Assembly (NCBI GenBank): GCA_964562445.1 | Contig: CAZLSZ010000003.1 | Coordinates: 693-64,692, forward strand | DNA from: an uncultured Gammaproteobacteria bacterium | GTDB lineage: Bacteria > Patescibacteriota > Microgenomatia > Levybacterales > UBA12049 | Reading direction: 5' to 3' | Length of the DNA stretch: 64,000 nt | Shown here: positions 1 to 64,000 of the stretch, piece by piece | Layout of the letters: each line of letters starts with the position of its first letter | Numbering within the stretch: the stretch's first letter is position 1 | Made by a program: the position numbers and the translations under genes | The notes under the pieces: generated by a model | What the model was told of the DNA's origin: nothing | What the model saw: only the letters and a program-made list of their open reading frames with translations | The model's database searches: none

Positions 1-568
1 AGCAGTTAAAGATAAATCCGCGGTTAATTTACTTATTCATGAGTTTAGTCATATTTACCGTATCGAGACACATCATCCATCACATAATCAATCTCGAATA
101 AATACTATTGTAGGGTGGGCTGTATATGGGAAGGTGATGTATCCGTATCAGGAAACGATTATTCAGGATATGCTTAATCATCTTATGAATATCTATGCGG
201 ATGATATCACTTTTAAAGTACTTGCGTCAGGGAAAAAACAACTTCATTTTAATGATTTCTTTTTGCATTGGGTGAAAGAGCCGAGTAACTCTGAAGATAT
301 GTTGATGAAGCGATGGGAAGATGCGGGTGGATTAATAAGTGCGGCATTTGCAGAAGCATCCCTGAGCAGACATAACATCTTTGATACGGATAGAAAAGTA
401 GAAAAAGCAGTCGAAAAATTCCTGACAGGTATCGATAAAAAACAGGCAGAAAAATATGCGTTTTTCAAAACATTCCTGTCCTATCTGCCGGAGGAAGTAG
501 AAGAAAAAGAGTACGAGAAGCTCCTCATAAAATATATCGGTGAGTTTTTAAAGATGAGTAGTCTTTAG
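1..568 (+). CDS. 5'-truncated CDS; the frame is open from the window edge. The upstream part carries an HEFSH (HExxH-like) motif, so possibly a zinc-metallopeptidase-like protein.
   Basis: Frame 2 has no stop between position 2 and the listed ORF at 134..568. The translation includes LIHEFSHIYRIETHH. No further homology recognised. Confidence 0.35.
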   Translation, partial: AVKDKSAVNLLIHEFSHIYRIETHHPSHNQSRINTIVGWAVYGKVMYPYQETIIQDMLNHLMNIYADDITFKVLASGKKQLHFNDFFLHWVKEPSNSEDMLMKRWEDAGGLISAAFAEASLSRHNIFDTDRKVEKAVEKFLTGIDKKQAEKYAFFKTFLSYLPEEVEEKEYEKLLIKYIGEFLKMSSL

Positions 569-642
569 TTTGACGAGGCTTAATTACCCCATAATAATTT
601 TCCTTGTTGCAATATAAAAGAAAGGGATTATAATTCATTTTT

Positions 643-1050
643 ATGGCAAGTTTAAAAGAGTTAAATCCAATACATCATATAAGGCACGGACGGACATTGA
701 CAGGTCTTGCTGTTGCTGCGGGTGTAGCAACGGGTGCAGGGTTGACGGGAAGTACTATTGGTCTGGATGGGAGTGTAGTCGGCAAAGGTGCTGCTATTAC
801 ATTGGGTGATGGCGAAGCACATCATCAAGCGACAGGAAGAGATACTACAACGTTTGGAATCAACAATATTGGTTTGAATTTTTCTTCAAATAGTGATAGA
901 AGTACAGCACGAATAGGTGTTGTATTAAATCATAGAACAGATGGCCCTGGATATAATGTAAAAATTGAAAAAAAGCAAGCAGCTGGCAATTTGTCTAGCC
1001 CAACTGCATTACCAAGTTTCAAAGAGTTAGGATATAAGCCTCGCCAATAA
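643..1050 (+). CDS. Hypothetical Gly/Ala/Thr-rich protein
   Basis: 135-aa ORF with no recognisable domain. The GLTGSTIGLDGSVVGKGAAITLGDGE region is low complexity. Confidence 0.3.
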   Translation: MASLKELNPIHHIRHGRTLTGLAVAAGVATGAGLTGSTIGLDGSVVGKGAAITLGDGEAHHQATGRDTTTFGINNIGLNFSSNSDRSTARIGVVLNHRTDGPGYNVKIEKKQAAGNLSSPTALPSFKELGYKPRQ

Positions 1051-1096
1051 TTTTTTTCTCACACAATCCTCATCTTTCTCCTTTATAATTCCCTTT

Positions 1097-2044
1097 ATGA
1101 ACGAAGAGTTTCAGGTATTGTTATATTACAAATATATCCACATTGATGATCCCGAAAAAGTCCGTGATGAACAGCGGGAAATATGTCAAAAGCTCGGATT
1201 AAAAGGACGTATTATTGTTGCAACGGAAGGAATTAACGGAACAGTAGAAGGGCCTGTCGCTAATACTGAAAAGTATATCAAAGCGATGGAGAAGACGGCT
1301 TATTTTAAAGGTATTCATTACAAAAAAAGTATAGGAACAGGTGAAGCGTTTCCCAAGTTATCTGTCAAAGTCCGACCTGAACTCGTGACAGCACATCTGC
1401 AGGATATTGATCCAAATAAATTGACCGGGAAATATCTTACGGCGGATGAATTATACCGCTGGTATGAGGATAAGAAAGAATTCTATCTGGTCGATATGCG
1501 CAACGATTATGAATATGAGTCCGGTTATTTTGAAAATTTTATTCCTTCAGGGATTCATAATTTTTATGATCTGCCAGATGTACTTCCCAAAATAAAACAT
1601 CTCAAAAATAAACCAGTTGTTACTGTCTGTACAGGGGGAATTCGCTGCGAGAAGGCATCAGGATTTCTCATGAAGCATGGTTTTAAAGACGTTTACCAAC
1701 TCTATGATGGTATCCAAACATTTATGGAAAAGTATCCAAATAAATATTTCAAGGGAAAGTTATATGTTTTTGATAAACGGATGACACTGGGATACAACAC
1801 TGATTCTCCCGAACATGAGGTGGTAGGGAAATGTATGCATTGCGGAAAGTCGAGTGACACATATGTAAATTGTGAATACAATTTTTGTCACTATCACTAT
1901 ATTTGCTGTAAGGATTGTCTTGACCCGGAGACAGGTTTCGCTTTTTGTAAAAAGGAGTGTAAAGAGAAATATCTTAAGCAAAAAAACGATACACAAAAAT
2001 CTTCTTCTTCTGTACAAATCTTAGGTATTACATTGCAAGCTTGA
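1097..2044 (+). CDS. trhO: Rhodanese-domain tRNA uridine(34) hydroxylase, TrhO/YceA (UPF0176) family
   Basis: N-terminal YYKYxxIxDP...ATEGINGT signature; rhodanese domain with catalytic Cys (CTGGIRCEKAS); C-terminal Cys-rich tail. TGA stop at 2042..2044. Confidence 0.8.
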   Translation: MNEEFQVLLYYKYIHIDDPEKVRDEQREICQKLGLKGRIIVATEGINGTVEGPVANTEKYIKAMEKTAYFKGIHYKKSIGTGEAFPKLSVKVRPELVTAHLQDIDPNKLTGKYLTADELYRWYEDKKEFYLVDMRNDYEYESGYFENFIPSGIHNFYDLPDVLPKIKHLKNKPVVTVCTGGIRCEKASGFLMKHGFKDVYQLYDGIQTFMEKYPNKYFKGKLYVFDKRMTLGYNTDSPEHEVVGKCMHCGKSSDTYVNCEYNFCHYHYICCKDCLDPETGFAFCKKECKEKYLKQKNDTQKSSSSVQILGITLQA

Positions 2045-2071
2045 GTAACATAACAATACGAACCGCATAAA

Positions 2072-3490
2072 ATGCCTTTCTCTGCTATACTAGTGAGTAT
2101 GGTTTTTGGAAAAGATAAAATAATAGGTACATTTGCCCCGGTCTTTTCCCTCAGAAGCTCCGTACAAGAAAAAGATGATTATGGAACTTTTGAGTCGGGA
2201 ATAATTTTTTTGGATTGGTTACATCAGACACGACAGCACGCGTGGCAGATGCTTCCTCTCAACGAAACACAAATTGAAAAGGGATCAAAAACAAAACATG
2301 TCCCGTCACCGTATAAAGGATACGGCATAGGTCTTGATCCGAAATTTCTTTCAGCTGCATATAAAAAAACGAACCCATCACCGTATCAGTTGGATGAATT
2401 CATTGCGAAACACGATTTTTGGATAAAAGATTATGCGCTTTTTTGCGCGCTTCGTGATGCGTTTGGGACAGATGATTGGAGAGAATGGGAAACGGATATC
2501 AAAATGTGTAATGAAAACGCAATTAAAGAATGGGAAGAAAAGTTACAAAAAGAAATTGCATTTTATATCACTCAACAATGGCAATTGCATGAATCCTATC
2601 AACAGCTGCATCAAAAAGCAAACGAATTAGATGTATTATTAATTGGCGATGTTCCGTTTTATTTATCCCTCAATAGTCCTTTGGTATGGAGACATAAGTC
2701 TTTTTTTGAAATAAATGATCGGGGAGAAATGACGCATGTCTCAGGGGCAGTTACTAAAAAATTTTCTCATTTTGGGAGACAAGTTTGGGGGCATCCATTG
2801 TATACCTATAAAGATATACAAGCGACTATAACATTCTGGAAAAAACGAATTGAGTACACATCTTTTTTGTTCGATATTATACGATTTGATTATGCTGCTG
2901 GTTTTTTTGAATATGCAGCAAAAGACCCGAGAGATCCGAAAAATGATGAAGAAAGAACCGGTCCCGGTGAATCATTTTTCGGATCTCTTATCGATTATGC
3001 GCATGAAAAAGAGATCCGTGTTTTTGCCGAAGACAGCGGAAAACACGTCCAACAACTTCGTGAGTATATGGCATCTCGTACTATCCCTGGTATACGGATA
3101 TTCAGATATGCCTATGATGAATTACGTGATTGTATAAACCCTTATTATGCAAATATCTCTGAGTATCCGGCGCGTTCTATTATTTATTCGACAACACATG
3201 ACACTGAGACAATAGTGAGTTATTTACATTTATTGGATGCCAAACAGAGGAATGCTTTATGTCATTATATGCAAATTTCAGATAAACATTCTATAAATGA
3301 TATGGCAGAACGTCTTCGTTCTAAAGTAATTCATTCGAGTGCGAATACTATTATTATCCCTATACAAGATTGGCTTTTGTCAGAAAATCGCATCAATGTA
3401 CCCGGTACAGAAAAAGAAATAGATGATAAAAATTGGCAGTATATGATTGAAACCCCAATTGAGGATCTTCCGAGAAATATATTTGAGTAG
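2072..3490 (+). CDS. malQ: 4-alpha-glucanotransferase (amylomaltase, GH77)
   Basis: SPYKGYGIGLDPKF (SPY motif), DDWREWE, and FYITQQWQLHES...LLIGDVPFYLSLNSPLVW match the GH77 catalytic-region pattern (FxQW...IGDxPxYV). Confidence 0.7.
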   Translation: MPFSAILVSMVFGKDKIIGTFAPVFSLRSSVQEKDDYGTFESGIIFLDWLHQTRQHAWQMLPLNETQIEKGSKTKHVPSPYKGYGIGLDPKFLSAAYKKTNPSPYQLDEFIAKHDFWIKDYALFCALRDAFGTDDWREWETDIKMCNENAIKEWEEKLQKEIAFYITQQWQLHESYQQLHQKANELDVLLIGDVPFYLSLNSPLVWRHKSFFEINDRGEMTHVSGAVTKKFSHFGRQVWGHPLYTYKDIQATITFWKKRIEYTSFLFDIIRFDYAAGFFEYAAKDPRDPKNDEERTGPGESFFGSLIDYAHEKEIRVFAEDSGKHVQQLREYMASRTIPGIRIFRYAYDELRDCINPYYANISEYPARSIIYSTTHDTETIVSYLHLLDAKQRNALCHYMQISDKHSINDMAERLRSKVIHSSANTIIIPIQDWLLSENRINVPGTEKEIDDKNWQYMIETPIEDLPRNIFE

Positions 3491-3571
3491 TTAGGAATTT
3501 ATATTTTGAAAGCATACTGTCATGCTGAGCTATATGGTAGATTCAATAATATCGTATAATATTCAACCATC

Positions 3572-3597
3572 GTCATTCCCGCGAAAGCGGGAATGAC
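3572..3597. repeat. REP-like palindromic unit GTCATTCCCGCGAAAGCGGGAATGAC (perfect 26-nt palindrome)
   Basis: Intergenic between malQ and the beta-lactamase-like gene. Member of the GGAATGAC-armed palindrome family seen throughout the window. Confidence 0.7.
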
Positions 3598-3669
3598 GAA
3601 ACGGATCCCGAAATAACAAGAAATATTCTTAATGAAAAATACGATACTTTGTGAGATGATAAATAAGCT

Positions 3670-4659
3670 ATGATGCGGTATTATGATTTCTCATCACAAG
3701 CCCAATCCCAAAGACAGCGTCCATTATCCCGAAGGCGAGAAAAAAAACATATTGGGATAAAAATTCCACTTCTTATACTTCTTATTTCGACTCTGATCCC
3801 ATATCTGTACTCTCAATTCGGTACAAAAACAGAAACAGATAACCGTTCCGAAACACTTGCAGCAAAAACAGATGTGGTCACCCAGGAAACACTTGAAACA
3901 AAAAATTCGACTGAATTGGGAATGATTGTGCAGTCAGCATTGAAAGATACGAAAGGGAAATATAGTGTTGCTATAAAAAATCTTTCCACAGACGAACAAT
4001 ATGTATTTAATGAACATGAGAGATATCAGTCAGGAAGTTTGTATAAATTATGGGTGATGGTAGAGGCATGTAATCAATTGCAAAATGGCAAACTCAAAGA
4101 AAATCAAGTATTATCACAGGACATTGCAGCATTAAACGCATATTTTGATATTGCCTCCGATTCTGCAGAATTGACGAAGGGAGATATAACATTAACTGTT
4201 AATCAGGCATTAAAACAAATGATTACCATTTCTCATAACTATGCTGCATTACTGCTCGCGCAAAAAGTCGGATTGAAAAATATTTCTGAATACATACAGA
4301 CACATCAGTATGTAGATTCAAAAATCGGTAGCCCACCCATGACTTCAGCGTATGATATGCTTTCTTTTTTTGACGCGCTATATCATGAGAAGATAGTGAG
4401 TCCTACATACAATGATAAAATGATTAATCTTTTAAAAGAGCAGCGATTAAATAATAAAATTCCCCGATATCTCCCTGAAGGTGTTGTCATCGCACATAAA
4501 ACAGGTGAATTGGGGTTTGTTTCGCATGATGCTGGAATTGTGTATACGCCGAAAGGAGATTATATTCTTATTGTCCTTACTGAAAGCGCAAATCCGGAGG
4601 CGGCAGAAGAACGAATTGCGGATATTTCAAAAAGGGTGTATACGTATTTCAATAAATAA
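3670..4659 (+). CDS. Class A beta-lactamase-like serine hydrolase, secreted or membrane-anchored
   Basis: SxxK (SLYK), SxN (SHN) and KTG (HKTGE) motifs in the correct order and spacing. N-terminal hydrophobic anchor. Confidence 0.6.
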   Translation: MMRYYDFSSQAQSQRQRPLSRRREKKHIGIKIPLLILLISTLIPYLYSQFGTKTETDNRSETLAAKTDVVTQETLETKNSTELGMIVQSALKDTKGKYSVAIKNLSTDEQYVFNEHERYQSGSLYKLWVMVEACNQLQNGKLKENQVLSQDIAALNAYFDIASDSAELTKGDITLTVNQALKQMITISHNYAALLLAQKVGLKNISEYIQTHQYVDSKIGSPPMTSAYDMLSFFDALYHEKIVSPTYNDKMINLLKEQRLNNKIPRYLPEGVVIAHKTGELGFVSHDAGIVYTPKGDYILIVLTESANPEAAEERIADISKRVYTYFNK

Positions 4660-4661
4660 CG

Positions 4662-5207
4662 TTAGTCTTCAGGCTCAGGAGGTAAAAATTCTTCTCCACC
4701 GTGATCTTCTTTTTGAGGATATTCATTATATTTAAGCCAATATATATACGTGCATCCTGTCGCCTTTTTTGTTTTACTATCCCACCCTGCGGTAGAGCAC
4801 TTTTTCATTTTTTTGCCGGCGTTCGTGGTAAAAAGCACGAGTTTTTTCCCGCATTCAGGACATTCTTCATCCAGAGGTTCTGTCGTGCCGTTGACCCATT
4901 CTACATAATCACAGCCGACGACTTTTTTTGTCGCTGCATCCCACATGCCGGTAGAACATTTTTTCATCTTCTTCCCAAATCTTGTAGTTGCGAGAATTAA
5001 TTTTGCTCCGCATTTCGGACATTCTTCGTCCAACTCTTTCGGTTGCACTTCAAGCCATTTTACATACTCGCAACCGACGTTTTTCTTTGCGTCAGGATCC
5101 CATGAACCTTTTGAACAGCGTTGTAATCTTTTACCTGTTTTTGTTTCCGTTATTTCTCCGAGAGGACTACCACATTTCGGACAGACATCTGTTGTTTGTT
5201 TCGTCAT
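4662..5207 (-). CDS. Protein of three tandem ~55-aa zinc-ribbon repeats (CPxCG...C...W-D...GCxY), similar to topoisomerase-type C4 zinc fingers, with an acidic C-terminal tail
   Basis: Repeats CPKCGSPLGEITETKTGKRLQRCSKGSWDPDAKKNVGCEYVKW, CPKCGAKLILATTRFGKKMKKCSTGMWDAATKKVVGCDYVEW and CPECGKKLVLFTTNAGKKMKKCSTAGWDSKTKKATGCTYIYW. Confidence 0.5.
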   Translation of the reverse strand: MTKQTTDVCPKCGSPLGEITETKTGKRLQRCSKGSWDPDAKKNVGCEYVKWLEVQPKELDEECPKCGAKLILATTRFGKKMKKCSTGMWDAATKKVVGCDYVEWVNGTTEPLDEECPECGKKLVLFTTNAGKKMKKCSTAGWDSKTKKATGCTYIYWLKYNEYPQKEDHGGEEFLPPEPED

Positions 5208-5327
5208 GATTTTCTTATGTTACTTGTTTTTTGCTGATCAGTCAAGATATATTATATATATCGAAATAGCTCAATAAAATATACATATATATAGAGAAAA
5301 TATACAATTGTATTTTAGTAGATAGTT

Positions 5328-6365
5328 TTACGAAATTAAGTTATTTTTTTGCTTTGTCAGTGAACGCATGATGGAAGCATAAATAAATATGTCAACAAAG
5401 AGAATAATACCTAATGCAATTACTGTAAAGAGAATGGGGAAAATTAATTTAACCGTTGCATCATGTGCCCACCAATACGGGTCAATTATCTTGATGATTG
5501 TCAGATAAATAGGGTAGTGCAATGCGAAAAGGATCATGGTTTTTTTTCCAATATATTCAATTATTGTGTTTGTTCTTATAGCATAGCTTAATGAGATTAC
5601 GGAAGTTATTCCTGCTATCGCACCTATGTAAAAAAGAAAAATATTATTAAATTGATTAATACGGGTATCTATCTGATGTCCTGATTGTGTAAAGTTTATA
5701 AATGCAAAAAGGTATGTTAGGAATAGTGTGATTATGGATATGAGAAGCGGTCTGTATTGCATAATTATTCTACTTATATTATGTTGTATCATGAGATGAC
5801 CAAGCCCGAAAAATACCGTAGTTGTCAATGCGATTTCCATACTCATTGGTAGTGTTTTATGTTGCGGATATAGTGTAGACAGATATCCGATGATGCCGAA
5901 AATCGCCAGCAGAGCGTATCGCCATTCCATTCTTTTTGCTACTCGTAGTACTATCCCGTACAGTAGTTTTGTAACAAAAAAACAGGGTAAGAACCAAAGC
6001 GGTGCATTAAATTCCAGATGTGGGAAATCTCCATTCGCGATTATTATTCCATGTATTTCCGCAAAAATGTCATGCTGTTTAGCGGGTTCCAAAACGAAAA
6101 GCCAATATACATATGTTACTGCAGCAAAAAAGAAATACGGGATAAGAATTTGTTTGATATTTTTTATAATGAAATGTAAAAAAGATTCCGTATGTTTTTC
6201 TTTGAATACCATTCCTGATAAAAAGAAAAAAAGGGGAAGATGAAATGAATAGATAAAAAATCTTGTTTGATCAGAACCGAGCACATGACCATACATTACC
6301 AGAAGAATACCGATTCCGCGGGCTATATCGATCCATGATTTTCGGGATATGTGTACTTTATTCAT
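5328..6365 (-). CDS. Membrane acyltransferase family 3 (OafA/YrhL-like)
   Basis: About 10 TM segments. N-terminal IARGIGILLVMYGHV is typical of Acyl_transf_3. Start placed at MNKVHISRK rather than the first in-frame ATG (6446) to avoid a long overlap with the upstream gene. Confidence 0.6.
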   Translation of the reverse strand: MNKVHISRKSWIDIARGIGILLVMYGHVLGSDQTRFFIYSFHLPLFFFLSGMVFKEKHTESFLHFIIKNIKQILIPYFFFAAVTYVYWLFVLEPAKQHDIFAEIHGIIIANGDFPHLEFNAPLWFLPCFFVTKLLYGIVLRVAKRMEWRYALLAIFGIIGYLSTLYPQHKTLPMSMEIALTTTVFFGLGHLMIQHNISRIIMQYRPLLISIITLFLTYLFAFINFTQSGHQIDTRINQFNNIFLFYIGAIAGITSVISLSYAIRTNTIIEYIGKKTMILFALHYPIYLTIIKIIDPYWWAHDATVKLIFPILFTVIALGIILFVDIFIYASIMRSLTKQKNNLIS

Positions 6366-6720
6366 TATTTCTTTTTTTCGTTTTTTGTTTCGGAAGCGGT
6401 AATACGCTTGCCGTAATCGTAAGCAGTTCCAATACCCATGACGCATCTTCCCAATAATCCTGCGAAATAAGATAGTAGAGTTTTGCTGATGGATATGGTG
6501 GTGCTTCTACGACATTACCGATAAATTGTTTTCCTTCTTCCGTTCGCTTAACAAATAACTGATCATCACATATAAATGCTACAACTTTTTCGTTGAAGTA
6601 GAGCGCATATTCTCCGAACATTTTTCTCGTCCGAATCGATGTGCGCGCGTCATGTAGTTGGTCCAGCAAATAATCAATTGTTGACTGTTTTGTCGCCATC
6701 CGTTTATTGTAGCAAAACAA
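6358..6720 (-). CDS. TfoX N-terminal domain family protein (competence-regulator-like)
   Basis: RKMFGEYALYFNEKVVAFICDDQLFVKRTEEGKQFI resembles the TfoX_N core (RxMFGgxglyxxgkmFalvxddxLYlK). Confidence 0.5.
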   Translation of the reverse strand: MFCYNKRMATKQSTIDYLLDQLHDARTSIRTRKMFGEYALYFNEKVVAFICDDQLFVKRTEEGKQFIGNVVEAPPYPSAKLYYLISQDYWEDASWVLELLTITASVLPLPKQKTKKRNNE

Positions 6721-6748
6721 TAGTATCTGCTACAATAAATGGATCCCT

Positions 6749-7780
6749 ATGACAATAAAAGCAATAAAAAAAAGTATTTACTATAAAATTATTAAGTATA
6801 TTGTATTGTGTATCCTCTTTGTTGTCTTTATCCTCTCATTGAGCCTCAGTTATTTTACTCTTAAAAACCCACAGGAAGTGATTGATAGATTAGAACCGCT
6901 TGTACCCACTATCACACCCAATCCTGTAAGTCTGCGGGGTGTTGCGGTTTTCGGTGATAGTCAGTCTGATGAATACCGGGCGGATGATAATAGGGGAGAT
7001 AATTATCCGACTTCTACAAAGAATTGGGTTGAGATTCTTGCTCAAAAACGCAATGTTAATTTCGGTAAATGGGGAAGTTGGGGAGAGCCGAGAAGAACAG
7101 GATATGAATATAATTGGGGTCGGACAGGAGCGACTGTCGCAAGTTTAATCGAAGCGGATTCGCATGTGGATATAGCACAGAAAGTTAAAGAAGGAAAAGT
7201 AAACGTTGTCATTATGTATATAGGAGCGATAGACTTTGCTCCTGTATTTACCCCTGACGGCTATGAGAAAATATATCATGGAGAGCTTTCTGATGCAGCA
7301 AAAAAAAGAAAGATTAATCATATCGTAGCTGATATCAAAACTGCGGTATATACCATAAAAGATGCGGGAGAAGTACGGATATTATTAATTAAAATTCCTG
7401 ATTGGGGTAATCATCCCGGTATGCAAATAATTTTTCCTTTCCCGGATCAAAGGTCACAGGTGACAGCAATGATTAAAACCACCAATGATGAAATACAAAA
7501 GCTTGCGGAAACGGAGAATTTAGCTGTTTTGGATCCGAATGATTTATATTATAATCTGCCAAAAAATGATAATGGTAAAGTCATTGTGGGGAATGTTGTG
7601 CTTGATCGTTTAATTTTAAATAATACTCCGCATAATTTTTATCTGAGTGACGGCGTTCATTATGGGACAGTTGTGAACGGATTGCTTGCCAATGCGATTC
7701 TTGATAAGATAAATCCTTCATTGAAGAACCCTATACGGAAACTTAGTGATAAGGAGATACTCAATGCAGCAGGGATGTGA
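6749..7780 (+). CDS. SGNH/GDSL-family hydrolase, membrane-anchored
   Basis: GVAVFGDSQSDEY (GDSxSD block I) after an N-terminal TM helix. Confidence 0.55.
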   Translation: MTIKAIKKSIYYKIIKYIVLCILFVVFILSLSLSYFTLKNPQEVIDRLEPLVPTITPNPVSLRGVAVFGDSQSDEYRADDNRGDNYPTSTKNWVEILAQKRNVNFGKWGSWGEPRRTGYEYNWGRTGATVASLIEADSHVDIAQKVKEGKVNVVIMYIGAIDFAPVFTPDGYEKIYHGELSDAAKKRKINHIVADIKTAVYTIKDAGEVRILLIKIPDWGNHPGMQIIFPFPDQRSQVTAMIKTTNDEIQKLAETENLAVLDPNDLYYNLPKNDNGKVIVGNVVLDRLILNNTPHNFYLSDGVHYGTVVNGLLANAILDKINPSLKNPIRKLSDKEILNAAGM

Positions 7781-7795
7781 GGGGGTGATTGTGAT

Positions 7796-8068
7796 ATGGT
7801 TGAAAAAGACAAAGATAAAAAAGAAATTGGGCTGGCAATGAATCTTGATACAACACCTGTCCTTTATACAGATAATGTCCGTTTGACGACAAATAAAATG
7901 GGTGTGGTTTTAGGTTTCGGACAAACAGTGGATACGACAAATCAAATCAGAATTGTTTCTCGGATAGGGATGAGTAGGGAACACGCGAAATTATTGTTGA
8001 AAGAACTTGGATCTCTTTTGGCAATGACTGAGGGAGATTTGCAGACCAATACCAAAAAACAAAATTAA
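7796..8068 (+). CDS. Hypothetical small protein
   Basis: 90-aa ORF with no confident domain assignment. Confidence 0.3.
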   Translation: MVEKDKDKKEIGLAMNLDTTPVLYTDNVRLTTNKMGVVLGFGQTVDTTNQIRIVSRIGMSREHAKLLLKELGSLLAMTEGDLQTNTKKQN

Positions 8069-8111
8069 TTTCCTCTTTTACTCATGCATAGGTATGTGTT
8101 ACGCTTAAAGA

Positions 8112-10655
8112 ATGGAAGTGAGTGATAAAACGCTGGGATATTACGCGTCGAAGAATGCTGACGATGTTCTGAAGGAATTGGACGTAACAGAAAAGGGGCT
8201 CGGTGAGTCGGAAGCTTCCAAAAGGATTAAAAAGTATGGTTACAATGTTATTGCTCAGGAAAAGAAAAATCATTGGATAATTGAATATCTCCTCAATTTT
8301 AAAGATCCGCTTGTTCTTATTTTATTATTCGCCGCTATCATCTCGTATGTGCTGGGTGAAACAGTTAACGCGGCTATTATATTTATTATTATTTTATTCA
8401 GTACGACATTGAATTTTTTTCAGGAATTTAATGCCAGCAATGCCGCGAAAAAACTGCGTGAGAAAATAGCAACGGATACGACTGTCATCCGAGAAGGGAA
8501 ACAACAGGAAATTAAAATAAAGAATGTCAGTGTGGGAGATATTATTTTCTTGAACGCGGGAGATATTATTCCCGCAGATGCAAGAATTTTGGAAGCGAAA
8601 GACTTCTTTGTCAATCAGTCATCGCTCACAGGAGAATCATTCCCTGTTGAAAAAACATCATCTGTGCTCCACACAAAACATGAATCTGTGACCGATATTA
8701 CAAATAGTGTTTTTTCGGGAAGTAGTGTGATTACAGGTTCAGCGATAGCGGTAGTTGTACAGACAGGGGCAAATACAGAGTTCGGAAAAATCGCCGAAAA
8801 ACTTGCCGAGACTCCTGTACAAAGTGAATTTACGATTGGTGTCAAAAATTTCAGTTTGATGATTATGCGGATCACAATGTTCTTTGTCCTTTTCATCTTT
8901 CTTTTTACCATCTTTTTTAAGCATACACAGTTGTTGGAGGCATTTACTTTTTCTATCGCTGTTGCTGTAGGTCTGACGCCTGAGCTGCTTCCGATGATTA
9001 TGTCTATCACCATGGCCAAGGGCTCATTAACCATGGCGAAAAAAGGTGTCATTGTCAAAAAATTAGCTGCCATACCGGACTTTGGAGAAATGAATCTACT
9101 TTGTACTGATAAAACAGGGACCCTGACACAGGATAAAATTGAGCTTGTGAAATATATGGATGTAACTGGCGCACATTCTGAGAATGTACTGCTCTATTCC
9201 TACCTCAATAGTTATTATCAGACGGGGATTAAAAATCCGATGGACGAGGCGGTAATACGTTTTAAAAGAGAAGATATTCATCTCTATAAAAAGGTAGATG
9301 AGATCCCGTTTGATTTTGAGAGAAAAAGGATGAGTGTGATTGTGGATAGTCACCATAAACGATTTCTTATCACCAAGGGTGCGCCTGAAGAAATTCTTCC
9401 GATATGTGATCATTATCAGAAGAAAGATGAAGAAAAAAAGATCTCCGGATTTATCCATAAAGAAATGTTGGAATTATACCGCTCGCTCAGTAGAGACGGT
9501 TTTCGTGTATTAGGAGTTGCGATAAAGGAGATGTCTGAGAAGAAAAAAACGTATTCCAAACATGATGAATCTGGTATGCGGTTTATCGGTTTTATCGCGT
9601 TTCTTGATCCTGCAAAAGCGGACGTTAAAAGTGTCTTAGCAGATCTGGAATCTATGGGAATTGAGACAAAAATTATTACCGGTGACAATGAGTTGGTGAC
9701 ACAAAAAATATGTAGAGAAGTTGGATTGCCGATCAAAGGAGTTCTGTTGGGGAAAGACATTGAAAAAATGACCCTTGATTCACTTCGAGTGATTGCAGCA
9801 AAGACAACTATTTTTGCGAGGTGTTCACCTGTCGTAAAAAATAAAGTATTGCAGGCATTGAAATCGGGAGGATATGTGATCGGGTATATGGGAGATGGTA
9901 TTAATGATGCCCCCGCGCTCAAGACAGCGGATGTGGGTATTTCGGTCAATAATGCAGTTGATGTTGCCAAAGAATCTGCAGATATGATTTTGACGCACAA
10001 AAGTTTGGGACAGCTTCGGGACGGCGTTCTAGAAGGACGCAAGACATTCGGGAATACGATGAAATATATCATGATGGGTATTAGTTCGAGTTTTGGTAAT
10101 ATGTTTAGTGTCCTCGGAGCCGTACTTTTCCTGCCGTTTCTTCCCATGCTTCCGATTCAGATTTTACTCAATAATTTACTGTATGATCTGTCACAGATTT
10201 CTATCCCTACGGATAATGTGGATAAAGAGTATTTACAAAAACCCAAGAGATGGGATATGCAATTTATAAAAAATTTTATGTTTACATTCGGACCGATCAG
10301 TTCGTTTTTTGATTTCCTTACATTTTATGTTTTGTATTCTGTATATAAATTATCAGCAGGTGGATTTCAGACGGGATGGTTTATGGAGTCTATAGCGACA
10401 CAAACGCTCATCATCCTTATTATCAGGACGAGACACGTGGCATTTTTGCAGAGTAACGCGAGTAAATATTTATTCTTTTCGACGGTTGTCGTAGTCGCGA
10501 TAGGGTGGATTATTCCGTATACACGATTCGGTGCGTACTTGCAGTTTCAGCCGCTTCCATTACATATTGTATCGTCACTGGTGATGATCGTGATAGGGTA
10601 TATGATTACAATTGAAATAGGGAAAAGAATATTTTATCGATATCATCCTCAGTAG
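8112..10655 (+). CDS. mgtA: Magnesium-translocating P-type ATPase (MgtA-like, type IIIB)
   Basis: DKTGTLT phosphorylation site, TGES-like actuator motif (LTGES), GDGINDAPALKTADVGISV hinge, 10 TM helices. N-terminus is similar to MgtA proteins. Confidence 0.75.
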   Translation: MEVSDKTLGYYASKNADDVLKELDVTEKGLGESEASKRIKKYGYNVIAQEKKNHWIIEYLLNFKDPLVLILLFAAIISYVLGETVNAAIIFIIILFSTTLNFFQEFNASNAAKKLREKIATDTTVIREGKQQEIKIKNVSVGDIIFLNAGDIIPADARILEAKDFFVNQSSLTGESFPVEKTSSVLHTKHESVTDITNSVFSGSSVITGSAIAVVVQTGANTEFGKIAEKLAETPVQSEFTIGVKNFSLMIMRITMFFVLFIFLFTIFFKHTQLLEAFTFSIAVAVGLTPELLPMIMSITMAKGSLTMAKKGVIVKKLAAIPDFGEMNLLCTDKTGTLTQDKIELVKYMDVTGAHSENVLLYSYLNSYYQTGIKNPMDEAVIRFKREDIHLYKKVDEIPFDFERKRMSVIVDSHHKRFLITKGAPEEILPICDHYQKKDEEKKISGFIHKEMLELYRSLSRDGFRVLGVAIKEMSEKKKTYSKHDESGMRFIGFIAFLDPAKADVKSVLADLESMGIETKIITGDNELVTQKICREVGLPIKGVLLGKDIEKMTLDSLRVIAAKTTIFARCSPVVKNKVLQALKSGGYVIGYMGDGINDAPALKTADVGISVNNAVDVAKESADMILTHKSLGQLRDGVLEGRKTFGNTMKYIMMGISSSFGNMFSVLGAVLFLPFLPMLPIQILLNNLLYDLSQISIPTDNVDKEYLQKPKRWDMQFIKNFMFTFGPISSFFDFLTFYVLYSVYKLSAGGFQTGWFMESIATQTLIILIIRTRHVAFLQSNASKYLFFSTVVVVAIGWIIPYTRFGAYLQFQPLPLHIVSSLVMIVIGYMITIEIGKRIFYRYHPQ

Positions 10656-10660
10656 ATTGC

Positions 10661-11380
10661 TTAGATTCCTTCTACATTAAAGAGTCTTCCGATGCCGTAT
10701 GTAATCGCCATAGCAAGGACACCTCCGACGACTACCCTGAAAATTGCTCTACTGACACTTGCGCCACCGATCTTTGCACTGATTGTACCGGTAAGCGCGA
10801 GGGCGATAATGACGGAAATGACCGCGACTGTTATTCGCATCTCAATTGGTGGGAGGATGATTGCGATGATGGGGATGATCGCGCCTGCCAAGAAAGCTGC
10901 TGCTGAGGCAAAAGCTGCATGCCACGGACTTGTGAGATTGTGCGGATCAATACCCAGTTCCGCGTCAAAATGTGCTGCATAAGGATCTTTTGCGGTAAGT
11001 TCTTTTGCTGCCTGCATTGCTGTGCGTTTTGACATCCCTTTTTCTTCGTAAATCATTGCGAGCTCTTCCAATTCTTCTTCCGGGAAATTTTCGAGGTTAT
11101 ATCGTTCTTTTTTCAGTAGTGCGCGTTCAGTGTCACGAGAGCTGCTGACTGAGACATATTCTCCAGCCGCCATGGATATAGCTCCGGCTATGACTCCGGC
11201 GATCCCTGAGGTGAGGATGATGTATGTATCACTTGTCGCTCCGGCGACACCCATGACAAGGCCGGCTATAGAGACGATACCATCATTCGCACCGAGAACT
11301 GCTGCTCTGAGCCAGTTGAGTTTCGCACCAGTATTCAGTTTAAGAGGTGTTCCTTTTTTTTCGTCAGACTTTTTCTTCAT
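10661..11380 (-). CDS. VIT1/CCC1-family Fe/Mn transporter
   Basis: LRAAVLGANDGIVSIAGLVMGVAGA signature. Ferritin-like cytoplasmic domain followed by TM helices. Internal Met chosen as start. Confidence 0.7.
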   Translation of the reverse strand: MKKKSDEKKGTPLKLNTGAKLNWLRAAVLGANDGIVSIAGLVMGVAGATSDTYIILTSGIAGVIAGAISMAAGEYVSVSSSRDTERALLKKERYNLENFPEEELEELAMIYEEKGMSKRTAMQAAKELTAKDPYAAHFDAELGIDPHNLTSPWHAAFASAAAFLAGAIIPIIAIILPPIEMRITVAVISVIIALALTGTISAKIGGASVSRAIFRVVVGGVLAMAITYGIGRLFNVEGI

Positions 11381-11399
11381 TGATGAGATTATAACACAG

Positions 11400-12941
11400 C
11401 TATTGTTTTTTTGTACCGACTGCCTGGGCGATTGAGGAATATCCGTCACGTTTGAGATATTCGTTCAATTGTATATTCATTTCTGCCATAAGTCCCGGTC
11501 CCTGAAAGATCATTCCGGTAATTAATTGTACGAGATTTGCTCCTGATTGTATCTTTTCGTACGCATCTTCCGCGGAGAAGATACCACCCAACCCGATGAT
11601 AATGAATCGTTTTTTGTATTTTTTATAAGCGAGGCGGATAAGTTCATTGGATCTGTTATACGTCGGTTTTCCACTAAACCTACCATCCGGGAATTGTGAG
11701 ACTTCTTTTTGGACAAACGCTTTGTCTTTTTTATCGCTTTGCAGATTTCCGAAAATTACTCCTTTTGGAGAATGTTTCGCGATTACTTCTAGCATCGCAA
11801 GAGTTTGTTTGTCAGATTGATCGATGGGCATTTTGACAAAAATCGGTTTTTCGATTTTTAGCTTGTCGATTTCTTTGAGGAGTTTCGCCAATTCTTTAGG
11901 TTCATAAAATGAAATATTCCCATAAAGATTGGGGCAGCTGATATTGAGTTCATAGTAAGCTATTTTGAGATTTGCTTTTTCAAATTTTCTAAAACATTCT
12001 ATGATGTCTTCGATAGCACCTTTCTGTGTCATTTTCTCTCTCGAGTTTGTCCGCCCGATACTTATACCTACAGGTGTCGCAAATGAAAGATGTTTAAGTG
12101 ACCGTATAATTGCGTCAGCTCCCGGATTTTTAAATCCTTTATTTACCATGAGTGACTTGGATTTCGGTAATCTGCCGAGCATGGGACGGGGATTGCCTTC
12201 ATATGATCTGTTGGTGATAGTCCCGACTGATTGAAATCCGAAACCTGCTTGCGGCAGGATTTGTGTCAGTTGACCCTCATAATCAAATCCTGCCGCAAGC
12301 CCGACAGGATTATCAAATGAAATCCCTAGCAATTCCTGTTTGAGTATCGGATTTTTATACAGAAACATCCACCCCGCGATGGATTTCATAAATGGGAGAT
12401 TGCCCAGAAATGCACTGCCGTTGGTAATCGCCACATGTACCTGTTTGGGATCGAAAAGGAAGAATATTTTTTTTATGATATTGGTATACAGTATTCTAAA
12501 AATGATAACACCGAGATATTTTCTTTCCGTGTAAAAATAATTATGCGTGATAAAAAAGAGCGTAAAACTGATAATTGCGGATAACATACAGTATGTGCAG
12601 ATCGCGTGAATGACAAAAAGTTGCAGATACACAAAGTATACCGATGCCAGAAAACCAATCGTACCGGAAATAACAGCGAGATATGCAAATCTTTTTCTTT
12701 TTCCGATTGCGGCATACACCAATAAAATGAGGAAGCTTACATAATGAAAAACGCCGTATAACGCGACAGGTATTCCGAATATTTCAGAATAACTACTCGT
12801 AAGCACCTGACCGCAGTCGGAATAAGGGACATCATAACAAGGAGGCACACTTGCATTATAATGTTCTATCGTCAGATACCCAGCGTCTACCATACCTGAA
12901 AATGCGAGCAAAATAAGTATATATGGTATGTATTTTTTCAT
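11400..12941 (-). CDS. pyrD: Fusion protein: N-terminal VKOR (vitamin K epoxide reductase) membrane domain plus class-2 dihydroorotate dehydrogenase (quinone) catalytic domain
   Basis: VKOR loop Cys pair (PPCYDVPYSDCGQV) and TM CxxC (ICTYCM) in the first ~140 aa. Downstream comes the canonical DHODH-2 region (ITNGSAFLGNLPF...GISFDNPVGLAAGFDYEGQ...GFGFQSVGTITNRSYEGNPRPMLGRL...GFKNPGADA...IIGLGGI). Confidence 0.75.
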   Translation of the reverse strand: MKKYIPYILILLAFSGMVDAGYLTIEHYNASVPPCYDVPYSDCGQVLTSSYSEIFGIPVALYGVFHYVSFLILLVYAAIGKRKRFAYLAVISGTIGFLASVYFVYLQLFVIHAICTYCMLSAIISFTLFFITHNYFYTERKYLGVIIFRILYTNIIKKIFFLFDPKQVHVAITNGSAFLGNLPFMKSIAGWMFLYKNPILKQELLGISFDNPVGLAAGFDYEGQLTQILPQAGFGFQSVGTITNRSYEGNPRPMLGRLPKSKSLMVNKGFKNPGADAIIRSLKHLSFATPVGISIGRTNSREKMTQKGAIEDIIECFRKFEKANLKIAYYELNISCPNLYGNISFYEPKELAKLLKEIDKLKIEKPIFVKMPIDQSDKQTLAMLEVIAKHSPKGVIFGNLQSDKKDKAFVQKEVSQFPDGRFSGKPTYNRSNELIRLAYKKYKKRFIIIGLGGIFSAEDAYEKIQSGANLVQLITGMIFQGPGLMAEMNIQLNEYLKRDGYSSIAQAVGTKKQ

Positions 12942-13032
12942 TGAGTAATTTTGTCTATTGTACCAAATTTATGAGAAAAGTATTCAGACTGTTTTACACT
13001 ATATAATAACAGTATGATAAAAACAATAAATA

Positions 13033-13899
13033 TTACGCAGGAGACAATTTTTTCGATGCAAATTTTTTTGCCAAAATAGTTGTTCCATACGCGCTGAAAA
13101 AACTAATACCCTGAATAAATACATTATTTGAGAAAAAATTACTACTGTCTGTAATATAACTGAACAAGGTGGGACCCATAAAAATATAATGCACTAATGG
13201 AAGGAAGATATAAAAAAGCAACAACGCAAAAAAGAAAATCTCATTTGGAGTTCCTGTTTGTTTTTTCAATCGTTTGAGAATATATTGTATTGCCAATGAA
13301 AATAGCAAACTCCCGATAAAAAACAGTACTGTCGGTAATGTAATATTAAAAATATTTCCGGGATTCTTTTTCAGATGATAGGTAAGATACAACGGCAAAA
13401 TAAATAACGGAACAATTGTTATACTTTGCGTAATTGTCCGCATGCTTTTTTTTACATTCTTAAGTATAGTATCACTGCTCCACAACACGATTCCGACTCC
13501 GATATAAAGGAATCCGAGAACTCCTATGGATATCATTAATGGAATTGGAGGATTCCCCAAAATATTAAGTATGATAAATAGTGGTATCGCGGAAATATAA
13601 ATTGTATATTCCCATACCGTTGACCATTGGGGAAGTTTATATTTAGCATACCGTTTTTTTACCATACATTGGATTATCGTATATCCCCAAAAAAGAAATC
13701 CGCTCGCGACCAGTCCTGACATGAAATATCTTCCAATAGTTTGTTCACTAAAAGGCTCATATCCTAGGTGCCAGTAGAGAAAGAGTATCTCTCTGTCAGC
13801 GATCATATACCAAAAGTAATAAAGTAAAAGAAGAAAAACAGTAATACTTAGAGCAGAAATAATTGATTTTTTCATTACAATAGTATTATAACAACTCAA
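13033..13899 (-). CDS. Hypothetical polytopic membrane protein
   Basis: 288 aa with 8 or more hydrophobic helices. No recognised family. Confidence 0.4.
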   Translation of the reverse strand: MSCYNTIVMKKSIISALSITVFLLLLYYFWYMIADREILFLYWHLGYEPFSEQTIGRYFMSGLVASGFLFWGYTIIQCMVKKRYAKYKLPQWSTVWEYTIYISAIPLFIILNILGNPPIPLMISIGVLGFLYIGVGIVLWSSDTILKNVKKSMRTITQSITIVPLFILPLYLTYHLKKNPGNIFNITLPTVLFFIGSLLFSLAIQYILKRLKKQTGTPNEIFFFALLLFYIFLPLVHYIFMGPTLFSYITDSSNFFSNNVFIQGISFFSAYGTTILAKKFASKKLSPA

Positions 13900-13938
13900 A
13901 CAAAAGAGAAATAGAACAATATTTTACGTCCTATAATA

Positions 13939-15612
13939 TTGACATTTTTGGTTAAAACAAGTATACTATGTGGTATGTCTAAGGAGAATTCAAGGCAACA
14001 AGATGGATCTCGTCCTACTTTCAAAGAGTGGATGGGGATGCAAACGGACGTATCTGCGTCATCCATTTATGAATCTAACAGATCAAAAGCAGCAGCAGCA
14101 ATTGATGTAATCTTGGAAAGTGATGAAAAGGAAGGGAACCAGGGAGATATCTCCATTGCAGCATTCGGGATATCACAACTCGCGTATGCTGATTTTCTTT
14201 TAAAAAGACCCGACTCCGTTTATACGCTCGGTACTGTTTTGGAGGAAATGAGTGATGAGTATGATGAATTGTATAAACCTGATGTTTTTTCCATATATTT
14301 TGACGCAGCTTCCTTAGGGCAAGAAGATGCGCAAAAAAGAGTATGGAGTCTTTTGTCAAGAGAAAAAAGGGATGCACCAAAAGAAATCGCCAGCGGAGAC
14401 ATCGTTTTTTATGAAGACTTTTTCCCACTTGTCGAAGAGGGAGTAGTAAAACATATTGATATGAGCAAAGATGCGGATGAATTCATTGATACACACGCCG
14501 TAAGCGCAGATCACGTCGCGAGCCTTAAGTTAAAATATTATGAAGAGTCAAAAGCCGCTGATGATTCCATGCAATCTGTCGCGAATGTATATCGTGATGA
14601 TGTCACCGAACATTTTTTGAAAGATTCCGTTATGAATCCTCATGCTGCTATGGGTATTGCTGCAAGATTATATGATGCACAGGGTGATCCCGAAAAGAAA
14701 AAGCTGATTTTTAATAAGTTTGATCAGGTCGCAAGAGAAGTTTCAATGGATAAGGATAGTTATATAGCTTTAGTTTGGTTTGCCAGTACACTTCTTAAAG
14801 ATGAATTGAAGGTCCATCAAAATATCAGAAATAATTTTGAAGAAAATGTCTATCGAGGAGTAAAGATATTACAAAATTCGGGTGAAGACTCCATAGCACT
14901 TGGCAAGATTGCCGCTGATTTTCAGGTAGCAGCTGCTTATTATGATCATAAAGATCCGAGAGTTGTCGCCACAACGCTCCATGCCGTATACCAAAAAATG
15001 TATGACGAAAGTAGTAGTGAATCATATGATGGTTTTTCGGAAAAAGAAGAAGTAAACAATGCATGGGAAAACGCGCTAGGAAGTTGGGCATCATTTTATG
15101 CCGAAAAAAGAGATTTTGAAGGAGCGAATGTATTTTTATCCGCCATGGGAGATGATACGGTTCGCGCTGAAACGGCAGAATCATTACTTGCGATGACACA
15201 GTCAGCAGCAGAGGTTGACGCATTGCGTCCTCGTCCGGAGGAAGATCGGACACAAATACCAGCAACTGACAATGTATTTACCATATATGATGCTGTTGCT
15301 GATGTGCGAGAAGTAAAAGATCTGACGGAAGCAATAAAAACGCCTGGGAAACCGATAAAAGAACGTATACGCTATGGGAGACGGCTCTTCACGTATGGAT
15401 TAACGACCGCAGCAGATAGAATTGTTGACGGAAGAGATCATCCTATTCTTACTTTGGAAAGAGCAAGAGCGCAAGTACAGATGGGGGATGTACGTGGTCT
15501 GGCGACGATGCAGCGAGTTGTAGAAGAGCTGCAGGGTCCCAACGAACGGCTGGAATGGCACGCAACTATTGTATTACTCGCCGCGCATGAGATGGCAAAG
15601 AAAGCTGCATAA
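13939..15612 (+). CDS. Hypothetical acidic protein
   Basis: 557-aa ORF with no motifs recognised. The start may be at the downstream MSKENS. Confidence 0.35.
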   Translation: MTFLVKTSILCGMSKENSRQQDGSRPTFKEWMGMQTDVSASSIYESNRSKAAAAIDVILESDEKEGNQGDISIAAFGISQLAYADFLLKRPDSVYTLGTVLEEMSDEYDELYKPDVFSIYFDAASLGQEDAQKRVWSLLSREKRDAPKEIASGDIVFYEDFFPLVEEGVVKHIDMSKDADEFIDTHAVSADHVASLKLKYYEESKAADDSMQSVANVYRDDVTEHFLKDSVMNPHAAMGIAARLYDAQGDPEKKKLIFNKFDQVAREVSMDKDSYIALVWFASTLLKDELKVHQNIRNNFEENVYRGVKILQNSGEDSIALGKIAADFQVAAAYYDHKDPRVVATTLHAVYQKMYDESSSESYDGFSEKEEVNNAWENALGSWASFYAEKRDFEGANVFLSAMGDDTVRAETAESLLAMTQSAAEVDALRPRPEEDRTQIPATDNVFTIYDAVADVREVKDLTEAIKTPGKPIKERIRYGRRLFTYGLTTAADRIVDGRDHPILTLERARAQVQMGDVRGLATMQRVVEELQGPNERLEWHATIVLLAAHEMAKKAA

Positions 15613-15657
15613 TATACTCTTACATGCTTCTTAATTTGAACATATAGAATACATTTT

Positions 15658-16437
15658 ATGTCATATTTTGTTACTAAATACCCCGCCGGAACTTTTTGTC
15701 TCGCTGATATCTACTCCAAAGATATGGATACAACCACTGAGTTTTTAACAAAGCTTTTCGGGTGGACAAGTGAAGTGAGCAGGACAGAAGGAAAGCCAGA
15801 CTATACGGTCTATCTTTTGGATGGTAAGGTAGTTGCAGGGGGCGCTCCCGGGTTGATGGAAGATGTTCCATCTGTTTGGAATAACTATGTTTCTGTAGAT
15901 AATATGGAAGAATCTATGAAAAAAGCAGAAGAATTGGGGGGTAAGAGACTATTTGAGCCGGTGGTTGTTGAGGGAAAAGGAGTTTTGGGCCTTATGCAGG
16001 ATCCGATTGGGGCATACTTTTCATTATGGCAGCCTGAAAATACTATCGGCGCGGAAGTTGTTAATAAATCTGGCGCTATGAGTTGGAACGAATTATATAC
16101 AACGGATATTGAGGCCTCGAAAAAGTTTTATGGTGACCTTTTTGGTTGGATGTTTACAACAGAAGATGATTATACAACTATCATGAATAATGGTAGGATG
16201 AATGGAGGCATCATGGAAATCACACCTGAAATGGGTAATATGCCTCCCAACTGGATGGTATATTTTACTGTAGAGGATATTGAAGGAACTCTTGCGCGTG
16301 TAAAGGAACTCGGCGGTCAAGTGTATATGGAACCCAAAGAAATAGGGCCCGGGAAGATTGCCATGATTGCTGAGCCTACCGGTGCTGCATGTATGCTTAT
16401 CGAAATGTCCGTGACTCCTGAAGAATGGATAGAATAA
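15658..16437 (+). CDS. Two-domain VOC (glyoxalase/bleomycin-resistance/dioxygenase) family protein
   Basis: Duplicated FGW(T/M)...gaps...W core blocks (LFGWTSEVS ... FGWMFTTEDD) typical of tandem glyoxalase-fold domains. Confidence 0.55.
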   Translation: MSYFVTKYPAGTFCLADIYSKDMDTTTEFLTKLFGWTSEVSRTEGKPDYTVYLLDGKVVAGGAPGLMEDVPSVWNNYVSVDNMEESMKKAEELGGKRLFEPVVVEGKGVLGLMQDPIGAYFSLWQPENTIGAEVVNKSGAMSWNELYTTDIEASKKFYGDLFGWMFTTEDDYTTIMNNGRMNGGIMEITPEMGNMPPNWMVYFTVEDIEGTLARVKELGGQVYMEPKEIGPGKIAMIAEPTGAACMLIEMSVTPEEWIE

Positions 16438-16443
16438 TTTTGC

Positions 16444-16869
16444 ATGAAGGATACACAGCGAAATATTGTAACGATTGCTGGTATAGTACGTGCTCCCATT
16501 GAAAAAGTATGGAAGTATTACACAGAACCGAAACACATCACTCAATGGTCATTTGCTTCAGATGATTGGGAAGCCTCTGCCGCGACAAATGATGTGCGCA
16601 ACGGAGGAAAATTTAGCACCACGATGCGTTCAAAGGATGGAAGTGAATCTTTCGATTTTACAGGAAGTTATACGGATGTCAAAGAAAATGAGTTTCTCAT
16701 GTATACGCTTGATGATGGTCGAAATGTTACAGTAGCTTTTACTCCACAAGAGGATAACACAAAAATTGTAATCACTTTTGAACCCGAAAATGAAAATCCA
16801 CTTGATATGCAGCGTCTTGGTTGGCAGGCAATACTCAATAACTTCAAGAAGTATACGGAAGAGAAGTAA
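16444..16869 (+). CDS. SRPBCC / AHSA1-like (activator of Hsp90 ATPase homolog) domain protein
   Basis: APIEKVWKYYTEPKHITQW at the N-terminus, and the ~140-aa size typical of SRPBCC. Confidence 0.55.
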   Translation: MKDTQRNIVTIAGIVRAPIEKVWKYYTEPKHITQWSFASDDWEASAATNDVRNGGKFSTTMRSKDGSESFDFTGSYTDVKENEFLMYTLDDGRNVTVAFTPQEDNTKIVITFEPENENPLDMQRLGWQAILNNFKKYTEEK

Positions 16870-16872
16870 TAA

Positions 16873-17769
16873 TTAACGAACAGAGCGTTTCATATTTGCT
16901 AATGATGGAAGTGAGAAAAGCACATATGCTACAGACGGACTTGTAAAATCATTTGCAGCAGTCACCGCTATACTGGAATTATTTTTCCATTTATAGTTTC
17001 CTGATTCCTCAAATGTTTCATGAATATGTCCGTGCATAGTCAAAAGAGGATTATAGGTTTCTATAAAATTGCGTATCGCTTTACTACCGATATGTAAATC
17101 ATTTTCTTTAATATATGGGTTTTTTTGAGATGTCATATCCAAAGGAGTATTGTAAGGGGCATCATGAAATACATAAACGGTTTTTTGAGGATCATGCAAT
17201 TTTGCTAATGCATCAAGATCTGTTTTTATCGATGATCTTTTATCTTCATTATTTTCAAATTGAATAGGGTAGTGTCTTCCATTTTGCGACGTATATCCGT
17301 CTGTTCGATATATTTTGTTTGATTGATGCATATCATTGTTATCCCATTTCTCCCAATCTTTTTGAAGAAATGGCGTTAATGAGACGTATGGATATCCGGC
17401 TACATATAATTCTTCAGAAGTATTTGCCAATGGTACAATATCATTATTAAGAAAGGTTATTTTTTTATTATCTTTGGGTAGTAAATTGTAATTACTTTTG
17501 AAGTCATCATTGCCAAATATTGCATAGACATTGGTATGCATGCTGAGTTCATTAAGATAGTTATTGAAATACCCCTCAATAAATTTTCTCTGCATTTTAA
17601 TGGTTCTGATTTTATTTCCGGGATTCCATAGTCCGCCTTTTTTGGGAAGCAGATCACCGCATAAAAATACATGATCGACATCCTTTTCGATAATTGTTTG
17701 TTTGATCTTCTCGTACTGTGTTATATTGCCATGTACATCAGCAGTAGTGAGGCATAATAATTCTTTCAT
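16873..17769 (-). CDS. Calcineurin-like metallophosphoesterase (cassette copy 1, second gene)
   Basis: Metallophosphoesterase motifs DVHGN (DxH), GDLLPK (GD), GNDD (GNH[DE] variant), HDAP, HGHIHE (GHxH). About 60% identical to the 23479..24375 product. Confidence 0.75.
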   Translation of the reverse strand: MKELLCLTTADVHGNITQYEKIKQTIIEKDVDHVFLCGDLLPKKGGLWNPGNKIRTIKMQRKFIEGYFNNYLNELSMHTNVYAIFGNDDFKSNYNLLPKDNKKITFLNNDIVPLANTSEELYVAGYPYVSLTPFLQKDWEKWDNNDMHQSNKIYRTDGYTSQNGRHYPIQFENNEDKRSSIKTDLDALAKLHDPQKTVYVFHDAPYNTPLDMTSQKNPYIKENDLHIGSKAIRNFIETYNPLLTMHGHIHETFEESGNYKWKNNSSIAVTAANDFTSPSVAYVLFSLPSLANMKRSVR

Positions 17770-17822
17770 AGACAGTTGTTATTTTTATCATTGATTATGA
17801 AAAAATAACAATTGATAGAGTA

Positions 17823-18782
17823 TTAATATATTTTATGTAATTTTTCGGAGAGTGAGAGGACAAATGAATGGGAGTTATTTTCTTTACCTTTCCGATCCGC
17901 ACGCACTTGTTCACGTGCATAAACGGATTGACTAAAAAGAAGGATTGGGTCACTATCCGTATACTCTTCAATTTTTCTCAGACTTCTGACAAGTGGTTTA
18001 TCTACAAATACTTCCTTTCCAAATCTGTCATGAGGATCAATAGGCGCATCTTCCGTCATCTTATTTAATTCAAGACCAAATATCAATATTTCATCAGGAA
18101 GCGTAGGTGTATGTACGATTCGTTGTTTGGTATCAATAGATGCGATTGGCTTTATTATAAAATTACTTAGAGATTTTTCTCTTTGCTCATCAGAATCTCT
18201 GTGAGGAATTTTCACTATTCCAGTTTGCGGTGTAGTTGTTAAAATACCATCATTGTATTCGTTTTGTGCGCAGGTTACATGCATCATATAGAGTGTCCCC
18301 TTTGTATCTGCTCCACCCATCACATATGAAGTTTTTCCAGCTTGTTTTTTATTGTTGCCATCTCGATATTCTGTGGCCGTTGATTTGTCGGGATAAGTGG
18401 AGCGAAATTCGGGATTTTCCAGATGGATACTGATTTTTCTTCCATTACTTGCTCTTGTAGAGAAAGACACATAATCAATTTCGGATTGTTTTTCTTCATC
18501 AAGACCTATTACGTGTTTTTGGAGAATTTCGGTGGGTGTTTGCGGGATAGAGCCAATAACCGCAAAATCAATATCAGAGGTCTCACTAAGCTTACCTGCT
18601 GTCATACCGCTTCCGTGCATAAATACAACACATCCATTGTCCCGTAGTGTGTCCAGTACGCGTAAATCTTTTTTATCCAGACCGTCTGCTAATAATATTC
18701 CGGAAGGTGTATTTTCCCTTTGCGGAACAGGCATACGTCTTGATTCTTTAAAATATGATAATTGTTCTGATAAAAGTGCCAT
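17823..18782 (-). CDS. Pol-beta-superfamily minimal nucleotidyltransferase-domain protein with a ~240-aa unique C-terminal extension (cassette copy 1, first gene)
   Basis: FMHGSGMTAGKLSETSDIDFAVIG matches the hG[GS]x9-13DhD minimal NTase signature (compare MNT/KNTase LFGSxARGxxxxxSDIDLLV). The remainder is not recognised. Paralog of 24372..25343. Confidence 0.5.
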   Translation of the reverse strand: MALLSEQLSYFKESRRMPVPQRENTPSGILLADGLDKKDLRVLDTLRDNGCVVFMHGSGMTAGKLSETSDIDFAVIGSIPQTPTEILQKHVIGLDEEKQSEIDYVSFSTRASNGRKISIHLENPEFRSTYPDKSTATEYRDGNNKKQAGKTSYVMGGADTKGTLYMMHVTCAQNEYNDGILTTTPQTGIVKIPHRDSDEQREKSLSNFIIKPIASIDTKQRIVHTPTLPDEILIFGLELNKMTEDAPIDPHDRFGKEVFVDKPLVRSLRKIEEYTDSDPILLFSQSVYAREQVRADRKGKENNSHSFVLSLSEKLHKIY

Positions 18783-18915
18783 TATTTATCCTGTAGTAAT
18801 GAGATTTTTCATTTAGAAAAAAAGATTATAGTACATAATAATAATAAATGCAAGGAGATGTATGAATCATGTAATAGAGAGAATATTTAATAATTTTACA
18901 TGAGTATGTGAATGG

Positions 18916-18955
18916 ATAATATGGTATATTAATTTAAATTAATATACCATATTAT
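18916..18955. promoter_or_regulatory. 40-nt perfect palindrome ATAATATGGTATATTAATTT|AAATTAATATACCATATTAT in the divergent promoter region upstream of the HMA gene; putative operator
   Basis: Exact reverse-complement symmetry read directly from the sequence. Ends 21 nt upstream of the 18976 start codon. Confidence 0.45.
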
Positions 18956-18975
18956 AATAACGTTGATAGAGGAAT

Positions 18976-19191
18976 ATGATTACAAAAAAATTCAAAATAG
19001 ATGGGATGCATTGTTCTTCGTGCTCTTTGGATATTGATTTTGATCTGGAGGAGCTTGATGGTGTGATATCCGCGAAAACAAGTTATGCTAGACAGAAAAG
19101 CGAAGTGACATTTGATCCGTCCAAAGTTTCGGAGAAAGAGATCATTTCCGTTGTGAAGAAAAAAGGCTACACGATGTCGGTGGTGGAGTGA
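18976..19191 (+). CDS. copZ: Heavy-metal-associated (HMA) domain metallochaperone, CopZ-like
   Basis: GMHCSSCS (MxCxxC) metal-binding motif in a 71-aa ferredoxin-like fold. Confidence 0.7.
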   Translation: MITKKFKIDGMHCSSCSLDIDFDLEELDGVISAKTSYARQKSEVTFDPSKVSEKEIISVVKKKGYTMSVVE

Positions 19192-19199
19192 TACTAGAT

Positions 19200-19589
19200 T
19201 TAGTTATATATTGAGTTCTTTTGTAACAGAGCAGCAATATTATTAATATTCATTTTTTCTGTCGATATGGAGAGAGCAAGTTTCACGACGTCTTTTTGTT
19301 GCATATTGAGACTGATACTATTTATTTCTAAGAAAACATATCCGGCTACGATACCTGTCCTTTTATTACCATCAATAAAAGGATGATTACGGATGAGTAA
19401 ATGTATGAGAGCGGCCGCTTTCTCGAAAAGGTCTACATACAGTTCATTACCATTAAAAGTCGATTGAGGACGGAGAATTGCGGATTCCAGAAGAGAGAGA
19501 GTCCGAATGCCTGATTTTCCTTCATATCGTATTATTTGATCTTCATGAATTACTAATAATTGTTCAAGTGTTATGTAGGTAGTACTCAC
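19200..19589 (-). CDS. doc: Doc/Fic-family toxin (death-on-curing)
   Basis: HPFIDGNKRTG matches the Fic/Doc core HPFx[DE]GN[GK]R. Confidence 0.8.
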   Translation of the reverse strand: MSTTYITLEQLLVIHEDQIIRYEGKSGIRTLSLLESAILRPQSTFNGNELYVDLFEKAAALIHLLIRNHPFIDGNKRTGIVAGYVFLEINSISLNMQQKDVVKLALSISTEKMNINNIAALLQKNSIYN

Positions 19590-19591
19590 AA

Positions 19592-19840
19592 TTATTTATC
19601 TGCCAATTCTTTCAGTGCGGTATTATATTGGGTATTCACTTTCTCCAGTACTGTCAAGAAATGGTTATCGATTGATGTATTTTTTGTTTTCCCCTCTGCT
19701 TTTACGATAGTAAGGGATTGGTTTGTGATATCTTTTTGTAATTCAACCTCATTCCCCGTCTGCAGCCCGAGCTGATCGAGAACAGATTTCGGAATAATGA
19801 TGCCCGTTGAATTGCCGATTTGTATTATTTTTTGTTGCAT
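19592..19840 (-). CDS. AbrB/MazE/SpoVT-type (swapped-hairpin) antitoxin, the Phd-equivalent partner of Doc
   Basis: IQIGNSTGIIIPKSVLDQLGLQTGNEVEL is typical of AbrB-fold antitoxins. Lies immediately upstream of the toxin with a 2-nt gap. Confidence 0.65.
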   Translation of the reverse strand: MQQKIIQIGNSTGIIIPKSVLDQLGLQTGNEVELQKDITNQSLTIVKAEGKTKNTSIDNHFLTVLEKVNTQYNTALKELADK

Positions 19841-20032
19841 AGTTATAACATGTTATAACTATGCATGTCCTTTTTCAAGTGTCATAAAAAATGAAACGTG
19901 GTTAGCATGTTCAGCTTGCTTACTGATTTGCCGCCGGATGCATATACGCACTTTGAAAAAATATATTTTTTCTCCTATCTTTTTTTATATAAGTATGATA
20001 ACCTAATCAAGTTTAGATAAGTTTGATAAATT

Positions 20033-22090
20033 TTGATCATGAAACTTGAAAAACCCAAACTGCTTAATATCCAACAATCAGCGTCTTTTTTGGGGGTAAG
20101 TTCAAGTACTGTACGAAGATGGGCATACGCGAACCAATTAACAGGAGTAAAAATAGGGACGAGAGGAGATTGGCGATTTACTGAAGAAGAACTCACCAAA
20201 ATGATGCATCCACAAAAAGATACATTTTCATTAGTACAAAAACTGCTTACAGAATATGCAAGTCAGCTTCAAAAGAGTTCTTCTCAGATGCGTAATCAGT
20301 TGATTGGATCGGATGAAAACTCCGAGAATGCAAAAAAACGTAGGCCTGATTATAGAGAGGTAGTGACATTATTAGCAGATAATTTGGAAGATGTTGATAA
20401 AGGGAAATTGTTATTCACTGCATTAGGAGAAAAATTAGCAAAAAAAGCGCATCATGATGGTTTATCTTTGGAAGAGGCTGTAGATGGGATCATTTTCTTA
20501 AAGCAAGCGATTTGGGATAAATTTAATCAGAAAGGAGTACTCGATAAGTTTACGACACATGAGTTTTATAACGTAAATAGGATTATCAGCACGTATACAG
20601 ATATTCTTGCCGCAAAAATTGCTTTTTCCTACCATGATAGGTATAAAAAAATTGAAAAAGACCTTTTTCAATTGGCAGCAATTGTAGATTCATCAGATGA
20701 CGCGATTATCAGTAAGACACTCGATGGTGAGATAATCAGCTGGAATAAAGGGGCAGAGAATTTATACGGTTATACAGCAGAGGAGGTAATAGGTAAATCC
20801 ATTACTATTATTATTCCGAAGGAATTACAAAAAGAAGAGAAAAAAATCATAAACAAAATTAAAAGGGGACAACCCATTGAGCATTTTGAAACAGAACGTC
20901 TGAGAAAAGACGGAAGCAAGGCAATTATTTCGCTGAGTGTTTCTCCTATAAAAAATCATCACGGTAAAATTATCGGTGCATCCAAAATTGCGCGTGATAT
21001 CGCCAAACAAAAACAAGCTGAAGAATCATTACGGTATCATGCAAAGCTTATCGAAATTGTTTCTGACGCAATTATTTCAACGGATTTGGATACAAAGATT
21101 CAGACATGGAATAAAGCAGCTGAGACGATGTATGGATATCCGGACAAAGAGGTTCTAGGTAAAAAAACGATAGATATTATAGCTACAGAATATAATAATA
21201 TCAGCCGAGAAAACGTATTACATACATTAAATACTAAAGGTGTTTGGAAGGGGGAAGTAAAGCAAATCACCAAATATGGTGAAATACGGTATGTCTTGAA
21301 TTCATCATCATTGGTCAAAGATAGTGCGGGTAAGAGCATAGGGTACGTCGCCGTTAATCGGGACATTAGTGAACGCAAGAAATTGGAACAGAGAAAAGAT
21401 GACTTTGTGGCACTCGCATCACATGAATTAAAAACGCCTGTTACATCACTGAAAATATATGCTCAAGTTTTGCTCAATCGATTTGAAAAATCAGGAGACA
21501 GGCACATGATAAAATATCTTGCCAACATGAATAATCAACTCACCAAGCTAACTGATCTCGTTACAAGTTTGTTGGATGTTTCCCGAGTGCAGCAAGGGAA
21601 ATTACAATATAGGAAAGAGAAATTTACCATAGATGATTTGGTGCAGGAAACTATCGAAAACATTCAACGTATTACCACAACTCATGAAATTTTATCAGAC
21701 GGAAAAATAGGAAAGAATGTCATTGCGGATCGGGAACGTATCGGGCAGGTACTTACCAATCTGATTACCAACGCAATTAAATATTCAGCTCAGTCGAATA
21801 AAGTTATAGTTACCTCATCAAAAGATACAAAAAACGTAACGATATGTGTGCAGGATTTTGGGAAGGGAGTGCCTCGTGACCAGCAGAAAAAAATATTTGA
21901 GCGTTTTTATCAGGCCAGTGATCCTGAAATTAAAACATATCCTGGGCTGGGGCTGGGACTCTATATCTCCAAAGAAATTATCGAGCGTCATGGTGGCACG
22001 ATATCTCTAATAAGTGATCAAAAACAAAAAGGATCGACTTTTTGTTTTACTCTGCCTCTCCGCGGTAGAACACGAAAAACAAACACGTAA
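20033..22090 (+). CDS. Sensor histidine kinase with N-terminal HTH (excisionase/MerR-like HTH_17) DNA-binding domain, two PAS domains, HisKA and HATPase_c
   Basis: LNIQQSASFLGVSSSTVRRWAYANQL (HTH). Two PAS blocks (DAIISKTLDGEIISWNKGAENLYGYTAEEVIG and DAIISTDLDTKIQTWNKAAETMYGYPDKEVLG). H-box ALASHELKTP. N, G1 and G2 boxes (LTNLITNAIKYS, QDFGKGV, GLGLGL). No response regulator nearby. Confidence 0.8.
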   Translation: MIMKLEKPKLLNIQQSASFLGVSSSTVRRWAYANQLTGVKIGTRGDWRFTEEELTKMMHPQKDTFSLVQKLLTEYASQLQKSSSQMRNQLIGSDENSENAKKRRPDYREVVTLLADNLEDVDKGKLLFTALGEKLAKKAHHDGLSLEEAVDGIIFLKQAIWDKFNQKGVLDKFTTHEFYNVNRIISTYTDILAAKIAFSYHDRYKKIEKDLFQLAAIVDSSDDAIISKTLDGEIISWNKGAENLYGYTAEEVIGKSITIIIPKELQKEEKKIINKIKRGQPIEHFETERLRKDGSKAIISLSVSPIKNHHGKIIGASKIARDIAKQKQAEESLRYHAKLIEIVSDAIISTDLDTKIQTWNKAAETMYGYPDKEVLGKKTIDIIATEYNNISRENVLHTLNTKGVWKGEVKQITKYGEIRYVLNSSSLVKDSAGKSIGYVAVNRDISERKKLEQRKDDFVALASHELKTPVTSLKIYAQVLLNRFEKSGDRHMIKYLANMNNQLTKLTDLVTSLLDVSRVQQGKLQYRKEKFTIDDLVQETIENIQRITTTHEILSDGKIGKNVIADRERIGQVLTNLITNAIKYSAQSNKVIVTSSKDTKNVTICVQDFGKGVPRDQQKKIFERFYQASDPEIKTYPGLGLGLYISKEIIERHGGTISLISDQKQKGSTFCFTLPLRGRTRKTNT

Positions 22091-22158
22091 TAATAATTTA
22101 TTTTAGTTCAGCTTGCTTACGTACTTGCGACCGGATGTTTATACGTATCTTATAAAGA

Positions 22159-22494
22159 GTGTATAGAATTGGTATTATAAAGAATTTTATAAAAGGACAA
22201 AAGAAAGGAGGTGATAATATGCAAAATGATGATAAAAAATATTCTGAAATAGATCCTGGAATACAAAAGGATGAAGGTTCCAAAGGCGGTAAGTCTCAGG
22301 GACAACAGGATGATTCAGGAAAGTTTCAAAATGATCCATACCAAGAGCGTGAATCCGGCCAAAAAGGCGGAAAGGCATCACAAACGGGTGGACAAAGTCA
22401 TCAGCTCACGGAGGAGGACCGAAGGAAAGGAGGCTCACAGAGTGGAGGGAATTTCCAAAATGATCCTTATAAAAAGAGCGATACGGAAGAGTAA
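22159..22494 (+). CDS. KGG-repeat general stress protein (YciG-like)
   Basis: Repeated KGGKSQG and KGGKASQTGGQ blocks and FQNDPYK repeats. Low-complexity hydrophilic 111-aa protein. Confidence 0.5.
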   Translation: MYRIGIIKNFIKGQKKGGDNMQNDDKKYSEIDPGIQKDEGSKGGKSQGQQDDSGKFQNDPYQERESGQKGGKASQTGGQSHQLTEEDRRKGGSQSGGNFQNDPYKKSDTEE

Positions 22495-22520
22495 AATGTA
22501 TCTTCCTCAATCTACCGATA
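22471..22520. repeat. Copy 1 of a ~50-bp direct repeat that includes the 3' end and stop codon of the KGG gene
   Basis: AAAAAGAGCGATACGGAAGAGTAAAATGTATCTTCCTCAATCTACCGATA versus 23362..23411, about 4 mismatches. Confidence 0.7.
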
Positions 22521-22569
22521 CGTTTACGTTCTTTAACGCAAGCATATCGGTAGAAGAATTTATTAAAAA

Positions 22570-23169
22570 TTATTCATCATCGACAAAATTATCTGTAATT
22601 GTAATTTCTACATCTTTTGTTGTAAAGGCTTTTTGAATCAAACGTAAATTTCTATGAGGAGTGGGGATATTGGATAGAGAAAGCCATTCATTTGTTGTTT
22701 GCCGATACAGATTAATTGTTCCGAAATGAAACACTCTACCAATCACTCCTTGCGTTAGGTTAATTTTAGAAATCTGAGTACATTTAAATTCCCGTTCTTT
22801 TCTGGAAAAGAAGCCTGACTTATAAATTATTTTTCCAGGCCTTATTTCATAGTAATTATCCAACCATTGTTTGACAATTACGATCATAAAAACCATTTTT
22901 ATCAGTATAAGACCGTTATTTGCGATTGTAGCGACCGTATTAAGAGTCGTAGCGACATTGGTAGAAAAAGTAAAAAGTACGAGAGGTAGTCTGAGCACAA
23001 TACCGATAATTAAGAACATAATCTCCAGCGCAGCAAGGTATAATGCCAGGATAACGCCACTGCGGCGAATTGTTAGATGCGATATAAATACCTTATTTCG
23101 TTGATTATTTTGTTTGCTGTTAAAAATGTCGATTCTTTGTGTCATGCTGGTATGTTGCGGCAAGGACAC
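22570..23169 (-). CDS. Bacterial PH-domain (bPH_2/YdbS-like) membrane protein
   Basis: Two N-terminal TM helices followed by RPGKIIYKSGFFSRKEREFKCTQISKINLTQGVIGRVFHFGTINL, typical of bPH_2/DUF304. Confidence 0.5.
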   Translation of the reverse strand: MSLPQHTSMTQRIDIFNSKQNNQRNKVFISHLTIRRSGVILALYLAALEIMFLIIGIVLRLPLVLFTFSTNVATTLNTVATIANNGLILIKMVFMIVIVKQWLDNYYEIRPGKIIYKSGFFSRKEREFKCTQISKINLTQGVIGRVFHFGTINLYRQTTNEWLSLSNIPTPHRNLRLIQKAFTTKDVEITITDNFVDDE

Positions 23170-23361
23170 TGTTAGGCTAGTCTCGATGCGTAGGCAATAT
23201 AATAATCTCTTCTTTATATCTTTTACTTCATGGTAGCAACAATATGATAATTGTCAAGTTAGTTCCTCGAGTGACAGTACTCCATATAATACACACCTAG
23301 TCTAATCCATGAGATAATGCATGTTTCCTTTAAACTATTTGTGCATTATACCTGTAATTAC

Positions 23362-23411
23362 AAAAAGAGCGATCCGGAAGAGTAAAATGTATCTTCCTCA
23401 ATTTACCGGTA
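23362..23411. repeat. Copy 2 of the ~50-bp direct repeat (a displaced duplicate of the KGG gene 3' end)
   Basis: CAAAAAGAGCGATCCGGAAGAGTAAAATGTATCTTCCTCAATTTACCGGTA, in a non-coding context. Confidence 0.7.
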
Positions 23412-23478
23412 AGTTGGTTAATGAGTACTAACTTATCGATAGAAACGTGTTTGAAATAGCGCTTGAAAATGAGATAAA

Positions 23479-24375
23479 TTATTCCACAAACCGCTCAATG
23501 TTTTTGAGAGAAGGGATTGAGAAGAGTACGTATGCTAATTTATCTGATTGGAAGTTATTTCCTGCAGCAAGAGAAATTGATTTGTTATTTTTCCATATAT
23601 ACTTACCCGAAATATCGCATGTCTCGTGGATATGCCCATGCATAGTAAGCATAGGATTGTGGTCTTCAATAAATTTTCGAATAGCTCTGCTGCCTATATG
23701 AATCTCTCCGTTTTTTATATTGGGATTTTCTTTAAATGTCATATCCAGAGGAGTATTGTAGGGCGCATCATGGAAAAGATATAACGTTTTGACAGGATCA
23801 CTTCGTTGTATGAGTTGGTTAAGATCCTCCGTTATCGTTCCGTAGATATTATTGTTTATATCGAATGTAATGGGAAGATGTTTTCCTTCATGCGAAGTAT
23901 ATCCATCAACTCTACAACCTTTATTATCCGGTATCGAAAAATTATCTTCTAGTTTTTCCCAATCTTTTTGCAAAAATGGAGTAAGAGAAACATACGGATA
24001 ACCTGCAACAGATAAACTGTCATTGTCTCCTAGCGGAACAACAGCTGTCTTAAGAAATGTAATTTTCGGATGATTGAGAGTTTGGAATAAATGATAATTG
24101 CTTTTGAAATCATCATTTCCGGATATAGCATAAATATATGTATATTTGCTCAGGTCATGAAGATAGGGGATAAAAAATTCAGTAATAAATTTTTTCTGCA
24201 TCTCAATTGTTCTTATTTTGTTCTCTGGACTCCATAATCCTCCTGTTTTGGGAAGGTTGTCTCCGCAAAGAAAAACATAGGAAATTTTTTTAGCGATAAC
24301 TATTTGTTTGAGTTTATTATATTGGATGATATTTCCATGGACATCAGAAGTAAGAAGACACAGTGAATTTTTCAT
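23479..24375 (-). CDS. Calcineurin-like metallophosphoesterase (cassette copy 2, second gene)
   Basis: Same motif set as 16873..17769 (DVHGN, GDNLPK, GNDD, HDAP, HGHIHE); 298 aa in both copies. Confidence 0.75.
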   Translation of the reverse strand: MKNSLCLLTSDVHGNIIQYNKLKQIVIAKKISYVFLCGDNLPKTGGLWSPENKIRTIEMQKKFITEFFIPYLHDLSKYTYIYAISGNDDFKSNYHLFQTLNHPKITFLKTAVVPLGDNDSLSVAGYPYVSLTPFLQKDWEKLEDNFSIPDNKGCRVDGYTSHEGKHLPITFDINNNIYGTITEDLNQLIQRSDPVKTLYLFHDAPYNTPLDMTFKENPNIKNGEIHIGSRAIRKFIEDHNPMLTMHGHIHETCDISGKYIWKNNKSISLAAGNNFQSDKLAYVLFSIPSLKNIERFVE

Positions 24376-25343
24376 ACTATATTATTATATAGATGTTTAA
24401 GTCTATTTCCTACTTTTTCAACAAAAAAATGTGAAGAATTATTTTTTTGTTTTCTTCGCATACGCAATTCTTCACGAGCATATACTGCCGAAGAGTAGAT
24501 AGTGATAGGATCGTTGTGGATATACTTTTCTATAGCTCCCAAAGTCCTGATAATAGGATTTTCAATAAATACTTTTTTTTGAAAAGCTATCATATCCGTT
24601 TTTAACGGCGTATCTTCCGTCATCTTATTTAATTCTATACCGAAAAGTATTACTTCCTCAGGTAGATCAGCAGTATAATCAATGGTATCACCGTCAGGTT
24701 GTATCGATGCAATTGGTGTAACAGGAAATTGTATTTCAGAGTGGGTAATGGGTGCAGCTGTAGTATCAGACATTTTATAAATTCCTACTTGGGGTGTGTA
24801 TGTCAAAACGCCGTTTGCGCTATGCTTCTGAGGGCATGTCATTTCTACTATATGAATAGTATTGGATTTATCGACACCACTCATTATATATGACGTATTT
24901 TCTGTTGATTTTTTATGTTTATTACTTCGGTATTCTAATCCAAAAGGTTTTTCTGGATATGTCCCTCTATAGTGAGGGTTTTGTAGGTGATAGCTAAGTT
25001 TTGTCCCATTTTCTGCATTTGTGAAAAAGGATATATAATCGATTTCATTTTTTTCATCAATAATCCCTATATGGTTCTTTATTATCTCGTGAGGTATGTG
25101 TTTACGATTGCCGATGATTGTAAAATCAATATCAGATGCCTCATCTAATCGTTCGGATCGTATGCCGCTCCCATGCATAAATATCGCAAATCCTTTTTTT
25201 TCGAATTCTTTGAGGATAGTTGTATCAGCGTCTGAAATCCCATATTTTTTTATCAACGATCGTGGTGATAACGACTGTGCTGACGTTTCAGGGGCAACGT
25301 GTTGAACTGGATACTCTTGTGTTGACATAGGGTATAGAAACAC
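24372..25343 (-). CDS. Pol-beta-type minimal nucleotidyltransferase-domain protein (cassette copy 2, first gene)
   Basis: FMHGSGIRSERLDEASDIDFTIIG NTase signature. About 50% identical to the 17823..18782 product along its whole length. 4-nt overlap (ATGA) with the downstream phosphoesterase gene. Confidence 0.5.
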   Translation of the reverse strand: MFLYPMSTQEYPVQHVAPETSAQSLSPRSLIKKYGISDADTTILKEFEKKGFAIFMHGSGIRSERLDEASDIDFTIIGNRKHIPHEIIKNHIGIIDEKNEIDYISFFTNAENGTKLSYHLQNPHYRGTYPEKPFGLEYRSNKHKKSTENTSYIMSGVDKSNTIHIVEMTCPQKHSANGVLTYTPQVGIYKMSDTTAAPITHSEIQFPVTPIASIQPDGDTIDYTADLPEEVILFGIELNKMTEDTPLKTDMIAFQKKVFIENPIIRTLGAIEKYIHNDPITIYSSAVYAREELRMRRKQKNNSSHFFVEKVGNRLKHLYNNIV

Positions 25344-25435
25344 TGATTTTTACTAAATAAAAAGTACACAAGTATAATAAAAATATACATCAAAATCAAG
25401 TACATTCTCATTTCAGCACATGATATAATCACATC

Positions 25436-26590
25436 ATGAATCTATCGGTCGGAATTGTGGGGTTGCCGAACGTCGGTAAAAGCACCCTCTTTAATGCACT
25501 TTTAAAAAAACAGGCTGCGTTAGCGGCAAATTATCCCTTTGCGACTATCGAACCCAATGTCGGGGCTGTGCCGGTGCCGGATTATCGTCTGGAGAAGCTG
25601 GCGGAGGTAACGGCTAATGAGATTGCCACTCCTGCTTTGCAGGATCGCAATGACAAGTCCCTTTGGCCGCCGATAAAACCCGCCATTATTGAATTTGTTG
25701 ATATAGCGGGACTGGTCAAAGGAGCATCCGAAGGAGCAGGGCTTGGCAATAAATTTCTCTCCCACATCCGAGAAGTAAAAATAATTGCGCATGTGGTGCG
25801 CGGATTTACTGATGATGATGTCGTGCGGGAGGGGAGTACTGATCCGAAATCCGATTATGAAGTTATCCAAACAGAGCTGATTATGGCAGACTTGCAGACA
25901 GTGGAAAAACAGCGGGAAAGTAAAGCCGTCAAAACTAATGCCGTCAAAAAGTCAGCTGTTGATAAATTGTATCGGGGACTGAATGAAGGGAAAGCCGCAA
26001 GAGATATCCAAATGACGGAAGAAGAGAGGGCATCGGTACTGGATTTGTTTCTCCTCTCCCAGAAACCTGAAATAATTGTCCTCAATGTGGATGAAAATGA
26101 TTATAATCCAGAAGGAATTGCGGAAGTGACGAAAAAGTATGAAGAGTTATTAGGGATTGATTCTCCTGTTTTGCAGGATCGCAATGACAATAGAATAGTT
26201 GTTATTTGTGCCAAGATTGAGGCAGAACTTGCCTCCCTCTCCGATGAAGAACAGAAAGAGTATCTCGCTGATCTCGGTTTGGAAGCATCCGGACTCGAAA
26301 GACTCATCCAAAAAGCGTATACAGAACTCGGTTTAATTTCATTTCTCACGGCAGGGGAGAAGGAAGTCAAAGCATGGACTATTAAAAAAGGCATCAATGC
26401 TCAAGAGGCATCAGGAACGATTCATAATGATTTTGTAAAGAAGTTTATCAAGGCAGAAGTTATCTCTTTTGATGACTATATCGCTATAGGAGGCCGCAAA
26501 AAAGCCCGTGAAGTAGGGAAAGCGCGTATGGAAGGGCGGGATTATATCGTCCAAGACGGCGATGTGATTGAGTTTAAGATAGGAAGTTAA
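25436..26590 (+). CDS. ychF: Ribosome-binding ATPase YchF (Obg-family GTPase)
   Basis: [18 protein letters not shown]-loop, [18 protein letters not shown], and the C-terminal TGS domain DGDVIEFK. Carries two extra in-frame segments relative to canonical YchF (see repeats below). Confidence 0.85.
25619..25654. repeat. REP-like unit GAGATTGCCACTCC-TGCTTTGCAGGA-TCGCAATGAC lying in frame inside ychF
   Basis: Same architecture as the intergenic units at 49161..49197 and 58203..58241. Encodes [14 protein letters not shown] within a loop region of YchF. Confidence 0.65.
26155..26188. repeat. Second REP-like unit (GATTGATTC-TCCTGTTTTGCAGGA-TCGCAATGAC) in frame inside ychF
   Basis: The 25-nt TCCTGTTTTGCAGGATCGCAATGAC is an exact reverse-complement match to intergenic 33460..33484. 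Encodes [10 protein letters not shown]. Confidence 0.65.
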
Positions 26591-26624
26591 CTGTGTATAT
26601 TTTTTTATGATATAATACCGTATT

Positions 26625-27425
26625 ATGAAACAAGAATATAGGCCAAGAAATGTCTGTGCGGCTGTGTCACTTTCGTTAGCTTTGGGAACGGGAGGATCCA
26701 TTGCTGCATATTCCCGTACCCCTGAATCAGCTGCCGGTAAACCCGTTACCCGTACTCTTATGAAGGAAACCAGAAAAGATAGTACCGGCTGCAGCAATCC
26801 TACGAATGGCGTACTCATTACTATCGATGACTGGTCATACGCTCCTACCACGAAGCAATCAATTAATCGTTTGAAAGCATATACTGCTGCTTTGGATGGA
26901 TATAGAGTAAATGGACCGAATCAAAAGCCTGCGGGGGCTCTTATCTTTCCTATAAATCAGTATGTAAAAAGCCAATGGCCGGAATCTGTAAAATATTTGC
27001 GGAGAAAAGGTATATATGTAGGAAATCATAGCTGGTCTCATCCGCTGCCATTTACCAAATTAAACCCTAATCAGATAACATACCAGATGAAAAATGGTGT
27101 TGATAGTAATATATTTCGCGCCCCAGGTGGAGGAGTAAATAATGCTGTCCGCGCGGAGGCAAAAAGAGAAGGAAAGAAAATCTGCGGATGGACGGTAGAT
27201 ACGCAGGATTATACAGGTATCCCTGCCAAAAAAATAGAGCAAAAAGTACTCTCAGAAGTAAAGCCCGGTTCCGTCGTTTTGATGCATTTGAATGGAAATT
27301 CTCATTCATTGGAAGCGCTGCAAAATGGGTTGGTAGAAAAAATAGAAAAAAAAGGTCTCAATGTATGTGATAGATCTCCTGTACCTACCAATCGAAATAT
27401 CTCTCGAAATATCTGCTGGAAGTAA
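26625..27425 (+). CDS. Polysaccharide deacetylase (NodB-domain, CE4) family protein, secreted
   Basis: LITIDDWSY (TFDDG-like motif 1) and GNHSWSHP (H-S-x-x-H motif 2). N-terminal signal-like segment. Confidence 0.6.
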   Translation: MKQEYRPRNVCAAVSLSLALGTGGSIAAYSRTPESAAGKPVTRTLMKETRKDSTGCSNPTNGVLITIDDWSYAPTTKQSINRLKAYTAALDGYRVNGPNQKPAGALIFPINQYVKSQWPESVKYLRRKGIYVGNHSWSHPLPFTKLNPNQITYQMKNGVDSNIFRAPGGGVNNAVRAEAKREGKKICGWTVDTQDYTGIPAKKIEQKVLSEVKPGSVVLMHLNGNSHSLEALQNGLVEKIEKKGLNVCDRSPVPTNRNISRNICWK

Positions 27426-27466
27426 ATTCTTGCAATTTTAGTTAAAGGTGCTATAATCCTGAGATC

Positions 27467-28165
27467 ATGGGAAAAGAGTCTCATAAAGGTAGAAATATAG
27501 CCATCGGATTGATAATGGCAGCATCTGCAACTCCGTGGGGTATAAAATATTACCCCGATGCGGTGGATGCATACAATGCGTGGAGAGGAACTAGTGCATC
27601 ATCTGAGGACACGCCGAGTGGAACATCCAAAGGGGCAAAGAAAGTAAAAAAAGATCCATATACACCCGAACAACATTTTGCTAGAAATGAAAATGTATTA
27701 AAAGAACAGGGTATAGATATCAAAGCGATCGCAAAGCTTGGAACTGATACATACGCTCCTGTCCTCAAAGGCCAAAAAAAACCAGCCAGTGTTTTTAGTG
27801 TATTGGAGAAAAATTTCGGTACGGATTTCATGGTGCCGTACGCAAAATCTATAGATGAAGCCACAAATAAGTTCGTGAATGAAGAAAGAAGTCTTTTTGT
27901 GGATGTCACTGATAAAATAAAAAAAGAAGATATAAATTATATTCCTGAGGGAGTAATTTTCTTGTATTCTGAGGGGAAAAAGTTTAAAGCAGGAGTATCT
28001 CTGGGGATGACGGATTCCTCTACACATGAGAAACGTTCTACCATCGCAAATAGGCTGGGCGTACATGGTATGGAGGATGTTACGGATGAAAAATATGCGA
28101 TTATCGCTCCCAAAAAATTGAGTCCTGTGAGCAAACTTCCGAAAGCTGCTCATCCCGATCAATAA
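27467..28165 (+). CDS. Hypothetical protein with an N-terminal membrane anchor
   Basis: 232-aa ORF with no family recognised. Confidence 0.35.
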   Translation: MGKESHKGRNIAIGLIMAASATPWGIKYYPDAVDAYNAWRGTSASSEDTPSGTSKGAKKVKKDPYTPEQHFARNENVLKEQGIDIKAIAKLGTDTYAPVLKGQKKPASVFSVLEKNFGTDFMVPYAKSIDEATNKFVNEERSLFVDVTDKIKKEDINYIPEGVIFLYSEGKKFKAGVSLGMTDSSTHEKRSTIANRLGVHGMEDVTDEKYAIIAPKKLSPVSKLPKAAHPDQ

Positions 28166-28239
28166 TAGATACATATCTACAGGCAGAAAACTAAAGTCCC
28201 TCTTGAGTTCAACTTTGACTCTGTGGTACAATAGCAACC

Positions 28240-28554
28240 ATGAGAAAATACGAATTAGCTATCGTTATGAGGCCATCACTCAAAGAAGCGGACCGCAAAA
28301 AGCTTTTGGAAGATATTAAAGGCTGGCTCGGAAAGATAAAAATCGCCAAAGAAAATGATTGGGGACAGAAGGCTCTGGCATATGAAATAAAGAAAGAAGA
28401 AGCAGGACACTATTATATGCTGGAACTCGAAGGAGAAGAGCCATCATACAAGGGAAATGTAGAAGAAAGAAAAGCAGGTGTTCCCGCGGATTTCGAGCAA
28501 AAATTGATCAGACATGACAGTATAATCAGACATTTATTGTTACGAACAGAGTAA
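28240..28554 (+). CDS. rpsF: 30S ribosomal protein S6
   Basis: MRKYELAIVMRPSL start. Conserved rpsF-ssb-rpsR arrangement. Confidence 0.85.
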   Translation: MRKYELAIVMRPSLKEADRKKLLEDIKGWLGKIKIAKENDWGQKALAYEIKKEEAGHYYMLELEGEEPSYKGNVEERKAGVPADFEQKLIRHDSIIRHLLLRTE

Positions 28555-28557
28555 AGT

Positions 28558-29052
28558 ATGGCAAGAAGTTTAAACAGAGTACAATTGATCGGGAATTTGA
28601 CCCGAGATCCGGAGTTGCGATATACTCCCGCGGGAAACGCGGTTTGTACTTTTGGTCTTGCGACAAACAGATCGTGGACAACTGATTCCGGTGAGAAACG
28701 GGAAGAAGTTGATTTCCATAAAATTGTGGTTTGGAACAAATTAGCCGAATTATGCAGTCAGTTCTTGGTGAAAGGCAGAAAAGTGTATGTCGAAGGACGA
28801 CTTTCTACCCGAAGCTGGACAGGGCAAGACGGGTCACAAAAATCTACAACGGAAGTTGTGATTGATGATATGATCCTCTTGGATAGTAAAGGGCAAGGGG
28901 GCGGTCAGCATACGACTTCGCATGAAGAATCATATGCTGCTCAGGCTGATGAAGAAGCGCAACCCAAAGCAAAAAAGAAAGCGGTAAAAGATGAAGAGCC
29001 GCATCCTTCCGAATCGGGAGACGATGTCGCGCCTGATGATATACCGTTTTAA
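28558..29052 (+). CDS. ssb: Single-stranded DNA-binding protein
   Basis: OB-fold N-terminus (VQLIGNLTRDPELRYTPAGNAVCTFGLATNRSW), Gly/Gln-rich linker, acidic C-terminal DIPF tail. Confidence 0.9.
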   Translation: MARSLNRVQLIGNLTRDPELRYTPAGNAVCTFGLATNRSWTTDSGEKREEVDFHKIVVWNKLAELCSQFLVKGRKVYVEGRLSTRSWTGQDGSQKSTTEVVIDDMILLDSKGQGGGQHTTSHEESYAAQADEEAQPKAKKKAVKDEEPHPSESGDDVAPDDIPF

Positions 29053-29057
29053 AGAAT

Positions 29058-29300
29058 ATGGCAGAAAAAAGAAGAATACCAAAGAAGAAAATATCGGTAC
29101 CAAAGACTTGTTACTTCTGTGATGAGAAGAAAAATCCGTGGTACTCTGATACTACCGCATTGCAGAAATTCACGACCGAGCGCGGCAAAATCATCGTGCG
29201 GACACGATCAGGTCTTTGCTCCAAACATCAGCGTCGGCTTACCATCGCCGTTAAAAACGCGCGGCATTTGGCATTGATTCCTTTTGTCGGCCGCGGTTAA
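29058..29300 (+). CDS. rpsR: 30S ribosomal protein S18
   Basis: CYFCDEKK...ALQKFTTERGKI...RTRSGLCSKHQRRLTIAVKNARHLALIPF. Confidence 0.9.
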   Translation: MAEKRRIPKKKISVPKTCYFCDEKKNPWYSDTTALQKFTTERGKIIVRTRSGLCSKHQRRLTIAVKNARHLALIPFVGRG

Positions 29301-29348
29301 TCTCCATTTTACTTGCTCATCATTTCCTTCCTGCGATACAATATATAT

Positions 29349-30113
29349 ATGCCGTTCATTTCATTCCCGTTATCTGATGTCTATACTGCTGTCGTAAAAC
29401 AAGGTGCAGCTGTCGAGTCTGGGGAAGTACTTGCGCAGAAACTGGCACCTCAAGAGCATGTATTGAATATCCCTGAAGCGATTGATATTTCTTTGAAAGA
29501 AGTGAAGCGAGTTCTGAAAAAAAGCATCGGAGATACTATCCATAAGGGAGATATCATTGCGGAGAAGAAAAATATCTTTGGTAAGAGAAAAGCGGTAATA
29601 ACTAGTTCGATTGATGGTACGTTCGTGCGGTATGAGCGGAATACCGGTAATATCGTTATCCAAACGGATCAAAAAACAGCCTCAAATGAAATTATTTCTC
29701 CGGTTGCTGGCACTGTGGATTTGTGTAATAATAAGGAAATCGTTATCGCAACCGACAATGCAATTGTAGGCTTGCAAACTTCTTCAGAAACATCAGCTAC
29801 TGGGGAATTATGTATCCTTACTGCGTCTTTCCAAAGCGGCGGCAATAATATATTATATTATCTCGATAGTAATACGTCAGGTAAAATTGTTCTTGGAGGT
29901 ACTATTTCCAGAGATATTTTGATAAAAGGGAATGGCATTGGGGTGGCAGGATTTATCTGTGTAACTGTTAAAGAAAGCGATTTAGCTTATCTTCGGGATA
30001 GAAAAATAATGATGCCTGTTATTACTATTTCGAAGGAAGAGAGTGAAACATTGAAAAAAGCAGAAGGGAAAAAAGTAACCGTTGATGCGGGTAATAAAAT
30101 AATCATTATTTGA
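29349..30113 (+). CDS. Hypothetical protein (not L9, despite its position after rpsR)
   Basis: ORF 29313..30113; start placed at MPFISF. No match to bL9 or other families recognised. Confidence 0.3.
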   Translation: MPFISFPLSDVYTAVVKQGAAVESGEVLAQKLAPQEHVLNIPEAIDISLKEVKRVLKKSIGDTIHKGDIIAEKKNIFGKRKAVITSSIDGTFVRYERNTGNIVIQTDQKTASNEIISPVAGTVDLCNNKEIVIATDNAIVGLQTSSETSATGELCILTASFQSGGNNILYYLDSNTSGKIVLGGTISRDILIKGNGIGVAGFICVTVKESDLAYLRDRKIMMPVITISKEESETLKKAEGKKVTVDAGNKIIII

Positions 30114-30114
30114 T

Positions 30115-31392
30115 ATGAAACCGGAAACATTACGATACATATTACTTATTTTTATAGCAGGACTCATAGGATATTTTGTGGGCGTTAACAAGATCTCCGC
30201 GGATTGGAACAATTTCAAACCACATATCGAAATTGCAGGCAAAGAACCGCCTCCGTCTTTGCAGCATGCCAATGCTGAACGTATTTGGTCTGTTTTGGAA
30301 AAACTAGAAAATACATACTATGATAGAAAAGCGATTGATTCGGAGAAAATTATTAATGGTGCTATACAGGGAATGGTTGCAAGCCTTGATGATCCGTATA
30401 CGGTCTATCTTCCTCCCAAACAAAACGATGATTTTAAACAGAGCCTCGCGGGGAAATTTGAAGGAATCGGAGCTGAACTCGGTTTGAAAGAAAAAAATAT
30501 CATCGTTGTATCTCCATTGGACGGAAGTCCCGCAAAAAAATCCGGTATAAAAGCAGGTGATATTATCGTAAAAGTAAATGATCAGTATACAACCGGGATG
30601 AATATTAATCAGGTGGTAGAAAAAATACGCGGACCCAAAGGAACAGATGTGACATTGAATGTCCTCCATAAAGGCGCTGATAAAACGACTGATATAACTA
30701 TTACTCGAGACACAATTACGGTAAATAGCCTCACAACATGGACTAAGCAGGTAAAAGATATTGAAGGCATCAATACCAAAGATACTGCGCTTGCTTCAGA
30801 ATTGGATAAAAAAATAGTGTATATCAGGCTTTCGCAATTTGGTGACAGCACAAATGCAGAATGGTCCAAGCTCGCTCTTCGTGTTAACGAACAGCTTGCC
30901 GCGGATAAAACTATAAAGGGTGTGGTATTTGATTTGAGAAATAATCCGGGAGGATATCTTAATGATGCCGTGTATATTGTTTCGGAATTTGTCAAAGATG
31001 GGACAGCTGTGATGCAGGAAGATAAAAATGGTAAACGGACAGAATATCCTGTGAGCGGGAAAGGGATATTGTTTGAAGCTCCTGTCGTAGTATTGATCAA
31101 TAAAGGGTCTGCTTCGGCAAGCGAAATTACTGCCGGCGCCCTCAGAGATCATGAGCGCGCGAAGCTGGTAGGGGAGACATCATTTGGCAAAGGCACAATT
31201 CAGCAGGCTGAGGATTTGGGAGAGGGCGCCGGCATCCATGTCACTATCTCTAAATGGCTTACACCAAAGGGGACATGGGTAGGAAACGGTAAAGCCGGAC
31301 AAGGTTTGAAGCCTGATTTTGAAGTAGCATTGGATGAAAAGAATCCTGAACATGATACACAGCTTGAAAAGGCTATTATAGAGTTGAAATAA
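30115..31392 (+). CDS. ctpA: Carboxyl-terminal processing protease (S41 family) with PDZ domain
   Basis: N-terminal TM helix, PDZ region (GIKAGDIIVKVND), and S41 catalytic blocks (DLRNNPGGYL, GSASASEITAGAL, catalytic Lys near TSFGKGT). Confidence 0.8.
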   Translation: MKPETLRYILLIFIAGLIGYFVGVNKISADWNNFKPHIEIAGKEPPPSLQHANAERIWSVLEKLENTYYDRKAIDSEKIINGAIQGMVASLDDPYTVYLPPKQNDDFKQSLAGKFEGIGAELGLKEKNIIVVSPLDGSPAKKSGIKAGDIIVKVNDQYTTGMNINQVVEKIRGPKGTDVTLNVLHKGADKTTDITITRDTITVNSLTTWTKQVKDIEGINTKDTALASELDKKIVYIRLSQFGDSTNAEWSKLALRVNEQLAADKTIKGVVFDLRNNPGGYLNDAVYIVSEFVKDGTAVMQEDKNGKRTEYPVSGKGILFEAPVVVLINKGSASASEITAGALRDHERAKLVGETSFGKGTIQQAEDLGEGAGIHVTISKWLTPKGTWVGNGKAGQGLKPDFEVALDEKNPEHDTQLEKAIIELK

Positions 31393-31435
31393 TTAAGAAA
31401 AAGATAAGAGAAAATTGTTATAACACAAAGAATTC

Positions 31436-32578
31436 ATGAAAAGGTTACTCGCGTTAATCATATTATTGTTGGGATTACTATTTATCGTGAATACGACACA
31501 AAAGTATCTTCCCGATATCATCAAAAAAAATGCTCCTCAAATTACTCCCATGGCTGATGAAAAAGTAAAAATTGTCAGTGAAGAATCAATTACTATTGAT
31601 ATAGCTAAGAAGGCGGGCCCTTCGGTGGTAACCATCGCAGCTGAAGATTTAGAATTGCGCCGTAGACAGTTTCCTTTTGATATCTTTTTTGATACACCAC
31701 AGGATGAGTCTCTCCCACAAAAACCGCATAGTATAGGTACAGGGTTTATGGTAGATGGCAGCGGATTAATAGTTACCAACAAGCATGTGGTTTCAGATCC
31801 TGACATTAGATATCAGATAGTTACATCTACGGAGAAGAAATATACCGTACGGAATATTTATCGAGATCCCTTAAATGACTTGGCTCTTTTGCGGGTAGAC
31901 CCTGCTGAAAATCCGGGCGATGCATTAACACCGCTTTCGTTGGGAGACTCGGCGAATTTACAAGTAGGACAATATGCTGTTGCTATTGGGACTGCGCTCG
32001 GAGAATTCCGCAATACTGTCACCACAGGTGTTATATCAGGCCTCGGTCGGGGTATAGAAGCAGGAAGTCCATATGAAGGCGCAGTAGAGCGTTTGGATAA
32101 CGTTATCCAGACCGATGCTGCTATCAATCCCGGAAATAGCGGAGGCCCGCTCATTAATTCTTCCGGGCAGGTAATTGGTGTAAATACGGCGGTTTCCTCA
32201 AGTGGACAAAATATAGGTTTTGCAATTCCCATTAATGTTATTAGAGATATGATTAAGAACTTTAATGAAACTGGCCGATTTGAACGTCCGTATTTGGGCG
32301 TGTCATATTTGATGGTTACCTCAGATATTGCCAGAAGAAATAATTTGCGGGAAGGAGCATATGTACAGGAAGTAATTCCCGGCTCTTCCGCGGAGGAAGT
32401 AGGGATTCAAAAAGGAGATATTATCACCAAACTGGATGGGATACAAATAAACGAGAAAACACCGTTGTCCGCTGTTATTGTAAAGAAAAGAGTAGGAGAT
32501 AAATTAAAAATTGAAGTATTTCGCGATGGTAAAAACGAGATGTTGGAGGCTACACTCAAAGTAACCCCCGAACAATAA
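31436..32578 (+). CDS. htrA: Trypsin-like serine protease HtrA/DegP with C-terminal PDZ
   Basis: GTGFMVDGSGLIVTNKHVV (His), DLALLRVD (Asp), GNSGGPLINSSGQVIGVNTA (Ser). PDZ region (GIQKGDIITKLDG). Confidence 0.85.
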   Translation: MKRLLALIILLLGLLFIVNTTQKYLPDIIKKNAPQITPMADEKVKIVSEESITIDIAKKAGPSVVTIAAEDLELRRRQFPFDIFFDTPQDESLPQKPHSIGTGFMVDGSGLIVTNKHVVSDPDIRYQIVTSTEKKYTVRNIYRDPLNDLALLRVDPAENPGDALTPLSLGDSANLQVGQYAVAIGTALGEFRNTVTTGVISGLGRGIEAGSPYEGAVERLDNVIQTDAAINPGNSGGPLINSSGQVIGVNTAVSSSGQNIGFAIPINVIRDMIKNFNETGRFERPYLGVSYLMVTSDIARRNNLREGAYVQEVIPGSSAEEVGIQKGDIITKLDGIQINEKTPLSAVIVKKRVGDKLKIEVFRDGKNEMLEATLKVTPEQ

Positions 32579-32636
32579 AGAAGTAATACAAAATACTACT
32601 TGCAAAATCAAACCCATTCAGTTTATAATAATAGCC

Positions 32637-33446
32637 ATGGCAACAAAAAAAGTTACAAAAAAGTCTACAGAAACAGCTGCGCAGACCAAAAAGACAGCAC
32701 CCAAAAGAACAACTGCAAAGGCTGCCTCAAAGCGATCCGTAAAAGCTACATCCAAGCAATCATCTAAGTCCACTCCTAAATCTACAGTAAAAAATGTCGC
32801 GGCAGTTGAAAAAACAACATCTGAAAAAACATACACACCAAAGACAGATGATCGAAGAAGTGTCCAAGTCCGTAAGAAATATGTTGGCTTGATCGCGCTT
32901 ATTCTTTTGGTAGGAGCGTTATTATATTTTTTCCGAGGACTTTTTGTCGCGGCAGTTGTAAACGGTCAGCCGATTAGTAGACTTGAAGTAATCAGGCAGG
33001 CGGAGAAACAAAGCGGTAAACAAACGCTTGATACATTAGTCCGCAATGCTCTTATCGAACAAAAAGCAAAACAGCAGAATGTAACCGTATCGGATCAGGA
33101 AATAAGTGATGAGATCAAAAAACTTGAAGATAATCTTTCCAAACAAGGACAAAAACTTGATCAGGTGTTGGAAGCGCAAGGGATGAGTAGAGATGAACTA
33201 AATAAACTTATCCGTCTTGATAAATTAGTTGCGAAAATGGTAGGAAAAGATGTCAAAGTGACGGATCAGGAAATCAATGAATATCTGGAAAAGAACAAAG
33301 ATGCTCTTCCTGAAGGCACAGATGAAAACACTCTCAAAAAGCAAATCGGTGAGCAGCTCAAACAGCAGAAAACAAATGAGAAAGTACGAACATGGTTGGC
33401 AGATTTGCAGAAAGAAGCTTCCGTTAAATACTACGTCCAGTACTAA
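32637..33446 (+). CDS. Membrane-anchored SurA-N-like chaperone domain protein with a Lys/Thr-rich basic N-terminal tail
   Basis: Roughly 75-aa K/T/S-rich cytoplasmic tail, one TM helix, then NGQPISRLEV...LIEQKAKQQNVTVSDQEI resembling the SurA N-terminal/PpiC-associated domain. Confidence 0.4.
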   Translation: MATKKVTKKSTETAAQTKKTAPKRTTAKAASKRSVKATSKQSSKSTPKSTVKNVAAVEKTTSEKTYTPKTDDRRSVQVRKKYVGLIALILLVGALLYFFRGLFVAAVVNGQPISRLEVIRQAEKQSGKQTLDTLVRNALIEQKAKQQNVTVSDQEISDEIKKLEDNLSKQGQKLDQVLEAQGMSRDELNKLIRLDKLVAKMVGKDVKVTDQEINEYLEKNKDALPEGTDENTLKKQIGEQLKQQKTNEKVRTWLADLQKEASVKYYVQY

Positions 33447-33459
33447 ATATCTCCCCAGC

Positions 33460-33590
33460 GTCATTGCGATCCTGCAAAACAGGAGACCTGCCTGCCGGCA
33501 GGCAGGAGCAATCTCAAACAACATACAACAAAGAACAGAAAACAGTTATAAGTTTTTAGTTACTAGAGAGACCCCTGGCGCGAGGATGAC
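33460..33590. repeat. ~130-nt composite repeat element (reverse orientation relative to the 49068..49197 copy)
   Basis: Its reverse complement aligns along its length with 49068..49197, including a shared core TCTCTCTAGTAACTAAAAACTTATAACTGTTTTCTGTTC(A/T)TTGTTGTATGTT. Ends in GTCATTGCG / GGATGAC arms. Contains perfect inner palindromes CCTGCCTGCCGGCAGGCAGG and TCCTGTTTTGCAGGA. Confidence 0.7.
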
Positions 33591-33706
33591 ATACATCATG
33601 CATATGTATAAATCCCTCTCTTGACAACGTGTAGGCTTCATATAGTACTATAGATATGGTGATACTTTTCACAAAGAATTTCACATACATGAGGTAGGTG
33701 ATAGTC

Positions 33707-33866
33707 TATGAAGAAAACAAAAGTTGCTCCAAAAGCTGCCAAAACAAAATCCGTAAAAAGAGTTCGAAGGTCATCTTCGACACATGCAACAGAACATGAC
33801 TTTCTTATTATTCTCGGTGGAGGATTGGTAGTTTTGCTTCTTACTATTTTCCTTTTTATTCAATAG
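33707..33866 (+). CDS. Possible small membrane protein (52 aa) with a basic N-terminus and C-terminal TM helix
   Basis: ATG preceded by a GAGGTAGGTGATAG Shine-Dalgarno-like sequence. MKKTKVAPKAAKTKSVKRVRR...LIILGGGLVVLLLTIFLFIQ. Below the ORF-track size cut-off; weak. Confidence 0.2.
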
Positions 33867-35319
33867 GTAAAGCTTTCTGCATAAGTGAAATTTTATTCTG
33901 ATTTGCAGGATTTGCGATAAACTGTCTCAGAATTTTGTATATATCCAAATCGAAGTATACTTCATTATTTTTGTCGTTATTTATATTTCCTTCTTCATCT
34001 ACGACCACTTTTGCTTTGTAACACCAATTATCGATAATATAATATTCTTTCTTCCCACTCATCTCGGATTCTTGTATAGAGATCGGACCTTTATATGGCC
34101 ATGGTAATATTTTGAGTTCATTGACCGCGGTAATAAGCCGTATATTGTGTTGTATAGGTAGTTCTTTTGCGGTACACGCACCATTACACTTACCGAGTCT
34201 ATAAGCGAAACATGACGTGGATGTTTTTTCTAGGCCGAGCAGTTTCTCGCACAATGTATATTCTTTCGCGATAGCGGCAAGATATGCTTTTGCTTGTCTT
34301 TTTGATCTGAAAAAACCCAGAAAGTTGTCCAGTTTTTCCGGCTTAATGAGAGTAATGGGCTCCATATAGCATTCCAAGTATCCTTGTTTTGTCATTCGGC
34401 TTTTAAGAGCGATTAATTCATGCTTGATTCTTGAGCGTTTATTATATAATGGCAGCATTTCTTTAATTAACTTGGATTCGAGTAAGAGAGCTCCCAATTC
34501 ACCTGATGTCGTAACAGTTTCTATACTTTCTATTTGCTGGGCGATTCGCATTTCTGTAGGAGAAGAGAGGTCGGATGCGAAGTGACTGAGTACACGATTG
34601 CGTATATTGATACTTTTTCCTACATAGAGAGGGATACTATTTTTTTTCTGTTCGGATATGTTTTTCGGATCTTTTAGTCCTTTCGGTTCATTGCCATAAA
34701 AGATATAGACACCGGGTTTGTCGGGAAGTTTATCCAATTCCTGCATCGGCAGATTGACCGGCAAGGACGGTTTCTTTATCGTTTTGGCAAAGGCTTTTTC
34801 AAGTTGTTCGGGTGAATGCGATGCCAGTACATGTTTGTAAAAATGAAATAAGACCTGCGCATCATCAAAGGCTCTATGGCGGTTTGTACAGTCGATTCCG
34901 CAATGCTGTATAAGCGCGTCCAGATTGTGTCTAGGCCACTCCGGGTAGAGAAATCGGGATAATCGTACTGTACAAAAATGCCTGGCGTTATAGGTGAAAT
35001 TTTGTCTGATAAATTCACTTTTTATAAATCCGTAATCAAATCGGACATTGTGCGCCACAAAAGTGCAATCGTCAAGAATGGAGAGGATGTCATCTTTGAC
35101 ACTTCGAAAGGTGGGTGCATCTGCAAGCATATCTTCTGATATTCCTGTGATGCCGGTAATTTCTTTGGGGATATATGTTTGGGGATTGATGAGAGATTGA
35201 AAGGTATTTATCAGTTCGCCATTTTCTACCCGCAGGATGCCTATTTCGATAATTCTATCATGGGTTGATCGCATTCCTGTGGTTTCGATATCAACAAAAG
35301 CGAGCTTGGTAGGCAGCAT
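33856..35319 (-). CDS. DnaQ-like 3'-5' exonuclease fused to a GIY-YIG (UvrC N-terminal-like) nuclease domain (Cho-like excinuclease)
   Basis: FVDIETTGMRSTHDRIIEIG (Exo I), HNVRFDYGF (Exo II) and FDDAQV (Exo III), then GVYIFYG...LYVGKSINIRNRVLSHF (GIY-YIG). The alternative upstream start at 35421 would add 34 aa that are encoded by a REP-like unit (GTCATTGCG...). Confidence 0.7.
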   Translation of the reverse strand: MLPTKLAFVDIETTGMRSTHDRIIEIGILRVENGELINTFQSLINPQTYIPKEITGITGISEDMLADAPTFRSVKDDILSILDDCTFVAHNVRFDYGFIKSEFIRQNFTYNARHFCTVRLSRFLYPEWPRHNLDALIQHCGIDCTNRHRAFDDAQVLFHFYKHVLASHSPEQLEKAFAKTIKKPSLPVNLPMQELDKLPDKPGVYIFYGNEPKGLKDPKNISEQKKNSIPLYVGKSINIRNRVLSHFASDLSSPTEMRIAQQIESIETVTTSGELGALLLESKLIKEMLPLYNKRSRIKHELIALKSRMTKQGYLECYMEPITLIKPEKLDNFLGFFRSKRQAKAYLAAIAKEYTLCEKLLGLEKTSTSCFAYRLGKCNGACTAKELPIQHNIRLITAVNELKILPWPYKGPISIQESEMSGKKEYYIIDNWCYKAKVVVDEEGNINNDKNNEVYFDLDIYKILRQFIANPANQNKISLMQKALPIE

Positions 35320-35421
35320 AGTATCAGTTATTGTAGAATTGTTTGGAAAAAATTGCAAACTGAACCGTGCACCATGATTATCATTCTGATCCGTCAATTG
35401 GCGGACTCTTCGCAATGACAA

Positions 35422-36303
35422 TTAGCTAGTGAGGGCTTCCAGTTCTTCTTTTTCTTCGGGGATGTCACCATCCATAATCAGCGGAAGATTTTTCCAAGAT
35501 TTATTGATTCGATGATCGGTGAGTCTGTCTTGCGGGAAATTATATGTTTTAATTTTTTCTGACCTATCACCACGTCCCACCTGAGTTGATCTTAGAGAGG
35601 AAATTTCTTCCTGTTGCTTTGTCAGTTCAATCTCCCAGAGCTTTGCACGTAAAAGCTGCATAGCAATTTCTCTGTTCTGGAGCTGTGATCGTTCTACAGA
35701 AGTGGTTACAACCAGCCCGGAGGGTGTATGTTTCAAACGGACGGCAGTGGACACTTTATTGACATTTTGCCCGCCATGTCCGCCTGAACGGAACGCTTCA
35801 AATTCGATATCTTCCGGATTAATATGCAGATCGATATCATCAAGTTCAGGAAGGATGGAAACAGTCGCTGTCGATGTATGCACACGTCCCTTTTTTTCCG
35901 TCACCGGAATGCGTTGTACACGGTGTACACCTGCTTCATACTTATATGTCCCGAAAGCTCCATGTCCATTTATTTTGATGACATTTTCTTCAAGTTGTTC
36001 TACCTGAAACCCTTTTTTTTGCGCTGATCGAGTATACATCCGCATGAGCTCTTCTGCCCAGATTTTTGCTTCATCTCCGCCTGCCGCGCCGCTGAGTTCA
36101 AGAAGGATATTCCGATGATCATAACTTTCTTCCTGTTTAGCATTTGAGGTGTTTAGACTTTCCTGGATTGCTCTTTTTTGTTCCTCTAAAGAATCTATCT
36201 CCTGTTGTGCCAGTTCGGCCATAGAGGGATCTTCCAGGAGCGTTTTAGCTTCCTCAATTTGCTTTTCAAGTTCTTCTATTTGTGTGTAGCGATAGTCATT
36301 CAT
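35422..36303 (-). CDS. prfA: Peptide chain release factor 1, with a shortened N-terminal domain (293 aa)
   Basis: RIPVTEKKGRVHTS (PxT tripeptide anticodon motif of RF1, not the SPF of RF2) and SGGHGGQNVNK (GGQ). No frameshift site. The gene starts 36 nt downstream of rpmE, leaving no room for a longer N-terminus. Confidence 0.8.
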   Translation of the reverse strand: MNDYRYTQIEELEKQIEEAKTLLEDPSMAELAQQEIDSLEEQKRAIQESLNTSNAKQEESYDHRNILLELSGAAGGDEAKIWAEELMRMYTRSAQKKGFQVEQLEENVIKINGHGAFGTYKYEAGVHRVQRIPVTEKKGRVHTSTATVSILPELDDIDLHINPEDIEFEAFRSGGHGGQNVNKVSTAVRLKHTPSGLVVTTSVERSQLQNREIAMQLLRAKLWEIELTKQQEEISSLRSTQVGRGDRSEKIKTYNFPQDRLTDHRINKSWKNLPLIMDGDIPEEKEELEALTS

Positions 36304-36339
36304 AAGGTAATTATATGATGAAATGTGAATTGAGGGTAG

Positions 36340-36639
36340 CTATTTTAAGCCCATGAGCATTTCTCGGAGAGATTTGGGAGCATTTTCTTTTCGGCGTTTT
36401 TCTTCGATCTTGACGGAAACTTTCTGTTTGAAATCTGACGCTTTTTGCTGTTTTGTCTGGAATTTTTGGATTCTTGAAGCAGAGTCGACAAATCGTTGTT
36501 CACCGGTATAAAACGGATGACATTTGTGACACAATTCTACATGAATCGTTTCTTGTGTCGAACCGACGGTAAATTTGTTTCCGCAGACACAGACGACATT
36601 TGCTTTTTCAAAAAAATTCGGATGAATAGCTGATTTCAT
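36340..36639 (-). CDS. rpmE: 50S ribosomal protein L31 (zinc-binding type, with C-terminal basic extension)
   Basis: MKSAIHPNF...VVCVCGNKF...CHKCHPFYTG (CxxC...CxxC zinc ribbon). Confidence 0.85.
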   Translation of the reverse strand: MKSAIHPNFFEKANVVCVCGNKFTVGSTQETIHVELCHKCHPFYTGEQRFVDSASRIQKFQTKQQKASDFKQKVSVKIEEKRRKENAPKSLREMLMGLK

Positions 36640-36684
36640 TGATTTATTATACCGTAATTACCCATGAATGACAAGAGTCTGAGC

Positions 36685-37608
36685 TTACTTATGTTTTTCC
36701 TGTCGTGATTTGAGGTTGTTGCCGGGATGGAAATGCAGTTTCGCCTCCGCGATGATGATACCGGCAAAAACAAATAATGCCCCCAAAAGATAACTGACCG
36801 TTATTTGTTCGCCGAGAAGCGGAATCGCGATCAAGGCAGTGATAAATGGCTCAGTAAAAACAAATATACCGATTTCATTTGCCTTGATATATTTCACAGC
36901 GTAATTATAAAAGAAAAATCCCAACAATGATGAGAAGACTGCTCCGTATATGATCCCGATAATCCCTTTGGTATCGATGTGGAAATACGGTGTTGTCTGC
37001 ATCTCTACCAGATACAGCGGAAAAATCGCGAGGGTGCTGAAAAGGAACATCCAGAAGAGAAGGGTAGTAAGCGGATATTTGAGGTTATATTTTTTCAATA
37101 AAAGAGTATAGATCACAAATGTGATCACTCCCAGTACATGATACAGATTTCCTAGAATTGACTCGAATGAGCCGTGATCAACTAATGGCCGCAAGATTAT
37201 TATTAATACGCCGATAAAACTTATGAGAGTCCCTATAAGAACTTTCTTTTTTGGTTTTTCATGCAGAAAGAAGATTGCTCCAAAAATGAGAAAGAGTGGG
37301 GTGCTGGATGTAATAATAGGTACATTGATACTCGGAGCGAGTGACAAACCAAGGTAAAAAAATATAATATGTGCCGCGATGCCGACGAGTGCGAGTACTA
37401 GTATTTTAAATACGTCATCAAGGGCAATCCGTATCGATTTGATGACGATCGGAAAGAGGATGATTGTAGCGAAAAAGAAGCGGAAAAAAGCAAGAGCAAA
37501 TGGCGGCGCATCGCCGATTGACCATTTTAAGATAGGGGACGCTGCACTCCAGATGATTGTATTTAAGATAATAGCGATAAGCGCGAGTCTATACTTTGTG
37601 AATTTCAT
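36685..37608 (-). CDS. DMT-superfamily (EamA-like) transporter
   Basis: Ten TM helices and a duplicated EamA-domain architecture. Confidence 0.6.
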   Translation of the reverse strand: MKFTKYRLALIAIILNTIIWSAASPILKWSIGDAPPFALAFFRFFFATIILFPIVIKSIRIALDDVFKILVLALVGIAAHIIFFYLGLSLAPSINVPIITSSTPLFLIFGAIFFLHEKPKKKVLIGTLISFIGVLIIILRPLVDHGSFESILGNLYHVLGVITFVIYTLLLKKYNLKYPLTTLLFWMFLFSTLAIFPLYLVEMQTTPYFHIDTKGIIGIIYGAVFSSLLGFFFYNYAVKYIKANEIGIFVFTEPFITALIAIPLLGEQITVSYLLGALFVFAGIIIAEAKLHFHPGNNLKSRQEKHK

Positions 37609-37609
37609 A

Positions 37610-38536
37610 CTAACTATATTTTATACTATGAAAGGGGTGGAATTTAATCTTCATTTGTACGATTGAAATGCCCAAAAAGATAAAGAAGCCTCCCAGCAGA
37701 TAGAGAGGTGTTATCGACTCACCCAAGAGTGGAATTGCCACAACTATTGCCGAAAATGGAGCAACGTAGGCAAATATTCCTGTTTCGTTTACTTTTAATT
37801 TATTGACGCCAAGTGCAAACAATGTAAAAGCAACAGCTGAGGAAAAGATGATGGTAAAGAGCAGACCGGAAGCTCCCGCGAAGGTAATATTCGGCAGAAA
37901 TCCGTATTGGTACGTAGAAAAGAGCGCGAGCGGCATAAGAAAAAGTGCTGATAGAATGCTTGACCAGAAATTGAGTGAGAAGAGGGAGTATCTCGTAATC
38001 ATTTTTTTCAATAAAAATGTATGGATAACCCCGCTGAGTGTCGATAAGAGCAAATATACATTTCCCAAGAGAAATCCTTTTGTTTGCTCGATAGGAGTGG
38101 GTTGGAAGACAATGATCAATACGCCCAGCAAACTTACAAATGTGCCGATGAGAGTTTTTCGACGGAGTTTTTCATGAAATAATATACTTGCGAAAATGAG
38201 AAGAAAGACCGGGCCTGACGCGCCGATAATAGGAGCATTGATGCTTGAGGTATACGGTAATCCTAACAGTAACAACATAATGGTCAATGCTCCTCCCGAA
38301 AGTGAAGTCGCGAGGAGCATACCGTAATCTTTTCTTTGTATGGATAGTTTGTTTGCAGCGAGGGGAAGAAAGAGAAAAGAGGCCACAAAAAAACGAAGAA
38401 AAAGGAAAACAAACGGATCTATACTCTCCAGAGATAATTTTATAATCGGCGATGTCGCTCCCCAGATAATATTTGCAAGTATGAGATAGAGGATCGCTTG
38501 CTTTTTTTTAATATGAGTAGTGGGCAGAAATGTCAT
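37610..38536 (-). CDS. DMT-superfamily (EamA-like) transporter, tandem paralog
   Basis: Ten TM helices. Adjacent paralog of 36685..37608, separated by a 1-nt gap. Confidence 0.6.
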   Translation of the reverse strand: MTFLPTTHIKKKQAILYLILANIIWGATSPIIKLSLESIDPFVFLFLRFFVASFLFLPLAANKLSIQRKDYGMLLATSLSGGALTIMLLLLGLPYTSSINAPIIGASGPVFLLIFASILFHEKLRRKTLIGTFVSLLGVLIIVFQPTPIEQTKGFLLGNVYLLLSTLSGVIHTFLLKKMITRYSLFSLNFWSSILSALFLMPLALFSTYQYGFLPNITFAGASGLLFTIIFSSAVAFTLFALGVNKLKVNETGIFAYVAPFSAIVVAIPLLGESITPLYLLGGFFIFLGISIVQMKIKFHPFHSIKYS

Positions 38537-38551
38537 ACTGAGTGAGTTATT

Positions 38552-39772
38552 TTATGTTAGTTGTTTTATCACGTCTCTGAGTGATAGTTGCTGCTGCTCT
38601 CGTGTGCTCATGTTTTTAAGTAATACATGATTATTTTTTACCTCTTCAGGTCCCGCGATCAATACGTAGGGAATATGTTTCTGGTCAGCATATTTTAATT
38701 GTTTTTCTATTTTTGTGGCAGCATCGATCCATATATCAGTTCTGATCGATGCTGCACGGAGTGCTTTTGCAATCTCTATAGCATTCTCTGCATATTCCGG
38801 TGAAAAGATTGTGACGAGAACGGATGCAGTCGCGTTAAGGTGATCCGGAAAAAGATTATTTTCCGTCATTGCTTCGATGATCCTATCAAATCCGAAGGCA
38901 AATCCTACCGCCGGAATCGCTGTTTTGGTAAAAAGTCCGAGCAGGTTATCATATCTGCCGCCACCGCAGACAGAGCCTACAGGATACGCGGAAATTTCGA
39001 TTTCAAAAATAAGCCCTGTGTAGTAATCCAATCCTCTCGCGAGTGTCGGTTCAAATTGGATTGCTGATTCATTGATACCAAGAAGGACAGCCTGTTGAAT
39101 AATTTTCTGCAGTGATTCGGGCATGTGAGCATTTTTTATTTTCTCAAAGTCCTCCTGTGTATATCCTTTCTCTTTCAGTTCTTTCAGTACATTTTCTTCA
39201 CCGATTTTTTTGCGTTTGTCGATGATGATAATTGCCTCGATAGGCAGATCTCCGAAGATTTTTCTATCATTGATCAGAATTTTATAATCGTTAAAACCAA
39301 GTACCTCTACTGATTTTGCCACAACGGCGAGTATCTCGCTGTCTGCCATCCCTTCCTGCATGCCGACAATATCTGCATCACATTGGAGAAATTCCCTGTA
39401 GCGGCCTTTTTGGGGTTTATCCGCTCGCCAGACATTCTGTATCTGGTAGCGTTTGAAGGGGAGGGAAAGGGCATGATCATTGTTGTCAGTTTGGTTTTGG
39501 TATTGGGCAACGACTCTGGCGAGCGGGACTGTCTGATCATAGCGCATCGCGACGCGACGTTTACCGTTATCTTCAAAACGATACATGAGCTTTTCTCCTT
39601 CTTCTCCGTATTTCCCTGAAAGAATCTCTTCGTACTCCAGTGTCGGAGTTTCTAAGGGTTCAAATCCGAATGTTTCAAAAACAGTTTTTAGTTTGTTGAT
39701 GACGAATTGTCTTTTACGGGCTTCTGAAGGGAGAAAATCCCGAAATCCTTTAAGTGTTTGAGGCGTAATCAT
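38552..39772 (-). CDS. hisS: Histidine--tRNA ligase
   Basis: GFRDFLP N-terminal motif, class II aaRS motif 2 (FRYEDNGKRRVAMRYDQT-like region) and motif 3 (GGGRYDNL), C-terminal anticodon-binding domain. Confidence 0.9.
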   Translation of the reverse strand: MITPQTLKGFRDFLPSEARKRQFVINKLKTVFETFGFEPLETPTLEYEEILSGKYGEEGEKLMYRFEDNGKRRVAMRYDQTVPLARVVAQYQNQTDNNDHALSLPFKRYQIQNVWRADKPQKGRYREFLQCDADIVGMQEGMADSEILAVVAKSVEVLGFNDYKILINDRKIFGDLPIEAIIIIDKRKKIGEENVLKELKEKGYTQEDFEKIKNAHMPESLQKIIQQAVLLGINESAIQFEPTLARGLDYYTGLIFEIEISAYPVGSVCGGGRYDNLLGLFTKTAIPAVGFAFGFDRIIEAMTENNLFPDHLNATASVLVTIFSPEYAENAIEIAKALRAASIRTDIWIDAATKIEKQLKYADQKHIPYVLIAGPEEVKNNHVLLKNMSTREQQQLSLRDVIKQLT

Positions 39773-39789
39773 AGTCTAATTTTATCATA

Positions 39790-41241
39790 TTAGGTGATAA
39801 TTGGGGAGGGAGGTGTTTTCTTTTTTTCATCCTTTTTTTCTTTTCCGGTGGCACTCTCGAATGCGCTTTTTGCCATAACACCGAGTGTTTTGATAAGTTC
39901 CAGAAGAGCTTTAAGCAGTTTAATAACCCAACCATCTTTTTTCTCCTGATCCTTGAGTGCTGCTGTCGGATTCTTCGCCAACTCTGCTTTGAGCTGTTTC
40001 AGATTTTGTTCCATATTATTAATAATGCCTTCCACCGATCCTTTTGCGTATGTTTCAGGATTCATCCCTAACTTTTCGGCTGTTGCCATTGCTTCCGGAC
40101 CGATGAATTGTTTTGTCATTTCTGTCATGGTATTCATGTTATCTTTATTTTCTCCGGCCATGTCAAGGAAATTTTGGACTTCCGGTTTACTCAGGTCCAA
40201 ATTAGGGTTTACTTTGAGCATTTCCTGTACCAATTTATCTCTTCCCAAACGAAGCTCGGCTGCTTCCTGTTCTGGAGTTTTTTCTTCATCTTTATTTTCG
40301 CCTGCATCTTCTGTGTTTTCATCATTTTGTTCTTGCTGTTCATTTGTCTCTTGTGATTGTTCGTTGTCTTGTTGATTCTGCTCTGAAGTTGTGTCAACAT
40401 TTGCCGTATCAGTAGTTTCGGTTGTCTGGGCTGGAGATGTTTGTTCGGGGGAAGTAGGAGTTACTTGCTGTCCGTTCGCGCGTTCTTCTGCTGTCGGTTC
40501 ATGAAATTTCGCGCCTGCGACAAATTCATTTTTCATCTGATCTGCCGTAGCAGTATCCTGCGTCATATCAGTCGGTTTTTCAATCTGTGGTTCAGTGCTA
40601 TCAGGCTGCGACGATACTGCATTCTCTTGTGTTTGTTGATTTTGTTGTTTCAGGAAATCTTCAGCCTCTGCAGAAACCTGTTTTTCCTGATCTCTGAGAG
40701 CTTGTTTTGCCAGGACATTTCCTTCTGCGGCGGCTTTTTGCAGATCTTCGGGGGATTGTGCTCTTGCTGCATTGAGTCTGTCCCGCATGCCAGCAGCAGT
40801 AGCATCATACGGGTTACTTGTGTCTTCAGTTGTTTGATTCGGGTTCATCCCTTTGAGAAAGTCCGCTGCATCCTGATCTCCCTCTGCGGCAAGTTTTGCG
40901 AGTTCATCCGGAGTCTTATCCATCAATTCATCCCGTTTTGCCTGATCAGTATCAATTGGGTTTGAGGAAGCATCAGTATTGTTGTCCTCATCATTTGCGA
41001 AGTCCCGAAGTGCTTTATCCGGGTCACCGCCATCTGCAAGTTCTTGTTCCCATTTATCGAAATCAACATTCTCCAGTTCTGAAGAAGGTGCATTGTCTCC
41101 GGAGCCTGTTTCAATAGCTGCTCCCTCCGGACTTGTCGTGTTTGTCAAAGGACTTTCAACCGATGGTGACAAATCACTGCTTCCGCTGCTTAGAGATTCA
41201 GTTGATGGTGGAGGAGCTCCTCCACCTTCAGGTCCTGACAT
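39790..41241 (-). CDS. Hypothetical highly acidic, low-complexity (D/E/Q/T/N-rich) protein
   Basis: 483 aa, predicted disordered. No TM helix or signal peptide recognised. The C-terminal ~120 aa is less biased. Confidence 0.4.
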   Translation of the reverse strand: MSGPEGGGAPPPSTESLSSGSSDLSPSVESPLTNTTSPEGAAIETGSGDNAPSSELENVDFDKWEQELADGGDPDKALRDFANDEDNNTDASSNPIDTDQAKRDELMDKTPDELAKLAAEGDQDAADFLKGMNPNQTTEDTSNPYDATAAGMRDRLNAARAQSPEDLQKAAAEGNVLAKQALRDQEKQVSAEAEDFLKQQNQQTQENAVSSQPDSTEPQIEKPTDMTQDTATADQMKNEFVAGAKFHEPTAEERANGQQVTPTSPEQTSPAQTTETTDTANVDTTSEQNQQDNEQSQETNEQQEQNDENTEDAGENKDEEKTPEQEAAELRLGRDKLVQEMLKVNPNLDLSKPEVQNFLDMAGENKDNMNTMTEMTKQFIGPEAMATAEKLGMNPETYAKGSVEGIINNMEQNLKQLKAELAKNPTAALKDQEKKDGWVIKLLKALLELIKTLGVMAKSAFESATGKEKKDEKKKTPPSPIIT

Positions 41242-41675
41242 TAGATAGTTCCTCCTTTCGCTACAGTGATTGCATGCTCGATATTGCCGTTTTGGATATG
41301 CTGACTCATCATTTCAAGTTTTTTTAATCTATTTTCTTCTTCATGCGGCTTGGCAACTTTTATATATGCTTGCTTTGCCTCCACATGTTTCTGACTAAAA
41401 GTAAGAAGTTTAGTCAGTAAATCTTCTTTATCCCGCATAGGAAGGAGTGCTAGGAATTCTTGCGCTAATTTGCGTCCTTCGTCTTTGGTTAATCGCTGCT
41501 CTTTAATGTTTTTTATAATAGCGAGGAGGAGATCTTTCTCCACATCACTCACCATAGCCTGCACCGATTGATCCTGCATATATATATATATACTATAACC
41601 GAGATTTGGGAAGAGATGCAAGTATGATTTTATTGTATAAGGTTGTAACACTGGGTAGTCAAAGCTATTCAACAC
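41241..41675 (-). CDS. Hypothetical protein
   Basis: 144-aa ORF with no family recognised. Confidence 0.3.
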   Translation of the reverse strand: MLNSFDYPVLQPYTIKSYLHLFPNLGYSIYIYMQDQSVQAMVSDVEKDLLLAIIKNIKEQRLTKDEGRKLAQEFLALLPMRDKEDLLTKLLTFSQKHVEAKQAYIKVAKPHEEENRLKKLEMMSQHIQNGNIEHAITVAKGGTI

Positions 41676-41684
41676 CCGGTGTTA

Positions 41685-42776
41685 TTATTTTAAGACGAGT
41701 AATTCATTGTCGGAGTGAGTGAGCCGGATAAGTTTGTTATTTTGTATGGCGAAATCGTCTTCAATTCTGATGCCGATTTCGCCTACTACATGTATCCCCG
41801 GTTCGAGTGTGAATACCATATCATTTGTCATCACATCATTATAACGGGCATTTAAGAGAGGACGTTCATGTACTTGGAGTCCTATCCCGTGGCCGAGGGA
41901 ATACGGAAATGCCGGATAATCTTTTTCAATAATGAAATTTCTTGCTATGGTATCTAATTCTGAGGAAATAATTGGGAGATTTCCCGCGAGTTTTAGCATG
42001 ATTTCTTTTTGCACATAACGCTGGGTATCAAGAACGATAGAATATATTTCTTTCCATTTATCAGAAACATTTCCTATGAAAAATGTTCGAGTGACATCTG
42101 CTACATAATTATCAACCTTTGCCCCAAAATCAAGTAAAATTACATCATCTTTTTTGAGTTTTGTATTGCCTGCCAGATGATGGGGGATTGATGAATTTTT
42201 GCCGAAAGCAACTATTGGACGAAATGCTGATTCTGCTTTTTCTTGTATCATAAATGTGTTGAGTTGACTCGCAATTTCTTTCTCTGTGATACCGGGTTTT
42301 ATTTTTTTCAGGATGAAACTAAACGCTTTATCAGTCAGATTGCATGCATTTTTTATATTTTGTATTTCTTTGGGTTGTTTGTGTAATCGTAGTGTATGAA
42401 AATCAGTCGGAATCATTTCAAGAGAGAGAGCATTTATCATCAGGTACTCAGTAACCGAAAGATTATCCTCTTCAAAACCGAGCTTTTTTATATTGTGTTT
42501 TTTGCAAAGTGTTTCGAGTTGTATTGATAAAGGTGTATCTCTGTTTATATTTATGAGAGAGAGGTGTGGAACTGCAGTAGGCATTGCTTCTGAATATAAC
42601 ACGCTGGTAAAAATGTATGCTGCTTTTTTGGAAATAAGCACATACGCATCCCGTTCATCAGGACAAAATCCGGAATAATCCGTGGCATATAGAATATTCG
42701 GATAAGAAGATATAAGGACAGCATCAAGGGATTGTTCTCGGAGAATTGTGCGTGCGGTTTCCAAGCGGCTCTGCAT
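41685..42776 (-). CDS. pepP: M24-family Xaa-Pro aminopeptidase / prolidase
   Basis: Creatinase-like N-terminal domain plus pita-bread domain with the HGIGLQVHERP metal-binding block. Confidence 0.75.
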   Translation of the reverse strand: MQSRLETARTILREQSLDAVLISSYPNILYATDYSGFCPDERDAYVLISKKAAYIFTSVLYSEAMPTAVPHLSLININRDTPLSIQLETLCKKHNIKKLGFEEDNLSVTEYLMINALSLEMIPTDFHTLRLHKQPKEIQNIKNACNLTDKAFSFILKKIKPGITEKEIASQLNTFMIQEKAESAFRPIVAFGKNSSIPHHLAGNTKLKKDDVILLDFGAKVDNYVADVTRTFFIGNVSDKWKEIYSIVLDTQRYVQKEIMLKLAGNLPIISSELDTIARNFIIEKDYPAFPYSLGHGIGLQVHERPLLNARYNDVMTNDMVFTLEPGIHVVGEIGIRIEDDFAIQNNKLIRLTHSDNELLVLK

Positions 42777-42781
42777 GATTA

Positions 42782-43573
42782 TTATCGGACAGGATTGATT
42801 CTTCTATTTCCTGCTGCGGTTGGGAGAACTGTCGGTGTAACTTCTACCGAGGAAGCGGTGGGCGTCACATTGGTAACGGTTGTATCTTTGGGAAGCTCGA
42901 GATAGTCTATAATTCTTGTCGCTACAAGCATTTTAGGATCAGCTTTGTCAGGATTTCCTACCACCAATACTTTGTCTCCGATGGCTAATTTGGCGAATGT
43001 ATATCTGGTGAGATCCGCAGCAGTATATGATGTGATTTTGGTTGTAACAGTATTAATATCAACGAGCATAGTTGTTTTATCCTGCATCTGTATGGTTATC
43101 TGATAATTTTTGGGATCAAGTGCAGTAATAGAACCGAAGTAGTATTGTGGGCTTGTATACGTGTTGATGAATCGCGCGAGCATACGTTTGGACTGTTTAT
43201 TGTAATTGCCCAGAATACTTACTTTCGTTCCTTTTGTGAGGTCTGAAAGACCGAATGTTTTATTTGCCAATGAAGAGAATTTGGTTAGTTCATCAACATC
43301 GACAAATCTGGTATCGCCTTTGGAATCGGTAAGTGTCACTTGATTTCCTTTTACTTCTTCCACAGTGCCAATCATTCCCCGTTTTTCTACCAAATTTAAT
43401 TCGGAAACACGTGATGCAATTTTTTCTTTCAGTTGATTAATCTGTTTATCCAGTTTTTCTTTTACCTCTTCACTCGCGCCTGTTTGCGGAGTAGGTGTGG
43501 TAACAGCAAACGACTGGTGGACAGATATTTGTGTAATCAAAATTAAGCTGATAATAAAAAATATTTTTTTCAT
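42782..43573 (-). CDS. Hypothetical secreted protein
   Basis: N-terminal signal peptide (MKKIFFIISLILITQISVHQSFA), coiled-coil segment, beta-rich C-terminus. Confidence 0.4.
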   Translation of the reverse strand: MKKIFFIISLILITQISVHQSFAVTTPTPQTGASEEVKEKLDKQINQLKEKIASRVSELNLVEKRGMIGTVEEVKGNQVTLTDSKGDTRFVDVDELTKFSSLANKTFGLSDLTKGTKVSILGNYNKQSKRMLARFINTYTSPQYYFGSITALDPKNYQITIQMQDKTTMLVDINTVTTKITSYTAADLTRYTFAKLAIGDKVLVVGNPDKADPKMLVATRIIDYLELPKDTTVTNVTPTASSVEVTPTVLPTAAGNRRINPVR

Positions 43574-43577
43574 GTTA

Positions 43578-44012
43578 TTAAAAACTTTCCGTCGAATAGG
43601 TAACGGTTCTTGTCACTTTTTTTTCCGCGCCATCAGGAAATAATGCATGGAATTGTAATTGTGTCGTCCCGTCAGGTATTGTCTGAGTCAGTGTAAATTC
43701 CCCGTTATCTGCAGGTTTTACAACTTGGTCACTATCTTCAGTTGAGACAGTAACAATTGCGCCTTTTACTGTTTTTCCTGAAATGGTAATAAGCTTTTTG
43801 GTGACAACTTCTTCCTCTTTGGGTGACTCAATTGTAAGGATATTGGTATCGATCGGTGTTGGAGATGGCTGCAATGGTGCTTGGGATATCGTAGGAGGAT
43901 TTTGCGCGATTTTTGGCGATTTTGTTGATTGGTAATAATAAAACGCTACACCCGCGGCAATTAAACCGAAGAGGACAGCGACAAATGATAATATAATTTT
44001 TTCTGCTTTCAT
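43578..44012 (-). CDS. Hypothetical membrane-anchored protein with a beta-rich (Ig-like?) ectodomain
   Basis: Start placed at MKAEKIILSFVAVLFGLIAAG (TM helix). The upstream 97 aa of the listed ORF overlaps a plus-strand ORF and looks non-coding. Confidence 0.35.
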   Translation of the reverse strand: MKAEKIILSFVAVLFGLIAAGVAFYYYQSTKSPKIAQNPPTISQAPLQPSPTPIDTNILTIESPKEEEVVTKKLITISGKTVKGAIVTVSTEDSDQVVKPADNGEFTLTQTIPDGTTQLQFHALFPDGAEKKVTRTVTYSTESF

Positions 44013-44147
44013 GGGGCGGATTGCACAGTAATGATACGCCAAATGGTGCGTATTGTCAAGAAAAACGGAGTTCATTTGTGTAAGATTTTTAGTAAAAATT
44101 TTGTCACTACTTTGCAAAATAAGAGGGAAGTGGTATAGTAGGTAAAT

Positions 44148-44654
44148 ATGGAAATCGCTTGGATGCAAAAATCCGGTCTGAGAATAAAAGGGAAGCATGC
44201 TACCTTTGCCGTCAATCCCGTTGGTGAGCCTAATGCGAATGCCACATTGCTTTTGGATGATTCTATCCATGAATTCGGTGAAGGAGATACCGTGATTTTT
44301 CATGGTCCAGGTGATTACGAGGTGGGTGGGGTAAAAGTAACAGGAATTAAATGTGATAAGGGAAATGCCTACAGTCTCAATATAGATGGTATTTCTGTCG
44401 TCGTGGGGAAGATTACCGCTCTTTCTGCATTACAGAACAAGATGAAAGAACATAATATTATTTTGGTTGCTTGCGATGAGAAAATTGATGCCTCATTTAT
44501 TACATCGCATGCGGAGAACGCGATTGTTTTTTACGGATCACAGGCTGAAGAGACCGCCAAAGAATTTGAAGCGGAGAAGCTTAAAACGATGAATAAATAC
44601 ACGGTCGCGGCAGGAAAATTGTCTCCGGAACTTGAAACAATCCTGCTCAATTAA
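44148..44654 (+). CDS. Hypothetical protein
   Basis: 168-aa ORF directly upstream of dnaB. No family recognised. Confidence 0.3.
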   Translation: MEIAWMQKSGLRIKGKHATFAVNPVGEPNANATLLLDDSIHEFGEGDTVIFHGPGDYEVGGVKVTGIKCDKGNAYSLNIDGISVVVGKITALSALQNKMKEHNIILVACDEKIDASFITSHAENAIVFYGSQAEETAKEFEAEKLKTMNKYTVAAGKLSPELETILLN

Positions 44655-44673
44655 ATAATAACGCAATGTAATA

Positions 44674-45999
44674 ATGGCAATAAAAATTCTTCCTCACAAT
44701 GACGAAGCGGAAAAAAGTGTCTTAGGCGCGATCCTCATCGATAAAAACGCGATCGTGAATGTTTCTGAAATTCTTACCTCAAAAGATTTTTATAGTGATG
44801 TCAACGCGATTATTTTTGACGCGATGATGATGATTTATGAAGAACGCCGCCCAATCGATCTGCTGACACTTACGGAGAAACTCAAAAAAAATAAAGAACT
44901 TAAAAAGATTGATACGGTGTATCTGAATCAGCTCGTTGAGCAGGTACCTACTGCCGCCAATGTCGTCACCTATGCACAGATGGTGAAAGAAGACTCGACA
45001 AAACGTTATCTGATCACTGCAGGAACGGAAATTGTCGAGATGGGATTTGGAGAAAATAGTGAAGTACGGGAGATTTTGGATAAAGCGGAATCTTCAATTT
45101 TCTCGATTTCTCAGGGACAGATGACCCGAGGTTTTTTACCTATTAAAGATACACTGACTGACAGTTTTGACAGAATTGATGAATTGAAAAATCTGGGAGA
45201 AGGTATGCGAGGCGTGCGTACCGGATTTATTGATCTAGACAATATGCTTTCCGGAATGCAGAAAAATAATTTGATTATCCTCGCTGCGCGTCCAGGGCAG
45301 GGGAAAACAGCTTTTATGTTGAATATCGCGCAGAATATCGGAGTGCGGGATAAAAAAGCAGTAGGAATTTTCTCCTTGGAAATGAGTAAAGAGGAACTTG
45401 TTGACCGTTTGCTCGTGGGGCAGGCAGATATTGACGCGTGGAAATTGAAGACAGGGAAATTGTCTGATGATGATTTTTCAAAATTATCCGAAGCCATGGG
45501 GCAGCTCGCCGACGCGCCGATTTATATTGATGACACTCCCGGGTTAAATCTTGTAGAAATGCGAAGTAAAGCAAGACGGTTGCAGATGGAGCATGATTTA
45601 TCATTGTTGATTGTTGACTATTTGCAGTTGATTGATCCGGGAAAGAAATTTGATAATCGTGTGCAGGAAGTTGCTATTATTTCACAGTCGCTCAAAAATC
45701 TCGCGAGGGAATTAAAAATTCCCGTCCTTTCTGCCTCACAGCTTTCCCGTGCGGTCGAGAACAGGGGAGACAAGAAGCCGCAACTCGCTGATCTTCGTGA
45801 ATCGGGTACCATCGAACAGGACGCTGACGTGGTTATGTTTATTTATCGTCCTGAGATGGAAGTGGTGACGCCGATGATTCCAACCAAGCTGCTCATCGCA
45901 AAACACCGCAACGGTCCAACCGGAGAAGTTGATCTGATGTTCCAAGGCAATCGCATTAAGTTCTCAAATGTGGATAGAGTCCGAGAAGAACAAGGGTAG
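44674..45999 (+). CDS. dnaB: Replicative DNA helicase DnaB
   Basis: AEKSVLGAILID N-terminal motif, Walker A (ARPGQGKTAF), Walker B (LLIVDYLQL), and the RecA-like C-terminal domain. Confidence 0.9.
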   Translation: MAIKILPHNDEAEKSVLGAILIDKNAIVNVSEILTSKDFYSDVNAIIFDAMMMIYEERRPIDLLTLTEKLKKNKELKKIDTVYLNQLVEQVPTAANVVTYAQMVKEDSTKRYLITAGTEIVEMGFGENSEVREILDKAESSIFSISQGQMTRGFLPIKDTLTDSFDRIDELKNLGEGMRGVRTGFIDLDNMLSGMQKNNLIILAARPGQGKTAFMLNIAQNIGVRDKKAVGIFSLEMSKEELVDRLLVGQADIDAWKLKTGKLSDDDFSKLSEAMGQLADAPIYIDDTPGLNLVEMRSKARRLQMEHDLSLLIVDYLQLIDPGKKFDNRVQEVAIISQSLKNLARELKIPVLSASQLSRAVENRGDKKPQLADLRESGTIEQDADVVMFIYRPEMEVVTPMIPTKLLIAKHRNGPTGEVDLMFQGNRIKFSNVDRVREEQG

Positions 46000-46002
46000 T
46001 CT

Positions 46003-46056
46003 GTCATTGCGAGGATCCTCGCAATGACATGCAGTGAGTAGCTCCGACAGTGGCAG
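46003..46056 (+). terminator. Putative intrinsic terminator after dnaB: the perfect palindrome GTCATTGCGAGGATCCTCGCAATGAC (a REP-family unit) followed by a T-run
   Basis: 26-nt perfect palindrome 4 nt after the dnaB stop. TTTTTTTG at about 46049..46056. Confidence 0.4.
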
Positions 46057-46082
46057 ATTTTTTTGTTTGCTATAATATAGCT

Positions 46083-47348
46083 ATGCTTGAAGAGTTTAAA
46101 AAAGCGCTGTATTTCCCACTTGCCTCATATTTTCGTTTTTTTGCGAACGTACGTCTTCGTCGTTGGAACCCGATTATTCTTGTCGTCACAGGCTCAAATG
46201 GCAAGACGACACTGCTACATCTTTTGGAATCTCAGATAGGATCAAAAGCAAAATTTTCTCATCACGCGAACAGCAGCTATGGCATTCCTTTTGATATTCT
46301 TGATCTTCATCGGAAAACATTACATAAAATGGAATGGATAGGATTGTTTCTTAAAGCTCCATTCATGATGTTTGCAAAAATTCCGCGACAAAAATTGTAT
46401 GTCGTAGAAGCGGATGCGGATAGAGCAGGCGAAGGGAAATTTCTTGCTGAATTATTAAAACCGCACATCGTATTATGGGTAAGTACCGGTACCACACATA
46501 GTGTAAATTATGATCTGCTTGTGCAGCAGGGGATATTTGATACTGCTGAAGAAGCCATCGCGCATGAATATGGTTATTTTGTCGAAAAAGCAAAAAAATT
46601 GGTTATTATTGATGTGGATTCCAAGTTACAGCGACTGCAAAAACCTCGTACAAAAGCGGAAATACGGGAAGTAACAAAAGAGAGATTGAAGAAATATAAA
46701 ATTGATGCAAAAGGGACGCATTTCAGGTATGGGGAGAAAGAATATTCGTTTGAGGCATTACTTCCCGAAGTTTTTTATCTTTCTTTGGGAATGTGTTTGG
46801 AAGTATGTGATTATTTACAAATTCCCGTTGATGAAAATTTTTCCAAATTTGTTGTACCGCCGGGACGGGGAACGATACTCTCAGGGACGAAAAAGACTGT
46901 CCTTATCGATAGTTCCTACAATGGAAACAGAAATTCAATTGATGTGATGCTTTCTATGTTTGACACAACACCATTTACAAAGAAATGGGTGGTGCTCGGA
47001 GATATGCTTGAGCTCGGAAATGAAGAAAAGCGTGAGCACCAACTTCTCGCGAATACTTTGCAGAAATCTGGCTATGATCGGGTTATTCTTGTGGGGAAAA
47101 TATGCAGGAAATACATGAAAGATATTTTACAAAAAGAAAAAAAAGTAGTACTGTATGATTATGCAAAAGATGCCCTCCACTATATTCAGGAAAATATTAC
47201 AGGAGGGGAGGCAATTTTGTTTAAAGGATCACAGTCAATTTTTTTGGAAGGAATTATAGAACAGTTATTAGCAGATAAAAAAGATGCTGAAAAACTTCCC
47301 AGACGGGGTGATCATTGGGAAGCAAAAAGAAGGAGTAGAGGATTATGA
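46083..47348 (+). CDS. murF: UDP-N-acetylmuramoyl-tripeptide--D-alanyl-D-alanine ligase (MurF), with a short N-terminal domain
   Basis: VVTGSNGKTT P-loop, LIDSSYNGNRNS (MurF DDSYNANP-like block), GDMLELG, and adjacency to ddl. The first ATG of the ORF is at 46050. Confidence 0.65.
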   Translation: MLEEFKKALYFPLASYFRFFANVRLRRWNPIILVVTGSNGKTTLLHLLESQIGSKAKFSHHANSSYGIPFDILDLHRKTLHKMEWIGLFLKAPFMMFAKIPRQKLYVVEADADRAGEGKFLAELLKPHIVLWVSTGTTHSVNYDLLVQQGIFDTAEEAIAHEYGYFVEKAKKLVIIDVDSKLQRLQKPRTKAEIREVTKERLKKYKIDAKGTHFRYGEKEYSFEALLPEVFYLSLGMCLEVCDYLQIPVDENFSKFVVPPGRGTILSGTKKTVLIDSSYNGNRNSIDVMLSMFDTTPFTKKWVVLGDMLELGNEEKREHQLLANTLQKSGYDRVILVGKICRKYMKDILQKEKKVVLYDYAKDALHYIQENITGGEAILFKGSQSIFLEGIIEQLLADKKDAEKLPRRGDHWEAKRRSRGL

Positions 47349-48430
47349 AGAAAATAAAAATCGCAGTATTATTTGGTGGTCGATCTGCTGAGCATGAAGT
47401 CTCTTTGCAGTCCGCGAAAAGCGTGATAGACGCATTGGACAAAAAGAAATATGATGTCGTGCTTATCGGTATCACAAAAGAAGGAAAGTGGATTGTTAAT
47501 GATCGAAGTACATACCTCCTGCACTCGGAAAACCCGAAATTGATAAAGCTTAATAATTCCAATCGAAATATTGCTTTGCATCCAGGAAACACAGCACAGT
47601 TGGAAGAAACAGACAGTGCAAATAAAATCGGCCCTGTCGATGTCGTTTTTCCTGTCATGCACGGCACATATGGCGAAGATGGTGCAATACAAGGGCTTCT
47701 CAACATTATGGACGTCGCTTTTGTCGGTCCTGATATTCTCGGTTCCGCGGTGGGAATGGATAAAGATGTTATGAAACGACTTTTACGTGATGCAGGCATA
47801 CCGATAGGAAAGTTTCTTTCAGTAAAAAAGAATGAGAGAATCACTTTTGCTGAAGCAAAAAAACAAGTGGGTCTCCCTATGTTTATCAAACCTGCAAATC
47901 TGGGATCGTCAGTAGGCGTGAGTAAGGTCACGGATAGGGTAACATTCTCAAAGGCAGTAGAGGACGCTTTTCTGTATGATACAAAAATCATTATCGAAGA
48001 ATTTATCGACGGACGGGAGATAGAAGTTTCAGTTCTTGGAAATGATGATCCGATTGCGTCAGTTCCAGGTGAAATTATCCCGCGTCACGATTTCTATTCG
48101 TACGAATCAAAATATATTGACGCAGAAGGGGCAGGTTTGCAGATTCCTGCAAACCTGCCTATAAAAATACAGAAAGAAATACAAAAGAATGCTATTAAAA
48201 CATTTACGACGCTTTGTTGTCAGGGTATGGGGAGAGTAGATTGTTTTCTTACAAAGGATAATAACGTATATGTGAATGAAATTAACACAATTCCCGGATT
48301 TACAAAAATCAGTATGTATCCGAAATTATGGGAAGCGAGTGGCGTTTCGTACCCTGAATTATTGGACAAGTTGATCTCGTTGGCAATAGCGTACCATAAT
48401 ACAAAAAAGAAATTGAAAACTTCCGTATGA
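47345..48430 (+). CDS. ddl: D-alanine--D-alanine ligase
   Basis: KIAVLFGGRSAEHEVSLQSA, FPVMHGTYGEDG, ATP-grasp blocks (EEFIDGREIEVSVLGN, NEINTIPGF). Confidence 0.9.
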   Translation: MKKIKIAVLFGGRSAEHEVSLQSAKSVIDALDKKKYDVVLIGITKEGKWIVNDRSTYLLHSENPKLIKLNNSNRNIALHPGNTAQLEETDSANKIGPVDVVFPVMHGTYGEDGAIQGLLNIMDVAFVGPDILGSAVGMDKDVMKRLLRDAGIPIGKFLSVKKNERITFAEAKKQVGLPMFIKPANLGSSVGVSKVTDRVTFSKAVEDAFLYDTKIIIEEFIDGREIEVSVLGNDDPIASVPGEIIPRHDFYSYESKYIDAEGAGLQIPANLPIKIQKEIQKNAIKTFTTLCCQGMGRVDCFLTKDNNVYVNEINTIPGFTKISMYPKLWEASGVSYPELLDKLISLAIAYHNTKKKLKTSV

Positions 48431-49008
48431 AAAAAATAATTCTTGCGTCCGCGTCTCCCCGCAGAAAACAATTGCTCAAACAGATAGGGCTTATATTTAC
48501 CGTTATTCCCAGTGATATAGAAGAAAAACTCAATCCTCGACTGAAACCGCTTAAGCAGGTAGAGGAGTTATCCGCGCAAAAAGCACGATCGGTTGCCGAT
48601 GACGTCAAGGATACAGATGCATTGATTATCGCCTCGGATACGATGGTTTTTGTGGATGATGAAATGATGGGAAAGCCCAAAGATGAAAAAGATGCGCTGC
48701 GGATGCTTAAGAAATTAAGTGACAGAATGCATAGTATCGTGACGGGATACACAATCATTGATACGAAAACAAAAAGAAAGGTGAGTAGGGCAGTAGAAAC
48801 AAAAATATGGTTTCGTAAGATTACTCCAAAAGAGAGAAAGAATTATTTACTCAAAGCAAAACCGTGGGACAAAGCAGGTGCGTATGGGATTCAGGATTAT
48901 GCGGCACTTTTTGTCGACAAAATTGAAGGAGATTATTCATCTGTCTTAGGACTTCCGCTCTCTCTCCTCGCCAAAGATTTGAAGAAGTTTGGAGTAGAAA
49001 TATTGTAG
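48427..49008 (+). CDS. maf: Maf-family nucleoside triphosphate pyrophosphatase (septum formation protein)
   Basis: ILASASPRRKQLL and DTMV...DGEMMGKP blocks. Confidence 0.85.
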   Translation: MKKIILASASPRRKQLLKQIGLIFTVIPSDIEEKLNPRLKPLKQVEELSAQKARSVADDVKDTDALIIASDTMVFVDDEMMGKPKDEKDALRMLKKLSDRMHSIVTGYTIIDTKTKRKVSRAVETKIWFRKITPKERKNYLLKAKPWDKAGAYGIQDYAALFVDKIEGDYSSVLGLPLSLLAKDLKKFGVEIL

Positions 49009-49067
49009 CCTTGTCGTGTCATCCCCAGCTACCTCTGGGAATATCTTTGTCATACCCATCCAATCCC

Positions 49068-49197
49068 GTCATCCCCAGCTTGACTGGGGATCTCTCTAGT
49101 AACTAAAAACTTATAACTTATAACTGTTTTCTGTTCATTGTTGTATGTTTTACGTTATATGAGATTGCCACTCCGCCAGCTGGCGGATCGCAATAAC
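49068..49197. repeat. ~130-nt composite repeat element (forward copy): GTCATCC-hairpin, shared core, then GTTTTACGTTATATGAGATTGCCACTCC-GCCAGCTGGCGG-ATCGCAATAAC
   Basis: Aligns end-to-end with the reverse complement of 33460..33590. The 3' module matches 58183..58241, which has a different but still palindromic inner hairpin (TGCAGTGCAGG versus GCCAGCTGGCGG). An additional degenerate unit lies at 49018..49046. Confidence 0.7.
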
Positions 49198-49241
49198 ATT
49201 TTCAATTTGCATTCTTTGATACTTTTTGTTTAAATACAACC

Positions 49242-51038
49242 ATGAAAAAGATGAAAACTGCATGGGATTTAAGCCCCTTATTTAGCGGAGATGATGATCC
49301 TGCAATTTCGAAACAACGGGAAAGTATCGAGAAAGAAAATAAAAAATTTGTCAAAAAATGGTCCGCGAATGATTCATATCTCACTGATGCATCGGTACTC
49401 AAAAAAGCACTGGATGAGTATGAATTATTGATACGAAAATACGGCACTGACGGAAATGAAGGATATTATTTCTGGCTTCGCTCGCAGCAGGATCAGAATG
49501 ATCAACAGATAAAAGCAAAATTCGCTAAAGTGCTGGATTTCAGTAATAAACTGCGAAATGAGTTGCAATTTTTTGAACTTAAATTGGCAAAAATCTCCAA
49601 AGCAAAACAAAAAGAATTCTTGAAGGACAAAGCACTCAACTCATACAAACATTATCTGGAGAAAATATTCAGACAGGGAGAGTATGTCCTCAGTGATGAA
49701 GTCGAAAAAGTACTCAATCTCAAATGGGATGTCGCCCATGAAAAATGGGAGCAGATGCTTTCGGGTTTTATCTCCAAAGAAGAGCGCGAAATAGTAGGGG
49801 AGAGCGGCAAAAAAGAAAAGCTCACCTTTGAACAGCTGATCAGTCTGACGCAAAGTACCAAGAAAAAAGTCAGAGACGCAGCTGCAGGGGCAGTAAATGA
49901 TATTTTTGTGAAATTACTTGATGTAGCGGAAGCAGAAATCAATGCAATTCTCGCGAATAAGAAAATTGATGATGAGCTCCGCAAGATGCCTCGTCCTGAT
50001 TTTTCAAGGCACCTAGCGGATGATGTACAGAGTGATGTGGTGGATGCTCTCGTCAAAACAGTATCGGAAAGATATGATATTTCGAAAAAATATTATCAGC
50101 TCAAGGCGAAGATACTCGGTGTAAAACAACTCAAGTATCATGAGCGGAATGTTTCATTGGGGACAAAAGAGACAGTTTTTTCTTTTGATGATGGGGCGAA
50201 ATTGGTGCACAAAGTATTTCATGAGCTGGATCCGTATTTCGCGCAAACACTTGATAGATTTTTGGAAAACGGACAGATTGATGTCTATCCCCAAAAAGGG
50301 AAGCGAGGAGGAGCGTTTTGCGTCTATTGGCAGGTAGAAAAGCCGACATTTGTGATGCTCAACTATACCGATAAACTCAGAGATGTGGAGACACTTGCCC
50401 ATGAAATGGGACACGCGATCAATGATGAATTGATGAAGAAACAAAATGCGCTTAATTTCGGTACACCGACCTCAACTGCAGAAGTCGCAAGTACATTTAT
50501 GGAGGATTTTGTTTTGCAGGAAATTCTCAAGTCAGCTGATGAGGAAACACGATTCAGCCTGATGATGTCCAAACTCGATACGGAAATTGCGACGATTTTC
50601 AGACAGATCGCGTGTTATCAGTTTGAGTGGGATTTGCATGCAGCTTTTCGTGAGAAAGGATATCTATCAGCAAAAGAAATCGGCGCAATTTTTCAAAAAA
50701 ATATGAGCGCGTATATGGGACCGGGTGTTGAACAATCAAAAGGTTCTGAGAATTGGTGGCTTTACTGGTCACACATCCGTACATTTTTTTATGTGTATTC
50801 TTACGCGAGCGGACTGCTTATTTCAAAATCGATGCAAAATGGGGTTAAACAAAATCCCGAATTTATCGAGAAAGTAAAAGAGTTCTTATCATCAGGCTTG
50901 TCAGCATCACCCAAAGACATTTTTATGAAAATGGATATCGATATCACTGATACTGCTTTTTGGAATAAAGGGCTGAATGAAGTCGAAAATCTCCTTAAAG
51001 AATCCACAAAATTAGCTAAAAAATTGGGTAAGATTTAA
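49242..51038 (+). CDS. pepF: Oligoendopeptidase F (M3B family)
   Basis: HEMGHA zinc-binding motif (HExxH) with downstream Glu. Length about 600 aa is typical of PepF. Confidence 0.85.
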   Translation: MKKMKTAWDLSPLFSGDDDPAISKQRESIEKENKKFVKKWSANDSYLTDASVLKKALDEYELLIRKYGTDGNEGYYFWLRSQQDQNDQQIKAKFAKVLDFSNKLRNELQFFELKLAKISKAKQKEFLKDKALNSYKHYLEKIFRQGEYVLSDEVEKVLNLKWDVAHEKWEQMLSGFISKEEREIVGESGKKEKLTFEQLISLTQSTKKKVRDAAAGAVNDIFVKLLDVAEAEINAILANKKIDDELRKMPRPDFSRHLADDVQSDVVDALVKTVSERYDISKKYYQLKAKILGVKQLKYHERNVSLGTKETVFSFDDGAKLVHKVFHELDPYFAQTLDRFLENGQIDVYPQKGKRGGAFCVYWQVEKPTFVMLNYTDKLRDVETLAHEMGHAINDELMKKQNALNFGTPTSTAEVASTFMEDFVLQEILKSADEETRFSLMMSKLDTEIATIFRQIACYQFEWDLHAAFREKGYLSAKEIGAIFQKNMSAYMGPGVEQSKGSENWWLYWSHIRTFFYVYSYASGLLISKSMQNGVKQNPEFIEKVKEFLSSGLSASPKDIFMKMDIDITDTAFWNKGLNEVENLLKESTKLAKKLGKI

Positions 51039-51481
51039 CGTTTCGCCTTAATTATCATTAGAAACTCTTTCACGGTAATAATTTGTAATTTTTCAAGTTT
51101 TGGATGTTTATCGAGAATGAGTAAATCCTCATCACCTGTAATAATATAATCAGCTTTACCACTTAACGCAGTGGTTATTATCATTTCATCCTTTATATCA
51201 CGAACTTTTATAGGTAATGCTTCCGTTATTTTAATGAATTCAGCTTGTTTGATAAGCAATGTCTGCATGACGGGGAAGAAAGTATCTTTTTTGAGATATT
51301 TTTGTATCTTTTTTCTTTGTAGAACATCGTTTATTTCTAATAACAAAAGATTACTTAAAAGAAGTGTGTAGGAGTCTCTCCTCCATAGTTCAATAATTTG
51401 GTATGGTTTGCTTGTAGGAAAGAGGAGGCCGCTGATAATGACGTTAGTGTCAACGACGACTCGAAGCTTTTGTCTTTTCAT
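51035..51481 (-). CDS. vapC: PIN-domain toxin (VapC-like)
   Basis: VVVDTNVIISG (first acidic residue in DTNV) and ITGDEDLL. 148 aa. Confidence 0.65.
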   Translation of the reverse strand: MKRQKLRVVVDTNVIISGLLFPTSKPYQIIELWRRDSYTLLLSNLLLLEINDVLQRKKIQKYLKKDTFFPVMQTLLIKQAEFIKITEALPIKVRDIKDEMIITTALSGKADYIITGDEDLLILDKHPKLEKLQIITVKEFLMIIKAKR

Positions 51482-51767
51482 AATTTTTTTGTCTGACTAT
51501 CGCTACCTCTTTAGTAATTTCATTATAGGCAGTATCTGTATCAATATCCGCATTTTGAGCGCGCATCTCATCAATTATGGCCCAGAGCTGTCCATTGTTT
51601 TGTAACTGCTCATATCGTTCAAGAAGTTCTAGACTGACAATTGCTACCTCAGGTTCATTTTTGCTGATAACAATAACTGGTTGATTTGTTTTTTTTACTT
51701 TTTTGACAATAGATTTATAATTTCGTTGGACTTCACGTGCAGAAGTTGTATTTATAGATAATAACAT
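51450..51767 (-). CDS. Phd/YefM-like antitoxin (putative partner of the PIN toxin)
   Basis: SAREVQRNYKSIVKKVKKTNQPVIVISKNEPEVAIVSLELLERYEQ resembles the Phd/YefM N-terminus. Lies upstream of the PIN gene with a 32-nt overlap. Confidence 0.45.
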   Translation of the reverse strand: MLLSINTTSAREVQRNYKSIVKKVKKTNQPVIVISKNEPEVAIVSLELLERYEQLQNNGQLWAIIDEMRAQNADIDTDTAYNEITKEVAIVRQKNYEKTKASSRR

Positions 51768-51829
51768 AGGTATATTATATCACTTTGTCGTAGTTTTGTC
51801 AATCAAATGTTGACGATTTTACGCTAAAT

Positions 51830-52177
51830 TCAGTGATCAAAGTCGCCGTTTTTGCGTCTATCATCAATTTCTTTAAGCACTTCGGGATATTCTTTATCTA
51901 AATCAATATTATAATGATCGGCGATAAGGAGGAGTTCAAATAATATATCACATACGGAATTAGTGATATCTGATTTTTTCCTTTTTATGGATTTATATCC
52001 TTCTTCTGTTTGTATCGCGTTTGCGAGTTCACCGACTTCTTCTACAAGTTCCACGAAACGATTGTGCGCGCTCCATTCTTTTTTATTACGCATTTTTGCG
52101 GCAATTTCTGCAGTTTGTTTGGTATATGTATTCAGATTCTTTGCTTTCATAGTGCAGGTAGAGTATATCAGTTCCAC
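51830..52177 (-). CDS. MazG-like nucleotide pyrophosphohydrolase (all-alpha NTP-PPase)
   Basis: LVEEVGELANAI and the EExxD-type motif (LDKEYPEVLKEID). 115 aa. Confidence 0.55.
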   Translation of the reverse strand: MELIYSTCTMKAKNLNTYTKQTAEIAAKMRNKKEWSAHNRFVELVEEVGELANAIQTEEGYKSIKRKKSDITNSVCDILFELLLIADHYNIDLDKEYPEVLKEIDDRRKNGDFDH

Positions 52178-52273
52178 AGGATATGTGAAATAACACCCGG
52201 TGTTGGTTATAATGCAGAGTAAAATATTATAGGTTATTGAATAGTTTGATAGTAAGTGATATAGTCACCACTT

Positions 52274-53362
52274 ATGAAGGAACAACTAATTCCAAACAAT
52301 CCGGATACACGAAAATATGCTGCGGATCACATCGCAACAGGCATAAAAAAGGTAGGTAGCAGAGTAAAAGAGAAAGTTCTGACGCATCCATGGACAACGA
52401 GCGCCGCGGGTACTACCGGCACATTACTTTTGACGGACGCAGCAATAGGAAACAAGAATTTACTAGCAGTCGGGGTAGTGGGTGGACTTGTGTCTGTAGG
52501 AGGATTTACCCGCGATATACATGATAGACGAGAGGCGAAGCAGAAAGAACGGGCTCAAAGTGAGATAGTAAAAAATTTACAGCGTGATGTAGCTGGCAAA
52601 AATAGAGATATTTCTGATATTGAAGAGAGATACAGGCAAGAGGAGCAATCATTGCGAGGAAGACATGCTGATGAAGTTAGTGGGATTCAACAAGAAACAC
52701 AAGATAAGCTTGAGACAATGACCACTCAAATGAAAGAGGCTGCGCAAAATGCTTATGAAAAAGGATTAACGGAAGGCCATAATGAAGGATGGCAAAAAGG
52801 GCTTGAAGAAGGGAAAAATTTGGAGAGGTTCTGGGGACAGGTAGAAAATATGTATCGTGATGCGCACCTTCCTATTGATAGAGGCAGTCTTGAAAGAAGC
52901 ATAACTCCTGTAGAGGCCGAGACATTCACTTTTGCGTATAAAGATCCGATTGATACTGACAGAGTATTAAGTATTGTGGACGCCTCAGAACATTCAATCA
53001 AAGGAGTTACCCAGCATAATGTTCGGGAAGATAAGATAACCACAATGATGCAATTAAATTCTGCCGGAACGGATTTTGATGCTGAAAAAGATCCATACAT
53101 CGTGCGGTCCATGGATCAGGATGATGATGAGGGAAGAGTTACATTTGTGCTGCGACATGTAGGAGCCGAGCATGATGGGCAGCGGGATATTAAGGAAATT
53201 TGTATAACGGCATATAATCAGAATGATGAATCACAAATGCAAATAAGCTCTGCTGATAAACGCTTGGTGGGTGGAAAAGAGAAAATAATCGTACCGTATA
53301 TTGATTCTACTACTGTTATGAAAACATATCATAGTATCATGCAGGAGGCATTCAGAGTATAA
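52274..53362 (+). CDS. Hypothetical protein with N-terminal TM segments and a coiled-coil region
   Basis: 362-aa ORF. Hydrophobic segment about 35..70, then a charged coiled coil. No family recognised. Confidence 0.35.
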   Translation: MKEQLIPNNPDTRKYAADHIATGIKKVGSRVKEKVLTHPWTTSAAGTTGTLLLTDAAIGNKNLLAVGVVGGLVSVGGFTRDIHDRREAKQKERAQSEIVKNLQRDVAGKNRDISDIEERYRQEEQSLRGRHADEVSGIQQETQDKLETMTTQMKEAAQNAYEKGLTEGHNEGWQKGLEEGKNLERFWGQVENMYRDAHLPIDRGSLERSITPVEAETFTFAYKDPIDTDRVLSIVDASEHSIKGVTQHNVREDKITTMMQLNSAGTDFDAEKDPYIVRSMDQDDDEGRVTFVLRHVGAEHDGQRDIKEICITAYNQNDESQMQISSADKRLVGGKEKIIVPYIDSTTVMKTYHSIMQEAFRV

Positions 53363-53419
53363 TTTGATATCCAGTTAGAGATTGCTTCACCCCTTTCCGC
53401 TCGTAATGACAATCTTATA

Positions 53420-55963
53420 TTATTTTGTTTCAGCTTTTAATTTGTGACCCTTTCCAAAGAATTTTCTCCCTATAAGTTTATGAAACTCTACGGCAAGAAC
53501 AGGCGTCACAAATCCTACTACTGTCGTCCAGAGGATGTCGTGGAGTGAAATCGGGTGAAGATTAAGTAACTTTGTAAATACACCCATCATCGCGGCAATC
53601 TGCATACTTACAGCGATAGTTAGCCCGAAATAAAATGCTGGACTAAATCTACGAATGCGTTTGAAAAGAGATTCATAATCACTACGGTAATTAAACGCGC
53701 TCGCCCATTGCATCACGACGAGCGCGTGAAATGCCATTGTACGTGCATAGTCGACTCCATGTATTTTGATAGATGTGGTATAAAGCCACATGGTCAGTAC
53801 AGCCATAGTAATTGATACAAGTAAAATACGTGAGATCATAAAATGGCTGAAGAGGGGAGCATCCGGAGCTTGTAGGGGCTTGTTCATATTGCGTTTTTCG
53901 CCCGGTTCCAGACCGAGCGGGATAACCATGCAGGTATCTGTCGCGAGATTTACCCACAAAATTTGTACCGGTGCAAGAGGGACAGGGATACCAGCGATCA
54001 GAGAGGACAATGCGACAAATACTTCTCCCGTATTTGTGGAGATGAGATACGCTACCATGCGTTTGATATTGGCATAAATAGTCCGTCCCTCATGGATTGC
54101 ATTGACTATCGAACGGAAATTATTATCCAAAAGAATGATGTCGCCCGCATCTTTGGCAATACTTGCACCGCTTCCCATAGCGACTCCTACATGCGCTCCA
54201 GCGAGCGCTGGTACATCATTGACCCCGTCACCTGTCATGGCGGTAATATTATGCTTTTTGAGAATAATGAGTATACGATGTTTGTGCTCAGGGATAACTC
54301 GAGCAAAAACGCGTATATTTTCTATCATTTTTTCCAATTCTTCGTCATTCATCTCATGCATTTTTCGGCTGTCAAAGACTTGATTCCGATTCTCGATCAT
54401 ACCGAGTTGTTTGCCTATGTGGTATGCTGTTTCGAAATGATCACCGGTAATCATTCGTACTGTTATCCCGGCATTTGCTGCGATTTTGATCGCCTGTTTC
54501 GCTTCAGCGCGGAGAACGTCTGCTACTCCGACAAATCCATCAAAGGCGAATTTTGCAGACTTCGGAAGTTCTTCAAATGTATCGATAGTTTCATAATTAT
54601 CCAAATGCGCAATTGCGATGACACGATAGCCTTGACTGGCAAGTTCCTGCATTTTTTTCTCTGCTTCAATTTTTTCATCATGATTCAGTTTTGATTTATC
54701 GATAATCCTTTCCGGAGCACCTTTTACCCAAAGAGTTTGCCTTCCACCTTCTTCGATGACATTCCCGCTCATGGCGGATTCAAGAGAGAAGGGGAACTGC
54801 TGGATAATTTTTATTTTATGCGCGTTTTTCTTTTTTGAAGAAACATATTGCATGAGTGCAGTATCGAGCGGATCATGCACTTTGGTTTCAGAGTGATTGA
54901 CAGCCCGCTCAAGGGCGGAAAGTATGTGGTTGGGGCGATGGGGAAGGTGCCATGTTTGTTGTACTGTCAGTCTGTTCTCCGTAAGAGTACCTGTTTTATC
55001 CGTCGCGATTGTGGTGATTGTGCCGACTGTTTCTATAGCGCGCATGGCCCGCACAAGAGCTTTTTTTGCGGCCATGCGCCGCATTCCCAATACCAATACT
55101 ACTGTAATGGCTACGGCAAGGCTTTCAGGGACAGCACTCACTGATAAAGCGAGAACATAACGTATACTATCTGCTACATCTACACCTCTATAAACTGAAA
55201 GACAAAACGCGATAAGCGCAATAGCGGCGATAACTCGTATAATTTGGTTTATTAATTTATCGATTTTAATTTGTACAGGGCTATGTTCGGGTGTAGCGAC
55301 ACTCAGTGCAGCCAGACGCCCAAATTCAGTATCATTTCCTGTTGCTACCACGACTGCTTCGGCATGTCCGCCCACCACGAAGGAACCTTGAAAAACCATA
55401 TTTGATTGTTCATAAATTTCCTTGCCTTCCGAGAGAGGATCTATTTGTTTTTGGATAGGAAGTGATTCTCCCGTAAGTTGCGATTCATCAACCCTTAGGG
55501 AGTTTACCAATGTCAGTCTAGCATCCGCCGGTATTTTTTCACCCTCATCAATTATGATAATGTCTCCTGGCACGAGGTCTTCTGCATTAACTCTTATTAT
55601 TTCTTTGTCTCGCATCACATCTACGAGGAATTTGTCCCTTTTTTGGAGAGAGCGGAGAATGCGTTCCGTAGAAAAACGTTGGATATAATAAATCAGAGAA
55701 TTTATTCCCATGATAGCACCAATTATCCACGCATCTACATACGCGTCATGCATGATACTAATGATAACTGCGACAAAGAGAACACCCATAAATATGTTAC
55801 GGAAAGGTTCTATGATTTTTTGCCACAATGGTTCGCCTTTTATATTAATGATGTTTTTGCCGTATTGCGCGAGACGTTCTGCATAGACTGTTTTGGATAA
55901 TCCTTCGGAAGTGGAGTCAAGTTCTTTCAGTGTTTGGTCTATTGTCTTGCTGTAAAAACTCAT
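53420..55963 (-). CDS. Cation-transporting P-type ATPase (type II, Ca2+/PMCA-SERCA-like)
   Basis: DKTGTLT, TGES (LTGES), and GDGVNDVPALAGAHVGVAMG. 847 aa with 10 TM helices. Confidence 0.8.
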   Translation of the reverse strand: MSFYSKTIDQTLKELDSTSEGLSKTVYAERLAQYGKNIINIKGEPLWQKIIEPFRNIFMGVLFVAVIISIMHDAYVDAWIIGAIMGINSLIYYIQRFSTERILRSLQKRDKFLVDVMRDKEIIRVNAEDLVPGDIIIIDEGEKIPADARLTLVNSLRVDESQLTGESLPIQKQIDPLSEGKEIYEQSNMVFQGSFVVGGHAEAVVVATGNDTEFGRLAALSVATPEHSPVQIKIDKLINQIIRVIAAIALIAFCLSVYRGVDVADSIRYVLALSVSAVPESLAVAITVVLVLGMRRMAAKKALVRAMRAIETVGTITTIATDKTGTLTENRLTVQQTWHLPHRPNHILSALERAVNHSETKVHDPLDTALMQYVSSKKKNAHKIKIIQQFPFSLESAMSGNVIEEGGRQTLWVKGAPERIIDKSKLNHDEKIEAEKKMQELASQGYRVIAIAHLDNYETIDTFEELPKSAKFAFDGFVGVADVLRAEAKQAIKIAANAGITVRMITGDHFETAYHIGKQLGMIENRNQVFDSRKMHEMNDEELEKMIENIRVFARVIPEHKHRILIILKKHNITAMTGDGVNDVPALAGAHVGVAMGSGASIAKDAGDIILLDNNFRSIVNAIHEGRTIYANIKRMVAYLISTNTGEVFVALSSLIAGIPVPLAPVQILWVNLATDTCMVIPLGLEPGEKRNMNKPLQAPDAPLFSHFMISRILLVSITMAVLTMWLYTTSIKIHGVDYARTMAFHALVVMQWASAFNYRSDYESLFKRIRRFSPAFYFGLTIAVSMQIAAMMGVFTKLLNLHPISLHDILWTTVVGFVTPVLAVEFHKLIGRKFFGKGHKLKAETK

Positions 55964-56133
55964 GGGTTATTTTATTGTAGCAAAGAAAGATAGGAGGGGG
56001 AAGAAAAGCTTACCATTCTGCACGAGCGTCGCTCGGGTTTATGCTGTATCAGATTTTGGACAGAGCCAGAATGACAGATTAGTTCTTATGTGTTAGTTAT
56101 TAGTTTTCAGTTCTCAATTCTACTTTTTATATT

Positions 56134-56162
56134 GAGAGATTCCCAGTCAAGCTGGGAATGAC
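56134..56162. repeat. REP-like unit GAGAGATTCCCAGTCAAGCTGGGAATGAC
   Basis: Same outer arms as 58133..58161 (GAGAGATTCCCGATCAGGTCGGGAATGAC) but with a different self-complementary inner stem. Confidence 0.7.
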
Positions 56163-56196
56163 GATATTGTTTTTAGTTCACAGTTCCAAGTTATTG

Positions 56197-56284
56197 TGGT
56201 GCCGGGAGGGGGAGTCGAACCCCCACGGGGTGTAATCCCCAAAGGTTTTTGAGACCTTCGTGTCTGCCATTCCACCACCCCGGC
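56197..56284 (-). tRNA. tRNA-Leu (anticodon CAA) with long variable arm and encoded CCA
   Basis: Reverse complement GCCGGGGTGGTGGAATGGCAGACACGAAGGTCTCAAAAACCTTTGGGGATTACACCCCGTGGGGGTTCGACTCCCCCTCCCGGCACCA. Shows a 7-bp acceptor stem, D-arm, anticodon loop CUCAAAA, 16-nt variable arm, GTTCGACT T-loop and CCA. Confidence 0.85.
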
Positions 56285-56331
56285 ATATTAACTGAAAACT
56301 AAGAACTGTGAACTTAGATATAACATTTAAT

Positions 56332-56440
56332 GTCATTCCGGACTTGATCCGGAATCTCCAAGGAAAAGATTCTGAAACAAGTTCAGGATGACAGATTTAT
56401 TTGCGATTGCTTCGCCGAGCTGAGCTCGGCTCGCAATGAC
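56332..56440. repeat. Cluster of REP-like units downstream of the tRNA (GTCATTCCGGACTTGATCCGGAATC; CAGGATGACAGATT; GATTGCTTCGCCGAGCTGAGCTCGGCTCGCAATGAC)
   Basis: Units at 56332..56356 and 56405..56440. The CAGRATGACAGATT motif also occurs at 56076..56090. Confidence 0.65.
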
Positions 56441-56500
56441 AAGTCTATTGTACCATATTTGGGGTTTATTTTTATGTAATTCACTGCTACAATTAGGTCG

Positions 56501-58024
56501 ATGAAATTTGAATTAACCGATAAAGAAATACTCTCCCTTTCCTCAGATGCTGCCATTTTCTTCGCTTTTTCAGAAAAAAAAGGTAAGAAAACACGATACG
56601 AGCTCTGTGGCGAATCGGCAATAACTGATAAAAAGATAGTTGATGTCATTAAAAATGCCTGCGCTATGGAAAATTTTACCGGAAAACCAAGAGAGCAGAT
56701 GGTTATCCTGCAAGGTGAGGAGAGTTTATATTCACGAATTGTTGTGCTTGGTTTGGGAGAAAAAGAAGAATTTACGGTAAATGAACTTCGAAACGCGGGA
56801 GGGATTTTTTCCAAAAAGTATAAAAATAAAATAAATTCAGCATCTGTCTTTTTCCCTGAAGAAGTAATAAAACTGGGAGGATTGGATGTGCTGACGCAGG
56901 CATTTACTGAAGGGTTGTTATTGGGAGCGTATACATTTAATAAATACAAAAAGCAGGAGGAGCAGGAAAAGGTACTGGAAATTGTAATCGTCCATTATAA
57001 CGATAAAAAGGAAAAAGATATTTTGTATCAAAGTATAAAAAAGGCCGAATTATACGCGAAAGGGACAATGTTAGCCAGAGATTTGGTAAATGAGCCGGCA
57101 TATTTCGCAAATCCTGCATATTTAGCGGAATTGGCAAAAGATATCTCCAAGAAAAATCCCAAAACGCTTTCCTGCAAAGTATTTGATAAAACACAATGTG
57201 AGAAGATGGGGATGCAAGCATTTCTTTCTATTGCCCGCGCTGCAGGAGATGCTGTCTCGCCCAAGTTTATCGTCCTTGAGTATAATCCCGGAAAAACGTC
57301 CAAGAAAAAAGTCGCGTTGGTAGGGAAGGGGATAACTTTTGATAGTGGTGGCATCAATGTCAAACCTGATCCGCATATGACGGATATGAAATGTGATATG
57401 GCAGGTGCGGCAGCAGTACTCGGCGTTTTTTCCGTTATTTCCGAGCTCAAACCGGACTTTCCGGTCATGGGTATTATCGCCGCGACACCAAATCTCATTT
57501 CCGCAACATCCGCGGTCCCCGGGGATGTCGTAAAGGCGATGAATGGGAAGACAATTGAAATACTCAATACCGACGCTGAAGGCAGAGTGACACTCGCGGA
57601 TAGTTTGTCTTATGCCGTCAAGCATGGAGCGACGGAAATTATTGATCTCGCGACATTAACAGGCGCATGTATGGTCGCTTTGGGTGATGAAGTATCGGGA
57701 CTTTTTGTGAATAATCAGGATCTCGGACGGAAGATAAAAAGTGCTGCATATGATGCGGGGGAGAGAGTATGGGAAATGCCGCTTGAAAAAGGATATAAGA
57801 AGCTCAACAAAAGTGATGTGGCAGATATCGCCAACCTTTCCAGTAAACGATATGGTGGAGCAATTACCGCGGCGCTTTTTTTGGAAGCATTTGTGGATAA
57901 TCTTCCATGGGCGCATCTTGATATCGCAGGTCCGGCGTTTCTTTCTTCGCCAAGTGATGTTTCTCTCAAAGGAGGAACGGGGTTTGGGGTACGGACACTC
58001 CTCAATATGCTGCAGGAAAAGTAG
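56501..58024 (+). CDS. pepA: Leucyl aminopeptidase (M17 family)
   Basis: NTDAEGRVTLADSL signature and VGKGITFDSGG. Confidence 0.85.
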   Translation: MKFELTDKEILSLSSDAAIFFAFSEKKGKKTRYELCGESAITDKKIVDVIKNACAMENFTGKPREQMVILQGEESLYSRIVVLGLGEKEEFTVNELRNAGGIFSKKYKNKINSASVFFPEEVIKLGGLDVLTQAFTEGLLLGAYTFNKYKKQEEQEKVLEIVIVHYNDKKEKDILYQSIKKAELYAKGTMLARDLVNEPAYFANPAYLAELAKDISKKNPKTLSCKVFDKTQCEKMGMQAFLSIARAAGDAVSPKFIVLEYNPGKTSKKKVALVGKGITFDSGGINVKPDPHMTDMKCDMAGAAAVLGVFSVISELKPDFPVMGIIAATPNLISATSAVPGDVVKAMNGKTIEILNTDAEGRVTLADSLSYAVKHGATEIIDLATLTGACMVALGDEVSGLFVNNQDLGRKIKSAAYDAGERVWEMPLEKGYKKLNKSDVADIANLSSKRYGGAITAALFLEAFVDNLPWAHLDIAGPAFLSSPSDVSLKGGTGFGVRTLLNMLQEK

Positions 58025-58066
58025 TTGTCACCCCTGATCCTGCTTTGCCTGAGATGGATATCCCAC

Positions 58067-58241
58067 GTCATTCTGGCTTGTCCAGAATCTGATCCTGGAG
58101 TCCTCGTTCTACTCGTCCCCAGAATGACAAAAGAGAGATTCCCGATCAGGTCGGGAATGACATTTGTTATATCAGTCTTTAGTGTTATGTTTTGCGTTAT
58201 ATGAGATTGCCACTCCTGCAGTGCAGGAGCCTTGCAATGAC
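58067..58241. repeat. Cluster of REP-like units between pepA and efp, including a copy of the GTTTTGCGTTATATGAGATTGCCACTCC-hairpin-CTTGCAATGAC module
   Basis: Units at 58067..58093 (GTCATTCTGGCTTGTCCAGAATC), 58133..58161 and 58183..58241. The last unit aligns with 49141..49197. Confidence 0.7.
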
Positions 58242-58287
58242 ATTGGTTATTATTTTCGTGACAAGGGTGCCTCATGTATGCTAAAAT

Positions 58288-58848
58288 GTGCATATGATTT
58301 CAGTAACAGATTTACGCGCAGGCACAGCATATGAAGAAGACGGGCAGTTTTTGACCGTATTGTCATACGAACACATCAAAATGGGCCGCGGCTCTGCCAA
58401 CATCAAAGTAAAGGTCAAAAACATAAAAACAGGCACGATTGTCGAAAAAAGTTATATCAATGGTGCCAAAGTGCAGGATATCACTGTCCCCAAGAAAGAA
58501 ATGCAGTTTCTCTACAAAGATGATGAACTGGCATACTTTATGGACCCGCAGACATATGAACAAATTACCATCGCTCTTAAAACATTACCCGAACACATAT
58601 ATCTTAAAGATGGTATGACTCTTCCTATTAGTTTTTTGCAGGGTGAGCCGCTATCGCTTATTCTTCCCCCAAAAATGACATTTAAGGTAGTCGAGACCGC
58701 ACCGGGCGCTAAAGGAAATTCAGCTACCAATGTATTCAAAGATGCTGTCTTGGAAAACGGGATGACAACAAAAGTTCCATTATTTATCAATATAAATGAT
58801 GAAATACGTGTTGATACTCGAACGGGTGCCTATTCAGAAAAAGCTTAA
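58288..58848 (+). CDS. efp: Elongation factor P
   Basis: DLRAGTAYEEDGQFLTVLSYEHIKMGRGSANIKVKVKNIKTG over three OB-like domains. Probable true start at MISV (58294). Confidence 0.9.
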   Translation: MHMISVTDLRAGTAYEEDGQFLTVLSYEHIKMGRGSANIKVKVKNIKTGTIVEKSYINGAKVQDITVPKKEMQFLYKDDELAYFMDPQTYEQITIALKTLPEHIYLKDGMTLPISFLQGEPLSLILPPKMTFKVVETAPGAKGNSATNVFKDAVLENGMTTKVPLFININDEIRVDTRTGAYSEKA

Positions 58849-58850
58849 CC

Positions 58851-60098
58851 ATGAACTCAGACTTCCTACGGGTATTAACAGAAAAGTCTTTTTTATACCT
58901 TTGGATTGGTGAAATCCTTACTCAAGTCTCCACACATCTTTTTAATTTTTTTCTTATCATTCTTGTTTTTAAATTGACACAGTCAAACACTGCCGTATCC
59001 GGTGTCGTTATCTCATTTACTGTCCCTGCTATTTTATTTGGTTCTATCGCGGGGGTGTATGTGGATCATTGGGATAAAAAAAAGGTTATGATTGTGAGTA
59101 ATATCCTTCGCGGTGTTATCCTTTTGTTATTGAGCGCGACGATGAATTGGGTATTTATGGTATATTTTGCATGTTTTTTCTTTTCTGTTATCGCTCAGTT
59201 TTTCATCCCTGCTGAGAGTCCTATGATCCCCAAAGTTGTGAAAGAAGAATACCTCATGGCTGCCAACGCGCTTTTCGGGTTGGCAATTTTCGGTTCTATG
59301 CTTATTGCATATGTCCTTTCGGGTCCGTTATTGCTTCTGCTGCATCCTGTTAAGATGGGACTTTTTATCGCATTGTTACTTTTTATCAGCGCAGCTGTTA
59401 TTTCATTGATAAAGCCGAAATATAATCATCATAAAGATACACATGAAGAGAAAGAATTGAATATTTTTAAAGATCTCAGAAATACGTTTCGTGTGATGTC
59501 ACGGACAAAAGAAATTGTAGGTGCGCTTATGTTTCTGGCGCTTTCTCAAATTTTGGTGCTTATTTTGGCAGCAATTGCGCCCGGATACGCGACACAAATC
59601 CTCAAGATTCCCGTGGAAGAATTTCCGCTGATTTTTGTCGCTCCCGCAGCATTTGGTATGGTGATAGGAGCTATCATCATTGTAAATTTTCTGCGTTTTC
59701 GAAACCGAAATAAGATAATTACCATCGGGCTATTTCTTTCTGGTATTGCGATGATGCTCATGCCGTATGGTTCCAAAGTTGCCTCGAAAGATTTTGTGCA
59801 GTTCCTCAATACATTTCTTCCCGATATCACCACATTACATATCATGTCATTATTAGCCTTTGTATTGGGACTTGCAAACGCATTTGTTTTTGTCCCTGCC
59901 AACACGCTCCTGCAGGAAAAGACGCCGGAAGCATTACGTGGTAAAATATATGGGTTCCTGAGTACTATTGTCGGAGTGCTGTCTGTGCTGCCGATTTTGG
60001 TTGTCGGAGGATTATCTGATTTAATAGGAGTAGGCGCAGTTATTACCGGAATTGGCGTAATCTTATTTTTATTGGGGATAACGCAATTTTTTGTATAA
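58851..60098 (+). CDS. MFS transporter
   Basis: 12 TM helices and MFS-like inter-helix loops. Confidence 0.65.
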   Translation: MNSDFLRVLTEKSFLYLWIGEILTQVSTHLFNFFLIILVFKLTQSNTAVSGVVISFTVPAILFGSIAGVYVDHWDKKKVMIVSNILRGVILLLLSATMNWVFMVYFACFFFSVIAQFFIPAESPMIPKVVKEEYLMAANALFGLAIFGSMLIAYVLSGPLLLLLHPVKMGLFIALLLFISAAVISLIKPKYNHHKDTHEEKELNIFKDLRNTFRVMSRTKEIVGALMFLALSQILVLILAAIAPGYATQILKIPVEEFPLIFVAPAAFGMVIGAIIIVNFLRFRNRNKIITIGLFLSGIAMMLMPYGSKVASKDFVQFLNTFLPDITTLHIMSLLAFVLGLANAFVFVPANTLLQEKTPEALRGKIYGFLSTIVGVLSVLPILVVGGLSDLIGVGAVITGIGVILFLLGITQFFV

Positions 60099-60792
60099 TA
60101 TGGAATTTGTAGCATTAGCATTAGCGGGTATTATTTTTTTATATTCCTTATATAAATTGGTCAAAGACGACCATGTATTTATCCGCAAGGGAATTTCCTT
60201 GGAGCAGTCTTTTGATATTGCTTTTACTTGTTTATGGTTGGGTCTTATTATCTCACGATTATTTTTTCTTTTTTTCCAATATCCGGGCCAAAATATATTT
60301 CTTAATTTTTTCTCTTTAAAATATGCGGGATTTTCTCTGGTGGGCGCGATCATCGGAGCGATGATCGCGCTCTATTTCGTCAGCAAAGTGAAAAAATTAC
60401 CATTGGGAAGAATGGGAGATTTTTTGAGTTTATCGTTTCTCACAGCCTTGCCCATAGGGTATTTAGCCGGCGCGTTGATGCATATAAATACAAATATAAT
60501 TCATTTCGGCATCAGTACGGTAAGTTTTCTCATTTTGCTTCTTTTTTTCAGAAAATTTCTTTATCCCAAACTTCTCAATCGCTCAATACGTGAAGGAACG
60601 ATTACCATTCTTTTTCTTATGTTTTTTTCCTTTATTTCTTTGGCTACTGCTTTGATTAATGCGATTCGGACGATGCATATTATCATTACGGGTTCAAATA
60701 TAGCTGCTGCTGTGATGCTGATATTTATGATAATTCTTTTTTGGAAACAGGAAAAACCATTTTCAAAACATCGACGGACACTCCATCATTAA
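60091..60792 (+). CDS. Polytopic membrane protein, possibly prolipoprotein diacylglyceryl transferase (Lgt)-like
   Basis: 7 TM helices. The weak LPLGRMGDF block resembles the Lgt GRxGNF region. Low-confidence assignment. Confidence 0.3.
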   Translation: MYNMEFVALALAGIIFLYSLYKLVKDDHVFIRKGISLEQSFDIAFTCLWLGLIISRLFFLFFQYPGQNIFLNFFSLKYAGFSLVGAIIGAMIALYFVSKVKKLPLGRMGDFLSLSFLTALPIGYLAGALMHINTNIIHFGISTVSFLILLLFFRKFLYPKLLNRSIREGTITILFLMFFSFISLATALINAIRTMHIIITGSNIAAAVMLIFMIILFWKQEKPFSKHRRTLHH

Positions 60793-60794
60793 TT

Positions 60795-61565
60795 ATGAAT
60801 ACGCTTGCTGTTATATATGAAGACGATTCGCTGCTCGTTATTGATAAGCCTGCCGGTGTTATCGTCAATAAAGCGGATACGACACAGCATGTCGTCACTG
60901 TGCAGGATTGGGCAGAAGAGTATTTGGGATTGGAGAGTGGTATTGCGGATGTGTCAGATTTGCCGAAATTCGGTGAAGAAGGCTGGAATCCTGAGACAGA
61001 TTTTTATAGAAGAGGAGGCATCGTGCACAGGCTTGATAAAGAGACATCAGGGATTTTACTCATTGCCAAGACGCCAAGCTCTTTTGTAGAACTACAAAAA
61101 CAATTTCGGGAAAGAAATGTAAAAAAAGTATATCACGCGTTTGCGCATGGTGAAATTACGCCGCACGATGGAGAAATAAATGTACCTGTAGGACGATTGC
61201 CATGGAACAAGAAAAGTTTCGGTATCGTACCCGGCGGGAAAGAATCAAAAACGCTCTATCAGGTGCTGGATATATATACGGATGAAAAAACAAAAGAACG
61301 GTTGAGCCTGGTAGAATTATATCCTCAATCAGGTAGGACACATCAGATCCGTGTGCATTTAAAATATATAAACCATCCGATTTTTGCTGATTTTCTCTAC
61401 GCGGGGAGAAAGACATCCCGAAATGACCGCAAGCTTTTGGATCGTGTCTTTCTGCACGCGGCAAAAATATCGTTTGTTCACCCCGAGACAGGGGAGCATG
61501 TGACGTTTTCCGCTCCGTTACCTCAAGAATTATCTTCCTGTCTTGACCACTTCGTAAAGATATAG
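60795..61565 (+). CDS. RluA-family pseudouridine synthase
   Basis: LLVIDKPAGVIV and the catalytic-Asp block HRLDKETSGILLIAKT. Start placed at MNTLAV to avoid overlap with the upstream gene. Confidence 0.8.
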   Translation: MNTLAVIYEDDSLLVIDKPAGVIVNKADTTQHVVTVQDWAEEYLGLESGIADVSDLPKFGEEGWNPETDFYRRGGIVHRLDKETSGILLIAKTPSSFVELQKQFRERNVKKVYHAFAHGEITPHDGEINVPVGRLPWNKKSFGIVPGGKESKTLYQVLDIYTDEKTKERLSLVELYPQSGRTHQIRVHLKYINHPIFADFLYAGRKTSRNDRKLLDRVFLHAAKISFVHPETGEHVTFSAPLPQELSSCLDHFVKI

Positions 61566-61598
61566 TCTGTCGTTGGGAGTCTCCATTGAGAATGACGT

Positions 61599-62465
61599 AT
61601 GGTTTTTTCTTTGCATGTCGTGTCGTTTTGCGTTTATAATTACTATATGAGACGAAAATCTGTCCGAAAAGAAAAAGATTCGATGCGGATGCTCTACATA
61701 TACGCTTCTGTTGTCATTCTTCTTATCACTGTTTCTTTTACTATACGCTTGTTCACTCTTTTCCTTCAAAGTAAATTTGACGGACATCAGCATTTTTCCA
61801 TAGCAGTTACAAAAAATTCTGCTGTGAAAGAAGTTATTGCGTTCAGTCCGCAGATACCTTCTCTTGCTGTTCTTGAAGTTACCGATGCGAAACCTGTACC
61901 GCATCAAAGTTTGGCAAAGGAGTACGGGATTGCGACAGACGCGCACTTGGATGTGCAGGACGCAATTGATGTAAATAATGATGCCGGCGGCATGTTATGG
62001 AGCGCAGTTACACATTTTCATTCTGTAAAAACAGATATGACGATTGTGGACCTCATCCGTTTAGTGCTTATCTCGCATGATATCGTTTCAAATAACAAGT
62101 TAATCAGCGAAATTAATTTAGCAGGAATTAATCCCGATAATAATACACTTATCGCACGTGTGATGAATGATCCTTCTATAACCGCTGAGAACGTCAGTAT
62201 ACAGATTATTAATGCTTCAAAGGTTTCGGGTATGGGACAGCGGCTAGGGCGTGTTCTGACCAATCTGGGGGGTACTGTGGTGGACGTCACGACTTCATAT
62301 GAAGCAAAACCCACCTCATCGATACAATATTATGGAGATCAGACCTATACACTGCGAAAAGTTACCTCTCTGTTGGGTTTTCCCGTGACACAATTACAAA
62401 AGCAGACTATCGCAAATATTGTGATTATCCTTGGAGAAGATAGTATAAAAACTGAAAAATTTTAA
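61599..62465 (+). CDS. Membrane-anchored LytR_C-domain protein (LytR/CpsA/Psr C-terminal domain)
   Basis: N-terminal TM helix. C-terminal VSIQIINASKVSGMGQRLGRVLTNLGGTVVDV...YYGDQ is typical of LytR_C. Confidence 0.4.
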   Translation: MVFSLHVVSFCVYNYYMRRKSVRKEKDSMRMLYIYASVVILLITVSFTIRLFTLFLQSKFDGHQHFSIAVTKNSAVKEVIAFSPQIPSLAVLEVTDAKPVPHQSLAKEYGIATDAHLDVQDAIDVNNDAGGMLWSAVTHFHSVKTDMTIVDLIRLVLISHDIVSNNKLISEINLAGINPDNNTLIARVMNDPSITAENVSIQIINASKVSGMGQRLGRVLTNLGGTVVDVTTSYEAKPTSSIQYYGDQTYTLRKVTSLLGFPVTQLQKQTIANIVIILGEDSIKTEKF

Positions 62466-62595
62466 GTATGCAGATGGAAATAATCATCATTCTTGCCGGG
62501 ATATCGATAATACTTTCATTGATATCGCTTCATAGACAGACCAAACTTGAGGAAGTGAAAAAAGTAAAATATCATTTGAAGAAGGGAAAGGTGAT

Positions 62596-63270
62596 TTACG
62601 ACGCGTCTGACAAGCTTTCGGATTTCAACTGATGTCTTGCTTTTGCGTGAGCAATTGATAGTTTGGGTTTTTCCAAACTGCCTATAAAAGAAGGCTGATT
62701 TTTATATTTATTAATTCTTTTCGTCTCCCTAAGAAAGACCACAACTTTGCCGTTATCTGTTGTTCGTACATATGCTTCATATTCATTGCCTTCCGTGATA
62801 AATTTGATAAGCCGCTGTCCTATGTCATCAGGCAGCATCCCGATAAACTGGTCATCCGTATCATATGCAAATAATTTGCTTCGTTTAATTTTTAATTCGA
62901 GTTTTTCGCCTGACCTGAGATGCGCGAGCACTTTTTTATCAGTAATATTTATTAATTCAATTACTTTTGTTTTACCCGGCTCTTCGATAAAAAGATTACT
63001 GATAGTAATCGGCGCTTTTTTAACATTAAAATCATTTAATCGCTTCAGGTTTCTGATTGCGATGGGATTTTTCATATCCAGCATGAGTACTTTTTCATAG
63101 ACGGTTTTTGCTTCACCGGGATTTCCGTTACTCAAATGTGCAAATGCGAGACGATTAAGTGTATCAATATCATTGGGATCTTCCTGAAGAATTAATTGGT
63201 TAATATGAATTGCGTTATCCCAATCTCCTACAAGAGCGGTTTGGATTGCTTGAGCTTTGAGAGTTACCAT
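62596..63270 (-). CDS. TPR-repeat protein
   Basis: N-terminal TPR-like helical hairpins (GDWDNAIHINQLILQEDPNDIDTLNRLAFAHLSNGNPGEAKTVYEKVL). Confidence 0.4.
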   Translation of the reverse strand: MVTLKAQAIQTALVGDWDNAIHINQLILQEDPNDIDTLNRLAFAHLSNGNPGEAKTVYEKVLMLDMKNPIAIRNLKRLNDFNVKKAPITISNLFIEEPGKTKVIELINITDKKVLAHLRSGEKLELKIKRSKLFAYDTDDQFIGMLPDDIGQRLIKFITEGNEYEAYVRTTDNGKVVVFLRETKRINKYKNQPSFIGSLEKPKLSIAHAKARHQLKSESLSDAS

Positions 63271-63421
63271 AACGTAGGGCTTGATCGAAAGTAATTGTAC
63301 TTATATTTCTTGCCAAAGTCAATACATTCAAGGTATAATAACTCATGAAGAAAAAGGTATAGGGTATATTGTATCGCGTGTGAAGTATATTTCTATGTTT
63401 TAATTTCTTAGTTTTACGTTA

Positions 63422-64000
63422 TATGAGCGGACATTCTAAATGGGCAACAATTAAAAGACAAAAAGGGGCAAATGATGCCAAACGCGGACAAGCGTTCACA
63501 AAGCTTTCCAAAGCAATTACCATAGCGGTGCGTCAAGGCGGTGGTTCTCCTGACATCAATATGAATTTCAAGCTTCGACTTGCAGTGGAGGCAGCCCGAA
63601 CTGCCAATATGCCCAAAGATAATATCGAGCGGGCAATTGAACGCGCAAGCGGTAAACAGGCAGCAGATTTGGAAGAAACAGTATATGAAGGATTCGGGCC
63701 GGGAGGATTCAGTGTCGTTGTCGAAGCGCTTACTGATAATAAAGTACGTACTGTCGCAGAGGTAAAAAGTATTTTTAATAAAAACGGCGGCAATATGGGA
63801 GCGCAGGGCAGTGTGATGTACCAGTTTGAAAAAAACGGTGTCATTATCGTAAACAAAGAAGGGAAGACGTTAGATGATATTTTTATGATTGCAGCAGATC
63901 ACGGGGTCGATGATATTGAAGAGGCAGATGATGAGGTACTGCTTTATACCAAGCCTGACGAACTATCGAAAGTAAAAGATGCTGTAGAGAAAGAAGGATT
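63422..64000 (+). CDS. yebC: YebC/PmpR-family transcriptional regulator, 3'-truncated at the window edge
   Basis: MSGHSKWATIKRQKGANDAKRGQAFTKLSKAITIAVRQGGGSPDINMNFKLRLAVEAARTANMPKDNIERAIERASGK, the canonical YebC N-terminus. Not in the ORF track because no stop codon lies within the window. Confidence 0.85.

What the first reader, a model, noticed from the sequence alone, without database searches (positions are those of the whole stretch)
11400..12941. VKOR-domain fused to class-2 dihydroorotate dehydrogenase
The first ~140 aa carry the VKOR hallmarks: a loop Cys pair (PPCYDVPYSDCGQV) and a transmembrane CxxC (ICTYCM), with multi-helix topology. The rest is a complete quinone-type DHODH catalytic barrel. 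Class-2 DHODH normally uses a short N-terminal amphipathic helix pair as its quinone and membrane site. Here that role appears to be replaced by a quinone-reducing thiol-oxidoreductase module. This could couple pyrimidine biosynthesis to disulfide or thiol redox, or supply a quinone site in an organism that may lack a respiratory chain.
Basis: partly seen in the sequence, partly recalled or inferred. Interest (0 to 1): 0.6.

Follow-up and report, generated by a model that had tools for sequence, protein, structure and literature searches.

The report
VKOR fused to anaerobe-type DHODH
This gene from a tiny, non-respiring CPR (Microgenomates-type) bacterium joins a complete membrane disulfide-forming enzyme (VKOR) to a complete pyrimidine-synthesis enzyme (DHODH); the fusion is real and conserved in dozens of species but undescribed in the papers I could search, and it is puzzling because both halves normally pass electrons to a membrane quinone that these bacteria are reported not to make or re-oxidise.

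Summary
Window 11400-12941 (-) is one uninterrupted 513-aa ORF. It has a full-length VKOR domain (aa 8-132, 97 bits) and a class-2-type DHODH (aa ~150-513). All four VKOR cysteines are invariant in 121/121 homologs.

The fusion is not an artefact. It occurs in more than 120 protein clusters and in 51 of the 80 best species-level genomes (Roizman-, Woese-, Gottesman-, Levybacteria). The other 29 carry an unfused ortholog with the same active site.

The class-2 N-terminal quinone/membrane helices are retained (aa 137-193, His169), not replaced. VKOR is added upstream of them.

Charge bias puts the VKOR cysteines outside the cell and the DHODH in the cytoplasm. The AF2 model is confident (pLDDT 91.7, pTM 0.89).

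The DHODH is atypical. It has Cys336 where class 2 has the catalytic Ser, a feature linked in fungi to respiration-independent class-II DHODHs. It also has Tyr221 for the conserved Lys.

My best reading (about 0.5): two working enzymes on one polypeptide, with VKOR as a permanent anchor and both drawing on the same scarce quinone. A direct DHO-to-disulfide relay is not excluded (about 0.17).

I found no paper describing the fusion. Databases call it plain DHODH.

The parts
11400..12941 (-). Whole VKOR-DHODH fusion ORF, 513 aa plus stop codon
   Evidence: Single ORF. Both Pfam domains are above their cut-offs. Coordinates verified.
12537..12941 (-). VKOR domain, aa 1-135, with four transmembrane helices (5-28, 59-79, 83-111, 116-135) and a short loop helix at 43-47
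   Evidence: PF07884 at 97.3 bits. Aligns to Synechococcus VKOR 4nv2/3kp9. AF2 secondary structure. Hydropathy and K+R bias.
12813..12839 (-). Loop cysteine pair Cys35...Cys43 (CYDVPYSDC), predicted to face outside the cell; the invariant Ser49 follows just after
   Evidence: Invariant in 121/121 sequences. Aligns with the positions of the Synechococcus VKOR loop cysteines.
12588..12599 (-). Active-site CxxC (Cys115-Thr-Tyr-Cys118) at the outer end of TM4
   Evidence: Invariant in 121/121 sequences. Aligns with the Synechococcus CMYC motif.
12345..12533 (-). Basic linker (ERK 139-141) plus the retained class-2 N-terminal helical domain (helices 137-160, 165-180, 183-193), including Tyr152, Phe161 and His169 of the DPxxxH motif
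   Evidence: NCBIfam PyrD models match from profile position 2. Alignment to H. pylori DHODH from its residue 10. AF2 helices. Helix 137-160 carries 5.1 K+R on average, so it is not a fifth TM. Tyr152, Phe161 and His169 are about 100% conserved in both fused and unfused forms.
11403..12344 (-). DHODH alpha/beta barrel, aa 200-513
   Evidence: PF01180 at 183 bits. Foldseek TM 0.87-0.94 relative to target against class-2 DHODH structures.
11928..11945 (-). Catalytic-base motif N-I-S-C336-P-N, with Cys in place of the class-2 Ser
   Evidence: Aligned with NLSSPN (H. pylori) and NVSSPN (rat). Cys is invariant in 121/121 sequences and in all 80 genome loci.
12279..12281 (-). Tyr221 in AAGFDY, at the position of the conserved class-2 Lys (AAGFDK)
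   Evidence: Ungapped alignment to the H. pylori and rat enzymes. Invariant in the family. More distant Cys-type relatives keep GFDK.
12180..12182 (-). Met254 at the position of the basic quinone-site residue (rat PRPR-VFRL vs PRPM-LGRL here)
   Evidence: Alignment. The position varies in the family: Arg in 52-59% of species representatives.

Best explanation
The gene encodes one membrane protein that carries two complete enzymes.

The first ~135 residues form a four-helix VKOR. Its loop cysteines (Cys35, Cys43) and CxxC (Cys115, Cys118) face the outside of the cell. There they would take electrons from a secreted DsbA/MdbA-type thiol oxidoreductase and pass them to a membrane quinone.

TM4 ends in the cytoplasm and runs, through a short basic linker, straight into the surface helices that form the quinone tunnel of class-2 DHODHs. 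The FMN barrel that oxidises dihydroorotate to orotate follows.

I think both halves run in their usual direction and each reduces quinone. On this view the fusion does two things. It gives the DHODH a permanent transmembrane anchor. It also holds two quinone-using sites next to each other, so both can draw on the same scarce, probably scavenged, quinone.

The DHODH half belongs to a large Cys-base branch of class-2-like enzymes, a feature linked to respiration-independent activity in fungal class-II DHODHs.

Shown: the fusion itself, the intact catalytic residues, retention of the class-2 helices, and the distribution across species. Inferred from charge bias: the topology. Inferred only: quinone sharing, the direction of electron flow, and how the quinol is re-oxidised.
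For: - Both domains are full length and above curated cut-offs. VKOR Cys35, Cys43, Cys115, Cys118 and Ser49 are invariant in 121/121 sequences, so VKOR chemistry is under selection.
- FMN and orotate residues Lys370, Asn333, Asn338, Asn399 and the SGKP motif are invariant.
- Topology: the inside-facing segments carry 6.4 K+R over 17 residues, against 2.1 over 35 residues for the outer loops. Helix 137-160 is too basic to be a TM. A variant with two extra TMs (P0129) keeps an even TM count.
- The class-2 N-terminal helices and His169 are retained.
- The AF2 model has pLDDT 91.7 and pTM 0.89, which suggests a defined arrangement of the two domains.
- Anchor role: unfused orthologs favour Lys at positions 183, 191 and 195 of helix alpha2-3, where fused ones favour Pro, Trp and Tyr. 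The same DHODH clade also carries other N-terminal membrane additions: PAP2, a single TM, and a 5-TM region.
- The fused VKOR is the ordinary local kind: a standalone VKOR near an unfused DHODH (L055) is 40% identical to the fused domains, which are 48% identical to one another.
- VKOR is common in CPR and often lies next to MdbA-like proteins (PMC6744442).
- A Cys base marks respiration-independent class-II DHODHs (PMC8520639).
Against: - No quinone-biosynthesis, quinol-oxidase or respiratory genes are in the 64-kb window. CPR genomes are reported to lack them. Two quinone reducers with no way to re-oxidise quinol is therefore an incomplete scheme.
- No DsbA/MdbA/Trx partner and no other pyr gene lies in the window or recurs near the gene in 83 loci.
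- The DHODH active site departs from the class-2 norm (Cys336, Tyr221, Lys271, Ile474; Met254 in this protein), so neither dihydroorotate nor quinone use is proven.
- Twenty-nine species do without the fusion, so any benefit is dispensable.
- I could not obtain model coordinates or PAE, so the closeness of the two quinone sites is not measured.
Confidence: 0.5

Rival explanations
1. Closed redox relay. Electrons from dihydroorotate go to FMN, then to a quinone held between the two domains, then backwards through the VKOR CxxC and loop cysteines to disulfides outside the cell. The enzyme would be a dihydroorotate:protein-disulfide (or small-disulfide) oxidoreductase. This would give pyrimidine synthesis an electron sink in a cell with no respiratory chain.
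For: - The host lineage is reported to lack a respiratory chain and quinone synthesis, so DHODH needs some non-respiratory acceptor.
- DHOD-bound FMN is very reducing, -242 to -330 mV (quoted in PMC8520639). That is below typical protein disulfides (my own knowledge: DsbA about -120 mV), so the overall reaction runs downhill.
- Both catalytic centres are strictly conserved and the model predicts a rigid two-domain arrangement.
- The Cys-base DHODH type is associated with non-quinone, respiration-independent acceptors.
- The fusion persists across about 50% sequence divergence in 51 species and as two paralogs in one genome.
Against: - To my knowledge no VKOR or DsbB is known to run from quinol to disulfide, and with menaquinone (about -74 mV) as intermediate the second step is uphill.
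- Unfused orthologs with identical key residues exist in 29 species and interleave with fused ones on an unsupported NJ tree, so DHODH turns over without VKOR in cis.
- Non-redox membrane domains such as PAP2 are fused at the same place in related DHODHs.
- By topology, the FMN and the CxxC lie on opposite sides of the membrane.
- CPR cells are thought to need VKOR for disulfide formation, not reduction.
Confidence: 0.17
2. Neutral or anchor-only fusion. Two neighbouring genes were joined by loss of a stop codon. VKOR and DHODH work wholly independently, and the only gain, if any, is membrane tethering of the DHODH.
For: - VKOR's cytoplasmic C-terminus and DHODH's membrane-surface N-terminus are geometrically compatible.
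- Fused and unfused forms interleave.
- Other membrane anchors are fused to relatives.
- Unfused forms have a more basic helix alpha2-3, as expected if they must bind the membrane unaided.
- There is no conserved operon partner.
Against: - A purely neutral fusion would not be expected to persist in more than 50 species-level lineages, in more than 120 protein clusters, and in a much more divergent fusion (P0157, 42% identity in the DHODH part).
- The high pTM suggests a fixed interface rather than a loose tether.
- This rival overlaps with the best explanation. It differs only in denying any shared use of quinone.
Confidence: 0.2
3. The DHODH-like half is not a dihydroorotate dehydrogenase in these organisms. 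It serves as a flavin module that takes electrons from the VKOR-reduced quinone and passes them to a cytoplasmic acceptor (for example fumarate, free flavin or O2). That would make the protein a self-contained disulfide-generating machine.
For: - Three substrate-site positions differ from canonical class 2: Lys to Tyr221, Asn to Lys271, and Ser to Cys336.
- One database record calls a member 'dihydroorotate dehydrogenase 2, nonfunctional'.
- No other pyr genes lie near the gene.
- CPR are often described as lacking de novo nucleotide synthesis.
Against: - Thiol to quinone to a low-potential DHOD flavin is thermodynamically uphill (potentials quoted).
- The remaining orotate and FMN residues are invariant.
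- NCBIfam PyrD equivalog models pass their cut-offs.
- The same atypical active site occurs in 29 unfused proteins that have no VKOR to serve.
- The Cys base is normal in working class-1 DHODHs and in anaerobic class-II DHODHs.
Confidence: 0.08
4. Artefact: a frameshift or mis-assembly joined two genes, or the N-terminus is a generic membrane anchor with chance cysteines.
For: None found.
Against: The reading frame is uninterrupted. Both domains lie in one ORF in 51 independent species genomes and in 120 of the 120 best database hits. The VKOR HMM match is full length at 97 bits and the cysteines are invariant.
Confidence: 0.01

Closest known systems
Bacterial VKOR (Synechococcus VKOR-Trx, PDB 3KP9/4NV2; Actinomyces oris and M. 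tuberculosis VKOR)
   Same: It has the same four-helix core, a loop cysteine pair, the conserved loop Ser and a CxxC at the start of TM4. It aligns end to end with the Synechococcus enzyme and passes the Pfam cut-off. The predicted topology has the cysteines outside.
   Different: The known fusions add a fifth TM and an extracytoplasmic thioredoxin/DsbA-like partner (PMC13486548). This one has no fifth TM and no Trx domain, and it carries a cytoplasmic flavoenzyme instead. The loop cysteines are spaced C-x7-C here, versus C-x5-C in Synechococcus.
Class-2 (quinone-dependent) DHODH: E. coli PyrD 1F76, H. pylori 6B8S, M. tuberculosis 8OFW, human DHODH
   Same: It has the N-terminal helical domain with the DPxxxH motif plus the FMN alpha/beta barrel. 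Foldseek TM relative to target is 0.87-0.94 at 26-31% identity. TIGR01036 and NF003652 are above their cut-offs.
   Different: The catalytic Ser is Cys336, the conserved GFDK Lys is Tyr221, the GFN Asn is Lys271 and the tunnel Tyr (QxYT) is Ile474. The basic tunnel residue is Met254 in this protein. A 4-TM enzyme precedes the domain, where bacteria normally have nothing and mitochondrial enzymes have a single TM.
Anaerobically active Cys-type class-II DHODHs of fungi (SjUra9, DbUra9, ArUra9; Bouwknegt et al. 2021, PMC8520639)
   Same: It has a class-II scaffold with Cys at the catalytic-base position. In ArUra9 the basic quinone-binding residue is also replaced by a hydrophobic one, as in this protein. 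The organisms live without respiration.
   Different: The fungal enzymes are eukaryotic and either mitochondrial or N-terminally truncated and cytosolic. They are not fused to another enzyme. The CPR enzymes keep the N-terminal helices and His169.
Unfused Microgenomates DHODH orthologs (for example in L051, L057, L067, L074)
   Same: They are 54-59% identical over aa ~150-513 and share the N[IV]SCPN motif, Tyr221, Lys271, His169 and Ile474.
   Different: They are about 375 aa and start 10-20 residues before helix alpha1, with no VKOR. Their helix alpha2-3 is richer in Lys.

Membership tests
VKOR family (Pfam PF07884) | Profile HMM match above the curated gathering score over the whole domain | tested here: met
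   97.3 bits against a 27.5 cut-off, covering profile positions 2-133 of 134. E = 1e-7 to Synechococcus VKOR structures.
VKOR family (Pfam PF07884) | Four-transmembrane-helix core | tested here: met
   AF2 helices at 5-28, 59-79, 83-111 and 116-135 with pLDDT mostly above 85. Mean hydropathy 1.1-2.1.
VKOR family (Pfam PF07884) | Loop cysteine pair, a conserved loop Ser/Thr, and a CxxC at the start of TM4 | tested here: met
   Cys35, Cys43, Ser49, Cys115 and Cys118 are invariant in 121/121 sequences and align with the Synechococcus residues.
VKOR family (Pfam PF07884) | Reduces a membrane quinone using electrons from a thioredoxin-fold partner | not testable with these tools
No Trx/DsbA/MdbA gene was found in the window or as a recurrent neighbour.
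VKOR-thioredoxin fusions (Synechococcus type, plant LTO1) | A fifth TM followed by an extracytoplasmic Trx/DsbA-like domain | tested here: not met
   After TM4 comes a basic surface helix (5.1 K+R on average) and a DHODH. There is no Trx Pfam hit.
Class-2 quinone-dependent DHODH (TIGR01036 / NF003652) | Equivalog HMM above the curated cut-off | tested here: met
   NF003652 scores 287.6 against 267 and TIGR01036 scores 234.5 against 200. Eight other PRK05286 sub-models fall below their cut-offs.
Class-2 quinone-dependent DHODH (TIGR01036 / NF003652) | N-terminal helical extension that forms the quinone tunnel and membrane site | tested here: met
   Matches from profile position 2. Helices at 137-160, 165-180 and 183-193. 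TM relative to target of 0.94 against full-length M. tuberculosis DHODH. His169 is invariant.
Class-2 quinone-dependent DHODH (TIGR01036 / NF003652) | Serine as catalytic base (N-x-S-S-P-N) | tested here: not met
   The motif is N-I-S-C336-P-N. Cys is invariant in 121/121 sequences and in all 80 loci. The rule is stated in PMC8520639.
Class-2 quinone-dependent DHODH (TIGR01036 / NF003652) | Conserved FMN and orotate residues (human Lys100, Asn145, Asn212, Asn217, Lys255, Asn284; human numbering from my own knowledge) | tested here: inconclusive
   Asn333, Asn338, Lys370 and Asn399 are invariant. The Lys100 position is Tyr221 and the Asn145 position is Lys271, both invariant in the close family.
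Class-2 quinone-dependent DHODH (TIGR01036 / NF003652) | Uses membrane quinone as electron acceptor | not testable with these tools
   Of the tunnel residues, His is kept. The basic residue is Met254 here (Arg in 52-59% of species representatives) and the Tyr is Ile474.
Class-1 DHODH (TIGR01037 and relatives) | Cysteine as catalytic base | tested here: met
   Cys336 in NISCPN.
Class-1 DHODH (TIGR01037 and relatives) | Overall sequence membership, and a soluble enzyme with no N-terminal extension | tested here: not met
   TIGR01037 scores 89.6 bits against a 270 cut-off, and the N-terminal helical domain is present.
Cys-type, respiration-independent class-II DHODH (as in PMC8520639) | Class-II scaffold with Cys at the base position | tested here: met
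   Most of the 150 best 50%-identity representatives (down to about 32% identity) read NxSCPN; about a dozen, all at 39% identity or below, read NxSSPN.
Cys-type, respiration-independent class-II DHODH (as in PMC8520639) | Activity independent of respiration and of quinone | not testable with these tools
   This needs enzymology or complementation.

The most novel reading that the evidence does not exclude
The fusion is a self-contained dihydroorotate:disulfide oxidoreductase. A captive quinone relays electrons from the cytoplasmic DHODH flavin across the membrane to the VKOR cysteines, so extracellular disulfides serve as the terminal electron acceptor for pyrimidine synthesis in a bacterium with no respiratory chain. 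This would be the first VKOR shown to run in reverse and a new kind of transmembrane electron outlet.
Probability: 0.15. Interest if true: 0.85.

Novelty: new variant of a known kind. Interest (0 to 1): 0.5.

Why it matters
CPR/Patescibacteria make up a large share of bacterial diversity. They are reported to lack respiratory chains and quinone synthesis, yet they widely encode VKOR, and here a quinone-type DHODH as well. What accepts the electrons from these enzymes is an open question.

A conserved natural fusion of the two is a strong hint that they share an acceptor or a membrane site. It also gives a single, clonable protein on which the question can be tested. Established assays exist for both halves: dsbB complementation for VKOR and pyrD/ura1 complementation for DHODH.

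The work also shows that the textbook rule 'class 2 = Ser base' fails for a large prokaryotic clade. This parallels the anaerobic fungal enzymes.

If the relay idea were true, it would link nucleotide synthesis to extracellular thiol redox, which would be a new bioenergetic arrangement. If it is false, the finding is still a useful correction to annotation, because these proteins are labelled only as DHODH, and one record even calls its member 'nonfunctional'.

Tried and rejected
- my coordinates were out of frame. Redone.
- the afdb50 fold library was unavailable, so I could not look for deposited AlphaFold or UniProt models of the fusion.
- the exact protein is not in the contig index (the closest is P0001 at 90%), so the source sample and organism could not be named.
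- literature searches for the fusion found only ferroptosis reviews, CPR surveys that mention VKOR alone, and a giant-virus VKOR paper. The DHOQO search returned unrelated papers, and the Sousa et al. survey of class-2 sequences is not in the library.
- a neighbour-joining tree of the DHODH domain interleaves fused and unfused forms. It has long terminal branches and no support values, so I do not use it to count fusion or fission events.
- neighbour clustering over 81 loci found no conserved thiol-redox, quinone or pyrimidine neighbour. The recurrent NUDIX, aminotransferase and membrane-protein neighbours are confined to one sub-clade.
- the cluster look-up of divergent fusions gave no organism names.
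- the search with the standalone VKOR was limited by the word index to 4 hits, so it says nothing about how common standalone VKORs are.
- model coordinates are not exposed, so the distance between the two quinone sites and the PAE could not be measured.
- I considered a 'compensatory Lys relocation' (Lys100 to Tyr together with Asn145 to Lys). More distant relatives have both GFDK and GxKN, so it is not a simple swap and I leave it open.
- I considered helix 137-160 as a fifth TM, which would put the DHODH outside the cell. I rejected this because the helix carries about 5 K+R and has a mean hydropathy of 0.46.
Full report
**The observation.** The window holds one uninterrupted 513-aa ORF on the minus strand. 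The ATG is at 12941 and the stop at 11400-11402. The frame is open for only nine codons upstream of the ATG, and homologs start at the same MKK.

**Domain content.**
- Pfam finds a full-length VKOR domain at aa 8-132: 97.3 bits against a cut-off of 27.5, covering profile positions 2-133 of 134.
- Pfam also finds a DHO_dh domain at aa 200-496 with 183 bits.
- NCBIfam places the C-terminal 360 residues with quinone-dependent PyrD. NF003652 scores 287.6 against 267 and TIGR01036 scores 234.5 against 200. The class-1 model TIGR01037 reaches only 89.6 against 270.
- The VKOR part aligns end to end with the solved Synechococcus VKOR. Both loop cysteines, the VLxS serine and the CxxC are in register.

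**Not an artefact, not a one-off.**
- All 120 best hits in the 5.8-billion-protein collection are 509-549 aa and 52-90% identical, and all carry both Pfam domains. The named ones come from Candidatus Levy-, Woese- and Roizmanbacteria and the 'Microgenomates group'.
- Sources call them 'quinone-dependent dihydroorotate dehydrogenase'. One record says 'dihydroorotate dehydrogenase 2, nonfunctional'. Example accessions are OGM05244.1, KKQ42461.1 / UniRef100_A0A0G0NJX8, MBI4080573.1 and MBI4973566.1.
- Among species-representative genomes, 127 encode a relative. Of the best 80, 51 have VKOR and DHODH in one ORF. One Roizmanbacteria assembly carries two fused paralogs (L040 and L042).
- In an alignment of 121 sequences, Cys35, Cys43, Cys115, Cys118 and Ser49 are invariant. 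The VKOR half is therefore under selection for its chemistry and is not a degenerate anchor.

The class-2 N-terminal helical domain is retained, not replaced.
- PyrD profiles match from position 2, at aa 151.
- The H. pylori enzyme aligns from its residue 10, with FFLFDPKQVH169 opposite its own DAEDAH.
- AF2 predicts helices at 137-160, 165-180 and 183-193 ahead of the barrel.
- Foldseek superposes the model on full-length class-2 DHODHs (M. tuberculosis, H. pylori, human, E. coli) with TM-scores of 0.87-0.94 relative to the target.
- Tyr152, Phe161 and His169 are about 100% conserved.

So VKOR is added upstream of an otherwise complete class-2 architecture.

**Topology.** The N-terminus, the TM2-TM3 loop and the segment after TM4 together carry 6.4 K+R in 17 residues. 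The two outer loops carry 2.1 K+R in 35 residues. By the positive-inside rule the cysteine loop and the CxxC face outward and the DHODH is cytoplasmic, where its substrate and FMN are. Helix 137-160 has about 5 K+R and low hydropathy, so it is a surface helix and not a fifth TM. A variant with two additional TMs between the domains (P0129) keeps the TM count even. The AF2 model is confident throughout (pLDDT 91.7) with pTM 0.89. That suggests a defined arrangement of the two domains, but coordinates and PAE were not available to me.

**An atypical DHODH half.**
- Where class-2 enzymes read N-x-S-S-P-N, this protein reads N-I-S-C336-P-N. The Cys is invariant in 121/121 homologs and in all 80 genome loci.
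- The class-2 Lys of AAGFDK is Tyr221. The Asn of GFN is Lys271. The tunnel Tyr of Q-x-Y-T is Ile474. All three are invariant in the close family.
- The basic tunnel residue is Met254 in this protein. That position varies, with Arg in 52-59% of species representatives.
- An exhaustive search of 1.84 billion cluster representatives with the DHODH part alone shows that the Cys motif is not peculiar to the fusion. Most of the 150 best representatives, mostly unfused proteins of 350-380 aa and down to about 32% identity, read NxSCPN. Ser-type sequences (NxSSPN, GFNN, QxYTG) appear only at about 34-39% identity. GFDY is confined to the nearest relatives.
- The Ser (class II) versus Cys (class I) rule is stated by Bouwknegt et al. 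2021 (PMC8520639). They also report its exception: three fungal class-II enzymes with Cys at this position support anaerobic, respiration-independent pyrimidine synthesis. One of them (ArUra9) lacks quinone activity, uses free flavins, and has a hydrophobic residue in place of the basic quinone-binding residue.
- The CPR enzyme therefore looks like a prokaryotic counterpart of that 'anaerobic class II' type.

**Fused versus unfused.** Twenty-nine of the 80 genomes have a ~375-aa ortholog that begins 10-20 residues before helix alpha1.
- It is as similar to the query (54-59% identity) as the fused ones are, and it shares every key residue.
- On an unsupported NJ tree the two forms interleave.
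- The only region that differs systematically is helix alpha2-3 (aa 165-199). Unfused proteins favour Lys at positions 183, 191 and 195, and fused ones favour Pro, Trp and Tyr. This fits unfused enzymes needing their own electrostatic hold on the membrane, while fused ones rely on, or pack against, VKOR.
- One unfused locus (L055) has a standalone VKOR 4.5 kb away. It is 40% identical to the fused VKOR domains, and these are 48% identical to one another. The fused VKOR is therefore the ordinary VKOR of these bacteria.
- Relatives of the DHODH also carry other N-terminal membrane additions: a PAP2 phosphatase domain, a single TM, and a five-TM region. One carries a C-terminal cytidylyltransferase-like domain.

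**Context.**
- The 64-kb window is ordinary CPR housekeeping: ribosomal protein S6, SSB, DnaB, HisRS, a release factor, Ddl, a Mur ligase, EF-P, proteases and two P-type ATPases. It has no second VKOR, no Trx/DsbA/MdbA, no pyr genes and no quinone or respiratory genes.
- Across 81 loci no thiol-redox or pyrimidine gene is a conserved neighbour.
- A Crp/Fnr-family regulator lies within 150 bp in seven distinct loci, three fused and four unfused.
- A VIT1 transporter follows the gene after 19 nt here, and it also follows the gene in the 63%-identical relative in L083.
- CPR genomes are reported to lack quinone biosynthesis and complete electron-transport chains (PMC5113843, PMC8407418, PMC7507113).
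- VKOR is common in CPR and often lies next to MdbA-like oxidoreductases (PMC6744442).

**Mechanism.** In every characterised system both VKOR and class-2 DHODH reduce quinone (VKOR: PMC13486548; DHODH: PMC8520639). The simplest reading is therefore one polypeptide carrying two working, parallel quinone reducers. VKOR would supply a permanent anchor, and both sites would share a scarce, probably scavenged, quinone. I give this about 0.5.
- Its weak point is that nothing known in these genomes would re-oxidise the quinol.
- The more novel alternative is a relay: DHO to FMN to quinone to the VKOR cysteines to external disulfides. Overall it runs thermodynamically downhill, and it would solve the acceptor problem. 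It requires VKOR to run in reverse, and it is weakened by the unfused orthologs and by the PAP2-type fusions. I give it about 0.15-0.17.
- A purely neutral or anchor-only fusion gets about 0.2.
- A non-DHODH flavin-sink role gets about 0.08.
- An artefact is excluded.

**Novelty.** The sequences are public and their precomputed Pfam architecture shows both domains. I found no paper that describes or discusses a VKOR-DHODH fusion. The recent VKOR literature lists only DsbA/Trx-type fusions. I rate it a new variant of known kinds, of moderate interest. It is a conserved 'Rosetta-stone' link between extracytoplasmic disulfide formation and pyrimidine synthesis, in organisms where the electron acceptor of both is unknown, and it can be tested with existing complementation assays.

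Noticed in passing
window 11928-11945 (-); also 12279-12281 and 12129-12131: The DHODH active site departs from the class-2 norm: Cys336 replaces the catalytic Ser, Tyr221 replaces the GFDK Lys, and Lys271 replaces the GFN Asn. The Cys motif defines a large, mostly unfused clade of class-2-like DHODHs in public data, so the textbook 'class 2 = Ser' rule has a big prokaryotic exception.
   Followed up: partly
L004, L051, L054, L069, L080, L081/L082, L083 (immediately next to the DHODH gene): A Crp/Fnr-family regulator (cNMP_binding + HTH_Crp_2) lies within 150 bp of the fused or unfused DHODH gene in seven distinct loci, in varying orientation. It is absent from this window. It may indicate redox- or signal-dependent regulation.
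   Followed up: partly
window 10661-11380 (-): A VIT1-family (Fe/Mn) transporter gene starts 19 nt after the fusion's stop codon, if the ATG at 11380 is used rather than the listed GTG at 11449. The same gene order is seen in the 63%-identical relative in L083, so the two genes may be co-transcribed.
   Followed up: partly
P0140, P0129, P0133, P0253, P0183, P0206 (relatives found): Relatives of the same DHODH carry other additions: an N-terminal PAP2 phosphatase domain (P0140), VKOR plus two extra TMs (P0129), a five-TM region of unknown family (P0253), single TM anchors (P0183, P0206) and a C-terminal cytidylyltransferase-like domain (P0133).
   Followed up: partly
L040 and L042 (contigs CABIKN020000038.1 and CABIKN020000069.1): One Candidatus Roizmanbacteria assembly (CandRoiz1) carries two different fused VKOR-DHODH paralogs.
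   Followed up: no
window 8112-10655 (+) and 53420-55963 (-): The window holds two cation-transporting P-type ATPases, each exactly 847 aa. One lies two genes from the fusion and is missing from the otherwise syntenic L083.
   Followed up: no
window 16873-18782 (-) and 23479-25343 (-): There are two similar gene pairs about 6 kb apart. Each pair has a 298-aa calcineurin-like metallophosphoesterase next to a ~320-aa protein with no Pfam match. This is probably a local duplication.
   Followed up: no
window 20033-22090 (+): A histidine kinase with two PAS domains also has an N-terminal HTH_17 DNA-binding domain, which is an unusual combination.
   Followed up: no
window 51035-51767 (-): A PIN-domain toxin and a Phd/YefM antitoxin form a pair, and a small MazG-like gene sits next to them (51830-52177).
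   Followed up: no
L026 and L027; many loci: L026 and L027 gave identical results in every measure (same length, match coordinates and HMM scores) but are filed under different phyla (WWE3 and Roizmanbacteria). Many TPA MAG records that hold this CPR gene are titled 'uncultured Gammaproteobacteria bacterium'. The record titles are unreliable for taxonomy.
   Followed up: no
window 1097-2044 (+): A rhodanese-domain protein of the UPF0176 type is the only other sulfur- or thiol-related gene seen in the window. It is 9 kb from the fusion, with no evident link to it.
   Followed up: no

Follow-up and report, generated by a model that had tools for sequence, protein, structure and literature searches.

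The ychF gene in a 64-kb window (the whole stretch of DNA analysed here, from an uncultivated Levybacteria bacterium) carries two short palindromic repeat units in frame, and similar repeats fill the same two loops of YchF in other lineages. Each segment is probably a solo copy of a non-autonomous small hairpin repeat, absorbed into the reading frame at a loop that has been re-used. We refer to the repeat family of the ychF units as family A (units written GTCATTGCGA...). The repeats are of a known kind; the hot spot that they have in YchF is in our view notable.

Two repeat units within the ychF reading frame

The ychF ORF is unbroken over its whole length despite the two ~36-nt units (Table 1), and the ORF and its translation agree with the initial annotation on the in-frame units and the peptides they encode. 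That annotation had called the gene essential, which is not established; YchF is dispensable in E. coli. The product is a YchF/OLA1 ATPase by its domains and overall fold: it contains the Pfam domains MMR_HSR1 (PF01926) and YchF-GTPase_C (PF06071), corresponding to a P-loop G domain and the YchF C-terminal (TGS-like) domain, it matches T. thermophilus YchF (2DBY; phmmer, E 2e-92), and its AlphaFold model (pLDDT 85.7) compares with E. coli YchF (8kie_y) at TM 0.82/0.86.

A 25-mer, TCCTGTTTTGCAGGATCGCAATGAC, occurs exactly at 26164..26188, with one mismatch at 25630..25654, and again exactly on the minus strand of an intergenic region at 33460..33484. These three matches in the window compare with 0.00 expected from 100 shuffles, which upholds the intergenic match reported initially. 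The sequence TCGCAATGAC occurs seven times, against 0.15 expected. The nucleotide match extends beyond the ychF pair, with at least seven further family-A members in intergenic DNA of the window. At site 1 the template strand of ychF is the tagged one (TGTCATTGCGA...GGCAATCTC), and folding of the hairpin as DNA gives -7.6 kcal/mol (z -3.3). The site-2 unit is degenerate at its left end (GGGATTGATTC in place of GAGATTGCCAC), and its hairpin taken alone is not significant (z -1.2).

Table 1. Repeat units and the ychF gene in the 64-kb window
Feature	Position	Strand	Remarks
ychF coding sequence, 384 aa	25436..26590	+	From the ORF list; both repeat units lie inside in frame
Site-1 unit GAGATTGCCACTCCTGCTTTGCAGGATCGCAATGAC	25619..25654	+	Encodes 12 residues; missing from most orthologues
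Site-2 unit GGGATTGATTCTCCTGTTTTGCAGGATCGCAATGAC	26153..26188	+	Encodes 12 residues; right 27 nt the same as in the intergenic unit at 33460
Family-A unit with two apical hairpins, one as in ychF	33460..33515	-	13 nt past the stop codon of a SurA-like gene; fold -14.5 kcal/mol, z -3.9
Degenerate family-A unit TGTCATTGCGAAGAGTCCGCCAATTGACGGATCAGAATGA	35381..35419	-	Spacer between release-factor and exonuclease genes; non-coding
Fully palindromic unit GTCATTGCGAGGATCCTCGCAATGAC	46003..46028	.	3 nt past the dnaB stop codon; fold -11.2 kcal/mol, z -5.6
Family-A unit GAGATTGCCACTCCGCCAGCTGGCGGATCGCAATAAC	49161..49197	+	Intergenic; fold z -3.5
Decayed family-A unit, no hairpin	53378..53410	+	Between convergent genes; fold 0 kcal/mol
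Family-A unit GCGATTGCTTCGCCGAGCTGAGCTCGGCTCGCAATGAC	56403..56440	+	Intergenic; fold z -2.4
Family-A unit GAGATTGCCACTCCTGCAGTGCAGGAGCCTTGCAATGAC	58203..58241	+	Intergenic, upstream of efp; fold z -2.7
Short sister-family unit TCGTCATTCCCGCGAAAGCGGGAATGACG	3570..3598	.	First 24 nt from CGTC match positions 1-24 of the Neisseria NTS consensus
Short sister-family unit (family B) AAGATTCTGAAACAAGTTCAGGATGAC	56366..56392	+	In ychF of other lineages, members of this family read EILKQVQDD
Short sister-family unit GTCATCCCCAGCTTGACTGGGGATCTC	49068..49094	-	8-bp stem, 5-nt loop
Further copies of the 49068..49094 type	56136..56162 and 58135..58161

Both inserts are loops in the AlphaFold model and gaps relative to solved YchF structures, as had been anticipated when surface loops were proposed for them. 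The site-1 segment sits between helix 50-63 and strand 84-89; the site-2 residues 242-248 have pLDDT <50 and sit between helix 225-238 and strand 254-257. Relative to an empty allele of 367 aa, codon alignments give a net gain of only nine residues at site 1 and eight at site 2, and part of each 36-nt unit therefore replaces native loop codons. The units thus do supply extra loop residues compared with canonical YchF, as first described, but as a partial replacement and not as a pure addition.

Scans with signature peptides and with DNA found no in-frame copies in the window other than those in ychF. A 57-nt palindrome inside a GH77 gene was considered as an insert and rejected, as it is no insertion relative to solved homologues. 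The N-terminal 34 codons of the exonuclease gene had also been described as built from the repeat. The unit in question, at 35381..35419, is real, but the exonuclease orthologues (6/6) start at MLPxKLAFVDIETTG, equivalent to the ATG at 35319, and the unit is therefore non-coding. In L081 and L082 this release-factor/exonuclease spacer holds different members of the superfamily, and the spacer corresponding to that of the 33460..33515 unit is without the entire ~150-nt block that holds the unit. Window units span 27-56 nt. Searched with Rfam 15 covariance models, the window gave only a tRNA, whether the cut-off was the gathering threshold or E <= 1, and a scan of metagenome contigs for the exact core TCCTGYTTTGCAGGATCGCAATGAC returned zero matches.

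Architecture and covariation of the hairpin

Read on the tagged strand, family A consists of (T/C)GTC, a basal 5-bp stem ATTGC/GCAAT, a small internal loop, an apical stem-loop and C-TC, so that the unit ends are inverted repeats (ATTGC/GCAAT). In the ychF units the 5-bp basal stem and internal loop are joined to an apical stem of 5-8 bp with a 3-4-nt loop; in their folds the apical stem has 5-7 bp and the loop 3 nt. Hairpin folds of the significant units have z values of -2.4 to -5.6. Among 29 units of 36 nt the basal helix is invariant (29/29), and the apical stem changes in sequence from copy to copy with its pairing kept: both sides change in 6/6 apical pairs, two-sided changes fill 45 cells compared with 15.2 +/- 2.8 in shuffles (0/500), and the covariation score is 0.334 as against <=0.099 when partners are slid. 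The metagenomic CAC-type units behave similarly, with a single hairpin in 85 of the 113 distinct units and a different stem in nearly all.

The triloops are strongly asymmetric between strands. GNA was found 37 times on the GTC-tagged strand and twice on the other strand, in two independent samples; in single-stranded DNA, triloops of this type have unusual stability. The covariation table contains just one G-U pair. A hairpin of single-stranded DNA is favoured over one of RNA because of the triloops and this near absence of G-U pairs. An RNA function involving UUCG or GNRA tetraloops had been considered and was dropped: folding gives triloops, whose TNC on the GAG strand corresponds to GNA on the tagged one.

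All 15 window units have TGTC or CGTC beside a stem that starts with AT. GTC precedes the palindrome in every one, and C follows it except in symmetric GTC...GAC units; the 3-nt tail reads CTC, or GAC in the symmetric units, compared with the CCA of the consensus for CGTC-tagged REPs. The unit is open (stop-free) in 5/6 reading frames. Comparison of empty with filled sites yielded no definable target-site duplication.

Occupancy of the two YchF loops

The closest YchF sequences to that of the window belong to Candidatus Levybacteria. Modal Levybacteria YchF is 367 aa long and lacks both segments, its two loops reading ITKEEEKMxGLPP and ELLxQxEDKF, and codon alignments reveal clean empty alleles in three lineages (L085, L003 and L087). 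Site 2 is unoccupied in the two lineages closest to the window, L081 and L082, which carry, at the same site-1 codon, a unit with a completely different core. These alignments uphold the reading of the initial annotation, which had named alignment with orthologues as a check. The window YchF clusters with two sequences, P0077 and P0048, in which site 1 is likewise filled at the same codon, with 19 unrelated central nucleotides, and site 2 is empty. The flanks of the ychF inserts are collinear with the orthologues and the frame is kept; similar inserts are present in YchF from independent assemblies of other samples.

Among 121 YchF sequences, site 1 is occupied in 39 and site 2 in 35, by at least five repeat (peptide) families at each site. 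The same two loops are filled in YchF of distant CPR members (L017, L019, L047 and L208). Because related bacteria have such repeats in both loops, the loops are, as judged from the sequences, a recurrent landing site, in Levybacteria and further CPR groups alike, for repeats of the broad type that also includes the Rickettsia palindromic elements and the Neisseria NTS/dRS3 hairpins. In 20 CPR loci that were not picked for inserts, seven of the eight family-A units lie inside ychF, which makes up 6% of the sequence. In an unbiased metagenome sample the copies are mostly intergenic and one of 131 is in ychF; restriction to ychF holds for family A in YchF-centred loci and is not general. In-frame copies were also found in MurB, SecA, LysRS, RNase HII, FolC, a helicase and a radical-SAM enzyme.

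Filled and empty alleles differ at the flanks as well. Thr is followed by Ala in 32/39 filled alleles and by Lys in 66/82 empty ones, and Leu is substituted by Trp in the flank of nine alleles. Such substitutions are common to filled alleles of different repeat families, so many seemingly independent events may go back to a single allele filled long ago, at which exchange or recombination took place. Parsimony on an approximate single-gene NJ tree gives 30 and 19 state changes, which are upper bounds.

Selection alone could in principle produce such a distribution, if insertion were random and copies survived only in tolerant loops, the YchF pair and others like it, with no targeting and no exchange at filled sites. 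Both sites are indeed disordered or variable loops, and the metagenome sample, with its mostly intergenic copies, its in-frame copies in many unrelated proteins and its single copy in ychF, is compatible with such a process. Selection alone fits poorly with the use of the same codon, orientation and frame in nearly all lineages (~20 forward, ~3 reverse) when five of six frames are open, with identical boundaries around unrelated cores in sister lineages, with flank changes common to different families, with an orthologous intergenic spacer that also has a different member in each lineage, and with the concentration of family A in ychF within the 20 unselected loci. We give this explanation a real but minor chance.

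Retention of the inserts for a function in YchF or its mRNA, such as a regulatory hairpin or a surface for lineage-specific interactions, would account for loops that are filled in ~30% of sampled orthologues and in several CPR classes, and the substitutions that accompany filled alleles could be compensatory. Occupancy is patchy, however, with two thirds of the orthologues having no insert at all; the peptides are wholly different by family (EIAS..PRND, EILKQVQDD, PSTGSGQ, GFRIESGMT), the model has low confidence at the inserts, and the same units are chiefly intergenic. We consider a function of this kind very improbable.

If family-A copies were absorbed as we propose, the inserts would be translated as extra loop residues, and a copy would persist in a gene only where the frame stays open and the fold tolerates a longer loop. 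Two loops of the YchF G domain probably satisfy both and have in this way become recurrent landing sites. In the window's genome site 2 is probably a recent, lineage-specific gain. Site 1 was probably filled already in the ancestor shared with two sister lineages; a hairpin variant that is now amplifying in this genome would later have replaced its core. The loops could even constitute a conserved cassette-exchange site and not simply a tolerant one: after a loop was first filled, the conserved hairpin ends would let an Ssn-type single-strand nuclease, or recombination in the course of natural transformation, replace the unit by a member of the family then active. We think this extension improbable; were it true, a universally conserved gene would hold a fast-turning, horizontally exchanged selfish module across Microgenomates, and the module might serve as a built-in intragenic break point for homologous recombination.

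Proposed nuclease association and relation to known palindromic repeats

Family-A units lie on both sides of single-domain GIY-YIG genes of 95-100 aa, in a metagenomic locus (L094) and at the genes of two further homologues (62-63% identity; P0203 and P0221 groups), giving 3/3 metagenomic loci checked. The NTS/SRM repeats are oriented hairpins of 20-50 nt that are cut in single-stranded form by Ssn GIY-YIG nucleases (Chenal et al. 2025, PMC11893778), with GTC immediately 5' and C immediately 3' of the palindrome being critical for cleavage and binding (PMC11893778). We infer that one branch of Ssn-like GIY-YIG nucleases has family A as its cognate repeat. Family A may be bound and cut as single-stranded DNA, on one strand only, in the manner of Ssn-type hairpins, for which the strand bias of the GNA triloops is indirect support, and may have spread or been exchanged through Ssn-like nucleases or through recombination between copies. 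A nuclease role in the window's own genome is drawn by analogy. A small GIY-YIG (Ssn-like) gene was found neither in the 64-kb window nor in 481 kb of CPR loci. No transposase was found in these sequences, none of the ~55 window proteins has a transposase domain, and no integrase was found in the window.

The units might instead be REPs or MITEs that owe their mobility to a tyrosine transposase (RAYT, IS200/IS605-like) or another transposase in place of a GIY-YIG nuclease. Short and palindromic, with conserved ends, they lie mainly just 3' of genes and form within-genome sub-families like those of REPs/REPINs; according to the discussion in the Ssn paper, RAYTs act on single-stranded hairpins (PMC11893778). 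The lack of a GTAG tag on the units, the failure to find a Y1 transposase in the window, the reported absence of a dedicated RAYT for CGTC REPs and the flanking of GIY-YIG genes by family A in 3/3 loci all argue against this, and we judge it highly unlikely. That the inserts are an old feature of YchF, resembling an intergenic repeat by chance or through misassembly, is scarcely credible: the window is a single assembled sequence, and nothing else speaks for this idea, which is contradicted by the exact 25-mer shared with an intergenic site, the empty alleles of close relatives, the collinear flanks with intact frame and the same kind of insert in independent assemblies.

With these units, selfish DNA inside protein-coding genes, a classic Rickettsia curiosity, now reaches the Candidate Phyla Radiation, and it is linked to a superfamily of repeats for which the partner enzyme, Ssn, has been known only since 2025, which provides a testable candidate for recognition. 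As a natural experiment in many lineages, at two fixed positions and with several families, the YchF loops could show how hairpins arrive, are exchanged, decay and are absorbed by a protein. For the annotation of metagenome-assembled genomes, hairpin units are a source of spurious ORFs and unexplained insertions, and length variation in CPR marker proteins may often stem from them. Full-text literature searches with the repeat sequence returned primer coincidences only, and searches for palindromic or in-frame repeats in CPR/Patescibacteria found nothing relevant.

Rickettsia palindromic elements (RPEs), the parallel drawn in the initial annotation, are described in later accounts as dispersed palindromic repeats lying in frame in conserved genes and encoding fold-compatible extra peptides (Ogata et al. 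2000, via PMC10969869, PMC3733652); the classic RPE-1 type is given there as ~100-150 bp with a conserved encoded peptide (via PMC10969869, PMC3733652). The window units are similarly palindromic, dispersed and in frame within a conserved ORF that they do not break. They differ in their host, Levybacteria (CPR) and not Rickettsia, in their length (27-56 nt), in a hypervariable core, and in the re-use of two sites in one gene by several families across a phylum-level group. The parallel holds at the level of sequence, since RPE-4 and RPE-6, together with Neisseria dRS3, have been classed as CGTC-tagged REPs (Di Nocera et al. 2013, PMC3733652), and the window units share with RPE-4 and RPE-6 the (C/T)GTC tag and AT-first stem of this superfamily. 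The further claim of a different lineage stands as regards the Levybacteria host; in-frame REPs outside Rickettsia were reported in 2013 (PMC3733652), and the lineage novelty is therefore smaller than had been implied.

CGTC REPs are defined by a terminal CGTC (variants TGTC, CCTC), a stem of 8-9 bp with an A-T/T-A start, a loop of 4-5 nt and the tail CCA (PMC3733652). The window units resemble them in the CGTC/TGTC tag, the A-T/T-A stem start, the short loops, the intergenic mosaics and the occasional intragenic copies, and the short units at 3570, 49068, 56136, 56366 and 58135 fit an 8-bp stem with a 4-5-nt loop. In contrast, the ychF units match none of the four described families in stem and loop size and have a short unpaired tail that reads CTC in place of CCA, head-to-head dimers are not the rule in family A, and CPR is not among the described hosts. 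GTAG-tagged REPs and REPINs are more distant, the window units carrying no such tag.

With NTS/SRM repeats family A shares an oriented, apparently strand-specific hairpin with GTC upstream and C after it and, in the three metagenomic loci, a position on both sides of a gene for a small single-domain GIY-YIG protein. The Neisseria NTS consensus, CGTCATTCCCGCGMAVGCGGGAATCYRG (PMC11893778), agrees over its first 24 positions with the window unit at 3570. Unlike those repeats, the window units do not match the published SRM pattern HGTCWYN(0-2)YYVSBRHN(0-5)WNVSBRGN(0-2)RNCYNB (0 matches on both strands vs 0.08 in simulated windows), and no Ssn-like gene was found in the window. The paper on Ssn and NTS mentions neither intragenic copies nor CPR (PMC11893778). 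The nearest precedent for repeated use of one site is in Xanthomonas, where REPs, which also occur in repair genes, lie at about the same site of recB in related species (PMC3733652). There, as in YchF, different REPs are found at about one site of a gene; the Xanthomonas case comprises two species and one gene family, whereas in YchF a pair of sites is used across dozens of lineages by at least five repeat families.

In-frame repeat units in ychF and their family in the window

The uninterrupted ORF containing the two repeat units encodes YchF (Pfam MMR_HSR1 and YchF-GTPase_C); its top solved relatives are the YchF proteins of T. thermophilus (E 2e-92) and E. coli (E 5.5e-87). The units lie in frame at two sites, at the positions given in the initial annotation (see table), and the match claimed there between ychF and an intergenic sequence was also found: the window has three copies of a 25-nt core, two of them inside ychF (exact at 26164..26188, with one mismatch at 25630..25654) and one between genes (33460..33484, minus strand), where chance predicts none. 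The short word TCGCAATGAC occurs seven times against 0.15 expected. The exonuclease N-terminus, proposed to be built from a similar unit, is not: the unit is present but lies upstream of the true start codon.

We defined family A, a ~36-nt hairpin repeat, by scanning the window for both unit ends. About nine units were recovered, two of them in ychF, and shorter relatives with the same ends adjoin the family. All window units share one layout on one strand, here the tagged strand (the template strand at site 1; the opposite strand is the GAG strand): (T/C)GTC, then AT...palindrome...AT, then C-TC. In symmetric units (e.g. 3570, 46003) a GAC end takes the place of C-TC. In the DNA fold of family A, the conserved basal stem ATTGC/GCAAT is separated by a small internal loop (CAC / TC) from an apical stem of 5-7 bp, which is capped by a loop of 3-4 nt and varies in sequence from copy to copy. 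Fold z-scores of intact units range from -2.4 to -5.6; DNA folding gave no significant fold for the site-2 copy or the decayed copy. The units at 49161 and 33460 have ~60-70 more bases in common on their left side (GGGG(A/T)CTCTCTAGTAACTAAAAACTTATAACT..GTTTTCTGTTC.TTGTTGTATG) and are therefore parts of a longer composite repeat (~100 nt), whose last ~20 bases are also found with unit 58203.

Repeat units and other features of the window
Feature	Position	Strand	Remarks
ychF ORF	25436..26590	+	384 aa, uninterrupted
Site-1 unit	25619..25654		in ychF; GAGATTGCCACTCCTGCTTTGCAGGATCGCAATGAC
Site-2 unit	26153..26188		in ychF; GGGATTGATTCTCCTGTTTTGCAGGATCGCAATGAC
Family-A unit	33460..33515		intergenic; two apical hairpins
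Family-A unit	35381..35419		intergenic; degenerate
Family-A unit	46003..46028		intergenic; perfect palindrome
Family-A unit	49161..49197		intergenic
Family-A unit	53378..53410		intergenic; decayed
Family-A unit	56403..56440		intergenic
Family-A unit	58203..58241		intergenic
Shorter relative	3570..3598		TCGTCATTCCCGCGAAAGCGGGAATGACG
Shorter relative	49068..49094		
Shorter relative	56136..56162		
Shorter relative	56366..56392		family B
Shorter relative	58135..58161		
Composite stretch, first copy	49080..49197		
Composite stretch, second copy	33516..33600	-	
Small conserved ORF and promoter-like sequence	33640..33860		between SurA-like and exonuclease genes
Palindrome in GH77 gene	2931..2987		57 nt; perfect 14-bp stem GAGATCCGAAAAATGA...TCATTTTTCGGATCTC
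Release-factor gene	35422..36303		293 aa
P-type cation ATPase gene	8112..10655	+	847 aa
P-type cation ATPase gene	53420..55963	-	847 aa

Three further features were observed in the window. The palindrome in the 4-alpha-glucanotransferase (GH77) gene has a stem expected, by a rough estimate, at most 0.01 times in 64 kb; one arm encodes the conserved motif GPGESFF, and the palindrome is no simple insertion because the protein has no extra length there relative to solved homologues. The release-factor product matches PCRF from profile position 40, with a 380-nt gap up to 36685. Its orthologues have 293 aa (locus L081) and 294 aa (L087), the L082 copy being cut by the locus end, and the gene may be a truncated CPR form or a prfB-type gene whose beginning lies in a different reading frame. 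The two genes for P-type cation ATPases are identical in length.

Two YchF loops repeatedly occupied by repeat units

Both inserts, earlier supposed to occupy loops, do so in an AlphaFold model of YchF built from 118 sequences (mean pLDDT 85.7), which superposes on 50S-bound E. coli YchF (8kie_y, TM 0.82/0.86) and on 2DBY. In the model, site 1 (residues 62-76) lies between helix 50-63 and the DxxG-bearing strand 84-89, and site 2 (residues ~241-251) between helix 225-238 and strand 254-257; the sole stretch with pLDDT below 50 falls in site 2. Both segments stand opposite gaps in sequence alignments with solved YchF structures.

The nearest YchF proteins come from Candidatus Levybacteria and other Microgenomates (identity up to 78%). 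Orthologues without the insertions exist, as the initial annotation would have it: the modal length is 367 aa, with loops reading ITKEEEKMxGLPPIKPA and ELLxQxEDKFVVICAK, and codon alignments with DNA from nine, later eleven, orthologues gave clean empty alleles in loci L085, L003 and L087, and in L001 at site 1. In filled alleles the unit always begins GAG ATT GC and finishes CGC AAT GAC, in constant phase. On a tree computed without the loop columns, the proteins closest to that of the window are P0077 (locus L082) and P0048 (L081). Site 2 is empty in both, and the site-2 unit was therefore gained in the window's own lineage. Site 1 is filled in both at the same codon and with the same unit length, with a central 19 nt (TTCGTCG...CTCCT, no hairpin) unrelated to the window core CACTCCTGCTTTGCAGGAT, which matches instead the window's own site-2 and intergenic copies. 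Site 1 was thus occupied before the lineages split, and its core was replaced later, either when a unit inserted anew or through conversion from a different copy.

The intergenic 33460 copy is also new; the corresponding L081 and L082 spacers run from the stop codon directly to a promoter-like TTGACA...TATAGT. Turnover extends to an intergenic site: the release-factor/exonuclease spacer holds a different superfamily member in the window, L081 and L082. A small conserved ORF (MKKTKVAPKAAKTKS...) comes after the conserved promoter-like sequence; both also occur in the same spacer of L081, L082, L084 and L085, where the ORF is uncalled in the gene tables.

Extra residues were found at site 1 in 39 and at site 2 in 35 of 121 YchF sequences. 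The predicted insert peptides fall into several families, each corresponding to a different translated hairpin repeat. Family A gives EIA(S/T)...PRND or ...LAMT and, when reversed, VTASEAKQS and IANEVKQSH; family B gives EILKQVQDD and the window 58135 type GFRIESGMT, and the other families are PSTGSGQ, HKASEGQG and ILRLASFAQDD. Tandem arrays of at least two units are present in some alleles, adding up to 47 residues. Family-A units are also found in these two loops of more distant CPR YchF proteins of 48-52% identity (L017, L019, L047 and L208, from a Daviesbacteria MAG, unclassified MAGs and a metagenome contig). In 20 CPR loci fetched regardless of inserts, seven of eight family-A units lay inside ychF, which makes up ~6% of the sequence, and a scan of 481 kb of CPR loci found 15 signature peptides in YchF and one in an SSB tail. 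This sole non-YchF match (L084, 12823..13383) is HSTSSGQTKA, typical of the PSTGSGQ hairpin family, in the disordered C-terminal tail.

By parsimony on a neighbor-joining tree, site 1 changed state ~30 times and site 2 about 19 times, counts that we take as upper bounds because the single-gene tree is approximate and alleles of different repeat families have flank changes in common. At the site-1 flank (window 25610..25670), 32 of 39 filled alleles have Ala directly following Thr, where 66 of 82 empty ones have Lys, and the Leu preceding Pro-Pro is Trp in nine alleles; the outer residues are clade-specific. These shared substitutions may reflect compensatory selection or short-patch exchange. 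The pattern is best explained by core turnover at an already occupied allele, possibly via short-patch recombination between lineages; dozens of fresh insertions fit it less well.

In two Levybacteria loci (L086, 8443..10053; L089, 8398..10035), the first ychF codons contain the end of a gene for a large serine recombinase (Resolvase, Recombinase, Zn_ribbon_recom), which suggests that the ychF 5' end is an attachment site of an integrative element. Both ychF alleles carry a EILKQVQDDKSKW cassette at site 1.

Distribution and hairpin structure of the unit

A metagenome scan with the pattern GAGATTGCCAC-N10-30-TCGCAATGAC and a viral-contig scan with a looser pattern each matched at least 120 contigs. 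The matches listed include contigs of 48-59% G+C, and the family is therefore not restricted to CPR bacteria. Of 113 distinct units among the metagenome matches listed, 85 fold into one hairpin with 4 bp or more, nearly all with different stems; copies on the same contig tend to share one stem. About three-quarters of the listed units in an unbiased metagenome sample lie outside any long spanning ORF, and about eight of those listed are in frame within identifiable proteins (MurB, SecA, class I LysRS, RNase HII, FolC, a helicase, a radical-SAM enzyme and YchF at site 1).

Across 29 units of 36 nt aligned without gaps, the basal helix is invariant and all six apical pairs vary on both sides. 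Changes on both sides were counted in 45 cells, against 15.2 +/- 2.8 in shuffles (0/500), and the covariation score was 0.334, compared with at most 0.099 with the partners slid. Only one G-U pair was present, so there is no specific pointer to RNA. Among the matches listed, triloops of the form TNC on the GAG strand (GNA on the tagged strand) numbered 20 in the metagenome set and 17 in the viral set; the opposite type numbered 2 and 0. GNA triloops with a C-G closing pair are exceptionally stable in single-stranded DNA, and the asymmetry favours a DNA hairpin formed by the tagged strand.

Small GIY-YIG genes and known repeat systems

Chenal and colleagues (PMC11893778) showed that members of the Ssn family, small GIY-YIG nucleases with a single domain, bind and cleave the NTS of Neisseria (CGTCATTCCCGCGMAVGCGGGAATCYRG) and related SRM hairpins. 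Cleavage is confined to single-stranded DNA and to one strand; three bases 5' of the palindrome matter for cleavage and a C 3' of it for binding. Ssn genes typically have hairpins on their flanks, and in N. meningitidis the system reduces transformation by repeat-carrying DNA (PMC11893778).

Fetched contigs were screened for family-A units with a small GIY-YIG ORF nearby. On L094, a single-domain GIY-YIG gene of 100 aa (PF01541, E 2.6e-14) has family-A units 12 nt from its stop codon and 74 nt ahead of its start, inverted relative to each other with the GTC tags facing outward. Two further homologues (62-63% identity), picked solely for presence on many contigs, have family-A-type units on both flanks. 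Family A therefore behaves as the repeat partner of an Ssn-like nuclease branch. Neither a small GIY-YIG gene nor a transposase was found in the 64-kb window or the CPR loci; by analogy, we infer that family A may have such a nuclease link in the window's genome.

These results support the reading of the ychF segments as lineage-specific, in-frame copies of a dispersed palindromic repeat, located in loops. Beyond the initial annotation, several repeat families re-use both loops across the group, and the core at site 1 of the window has been exchanged. Covariation and strand-biased triloops support the hairpin, and small GIY-YIG genes are associated with the family.

CGTC-tagged REPs have a terminal CGTC (or TGTC, CCTC), a short tail, stems of 8-9 bp starting with complementary AT, and loops of 4-5 nt; the class takes in Neisseria dRS3 and Rickettsia RPE-6 and RPE-4, and REPs located within genes were also recorded in several species (Di Nocera and colleagues, PMC3733652). 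CPR bacteria are mentioned in neither paper, nor intragenic copies in PMC11893778. The published SRM pattern has no match anywhere in the window. Unlike CGTC-tagged REPs and SRM, family A has a conserved stem of only 5 bp plus a variable apical extension. Like Ssn hairpins, all window units have GTC 5' of the palindrome, and the non-symmetric ones a C 3' of it. Unit 3570..3598 matches positions 1-24 of the NTS/dRS3 consensus of Neisseria meningitidis, in a CPR genome of 39% G+C. The tag and AT-first stem of CGTC-tagged REPs are present in all window units. The proposed analogy with Rickettsia elements probably amounts to homology at the superfamily level. The in-frame repeats of ychF are a real feature and a variant of an already known phenomenon; their value lies in the hot spot and in the newly found Ssn nucleases, which now make the mechanism testable.

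Follow-up and report, generated by a model that had tools for sequence, protein, structure and literature searches.

CGTC/TGTC-tagged hairpin repeats in a Levybacteria-like genome of the candidate phyla radiation belong to a bacteria-wide REP superfamily

Inventory and placement of the repeat units

The window, that is, the whole 64-kb stretch of DNA that was analysed, holds approximately 20 hairpin repeat units, as compared with about one expected by chance. These are real repeats carried by a tiny genome from the candidate phyla radiation (CPR), and they are members of the described bacteria-wide superfamily of CGTC/TGTC-tagged REPs. Read head-first, the units consist of [C/T]GTC, a stem beginning with AT, a variable self-complementary top, the closing stem arm ending in AT, and CTC. 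The head is CGTC or TGTC in 19 of the 20 oriented units and TGTT in the remaining one. Class A units possess stems of 7–8 bp beginning with AT, loops of 4–6 nt (mostly CTTGA), and a CTC tail. In class B, with a length of 36–56 nt, a 5-bp outer stem ATTGC/GCAAT encloses an inner hairpin. Class C is a purine-rich sub-class, which is common elsewhere.

Seventeen of the 20 units reside in non-coding DNA, which makes up 7.2% of the window; two are located in ychF, and one overlaps a doubtful TTG start beside a stop codon (85–90% intergenic; density of about 0.3 per kb). Most units lie 3' of stop codons, where the neighbouring genes run in the same direction or converge; units often follow the stop directly, as the original prediction noted for several of them. 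Both orientations occur, and orientation relative to transcription is mixed. That prediction was correct in describing the family as REP/RPE-like, its outer arms being conserved and its interiors variable but self-complementary, and this structure was found at all twelve sites it listed. The list had missed five units: 25617–25656, 26151–26190, 35380–35421, 56364–56394, and the decayed 56048–56077.

The class A unit at 3570..3599 carries a head at each of its two ends (TCGTC + ATTCCCGC + GAAA + GCGGGAAT + GACGA). It matches the canonical CGTC-1/NTS core CGTCATTCCCGCGAAAGCGGGAAT exactly as far as its tail; the same core also flanks ssn-like genes in L258. The unit at 49016..49047 (+), which has a single mismatch in its stem and a loop of 6 nt, begins 8 nt past the maf stop, while that at 56134..56164 (-; TCGTC + ATTCCCAG + CTTGA + CTGGGAAT + CTCTC) lies directly downstream of tRNA-Leu(CAA). 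Two further class A units, 56330..56360 (+; ATGTC + ATTCCGGA + CTTGA + TCCGGAAT + CTCCA) and 56364..56394 (-; CTGTC + ATCCTGAA + CTTGT + TTCAGAAT + CTTTT), are the left and right halves of a tight tail-to-tail dimer, the latter being nearly identical to units of a Treponema genome (L018). Forty-one nucleotides past the pepA stop, a unit with a 7-bp stem (58065..58093, +; ACGTC + ATTCTGG + CTTGT + CCAGAAT + CTGAT) forms a remnant dimer with the lone head arm TGTCATTCTGGGG at 58104..58130 (-); next to it is the unit at 58133..58163 (-; ATGTC + ATTCCCGA + CCTGA + TCGGGAAT + CTCTC). The decayed class A unit at 56048..56077 (-) is related to that at 58065.

Among class B units, the one at 35380..35421 (-) has partly decayed arms and begins 2 nt past the RF1 stop; the following ORF has a doubtful TTG start, which this unit overlaps. 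A perfect 28-nt palindrome, TGTCATTGCGAGGA + TCCTCGCAATGACA, with class B arms and a head at both ends, follows 2 nt past the dnaB stop (46001..46030). The unit at 56403..56442 (-) reads TGTCATTGCGA[GCCGAGCTcaGCTCGGC]GAAGCAATC; with the tight dimer it occupies a divergent promoter region (56330-56442). At 58201..58243 (-), the unit TGTCATTGCAAGG[CTCCTGCactGCAGGAG]TGGCAATCTC is preceded by a spacer piece common to dimer 2 (see below). Class C is represented by TGTCATTACGAGCGGAAAGGGGTGAAGCAATCTC at 53376..53412 (-), located between two convergent genes. This site had been called degenerate (53379-53410) but is a normal member of the purine-rich sub-class; class C units flank ssn in L244 and L278.

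Dimers and insertions in ychF

Two composite elements of about 130 nt consist of units arranged tail-to-tail, with heads outward. Dimer 1 comprises a class B unit that encloses both TCCTGCaaaaCAGGA and CCTGCCTGCCGGCAGGCAGG as inner hairpins (33459..33517, +), an AT-rich spacer (33518..33565), and a decayed class A unit (33566..33592, -). In dimer 2, a class A unit (49066..49096, +; CCGTC + ATCCCCAG + CTTGA + CTGGGGAT + CTCTC) is followed by an AT-rich spacer (49097..49158) and a class B unit (49159..49199, -), the head of which is mutated to TGTTAT. The apex of the latter, TCCGCCAGCTGGCGGA, is present also in Mucilaginibacter (L046, L096) and in L244. The shared core of the composites, as originally predicted, is real: the spacers of about 60 nt are nearly identical, while the flanking hairpins differ. 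Change of hairpin interiors with the flanks unmoved is a new observation.

Both units in ychF, an essential gene, are in-frame class B insertions with a common apex. That at hot-spot 1 (25617..25656, -) reads head-first TGTCATTGCGA[TCCTGCaaaGCAGGA]GTGGCAATCTC and encodes 12 residues; that at hot-spot 2 (26151..26190, -) has a decayed tail arm and encodes 11 residues. These two YchF insertion hot-spots, reported here for the first time, are empty or hold other unit types in relatives: the states of hot-spots 1 and 2 are, respectively, empty and empty in L004, class A and empty in L247, empty and class B in L246, and class B in both in L001, as in the window.

Enrichment, pairing, and covariation

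The window was scanned for tag pairs of the form G(TC or AG)AT ... AT(GA or CT)C, with at most one mismatch in the next four paired bases. This gave 15 matches, of which approximately 10–11 are family members; 200 runs of a first-order Markov model averaged 1.04 matches and peaked at 5. A covariance model built from four units and searched across the window without filters recovered all but three of the other family members. In the model-based alignment, 99.3% of cells were paired and both-sided changes occurred at seven of eight stem pairs; none of 500 shuffles equalled the observed percentage of pairing, the count of double-sided changes, or the covariation score.

The paired differences noted originally in the inner stems, CCCAGTCAAGCTGGG versus CCCGATCAGGTCGGG and GCCAGCTGGCGG versus TGCAGTGCAGG, are present. 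Compensatory variation also holds well beyond the window: in an unbiased sample, 58 of 75 distinct interiors could form a stem of 5 bp or more without mismatches, versus about 5 of 75 after shuffling. Only one G-U pair was seen in 152 cells, and this near-absence points to a constraint on DNA, not RNA. The apex variant TCCTGC...GCAGGA was found in four units of the host genome. In addition, the window contains 14 perfect palindromes inside genes that are unrelated to the family, with 0.7 expected; such an excess within genes is a new finding.

Comparison with known repeat families

CGTC-tagged REPs, with families CGTC-1 to -4, were defined by Di Nocera, De Gregorio and Rocco (2013, BMC Genomics 14:522; PMC3733652). 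They share with the window units an unpaired CGTC/TGTC tag, a stem starting with AT, and a 3-nt tail, and with class A in particular 8-bp stems and 4–5-nt loops. They are likewise dispersed, mostly directly downstream of ORFs, as single copies or inverted dimers with spacers; some copies are in frame within genes, and no transposase is attached (PMC3733652). The window units differ in having the tail CTC, not CCA, and dimers with heads outward, while class B (36–56 nt) exceeds the published dimensions of an 8–9-bp stem and a 4–5-nt loop. The CPR (Levybacteria-like) host, which is new for CGTC-tagged REPs, lies outside the coverage of the published survey.

The superfamily takes in Neisseria dRS3/NTS, Rickettsia RPE-4 and RPE-6 (explicitly so in PMC3733652), and the 'Ssn-related motifs'. 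The NTS core CGTCATTCCCGCG.A.GCGGGAAT (Nat Commun 2025, 16:2388) is common to the unit at 3570, and the dRS3 core ATTCCC-N8-GGGAAT is identical in that unit. Neisserial intergenic mosaic elements have the same order of repeat, spacer, and inverted repeat as seen in the window. A filamentous prophage recombinase also uses dRS3 as its integration site; nothing comparable was seen in the window. RPEs (Ogata et al. 2000, 2002) resemble the window units in being palindromic and in occurring both in intergenic regions and in frame in unrelated housekeeping genes, and near-identical units were found in a genome of the Rickettsiaceae (Tisiphia, L007). RPEs of the classical RPE-1 type, however, are 100–150 bp long and restricted to Rickettsia, whereas the in-gene copies in the window are single 36-nt units in an unrelated host. 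GTAG REPs/REPINs are also small tagged hairpins with inverted doublets and occasional in-frame gene copies, and in both families the gene of the cognate enzyme is bracketed by its own repeats. They differ in the tag, GT[AG]G, and in the enzyme, a HUH Y1 transposase versus a GIY-YIG nuclease.

Association with Ssn nucleases

In 2025, hairpins of this family were shown to be the single-stranded-DNA targets of Ssn, small GIY-YIG nucleases (PMC11893778). SsnA binds and cuts NTS solely as single-stranded DNA, the GTC and the C following the palindrome being critical, and a repeat-ssnA-repeat layout was described (PMC11893778). Both critical elements are kept in the oriented window units. A nuclease of this type was absent from the hypotheses of the original prediction.

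Sequence scans detected the same arms in many phyla. Genes for GIY-YIG proteins of about 96 aa bracketed by units were found in Bradyrhizobium, Nostocales, Flavobacteriaceae-like contigs, viral contigs (8 of 25 flanked on both sides), and two CPR lineages. On each side, a tagged unit lay no more than 150 nt away for 6 of 8 ssn-like ORFs versus 29 of 3657 other ORFs, and seven metagenome loci also combined an ssn-like gene with adjoining units. In the CPR, class B and class C units or dimers bracket the ssn-like genes of candidate division WWE3 (L274-L277) and of a Patescibacteria-group MAG (L278); the TCCGCC...GGCGGA tops at these loci match that of the window unit at 49159. The repeat-ssn-repeat layout occurs in CPR relatives, where the putative homologues are known by sequence. 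The ssn-like proteins match Pfam PF01541 and, weakly, UPF0213 structures. The literature and the scans together point to a small GIY-YIG single-strand nuclease (Ssn) as the partner enzyme. The window itself differs from the NTS/Ssn system in that no GIY-YIG/Ssn gene was found there; Levybacteria-like contigs totalling about 95 kb had none either. An exact match to the published degenerate SRM pattern is lacking in the window, where the four units that come closest deviate at one position each.

Proposed mechanism and alternative explanations

This analysis shows that the units are enriched, paired and covarying members of the CGTC/TGTC-tagged REPs, that some are inserted in frame at sites which are empty in some relatives and filled in others, and that units adjoin ssn in other taxa, two CPR lineages included. 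These observations are probably best explained if the units are Ssn-recognised hairpins that behave as selfish DNA. Each unit is a DNA hairpin with a freely varying top and a conserved foot: head-first, [C/T]GTC, a stem starting with AT, and a C after stem closure (usually CTC). The single-domain Ssn (about 96 aa) would bind the single-stranded hairpin together with the 3'-side C and then cut next to GTC. Recognition would rest on the foot and on pairing, irrespective of the top sequence, which would yield conserved arms with covarying interiors. The selfish units, single or as tail-to-tail dimers with a spacer, the latter laid out like the repeat-ssn-repeat cassette minus the gene, would survive at sites of low harm, such as directly 3' of stop codons and, in frame, in two YchF loops. 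Interiors may be rewritten in place, with either another unit or the opposite arm serving as the source, so that both arms change together. The CTC tail in place of the family consensus CCA speaks against this explanation, as do the absence of an ssn gene from the window and the sampled Levybacteria-like contigs, the near misses to the SRM pattern, and the outward heads of the window dimers; the head-to-head arrangement is reported as the commonest for CGTC repeats (PMC3733652).

With a distinctly lower probability, the units may be relics, spread by an Ssn-type or other mobilising enzyme that was later lost from the reduced genome, the hairpins merely drifting and their pairing being kept through replication template-switching within imperfect palindromes. 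The lack of an ssn gene in the window and in the sampled Levybacteria-like contigs is in line with such a loss, as are the decayed copies at 33566, 49016, 56048, 58104, and 26151; the excess of unrelated palindromes fits general template-switching, and enzyme extinction was raised as one option by Di Nocera et al. (PMC3733652). Yet many copies have perfect stems, and the TCCTGC...GCAGGA apex shared by four units suggests fairly recent copying. Furthermore, where a genome has over 200 such motifs, it encodes Ssn in 81% of cases (survey in PMC11893778); the units here occur about 0.3 times per kb.

Selection on RNA folding, with the units acting as mRNA-stabilising 3' hairpins or as the terminators suggested by the original prediction, is unlikely. 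The location of most units 3' of stop codons would suit such a role, and CGTC REPs are placed likewise in other genomes (PMC3733652). Most units, however, lack a T-tract, terminator-like sites are not enriched (17 versus 11.5 ± 3.3), there is no Rfam match, and the mixed orientation, the units in ychF and in the divergent promoter region, and the near-lack of G-U pairs all argue against it.

Mobilisation of the units, as REPs/REPINs, by a RAYT (Y1 HUH transposase) whose gene would lie in another part of the genome appears improbable. Y1_Tnp genes do occur in related CPR contigs (L248, adjoining ychF, and L275) and in three contigs bearing class B units, but all those examined are flanked by their own, different repeats, with the nearest CGTC unit at least 775 nt away, and no adjacency to window-type units was found at any of them. 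A GT[AG]G tag is missing from the units, the window has no Y1_Tnp gene, and no CGTC-flanked RAYT appears in the published survey (PMC3733652).

It is very unlikely that the composites are classical MITEs, mobilised by a DDE transposase with duplication of the target site: two copies and one partial copy with inverted ends and a conserved spacer fit the mobile unit that had been suggested, but neither copy shows a direct target-site duplication, the ends are ordinary family units also found alone, the spacer is conserved while hairpin interiors differ, and no transposase was detected among the window ORFs read or scanned.

CPR bacteria are thought to depend on DNA uptake, which counts in favour of the units being uptake sequences for competence machinery, the least credible of the proposals. 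Although the related NTS affects Neisseria transformation, its effect there is that less incoming DNA is integrated, and it is not the same element as the DUS (PMC11893778). Uptake sequences are short, exact, dense, and frequent within genes, whereas the units are variable, sparse, and almost all intergenic. The original prediction named a TfoX-like gene; no TfoX domain was present in the 20 ORFs scanned.

Implications for the host

Ssn is known to restrict transformation by incoming DNA, with no uptake-signal role (PMC11893778). The activities demonstrated for Ssn are binding and cutting; moving or copying of repeats is not among them. If the units are recognised by Ssn, as we consider probable, the host genome would be expected to encode this nuclease, Ssn may drive the spread or rewriting of the units, and the units may benefit their host.

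Repeat units in the window

The architecture described in the original prediction, conserved outer arms enclosing a self-complementary hairpin, was present at every site that it had listed. Five units were absent from that list: 25617-25656 and 26151-26190, both inside the ychF ORF; 35380-35421, directly after the RF1 stop codon; 56364-56394; and a decayed copy at 56048-56077. The total in the window is about 20. A scan for tag pairs (5' G(TC/AG)AT and 3' AT(GA/CT)C at a distance of 20-74 nt, the following four paired bases containing no more than one mismatch) gave 15 matches, about 10-11 of them family members; 200 Markov sequences averaged 1.04 matches and never exceeded 5. Four units served to build a covariance model, which, run on the window without filters, recovered the other members except 33459-33517, 35380-35421, and 56403-56442, which were recognized by reading of the sequence. 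The sole match in an Rfam scan of the window was tRNA. One candidate, GTCATTGC at 21719 in a histidine-kinase gene, was rejected as a unit; it codes for the conserved VIADRERIGQVLTNL box.

Read from the head, that is, the [C/T]GTC end, 5 of the 20 units begin with CGTC, 14 with TGTC, and one with a mutated TGTT. The tag is followed by a stem with an initial AT and, upon closure of the stem, by a C that usually lies within CTC. All well-preserved oriented units read GTC-AT...AT-C. Their tail is CTC in nearly all cases, and CCA tails were seen in high-GC relatives. The units at 3570 and 46001 are full palindromes, with the head at either end and G following the palindrome on both strands. Class A units are about 27 nt long and read GTC-AT(T/C)CCnnn-CTTGA-nnnGG(A/G)AT-CTC; their stems comprise 7-8 bp with an AT start and their loops are GAAA, CTTGA, CTTGT, or CCTGA, one loop being 6 nt long. 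Class B units (36-56 nt) possess a 5-bp outer stem, ATTGC/GCAAT, around an inner hairpin, TCCnnn-loop-nnnGGA. A third, purine-rich form, class C, includes as a normal member the copy at 53376 that had previously been regarded as degenerate. Four inverted dimers occur in the window, their tails facing each other and their heads pointing outward. The dimers 33459-33592 and 49066-49199 have nearly the same AT-rich spacer of ~60 nt, with differing hairpins on either side.

The ORF set covers 92.8% of the window, and 17 of the 20 units lie in the other 7.2%. As originally claimed, units occur just after stop codons, mostly from a few to 80 nt past the stop (malQ-like, SurA-like, RF1, dnaB, maf, and pepA genes). 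Their orientation relative to transcription is mixed. Some units cluster around the gene for tRNA-Leu(CAA) (56197-56284, minus strand), which is bracketed by four of them (56134-56442), one downstream and three upstream. The ORF at 33856-35421 (minus strand) adjoins the first dimer, and a family unit overlaps its nominal start.

Relationship to published repeat families

These units are members of the published family of CGTC-tagged REPs, or Ssn-type motifs; the finding is real, and the original prediction had described it well. CGTC-tagged REPs (Di Nocera et al., 2013; PMC3733652) carry an unpaired 5' tag CGTC, often TGTC or CCTC, stems of 8-9 bp that open with an A-T and a T-A pair, loops of 4-5 nt, and an unpaired 3-nt tail. 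They are found mostly just 3' of ORFs, often as spacer-containing inverted dimers and sometimes in frame within genes, and no dedicated transposase was known for them (PMC3733652). The family takes in Neisseria dRS3 as well as the Rickettsia elements RPE-4 (CGTC-4) and RPE-6 (CGTC-1) (PMC3733652). The window units share with it the tag, the AT-initial stem, the dispersed and mostly intergenic copies near ORF 3' ends, the dimers, and the in-frame copies. They differ in that the class B arrangement of a 5-bp outer stem plus inner hairpin is outside the published range, and in the dimers, which have their heads outward, whereas head-to-head dimers were reported as predominant (PMC3733652). A short tail is present, mostly as CTC, the family consensus being CCA.

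The Neisseria version of the repeat, NTS, is 28 nt long, CGTCATTCCCGCGMAVGCGGGAATCYRG (PMC11893778, 2025). The GIY-YIG nuclease SsnA, a single-domain protein of 94 aa, binds and cuts it on one strand only, and only when the DNA is single-stranded (PMC11893778). What the enzyme recognizes in such DNA is the foot of the hairpin together with its pairing, and the cut falls next to the tag; cutting depends on the three bases that precede the palindrome, binding on the C that follows it (PMC11893778). The ssnA gene usually lies between repeats, and together they reduce transformation by repeat-carrying DNA (PMC11893778). The core of NTS is common to the window unit at 3570. The GTC directly 5' and the C directly 3' of the palindrome are kept in the oriented window units. 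The published degenerate pattern of the Ssn-related motif (SRM), HGTCWYN(0-2)YYVSBRHN(0-5)WNVSBRGN(0-2)RNCYNB (PMC11893778), had no exact match in the window (0.12 expected in shuffles). With one substitution allowed, this expression, which is tuned to CCCGCG-type stems and blind to pairing, gave five matches versus 2.5 expected, four of them true units.

A further likeness is to the Rickettsia palindromic elements (RPE), since a palindromic repeat is located in frame in a housekeeping gene, ychF, and is absent from orthologues. The link to the named RPE families is an indirect one, through RPE-4 and RPE-6 and through Tisiphia, whose units are near-identical to those of the window. Literature searches with sequence strings returned primers only, and a search for a description of palindromic elements specific to the candidate phyla radiation (CPR) found none. 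What is new is the occurrence in a CPR host, the series of YchF hot-spots, and the evidence for rewriting of interiors in place. As the family is already known, the main value of its recognition is the correct filing of a repeat that looks mysterious in raw sequence.

Occurrence in other genomes and covariation

One genome per species was scanned for GTCATTGCGA-N(4-34)-TCGCAATGAC. At least 120 loci were obtained, against about 17 expected by chance for the whole collection according to our rough estimate. Among the matches listed were Alpha-, Beta-, and Gammaproteobacteria, Cyanobacteria, Chloroflexi, Bacteroidota, Clostridia, Spirochaetes, Fibrobacter, Planctomycetes, Omnitrophota, and Rickettsiaceae. 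Interiors identical to those of the window exist elsewhere, e.g., CCGCCAGCTGGCGG in Mucilaginibacter, and class A-like units with CTTGA or CTTGT loops are present in Treponema, Fibrobacter, Bradyrhizobium, and Tisiphia. In many genomes (e.g., at fetched loci L057, L085, L111, and L116) the palindrome runs 9-12 nt past the conserved GTCAT...ATGAC arms, so that the conserved motif forms a middle layer between variable outer and variable inner stems.

The window-specific unit, GAGATTGCCACTCC-N(6-20)-GCAATGAC, was searched for in metagenomes. This search also yielded at least 120 loci; they belong to unrelated organisms, with protein identity to the window of at most 44% among the matches listed. 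No pairing was demanded in the gap, and the interiors therefore offer an unbiased test of pairing. Among the distinct interiors from the matches listed, 58 of 75 formed a perfect stem of at least 5 bp, versus about 5 of 75 after shuffling.

Compensatory stem variation, described in the original prediction, extends outside the window. It was also evident when 20 class A units from several phyla were aligned: 99.3% of cells were paired, and seven of eight stem pairs had changed on both sides; this alignment was model-based and leans towards structure by construction. None of 500 shuffles matched the observed percentage of paired cells, the count of double-sided changes, or the covariation score, and slid controls collapsed. 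The 152 cells of the alignment contain a single G-U pair, a scarcity that favors a constraint at the level of DNA over one at the level of RNA.

In-frame copies in ychF

The YchF protein encoded in the window comprises 384 aa. Most of its closest homologues have 367 aa, the clade baseline, and lengths reach 414 aa. The named homologues are labeled mostly as Levybacteria or other Patescibacteria; three labels, including that of the closest match, name other phyla or classes. The YchF alignment revealed two insertion hot-spots, and the inserts are family units at the DNA level with empty sites in orthologues. Both hot-spots hold class B units in the window and in contig L001, and both are empty in L004. 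Contig L247 has a class A unit (GAGATCCTGAATCAAGTTCAGGATGAC) at hot-spot 1 and an empty hot-spot 2. The reverse is the case in L246, with hot-spot 1 empty and a class B or C unit in the opposite orientation (CCGTCATTGCGAACGAAGTGAAACAATCTC) at hot-spot 2. The two ychF copies of one genome are closer to each other than to their orthologues.

The filled hot-spot 1 has the flanks A-x-[unit]-K-S-x-W-P-P in both the window and L247, and the interiors differ: a 36-nt class B unit in the former versus a 27-nt class A unit in the latter. The simplest reading is that the interior was replaced in place.

In an exact look-up in public assemblies, the YchF and EF-P ORFs as called had no record, and the sole match to the window L31 was a 1.1-kb contig. 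The neighborhood of ychF varies among relatives. In L248, whose ychF allele has the largest insert (414 aa), a gene for a 223-aa Y1_Tnp (RAYT-like) protein (1434-2105) is located directly upstream of ychF. The tandem and inverted repeats around this Y1_Tnp gene are its own (CCACCTT[A/C]GATTTGGAAT); CGTC units do not flank it. In L247, a large serine recombinase gene (8443-10053) overlaps the ychF start and is preceded by a block with a SIR2_2-domain gene; this looks like an inserted island next to ychF.

Ssn-like genes

No ORF for a GIY-YIG/Ssn protein was found in the 64-kb window or in about 95 kb of Levybacteria-like contigs, and no remnants of ssn genes were detected in the unit-bearing intergenic regions. 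The product of the ORF at 33856-35421 was rejected as an Ssn; it is a DEDD (RNase_T) exonuclease that matches GIY-YIG weakly, and UvrC-like domains are found in its relatives as well.

In other fetched loci, genes for GIY-YIG proteins of ~96 aa were located 5-100 nt from family units, namely in Bradyrhizobium, a Nostocales genome, seven metagenome loci, and viral contigs. The protein of the L178/L221 type from metagenomes is closest to Flavobacteriaceae proteins. Ssn enzymes are GIY-YIG proteins of ~95 aa of the cd10448 type; for the ssn-like proteins, the match obtained was to Pfam PF01541 only, and NCBIfam assigned them to no family at its cut-off. Tagged units within 150 nt on both sides were recorded for six of eight ssn-like ORFs versus 29 of 3657 other ORFs. 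In viral contigs, the ssn-like gene was flanked by units on both sides in 8 of 25 cases.

Homologues labeled as candidate division WWE3 and Patescibacteria group are encoded on contigs with a unit-bracketed cassette. In the WWE3 contigs (L274-L277; about 5800-6500 in L274), the ssn-like gene has on each side a ~115-nt dimer, tail-to-tail and with TCCGCC...GGCGGA tops, the two copies being in direct orientation. This cassette lies between HtrA/NUDIX and RF1-L31-HisRS genes, roughly where the window has the dimer 33459-33592. The window dimers hold no gene and therefore have the layout of the cassette minus its gene. Recombination between the two direct dimer copies of WWE3 would leave a lone dimer, and the window dimers may be derived from such a repeat-ssn-repeat cassette. 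We infer that the genome sampled by the window encodes an Ssn-type enzyme. This enzyme would drive the spread or rewriting of the units, and the host may benefit.

Alternative explanations

The ~130-nt composites, originally proposed to be MITE-like mobile units, have inverted ends and a shared spacer, but the direct target-site duplication of a classical MITE derived from a DDE transposase is absent at both 33459/33592 and 49066/49199. A terminator role had been suggested by the position of units after stop codons. Most units have no T-tract, and only two or three pass a loose scan; a terminator scan of the 44-59 kb region gave 17 sites versus 11.5 +/- 3.3 in shuffles, which is no enrichment. 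An RNA or terminator function may be a side effect of the units and is not supported as their cause.

Targeting by a REP-associated tyrosine transposase (RAYT) disagrees with the tags, which are CGTC or TGTC, the GT[AG]G tag being absent. No Y1 transposase ORF was detected in the window. Y1_Tnp genes do occur in related contigs, i.e., in L248 (next to ychF), L275, L191, L208, and L227; around those of L248, L191, L208, and L227 the repeats are different ones, particular to each gene, and no CGTC unit comes closer than 775 nt. The reading of the units as DNA-uptake sequences is contradicted by their variable interiors, their density of about 0.3 per kb, and their intergenic bias (two of 20 in a gene), and a scan of 20 ORFs did not turn up a TfoX domain to match the TfoX-like gene invoked in its favor.

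Other features of the window

A two-gene module is duplicated at 16873-18782 and 23479-25343, 6.6 kb apart and with 73-78% DNA identity; it consists of a metallophosphoesterase-like gene, as judged from translation, and a gene with a weak nucleotidyltransferase match. AT-rich perfect palindromes at 18916-18955 (40 nt) and 19836-19865 (30 nt) lie on either side of a Fic/Doc toxin gene plus a small neighboring gene and may be operator sites. A toxin-antitoxin-like pair at 51035-51767, identified by visual assessment of the translations, comprises a PIN-like toxin and a small antitoxin-like gene. It is followed by a MazG-like gene at 51830-52177.

Perfect inverted repeats unrelated to the family are also in excess. 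With arm lengths of 11 nt or more and loops no longer than 40 nt, 14 such repeats were found in the window versus 0.7 in shuffles, for example at 2930-2988, 12247-12300, 38718-38755, 48130-48159, and 60344-60370. Eight of the 14 fall within ORFs, among them malQ-like, DHODH, hisS, and ddl. The malQ-like gene carries a 57-nt palindrome with 18-nt arms (2930-2988). Interpretation of this palindrome as an in-gene insertion was rejected, as the MalQ-like protein aligns without gaps at this site with the L246 orthologue.

Possible rewriting of hairpin interiors

A tentative proposal, to which we give rather low confidence, is that in this CPR lineage the hairpin interiors are actively rewritten in place, a template being copied. 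This is suggested by three observations: the same hot-spot 1 flanks enclose a different unit in the window and in L247; the spacer of the ~130-nt dimers is nearly constant, and the hairpins on both sides of it differ; and ychF copies within a genome resemble each other more than their orthologues. The template would be another unit or the opposite arm, copied through strand-switching or through short-patch conversion from an Ssn-type nick. In this way, tops would be exchanged between units, and new palindromes would arise within essential genes. It would explain the joint changes of both arms, the missing G-U intermediates, and the changing interiors with constant flanks and spacers. The constancy of flanks around changing interiors, together with the excess of in-gene palindromes, is a hint at templated rewriting.

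The YchF hot-spots, empty or occupied by class A or class B units in both orientations, provide a clean natural series that could serve the study of how units enter and change within an essential gene. CPR genomes measure about 1 Mb, and these organisms presumably depend on the uptake of DNA. A nuclease-and-hairpin pair that cuts incoming single strands would bear directly on how these bacteria handle foreign DNA. With units and unit-bracketed ssn-like genes both present in the CPR, this idea is now testable.
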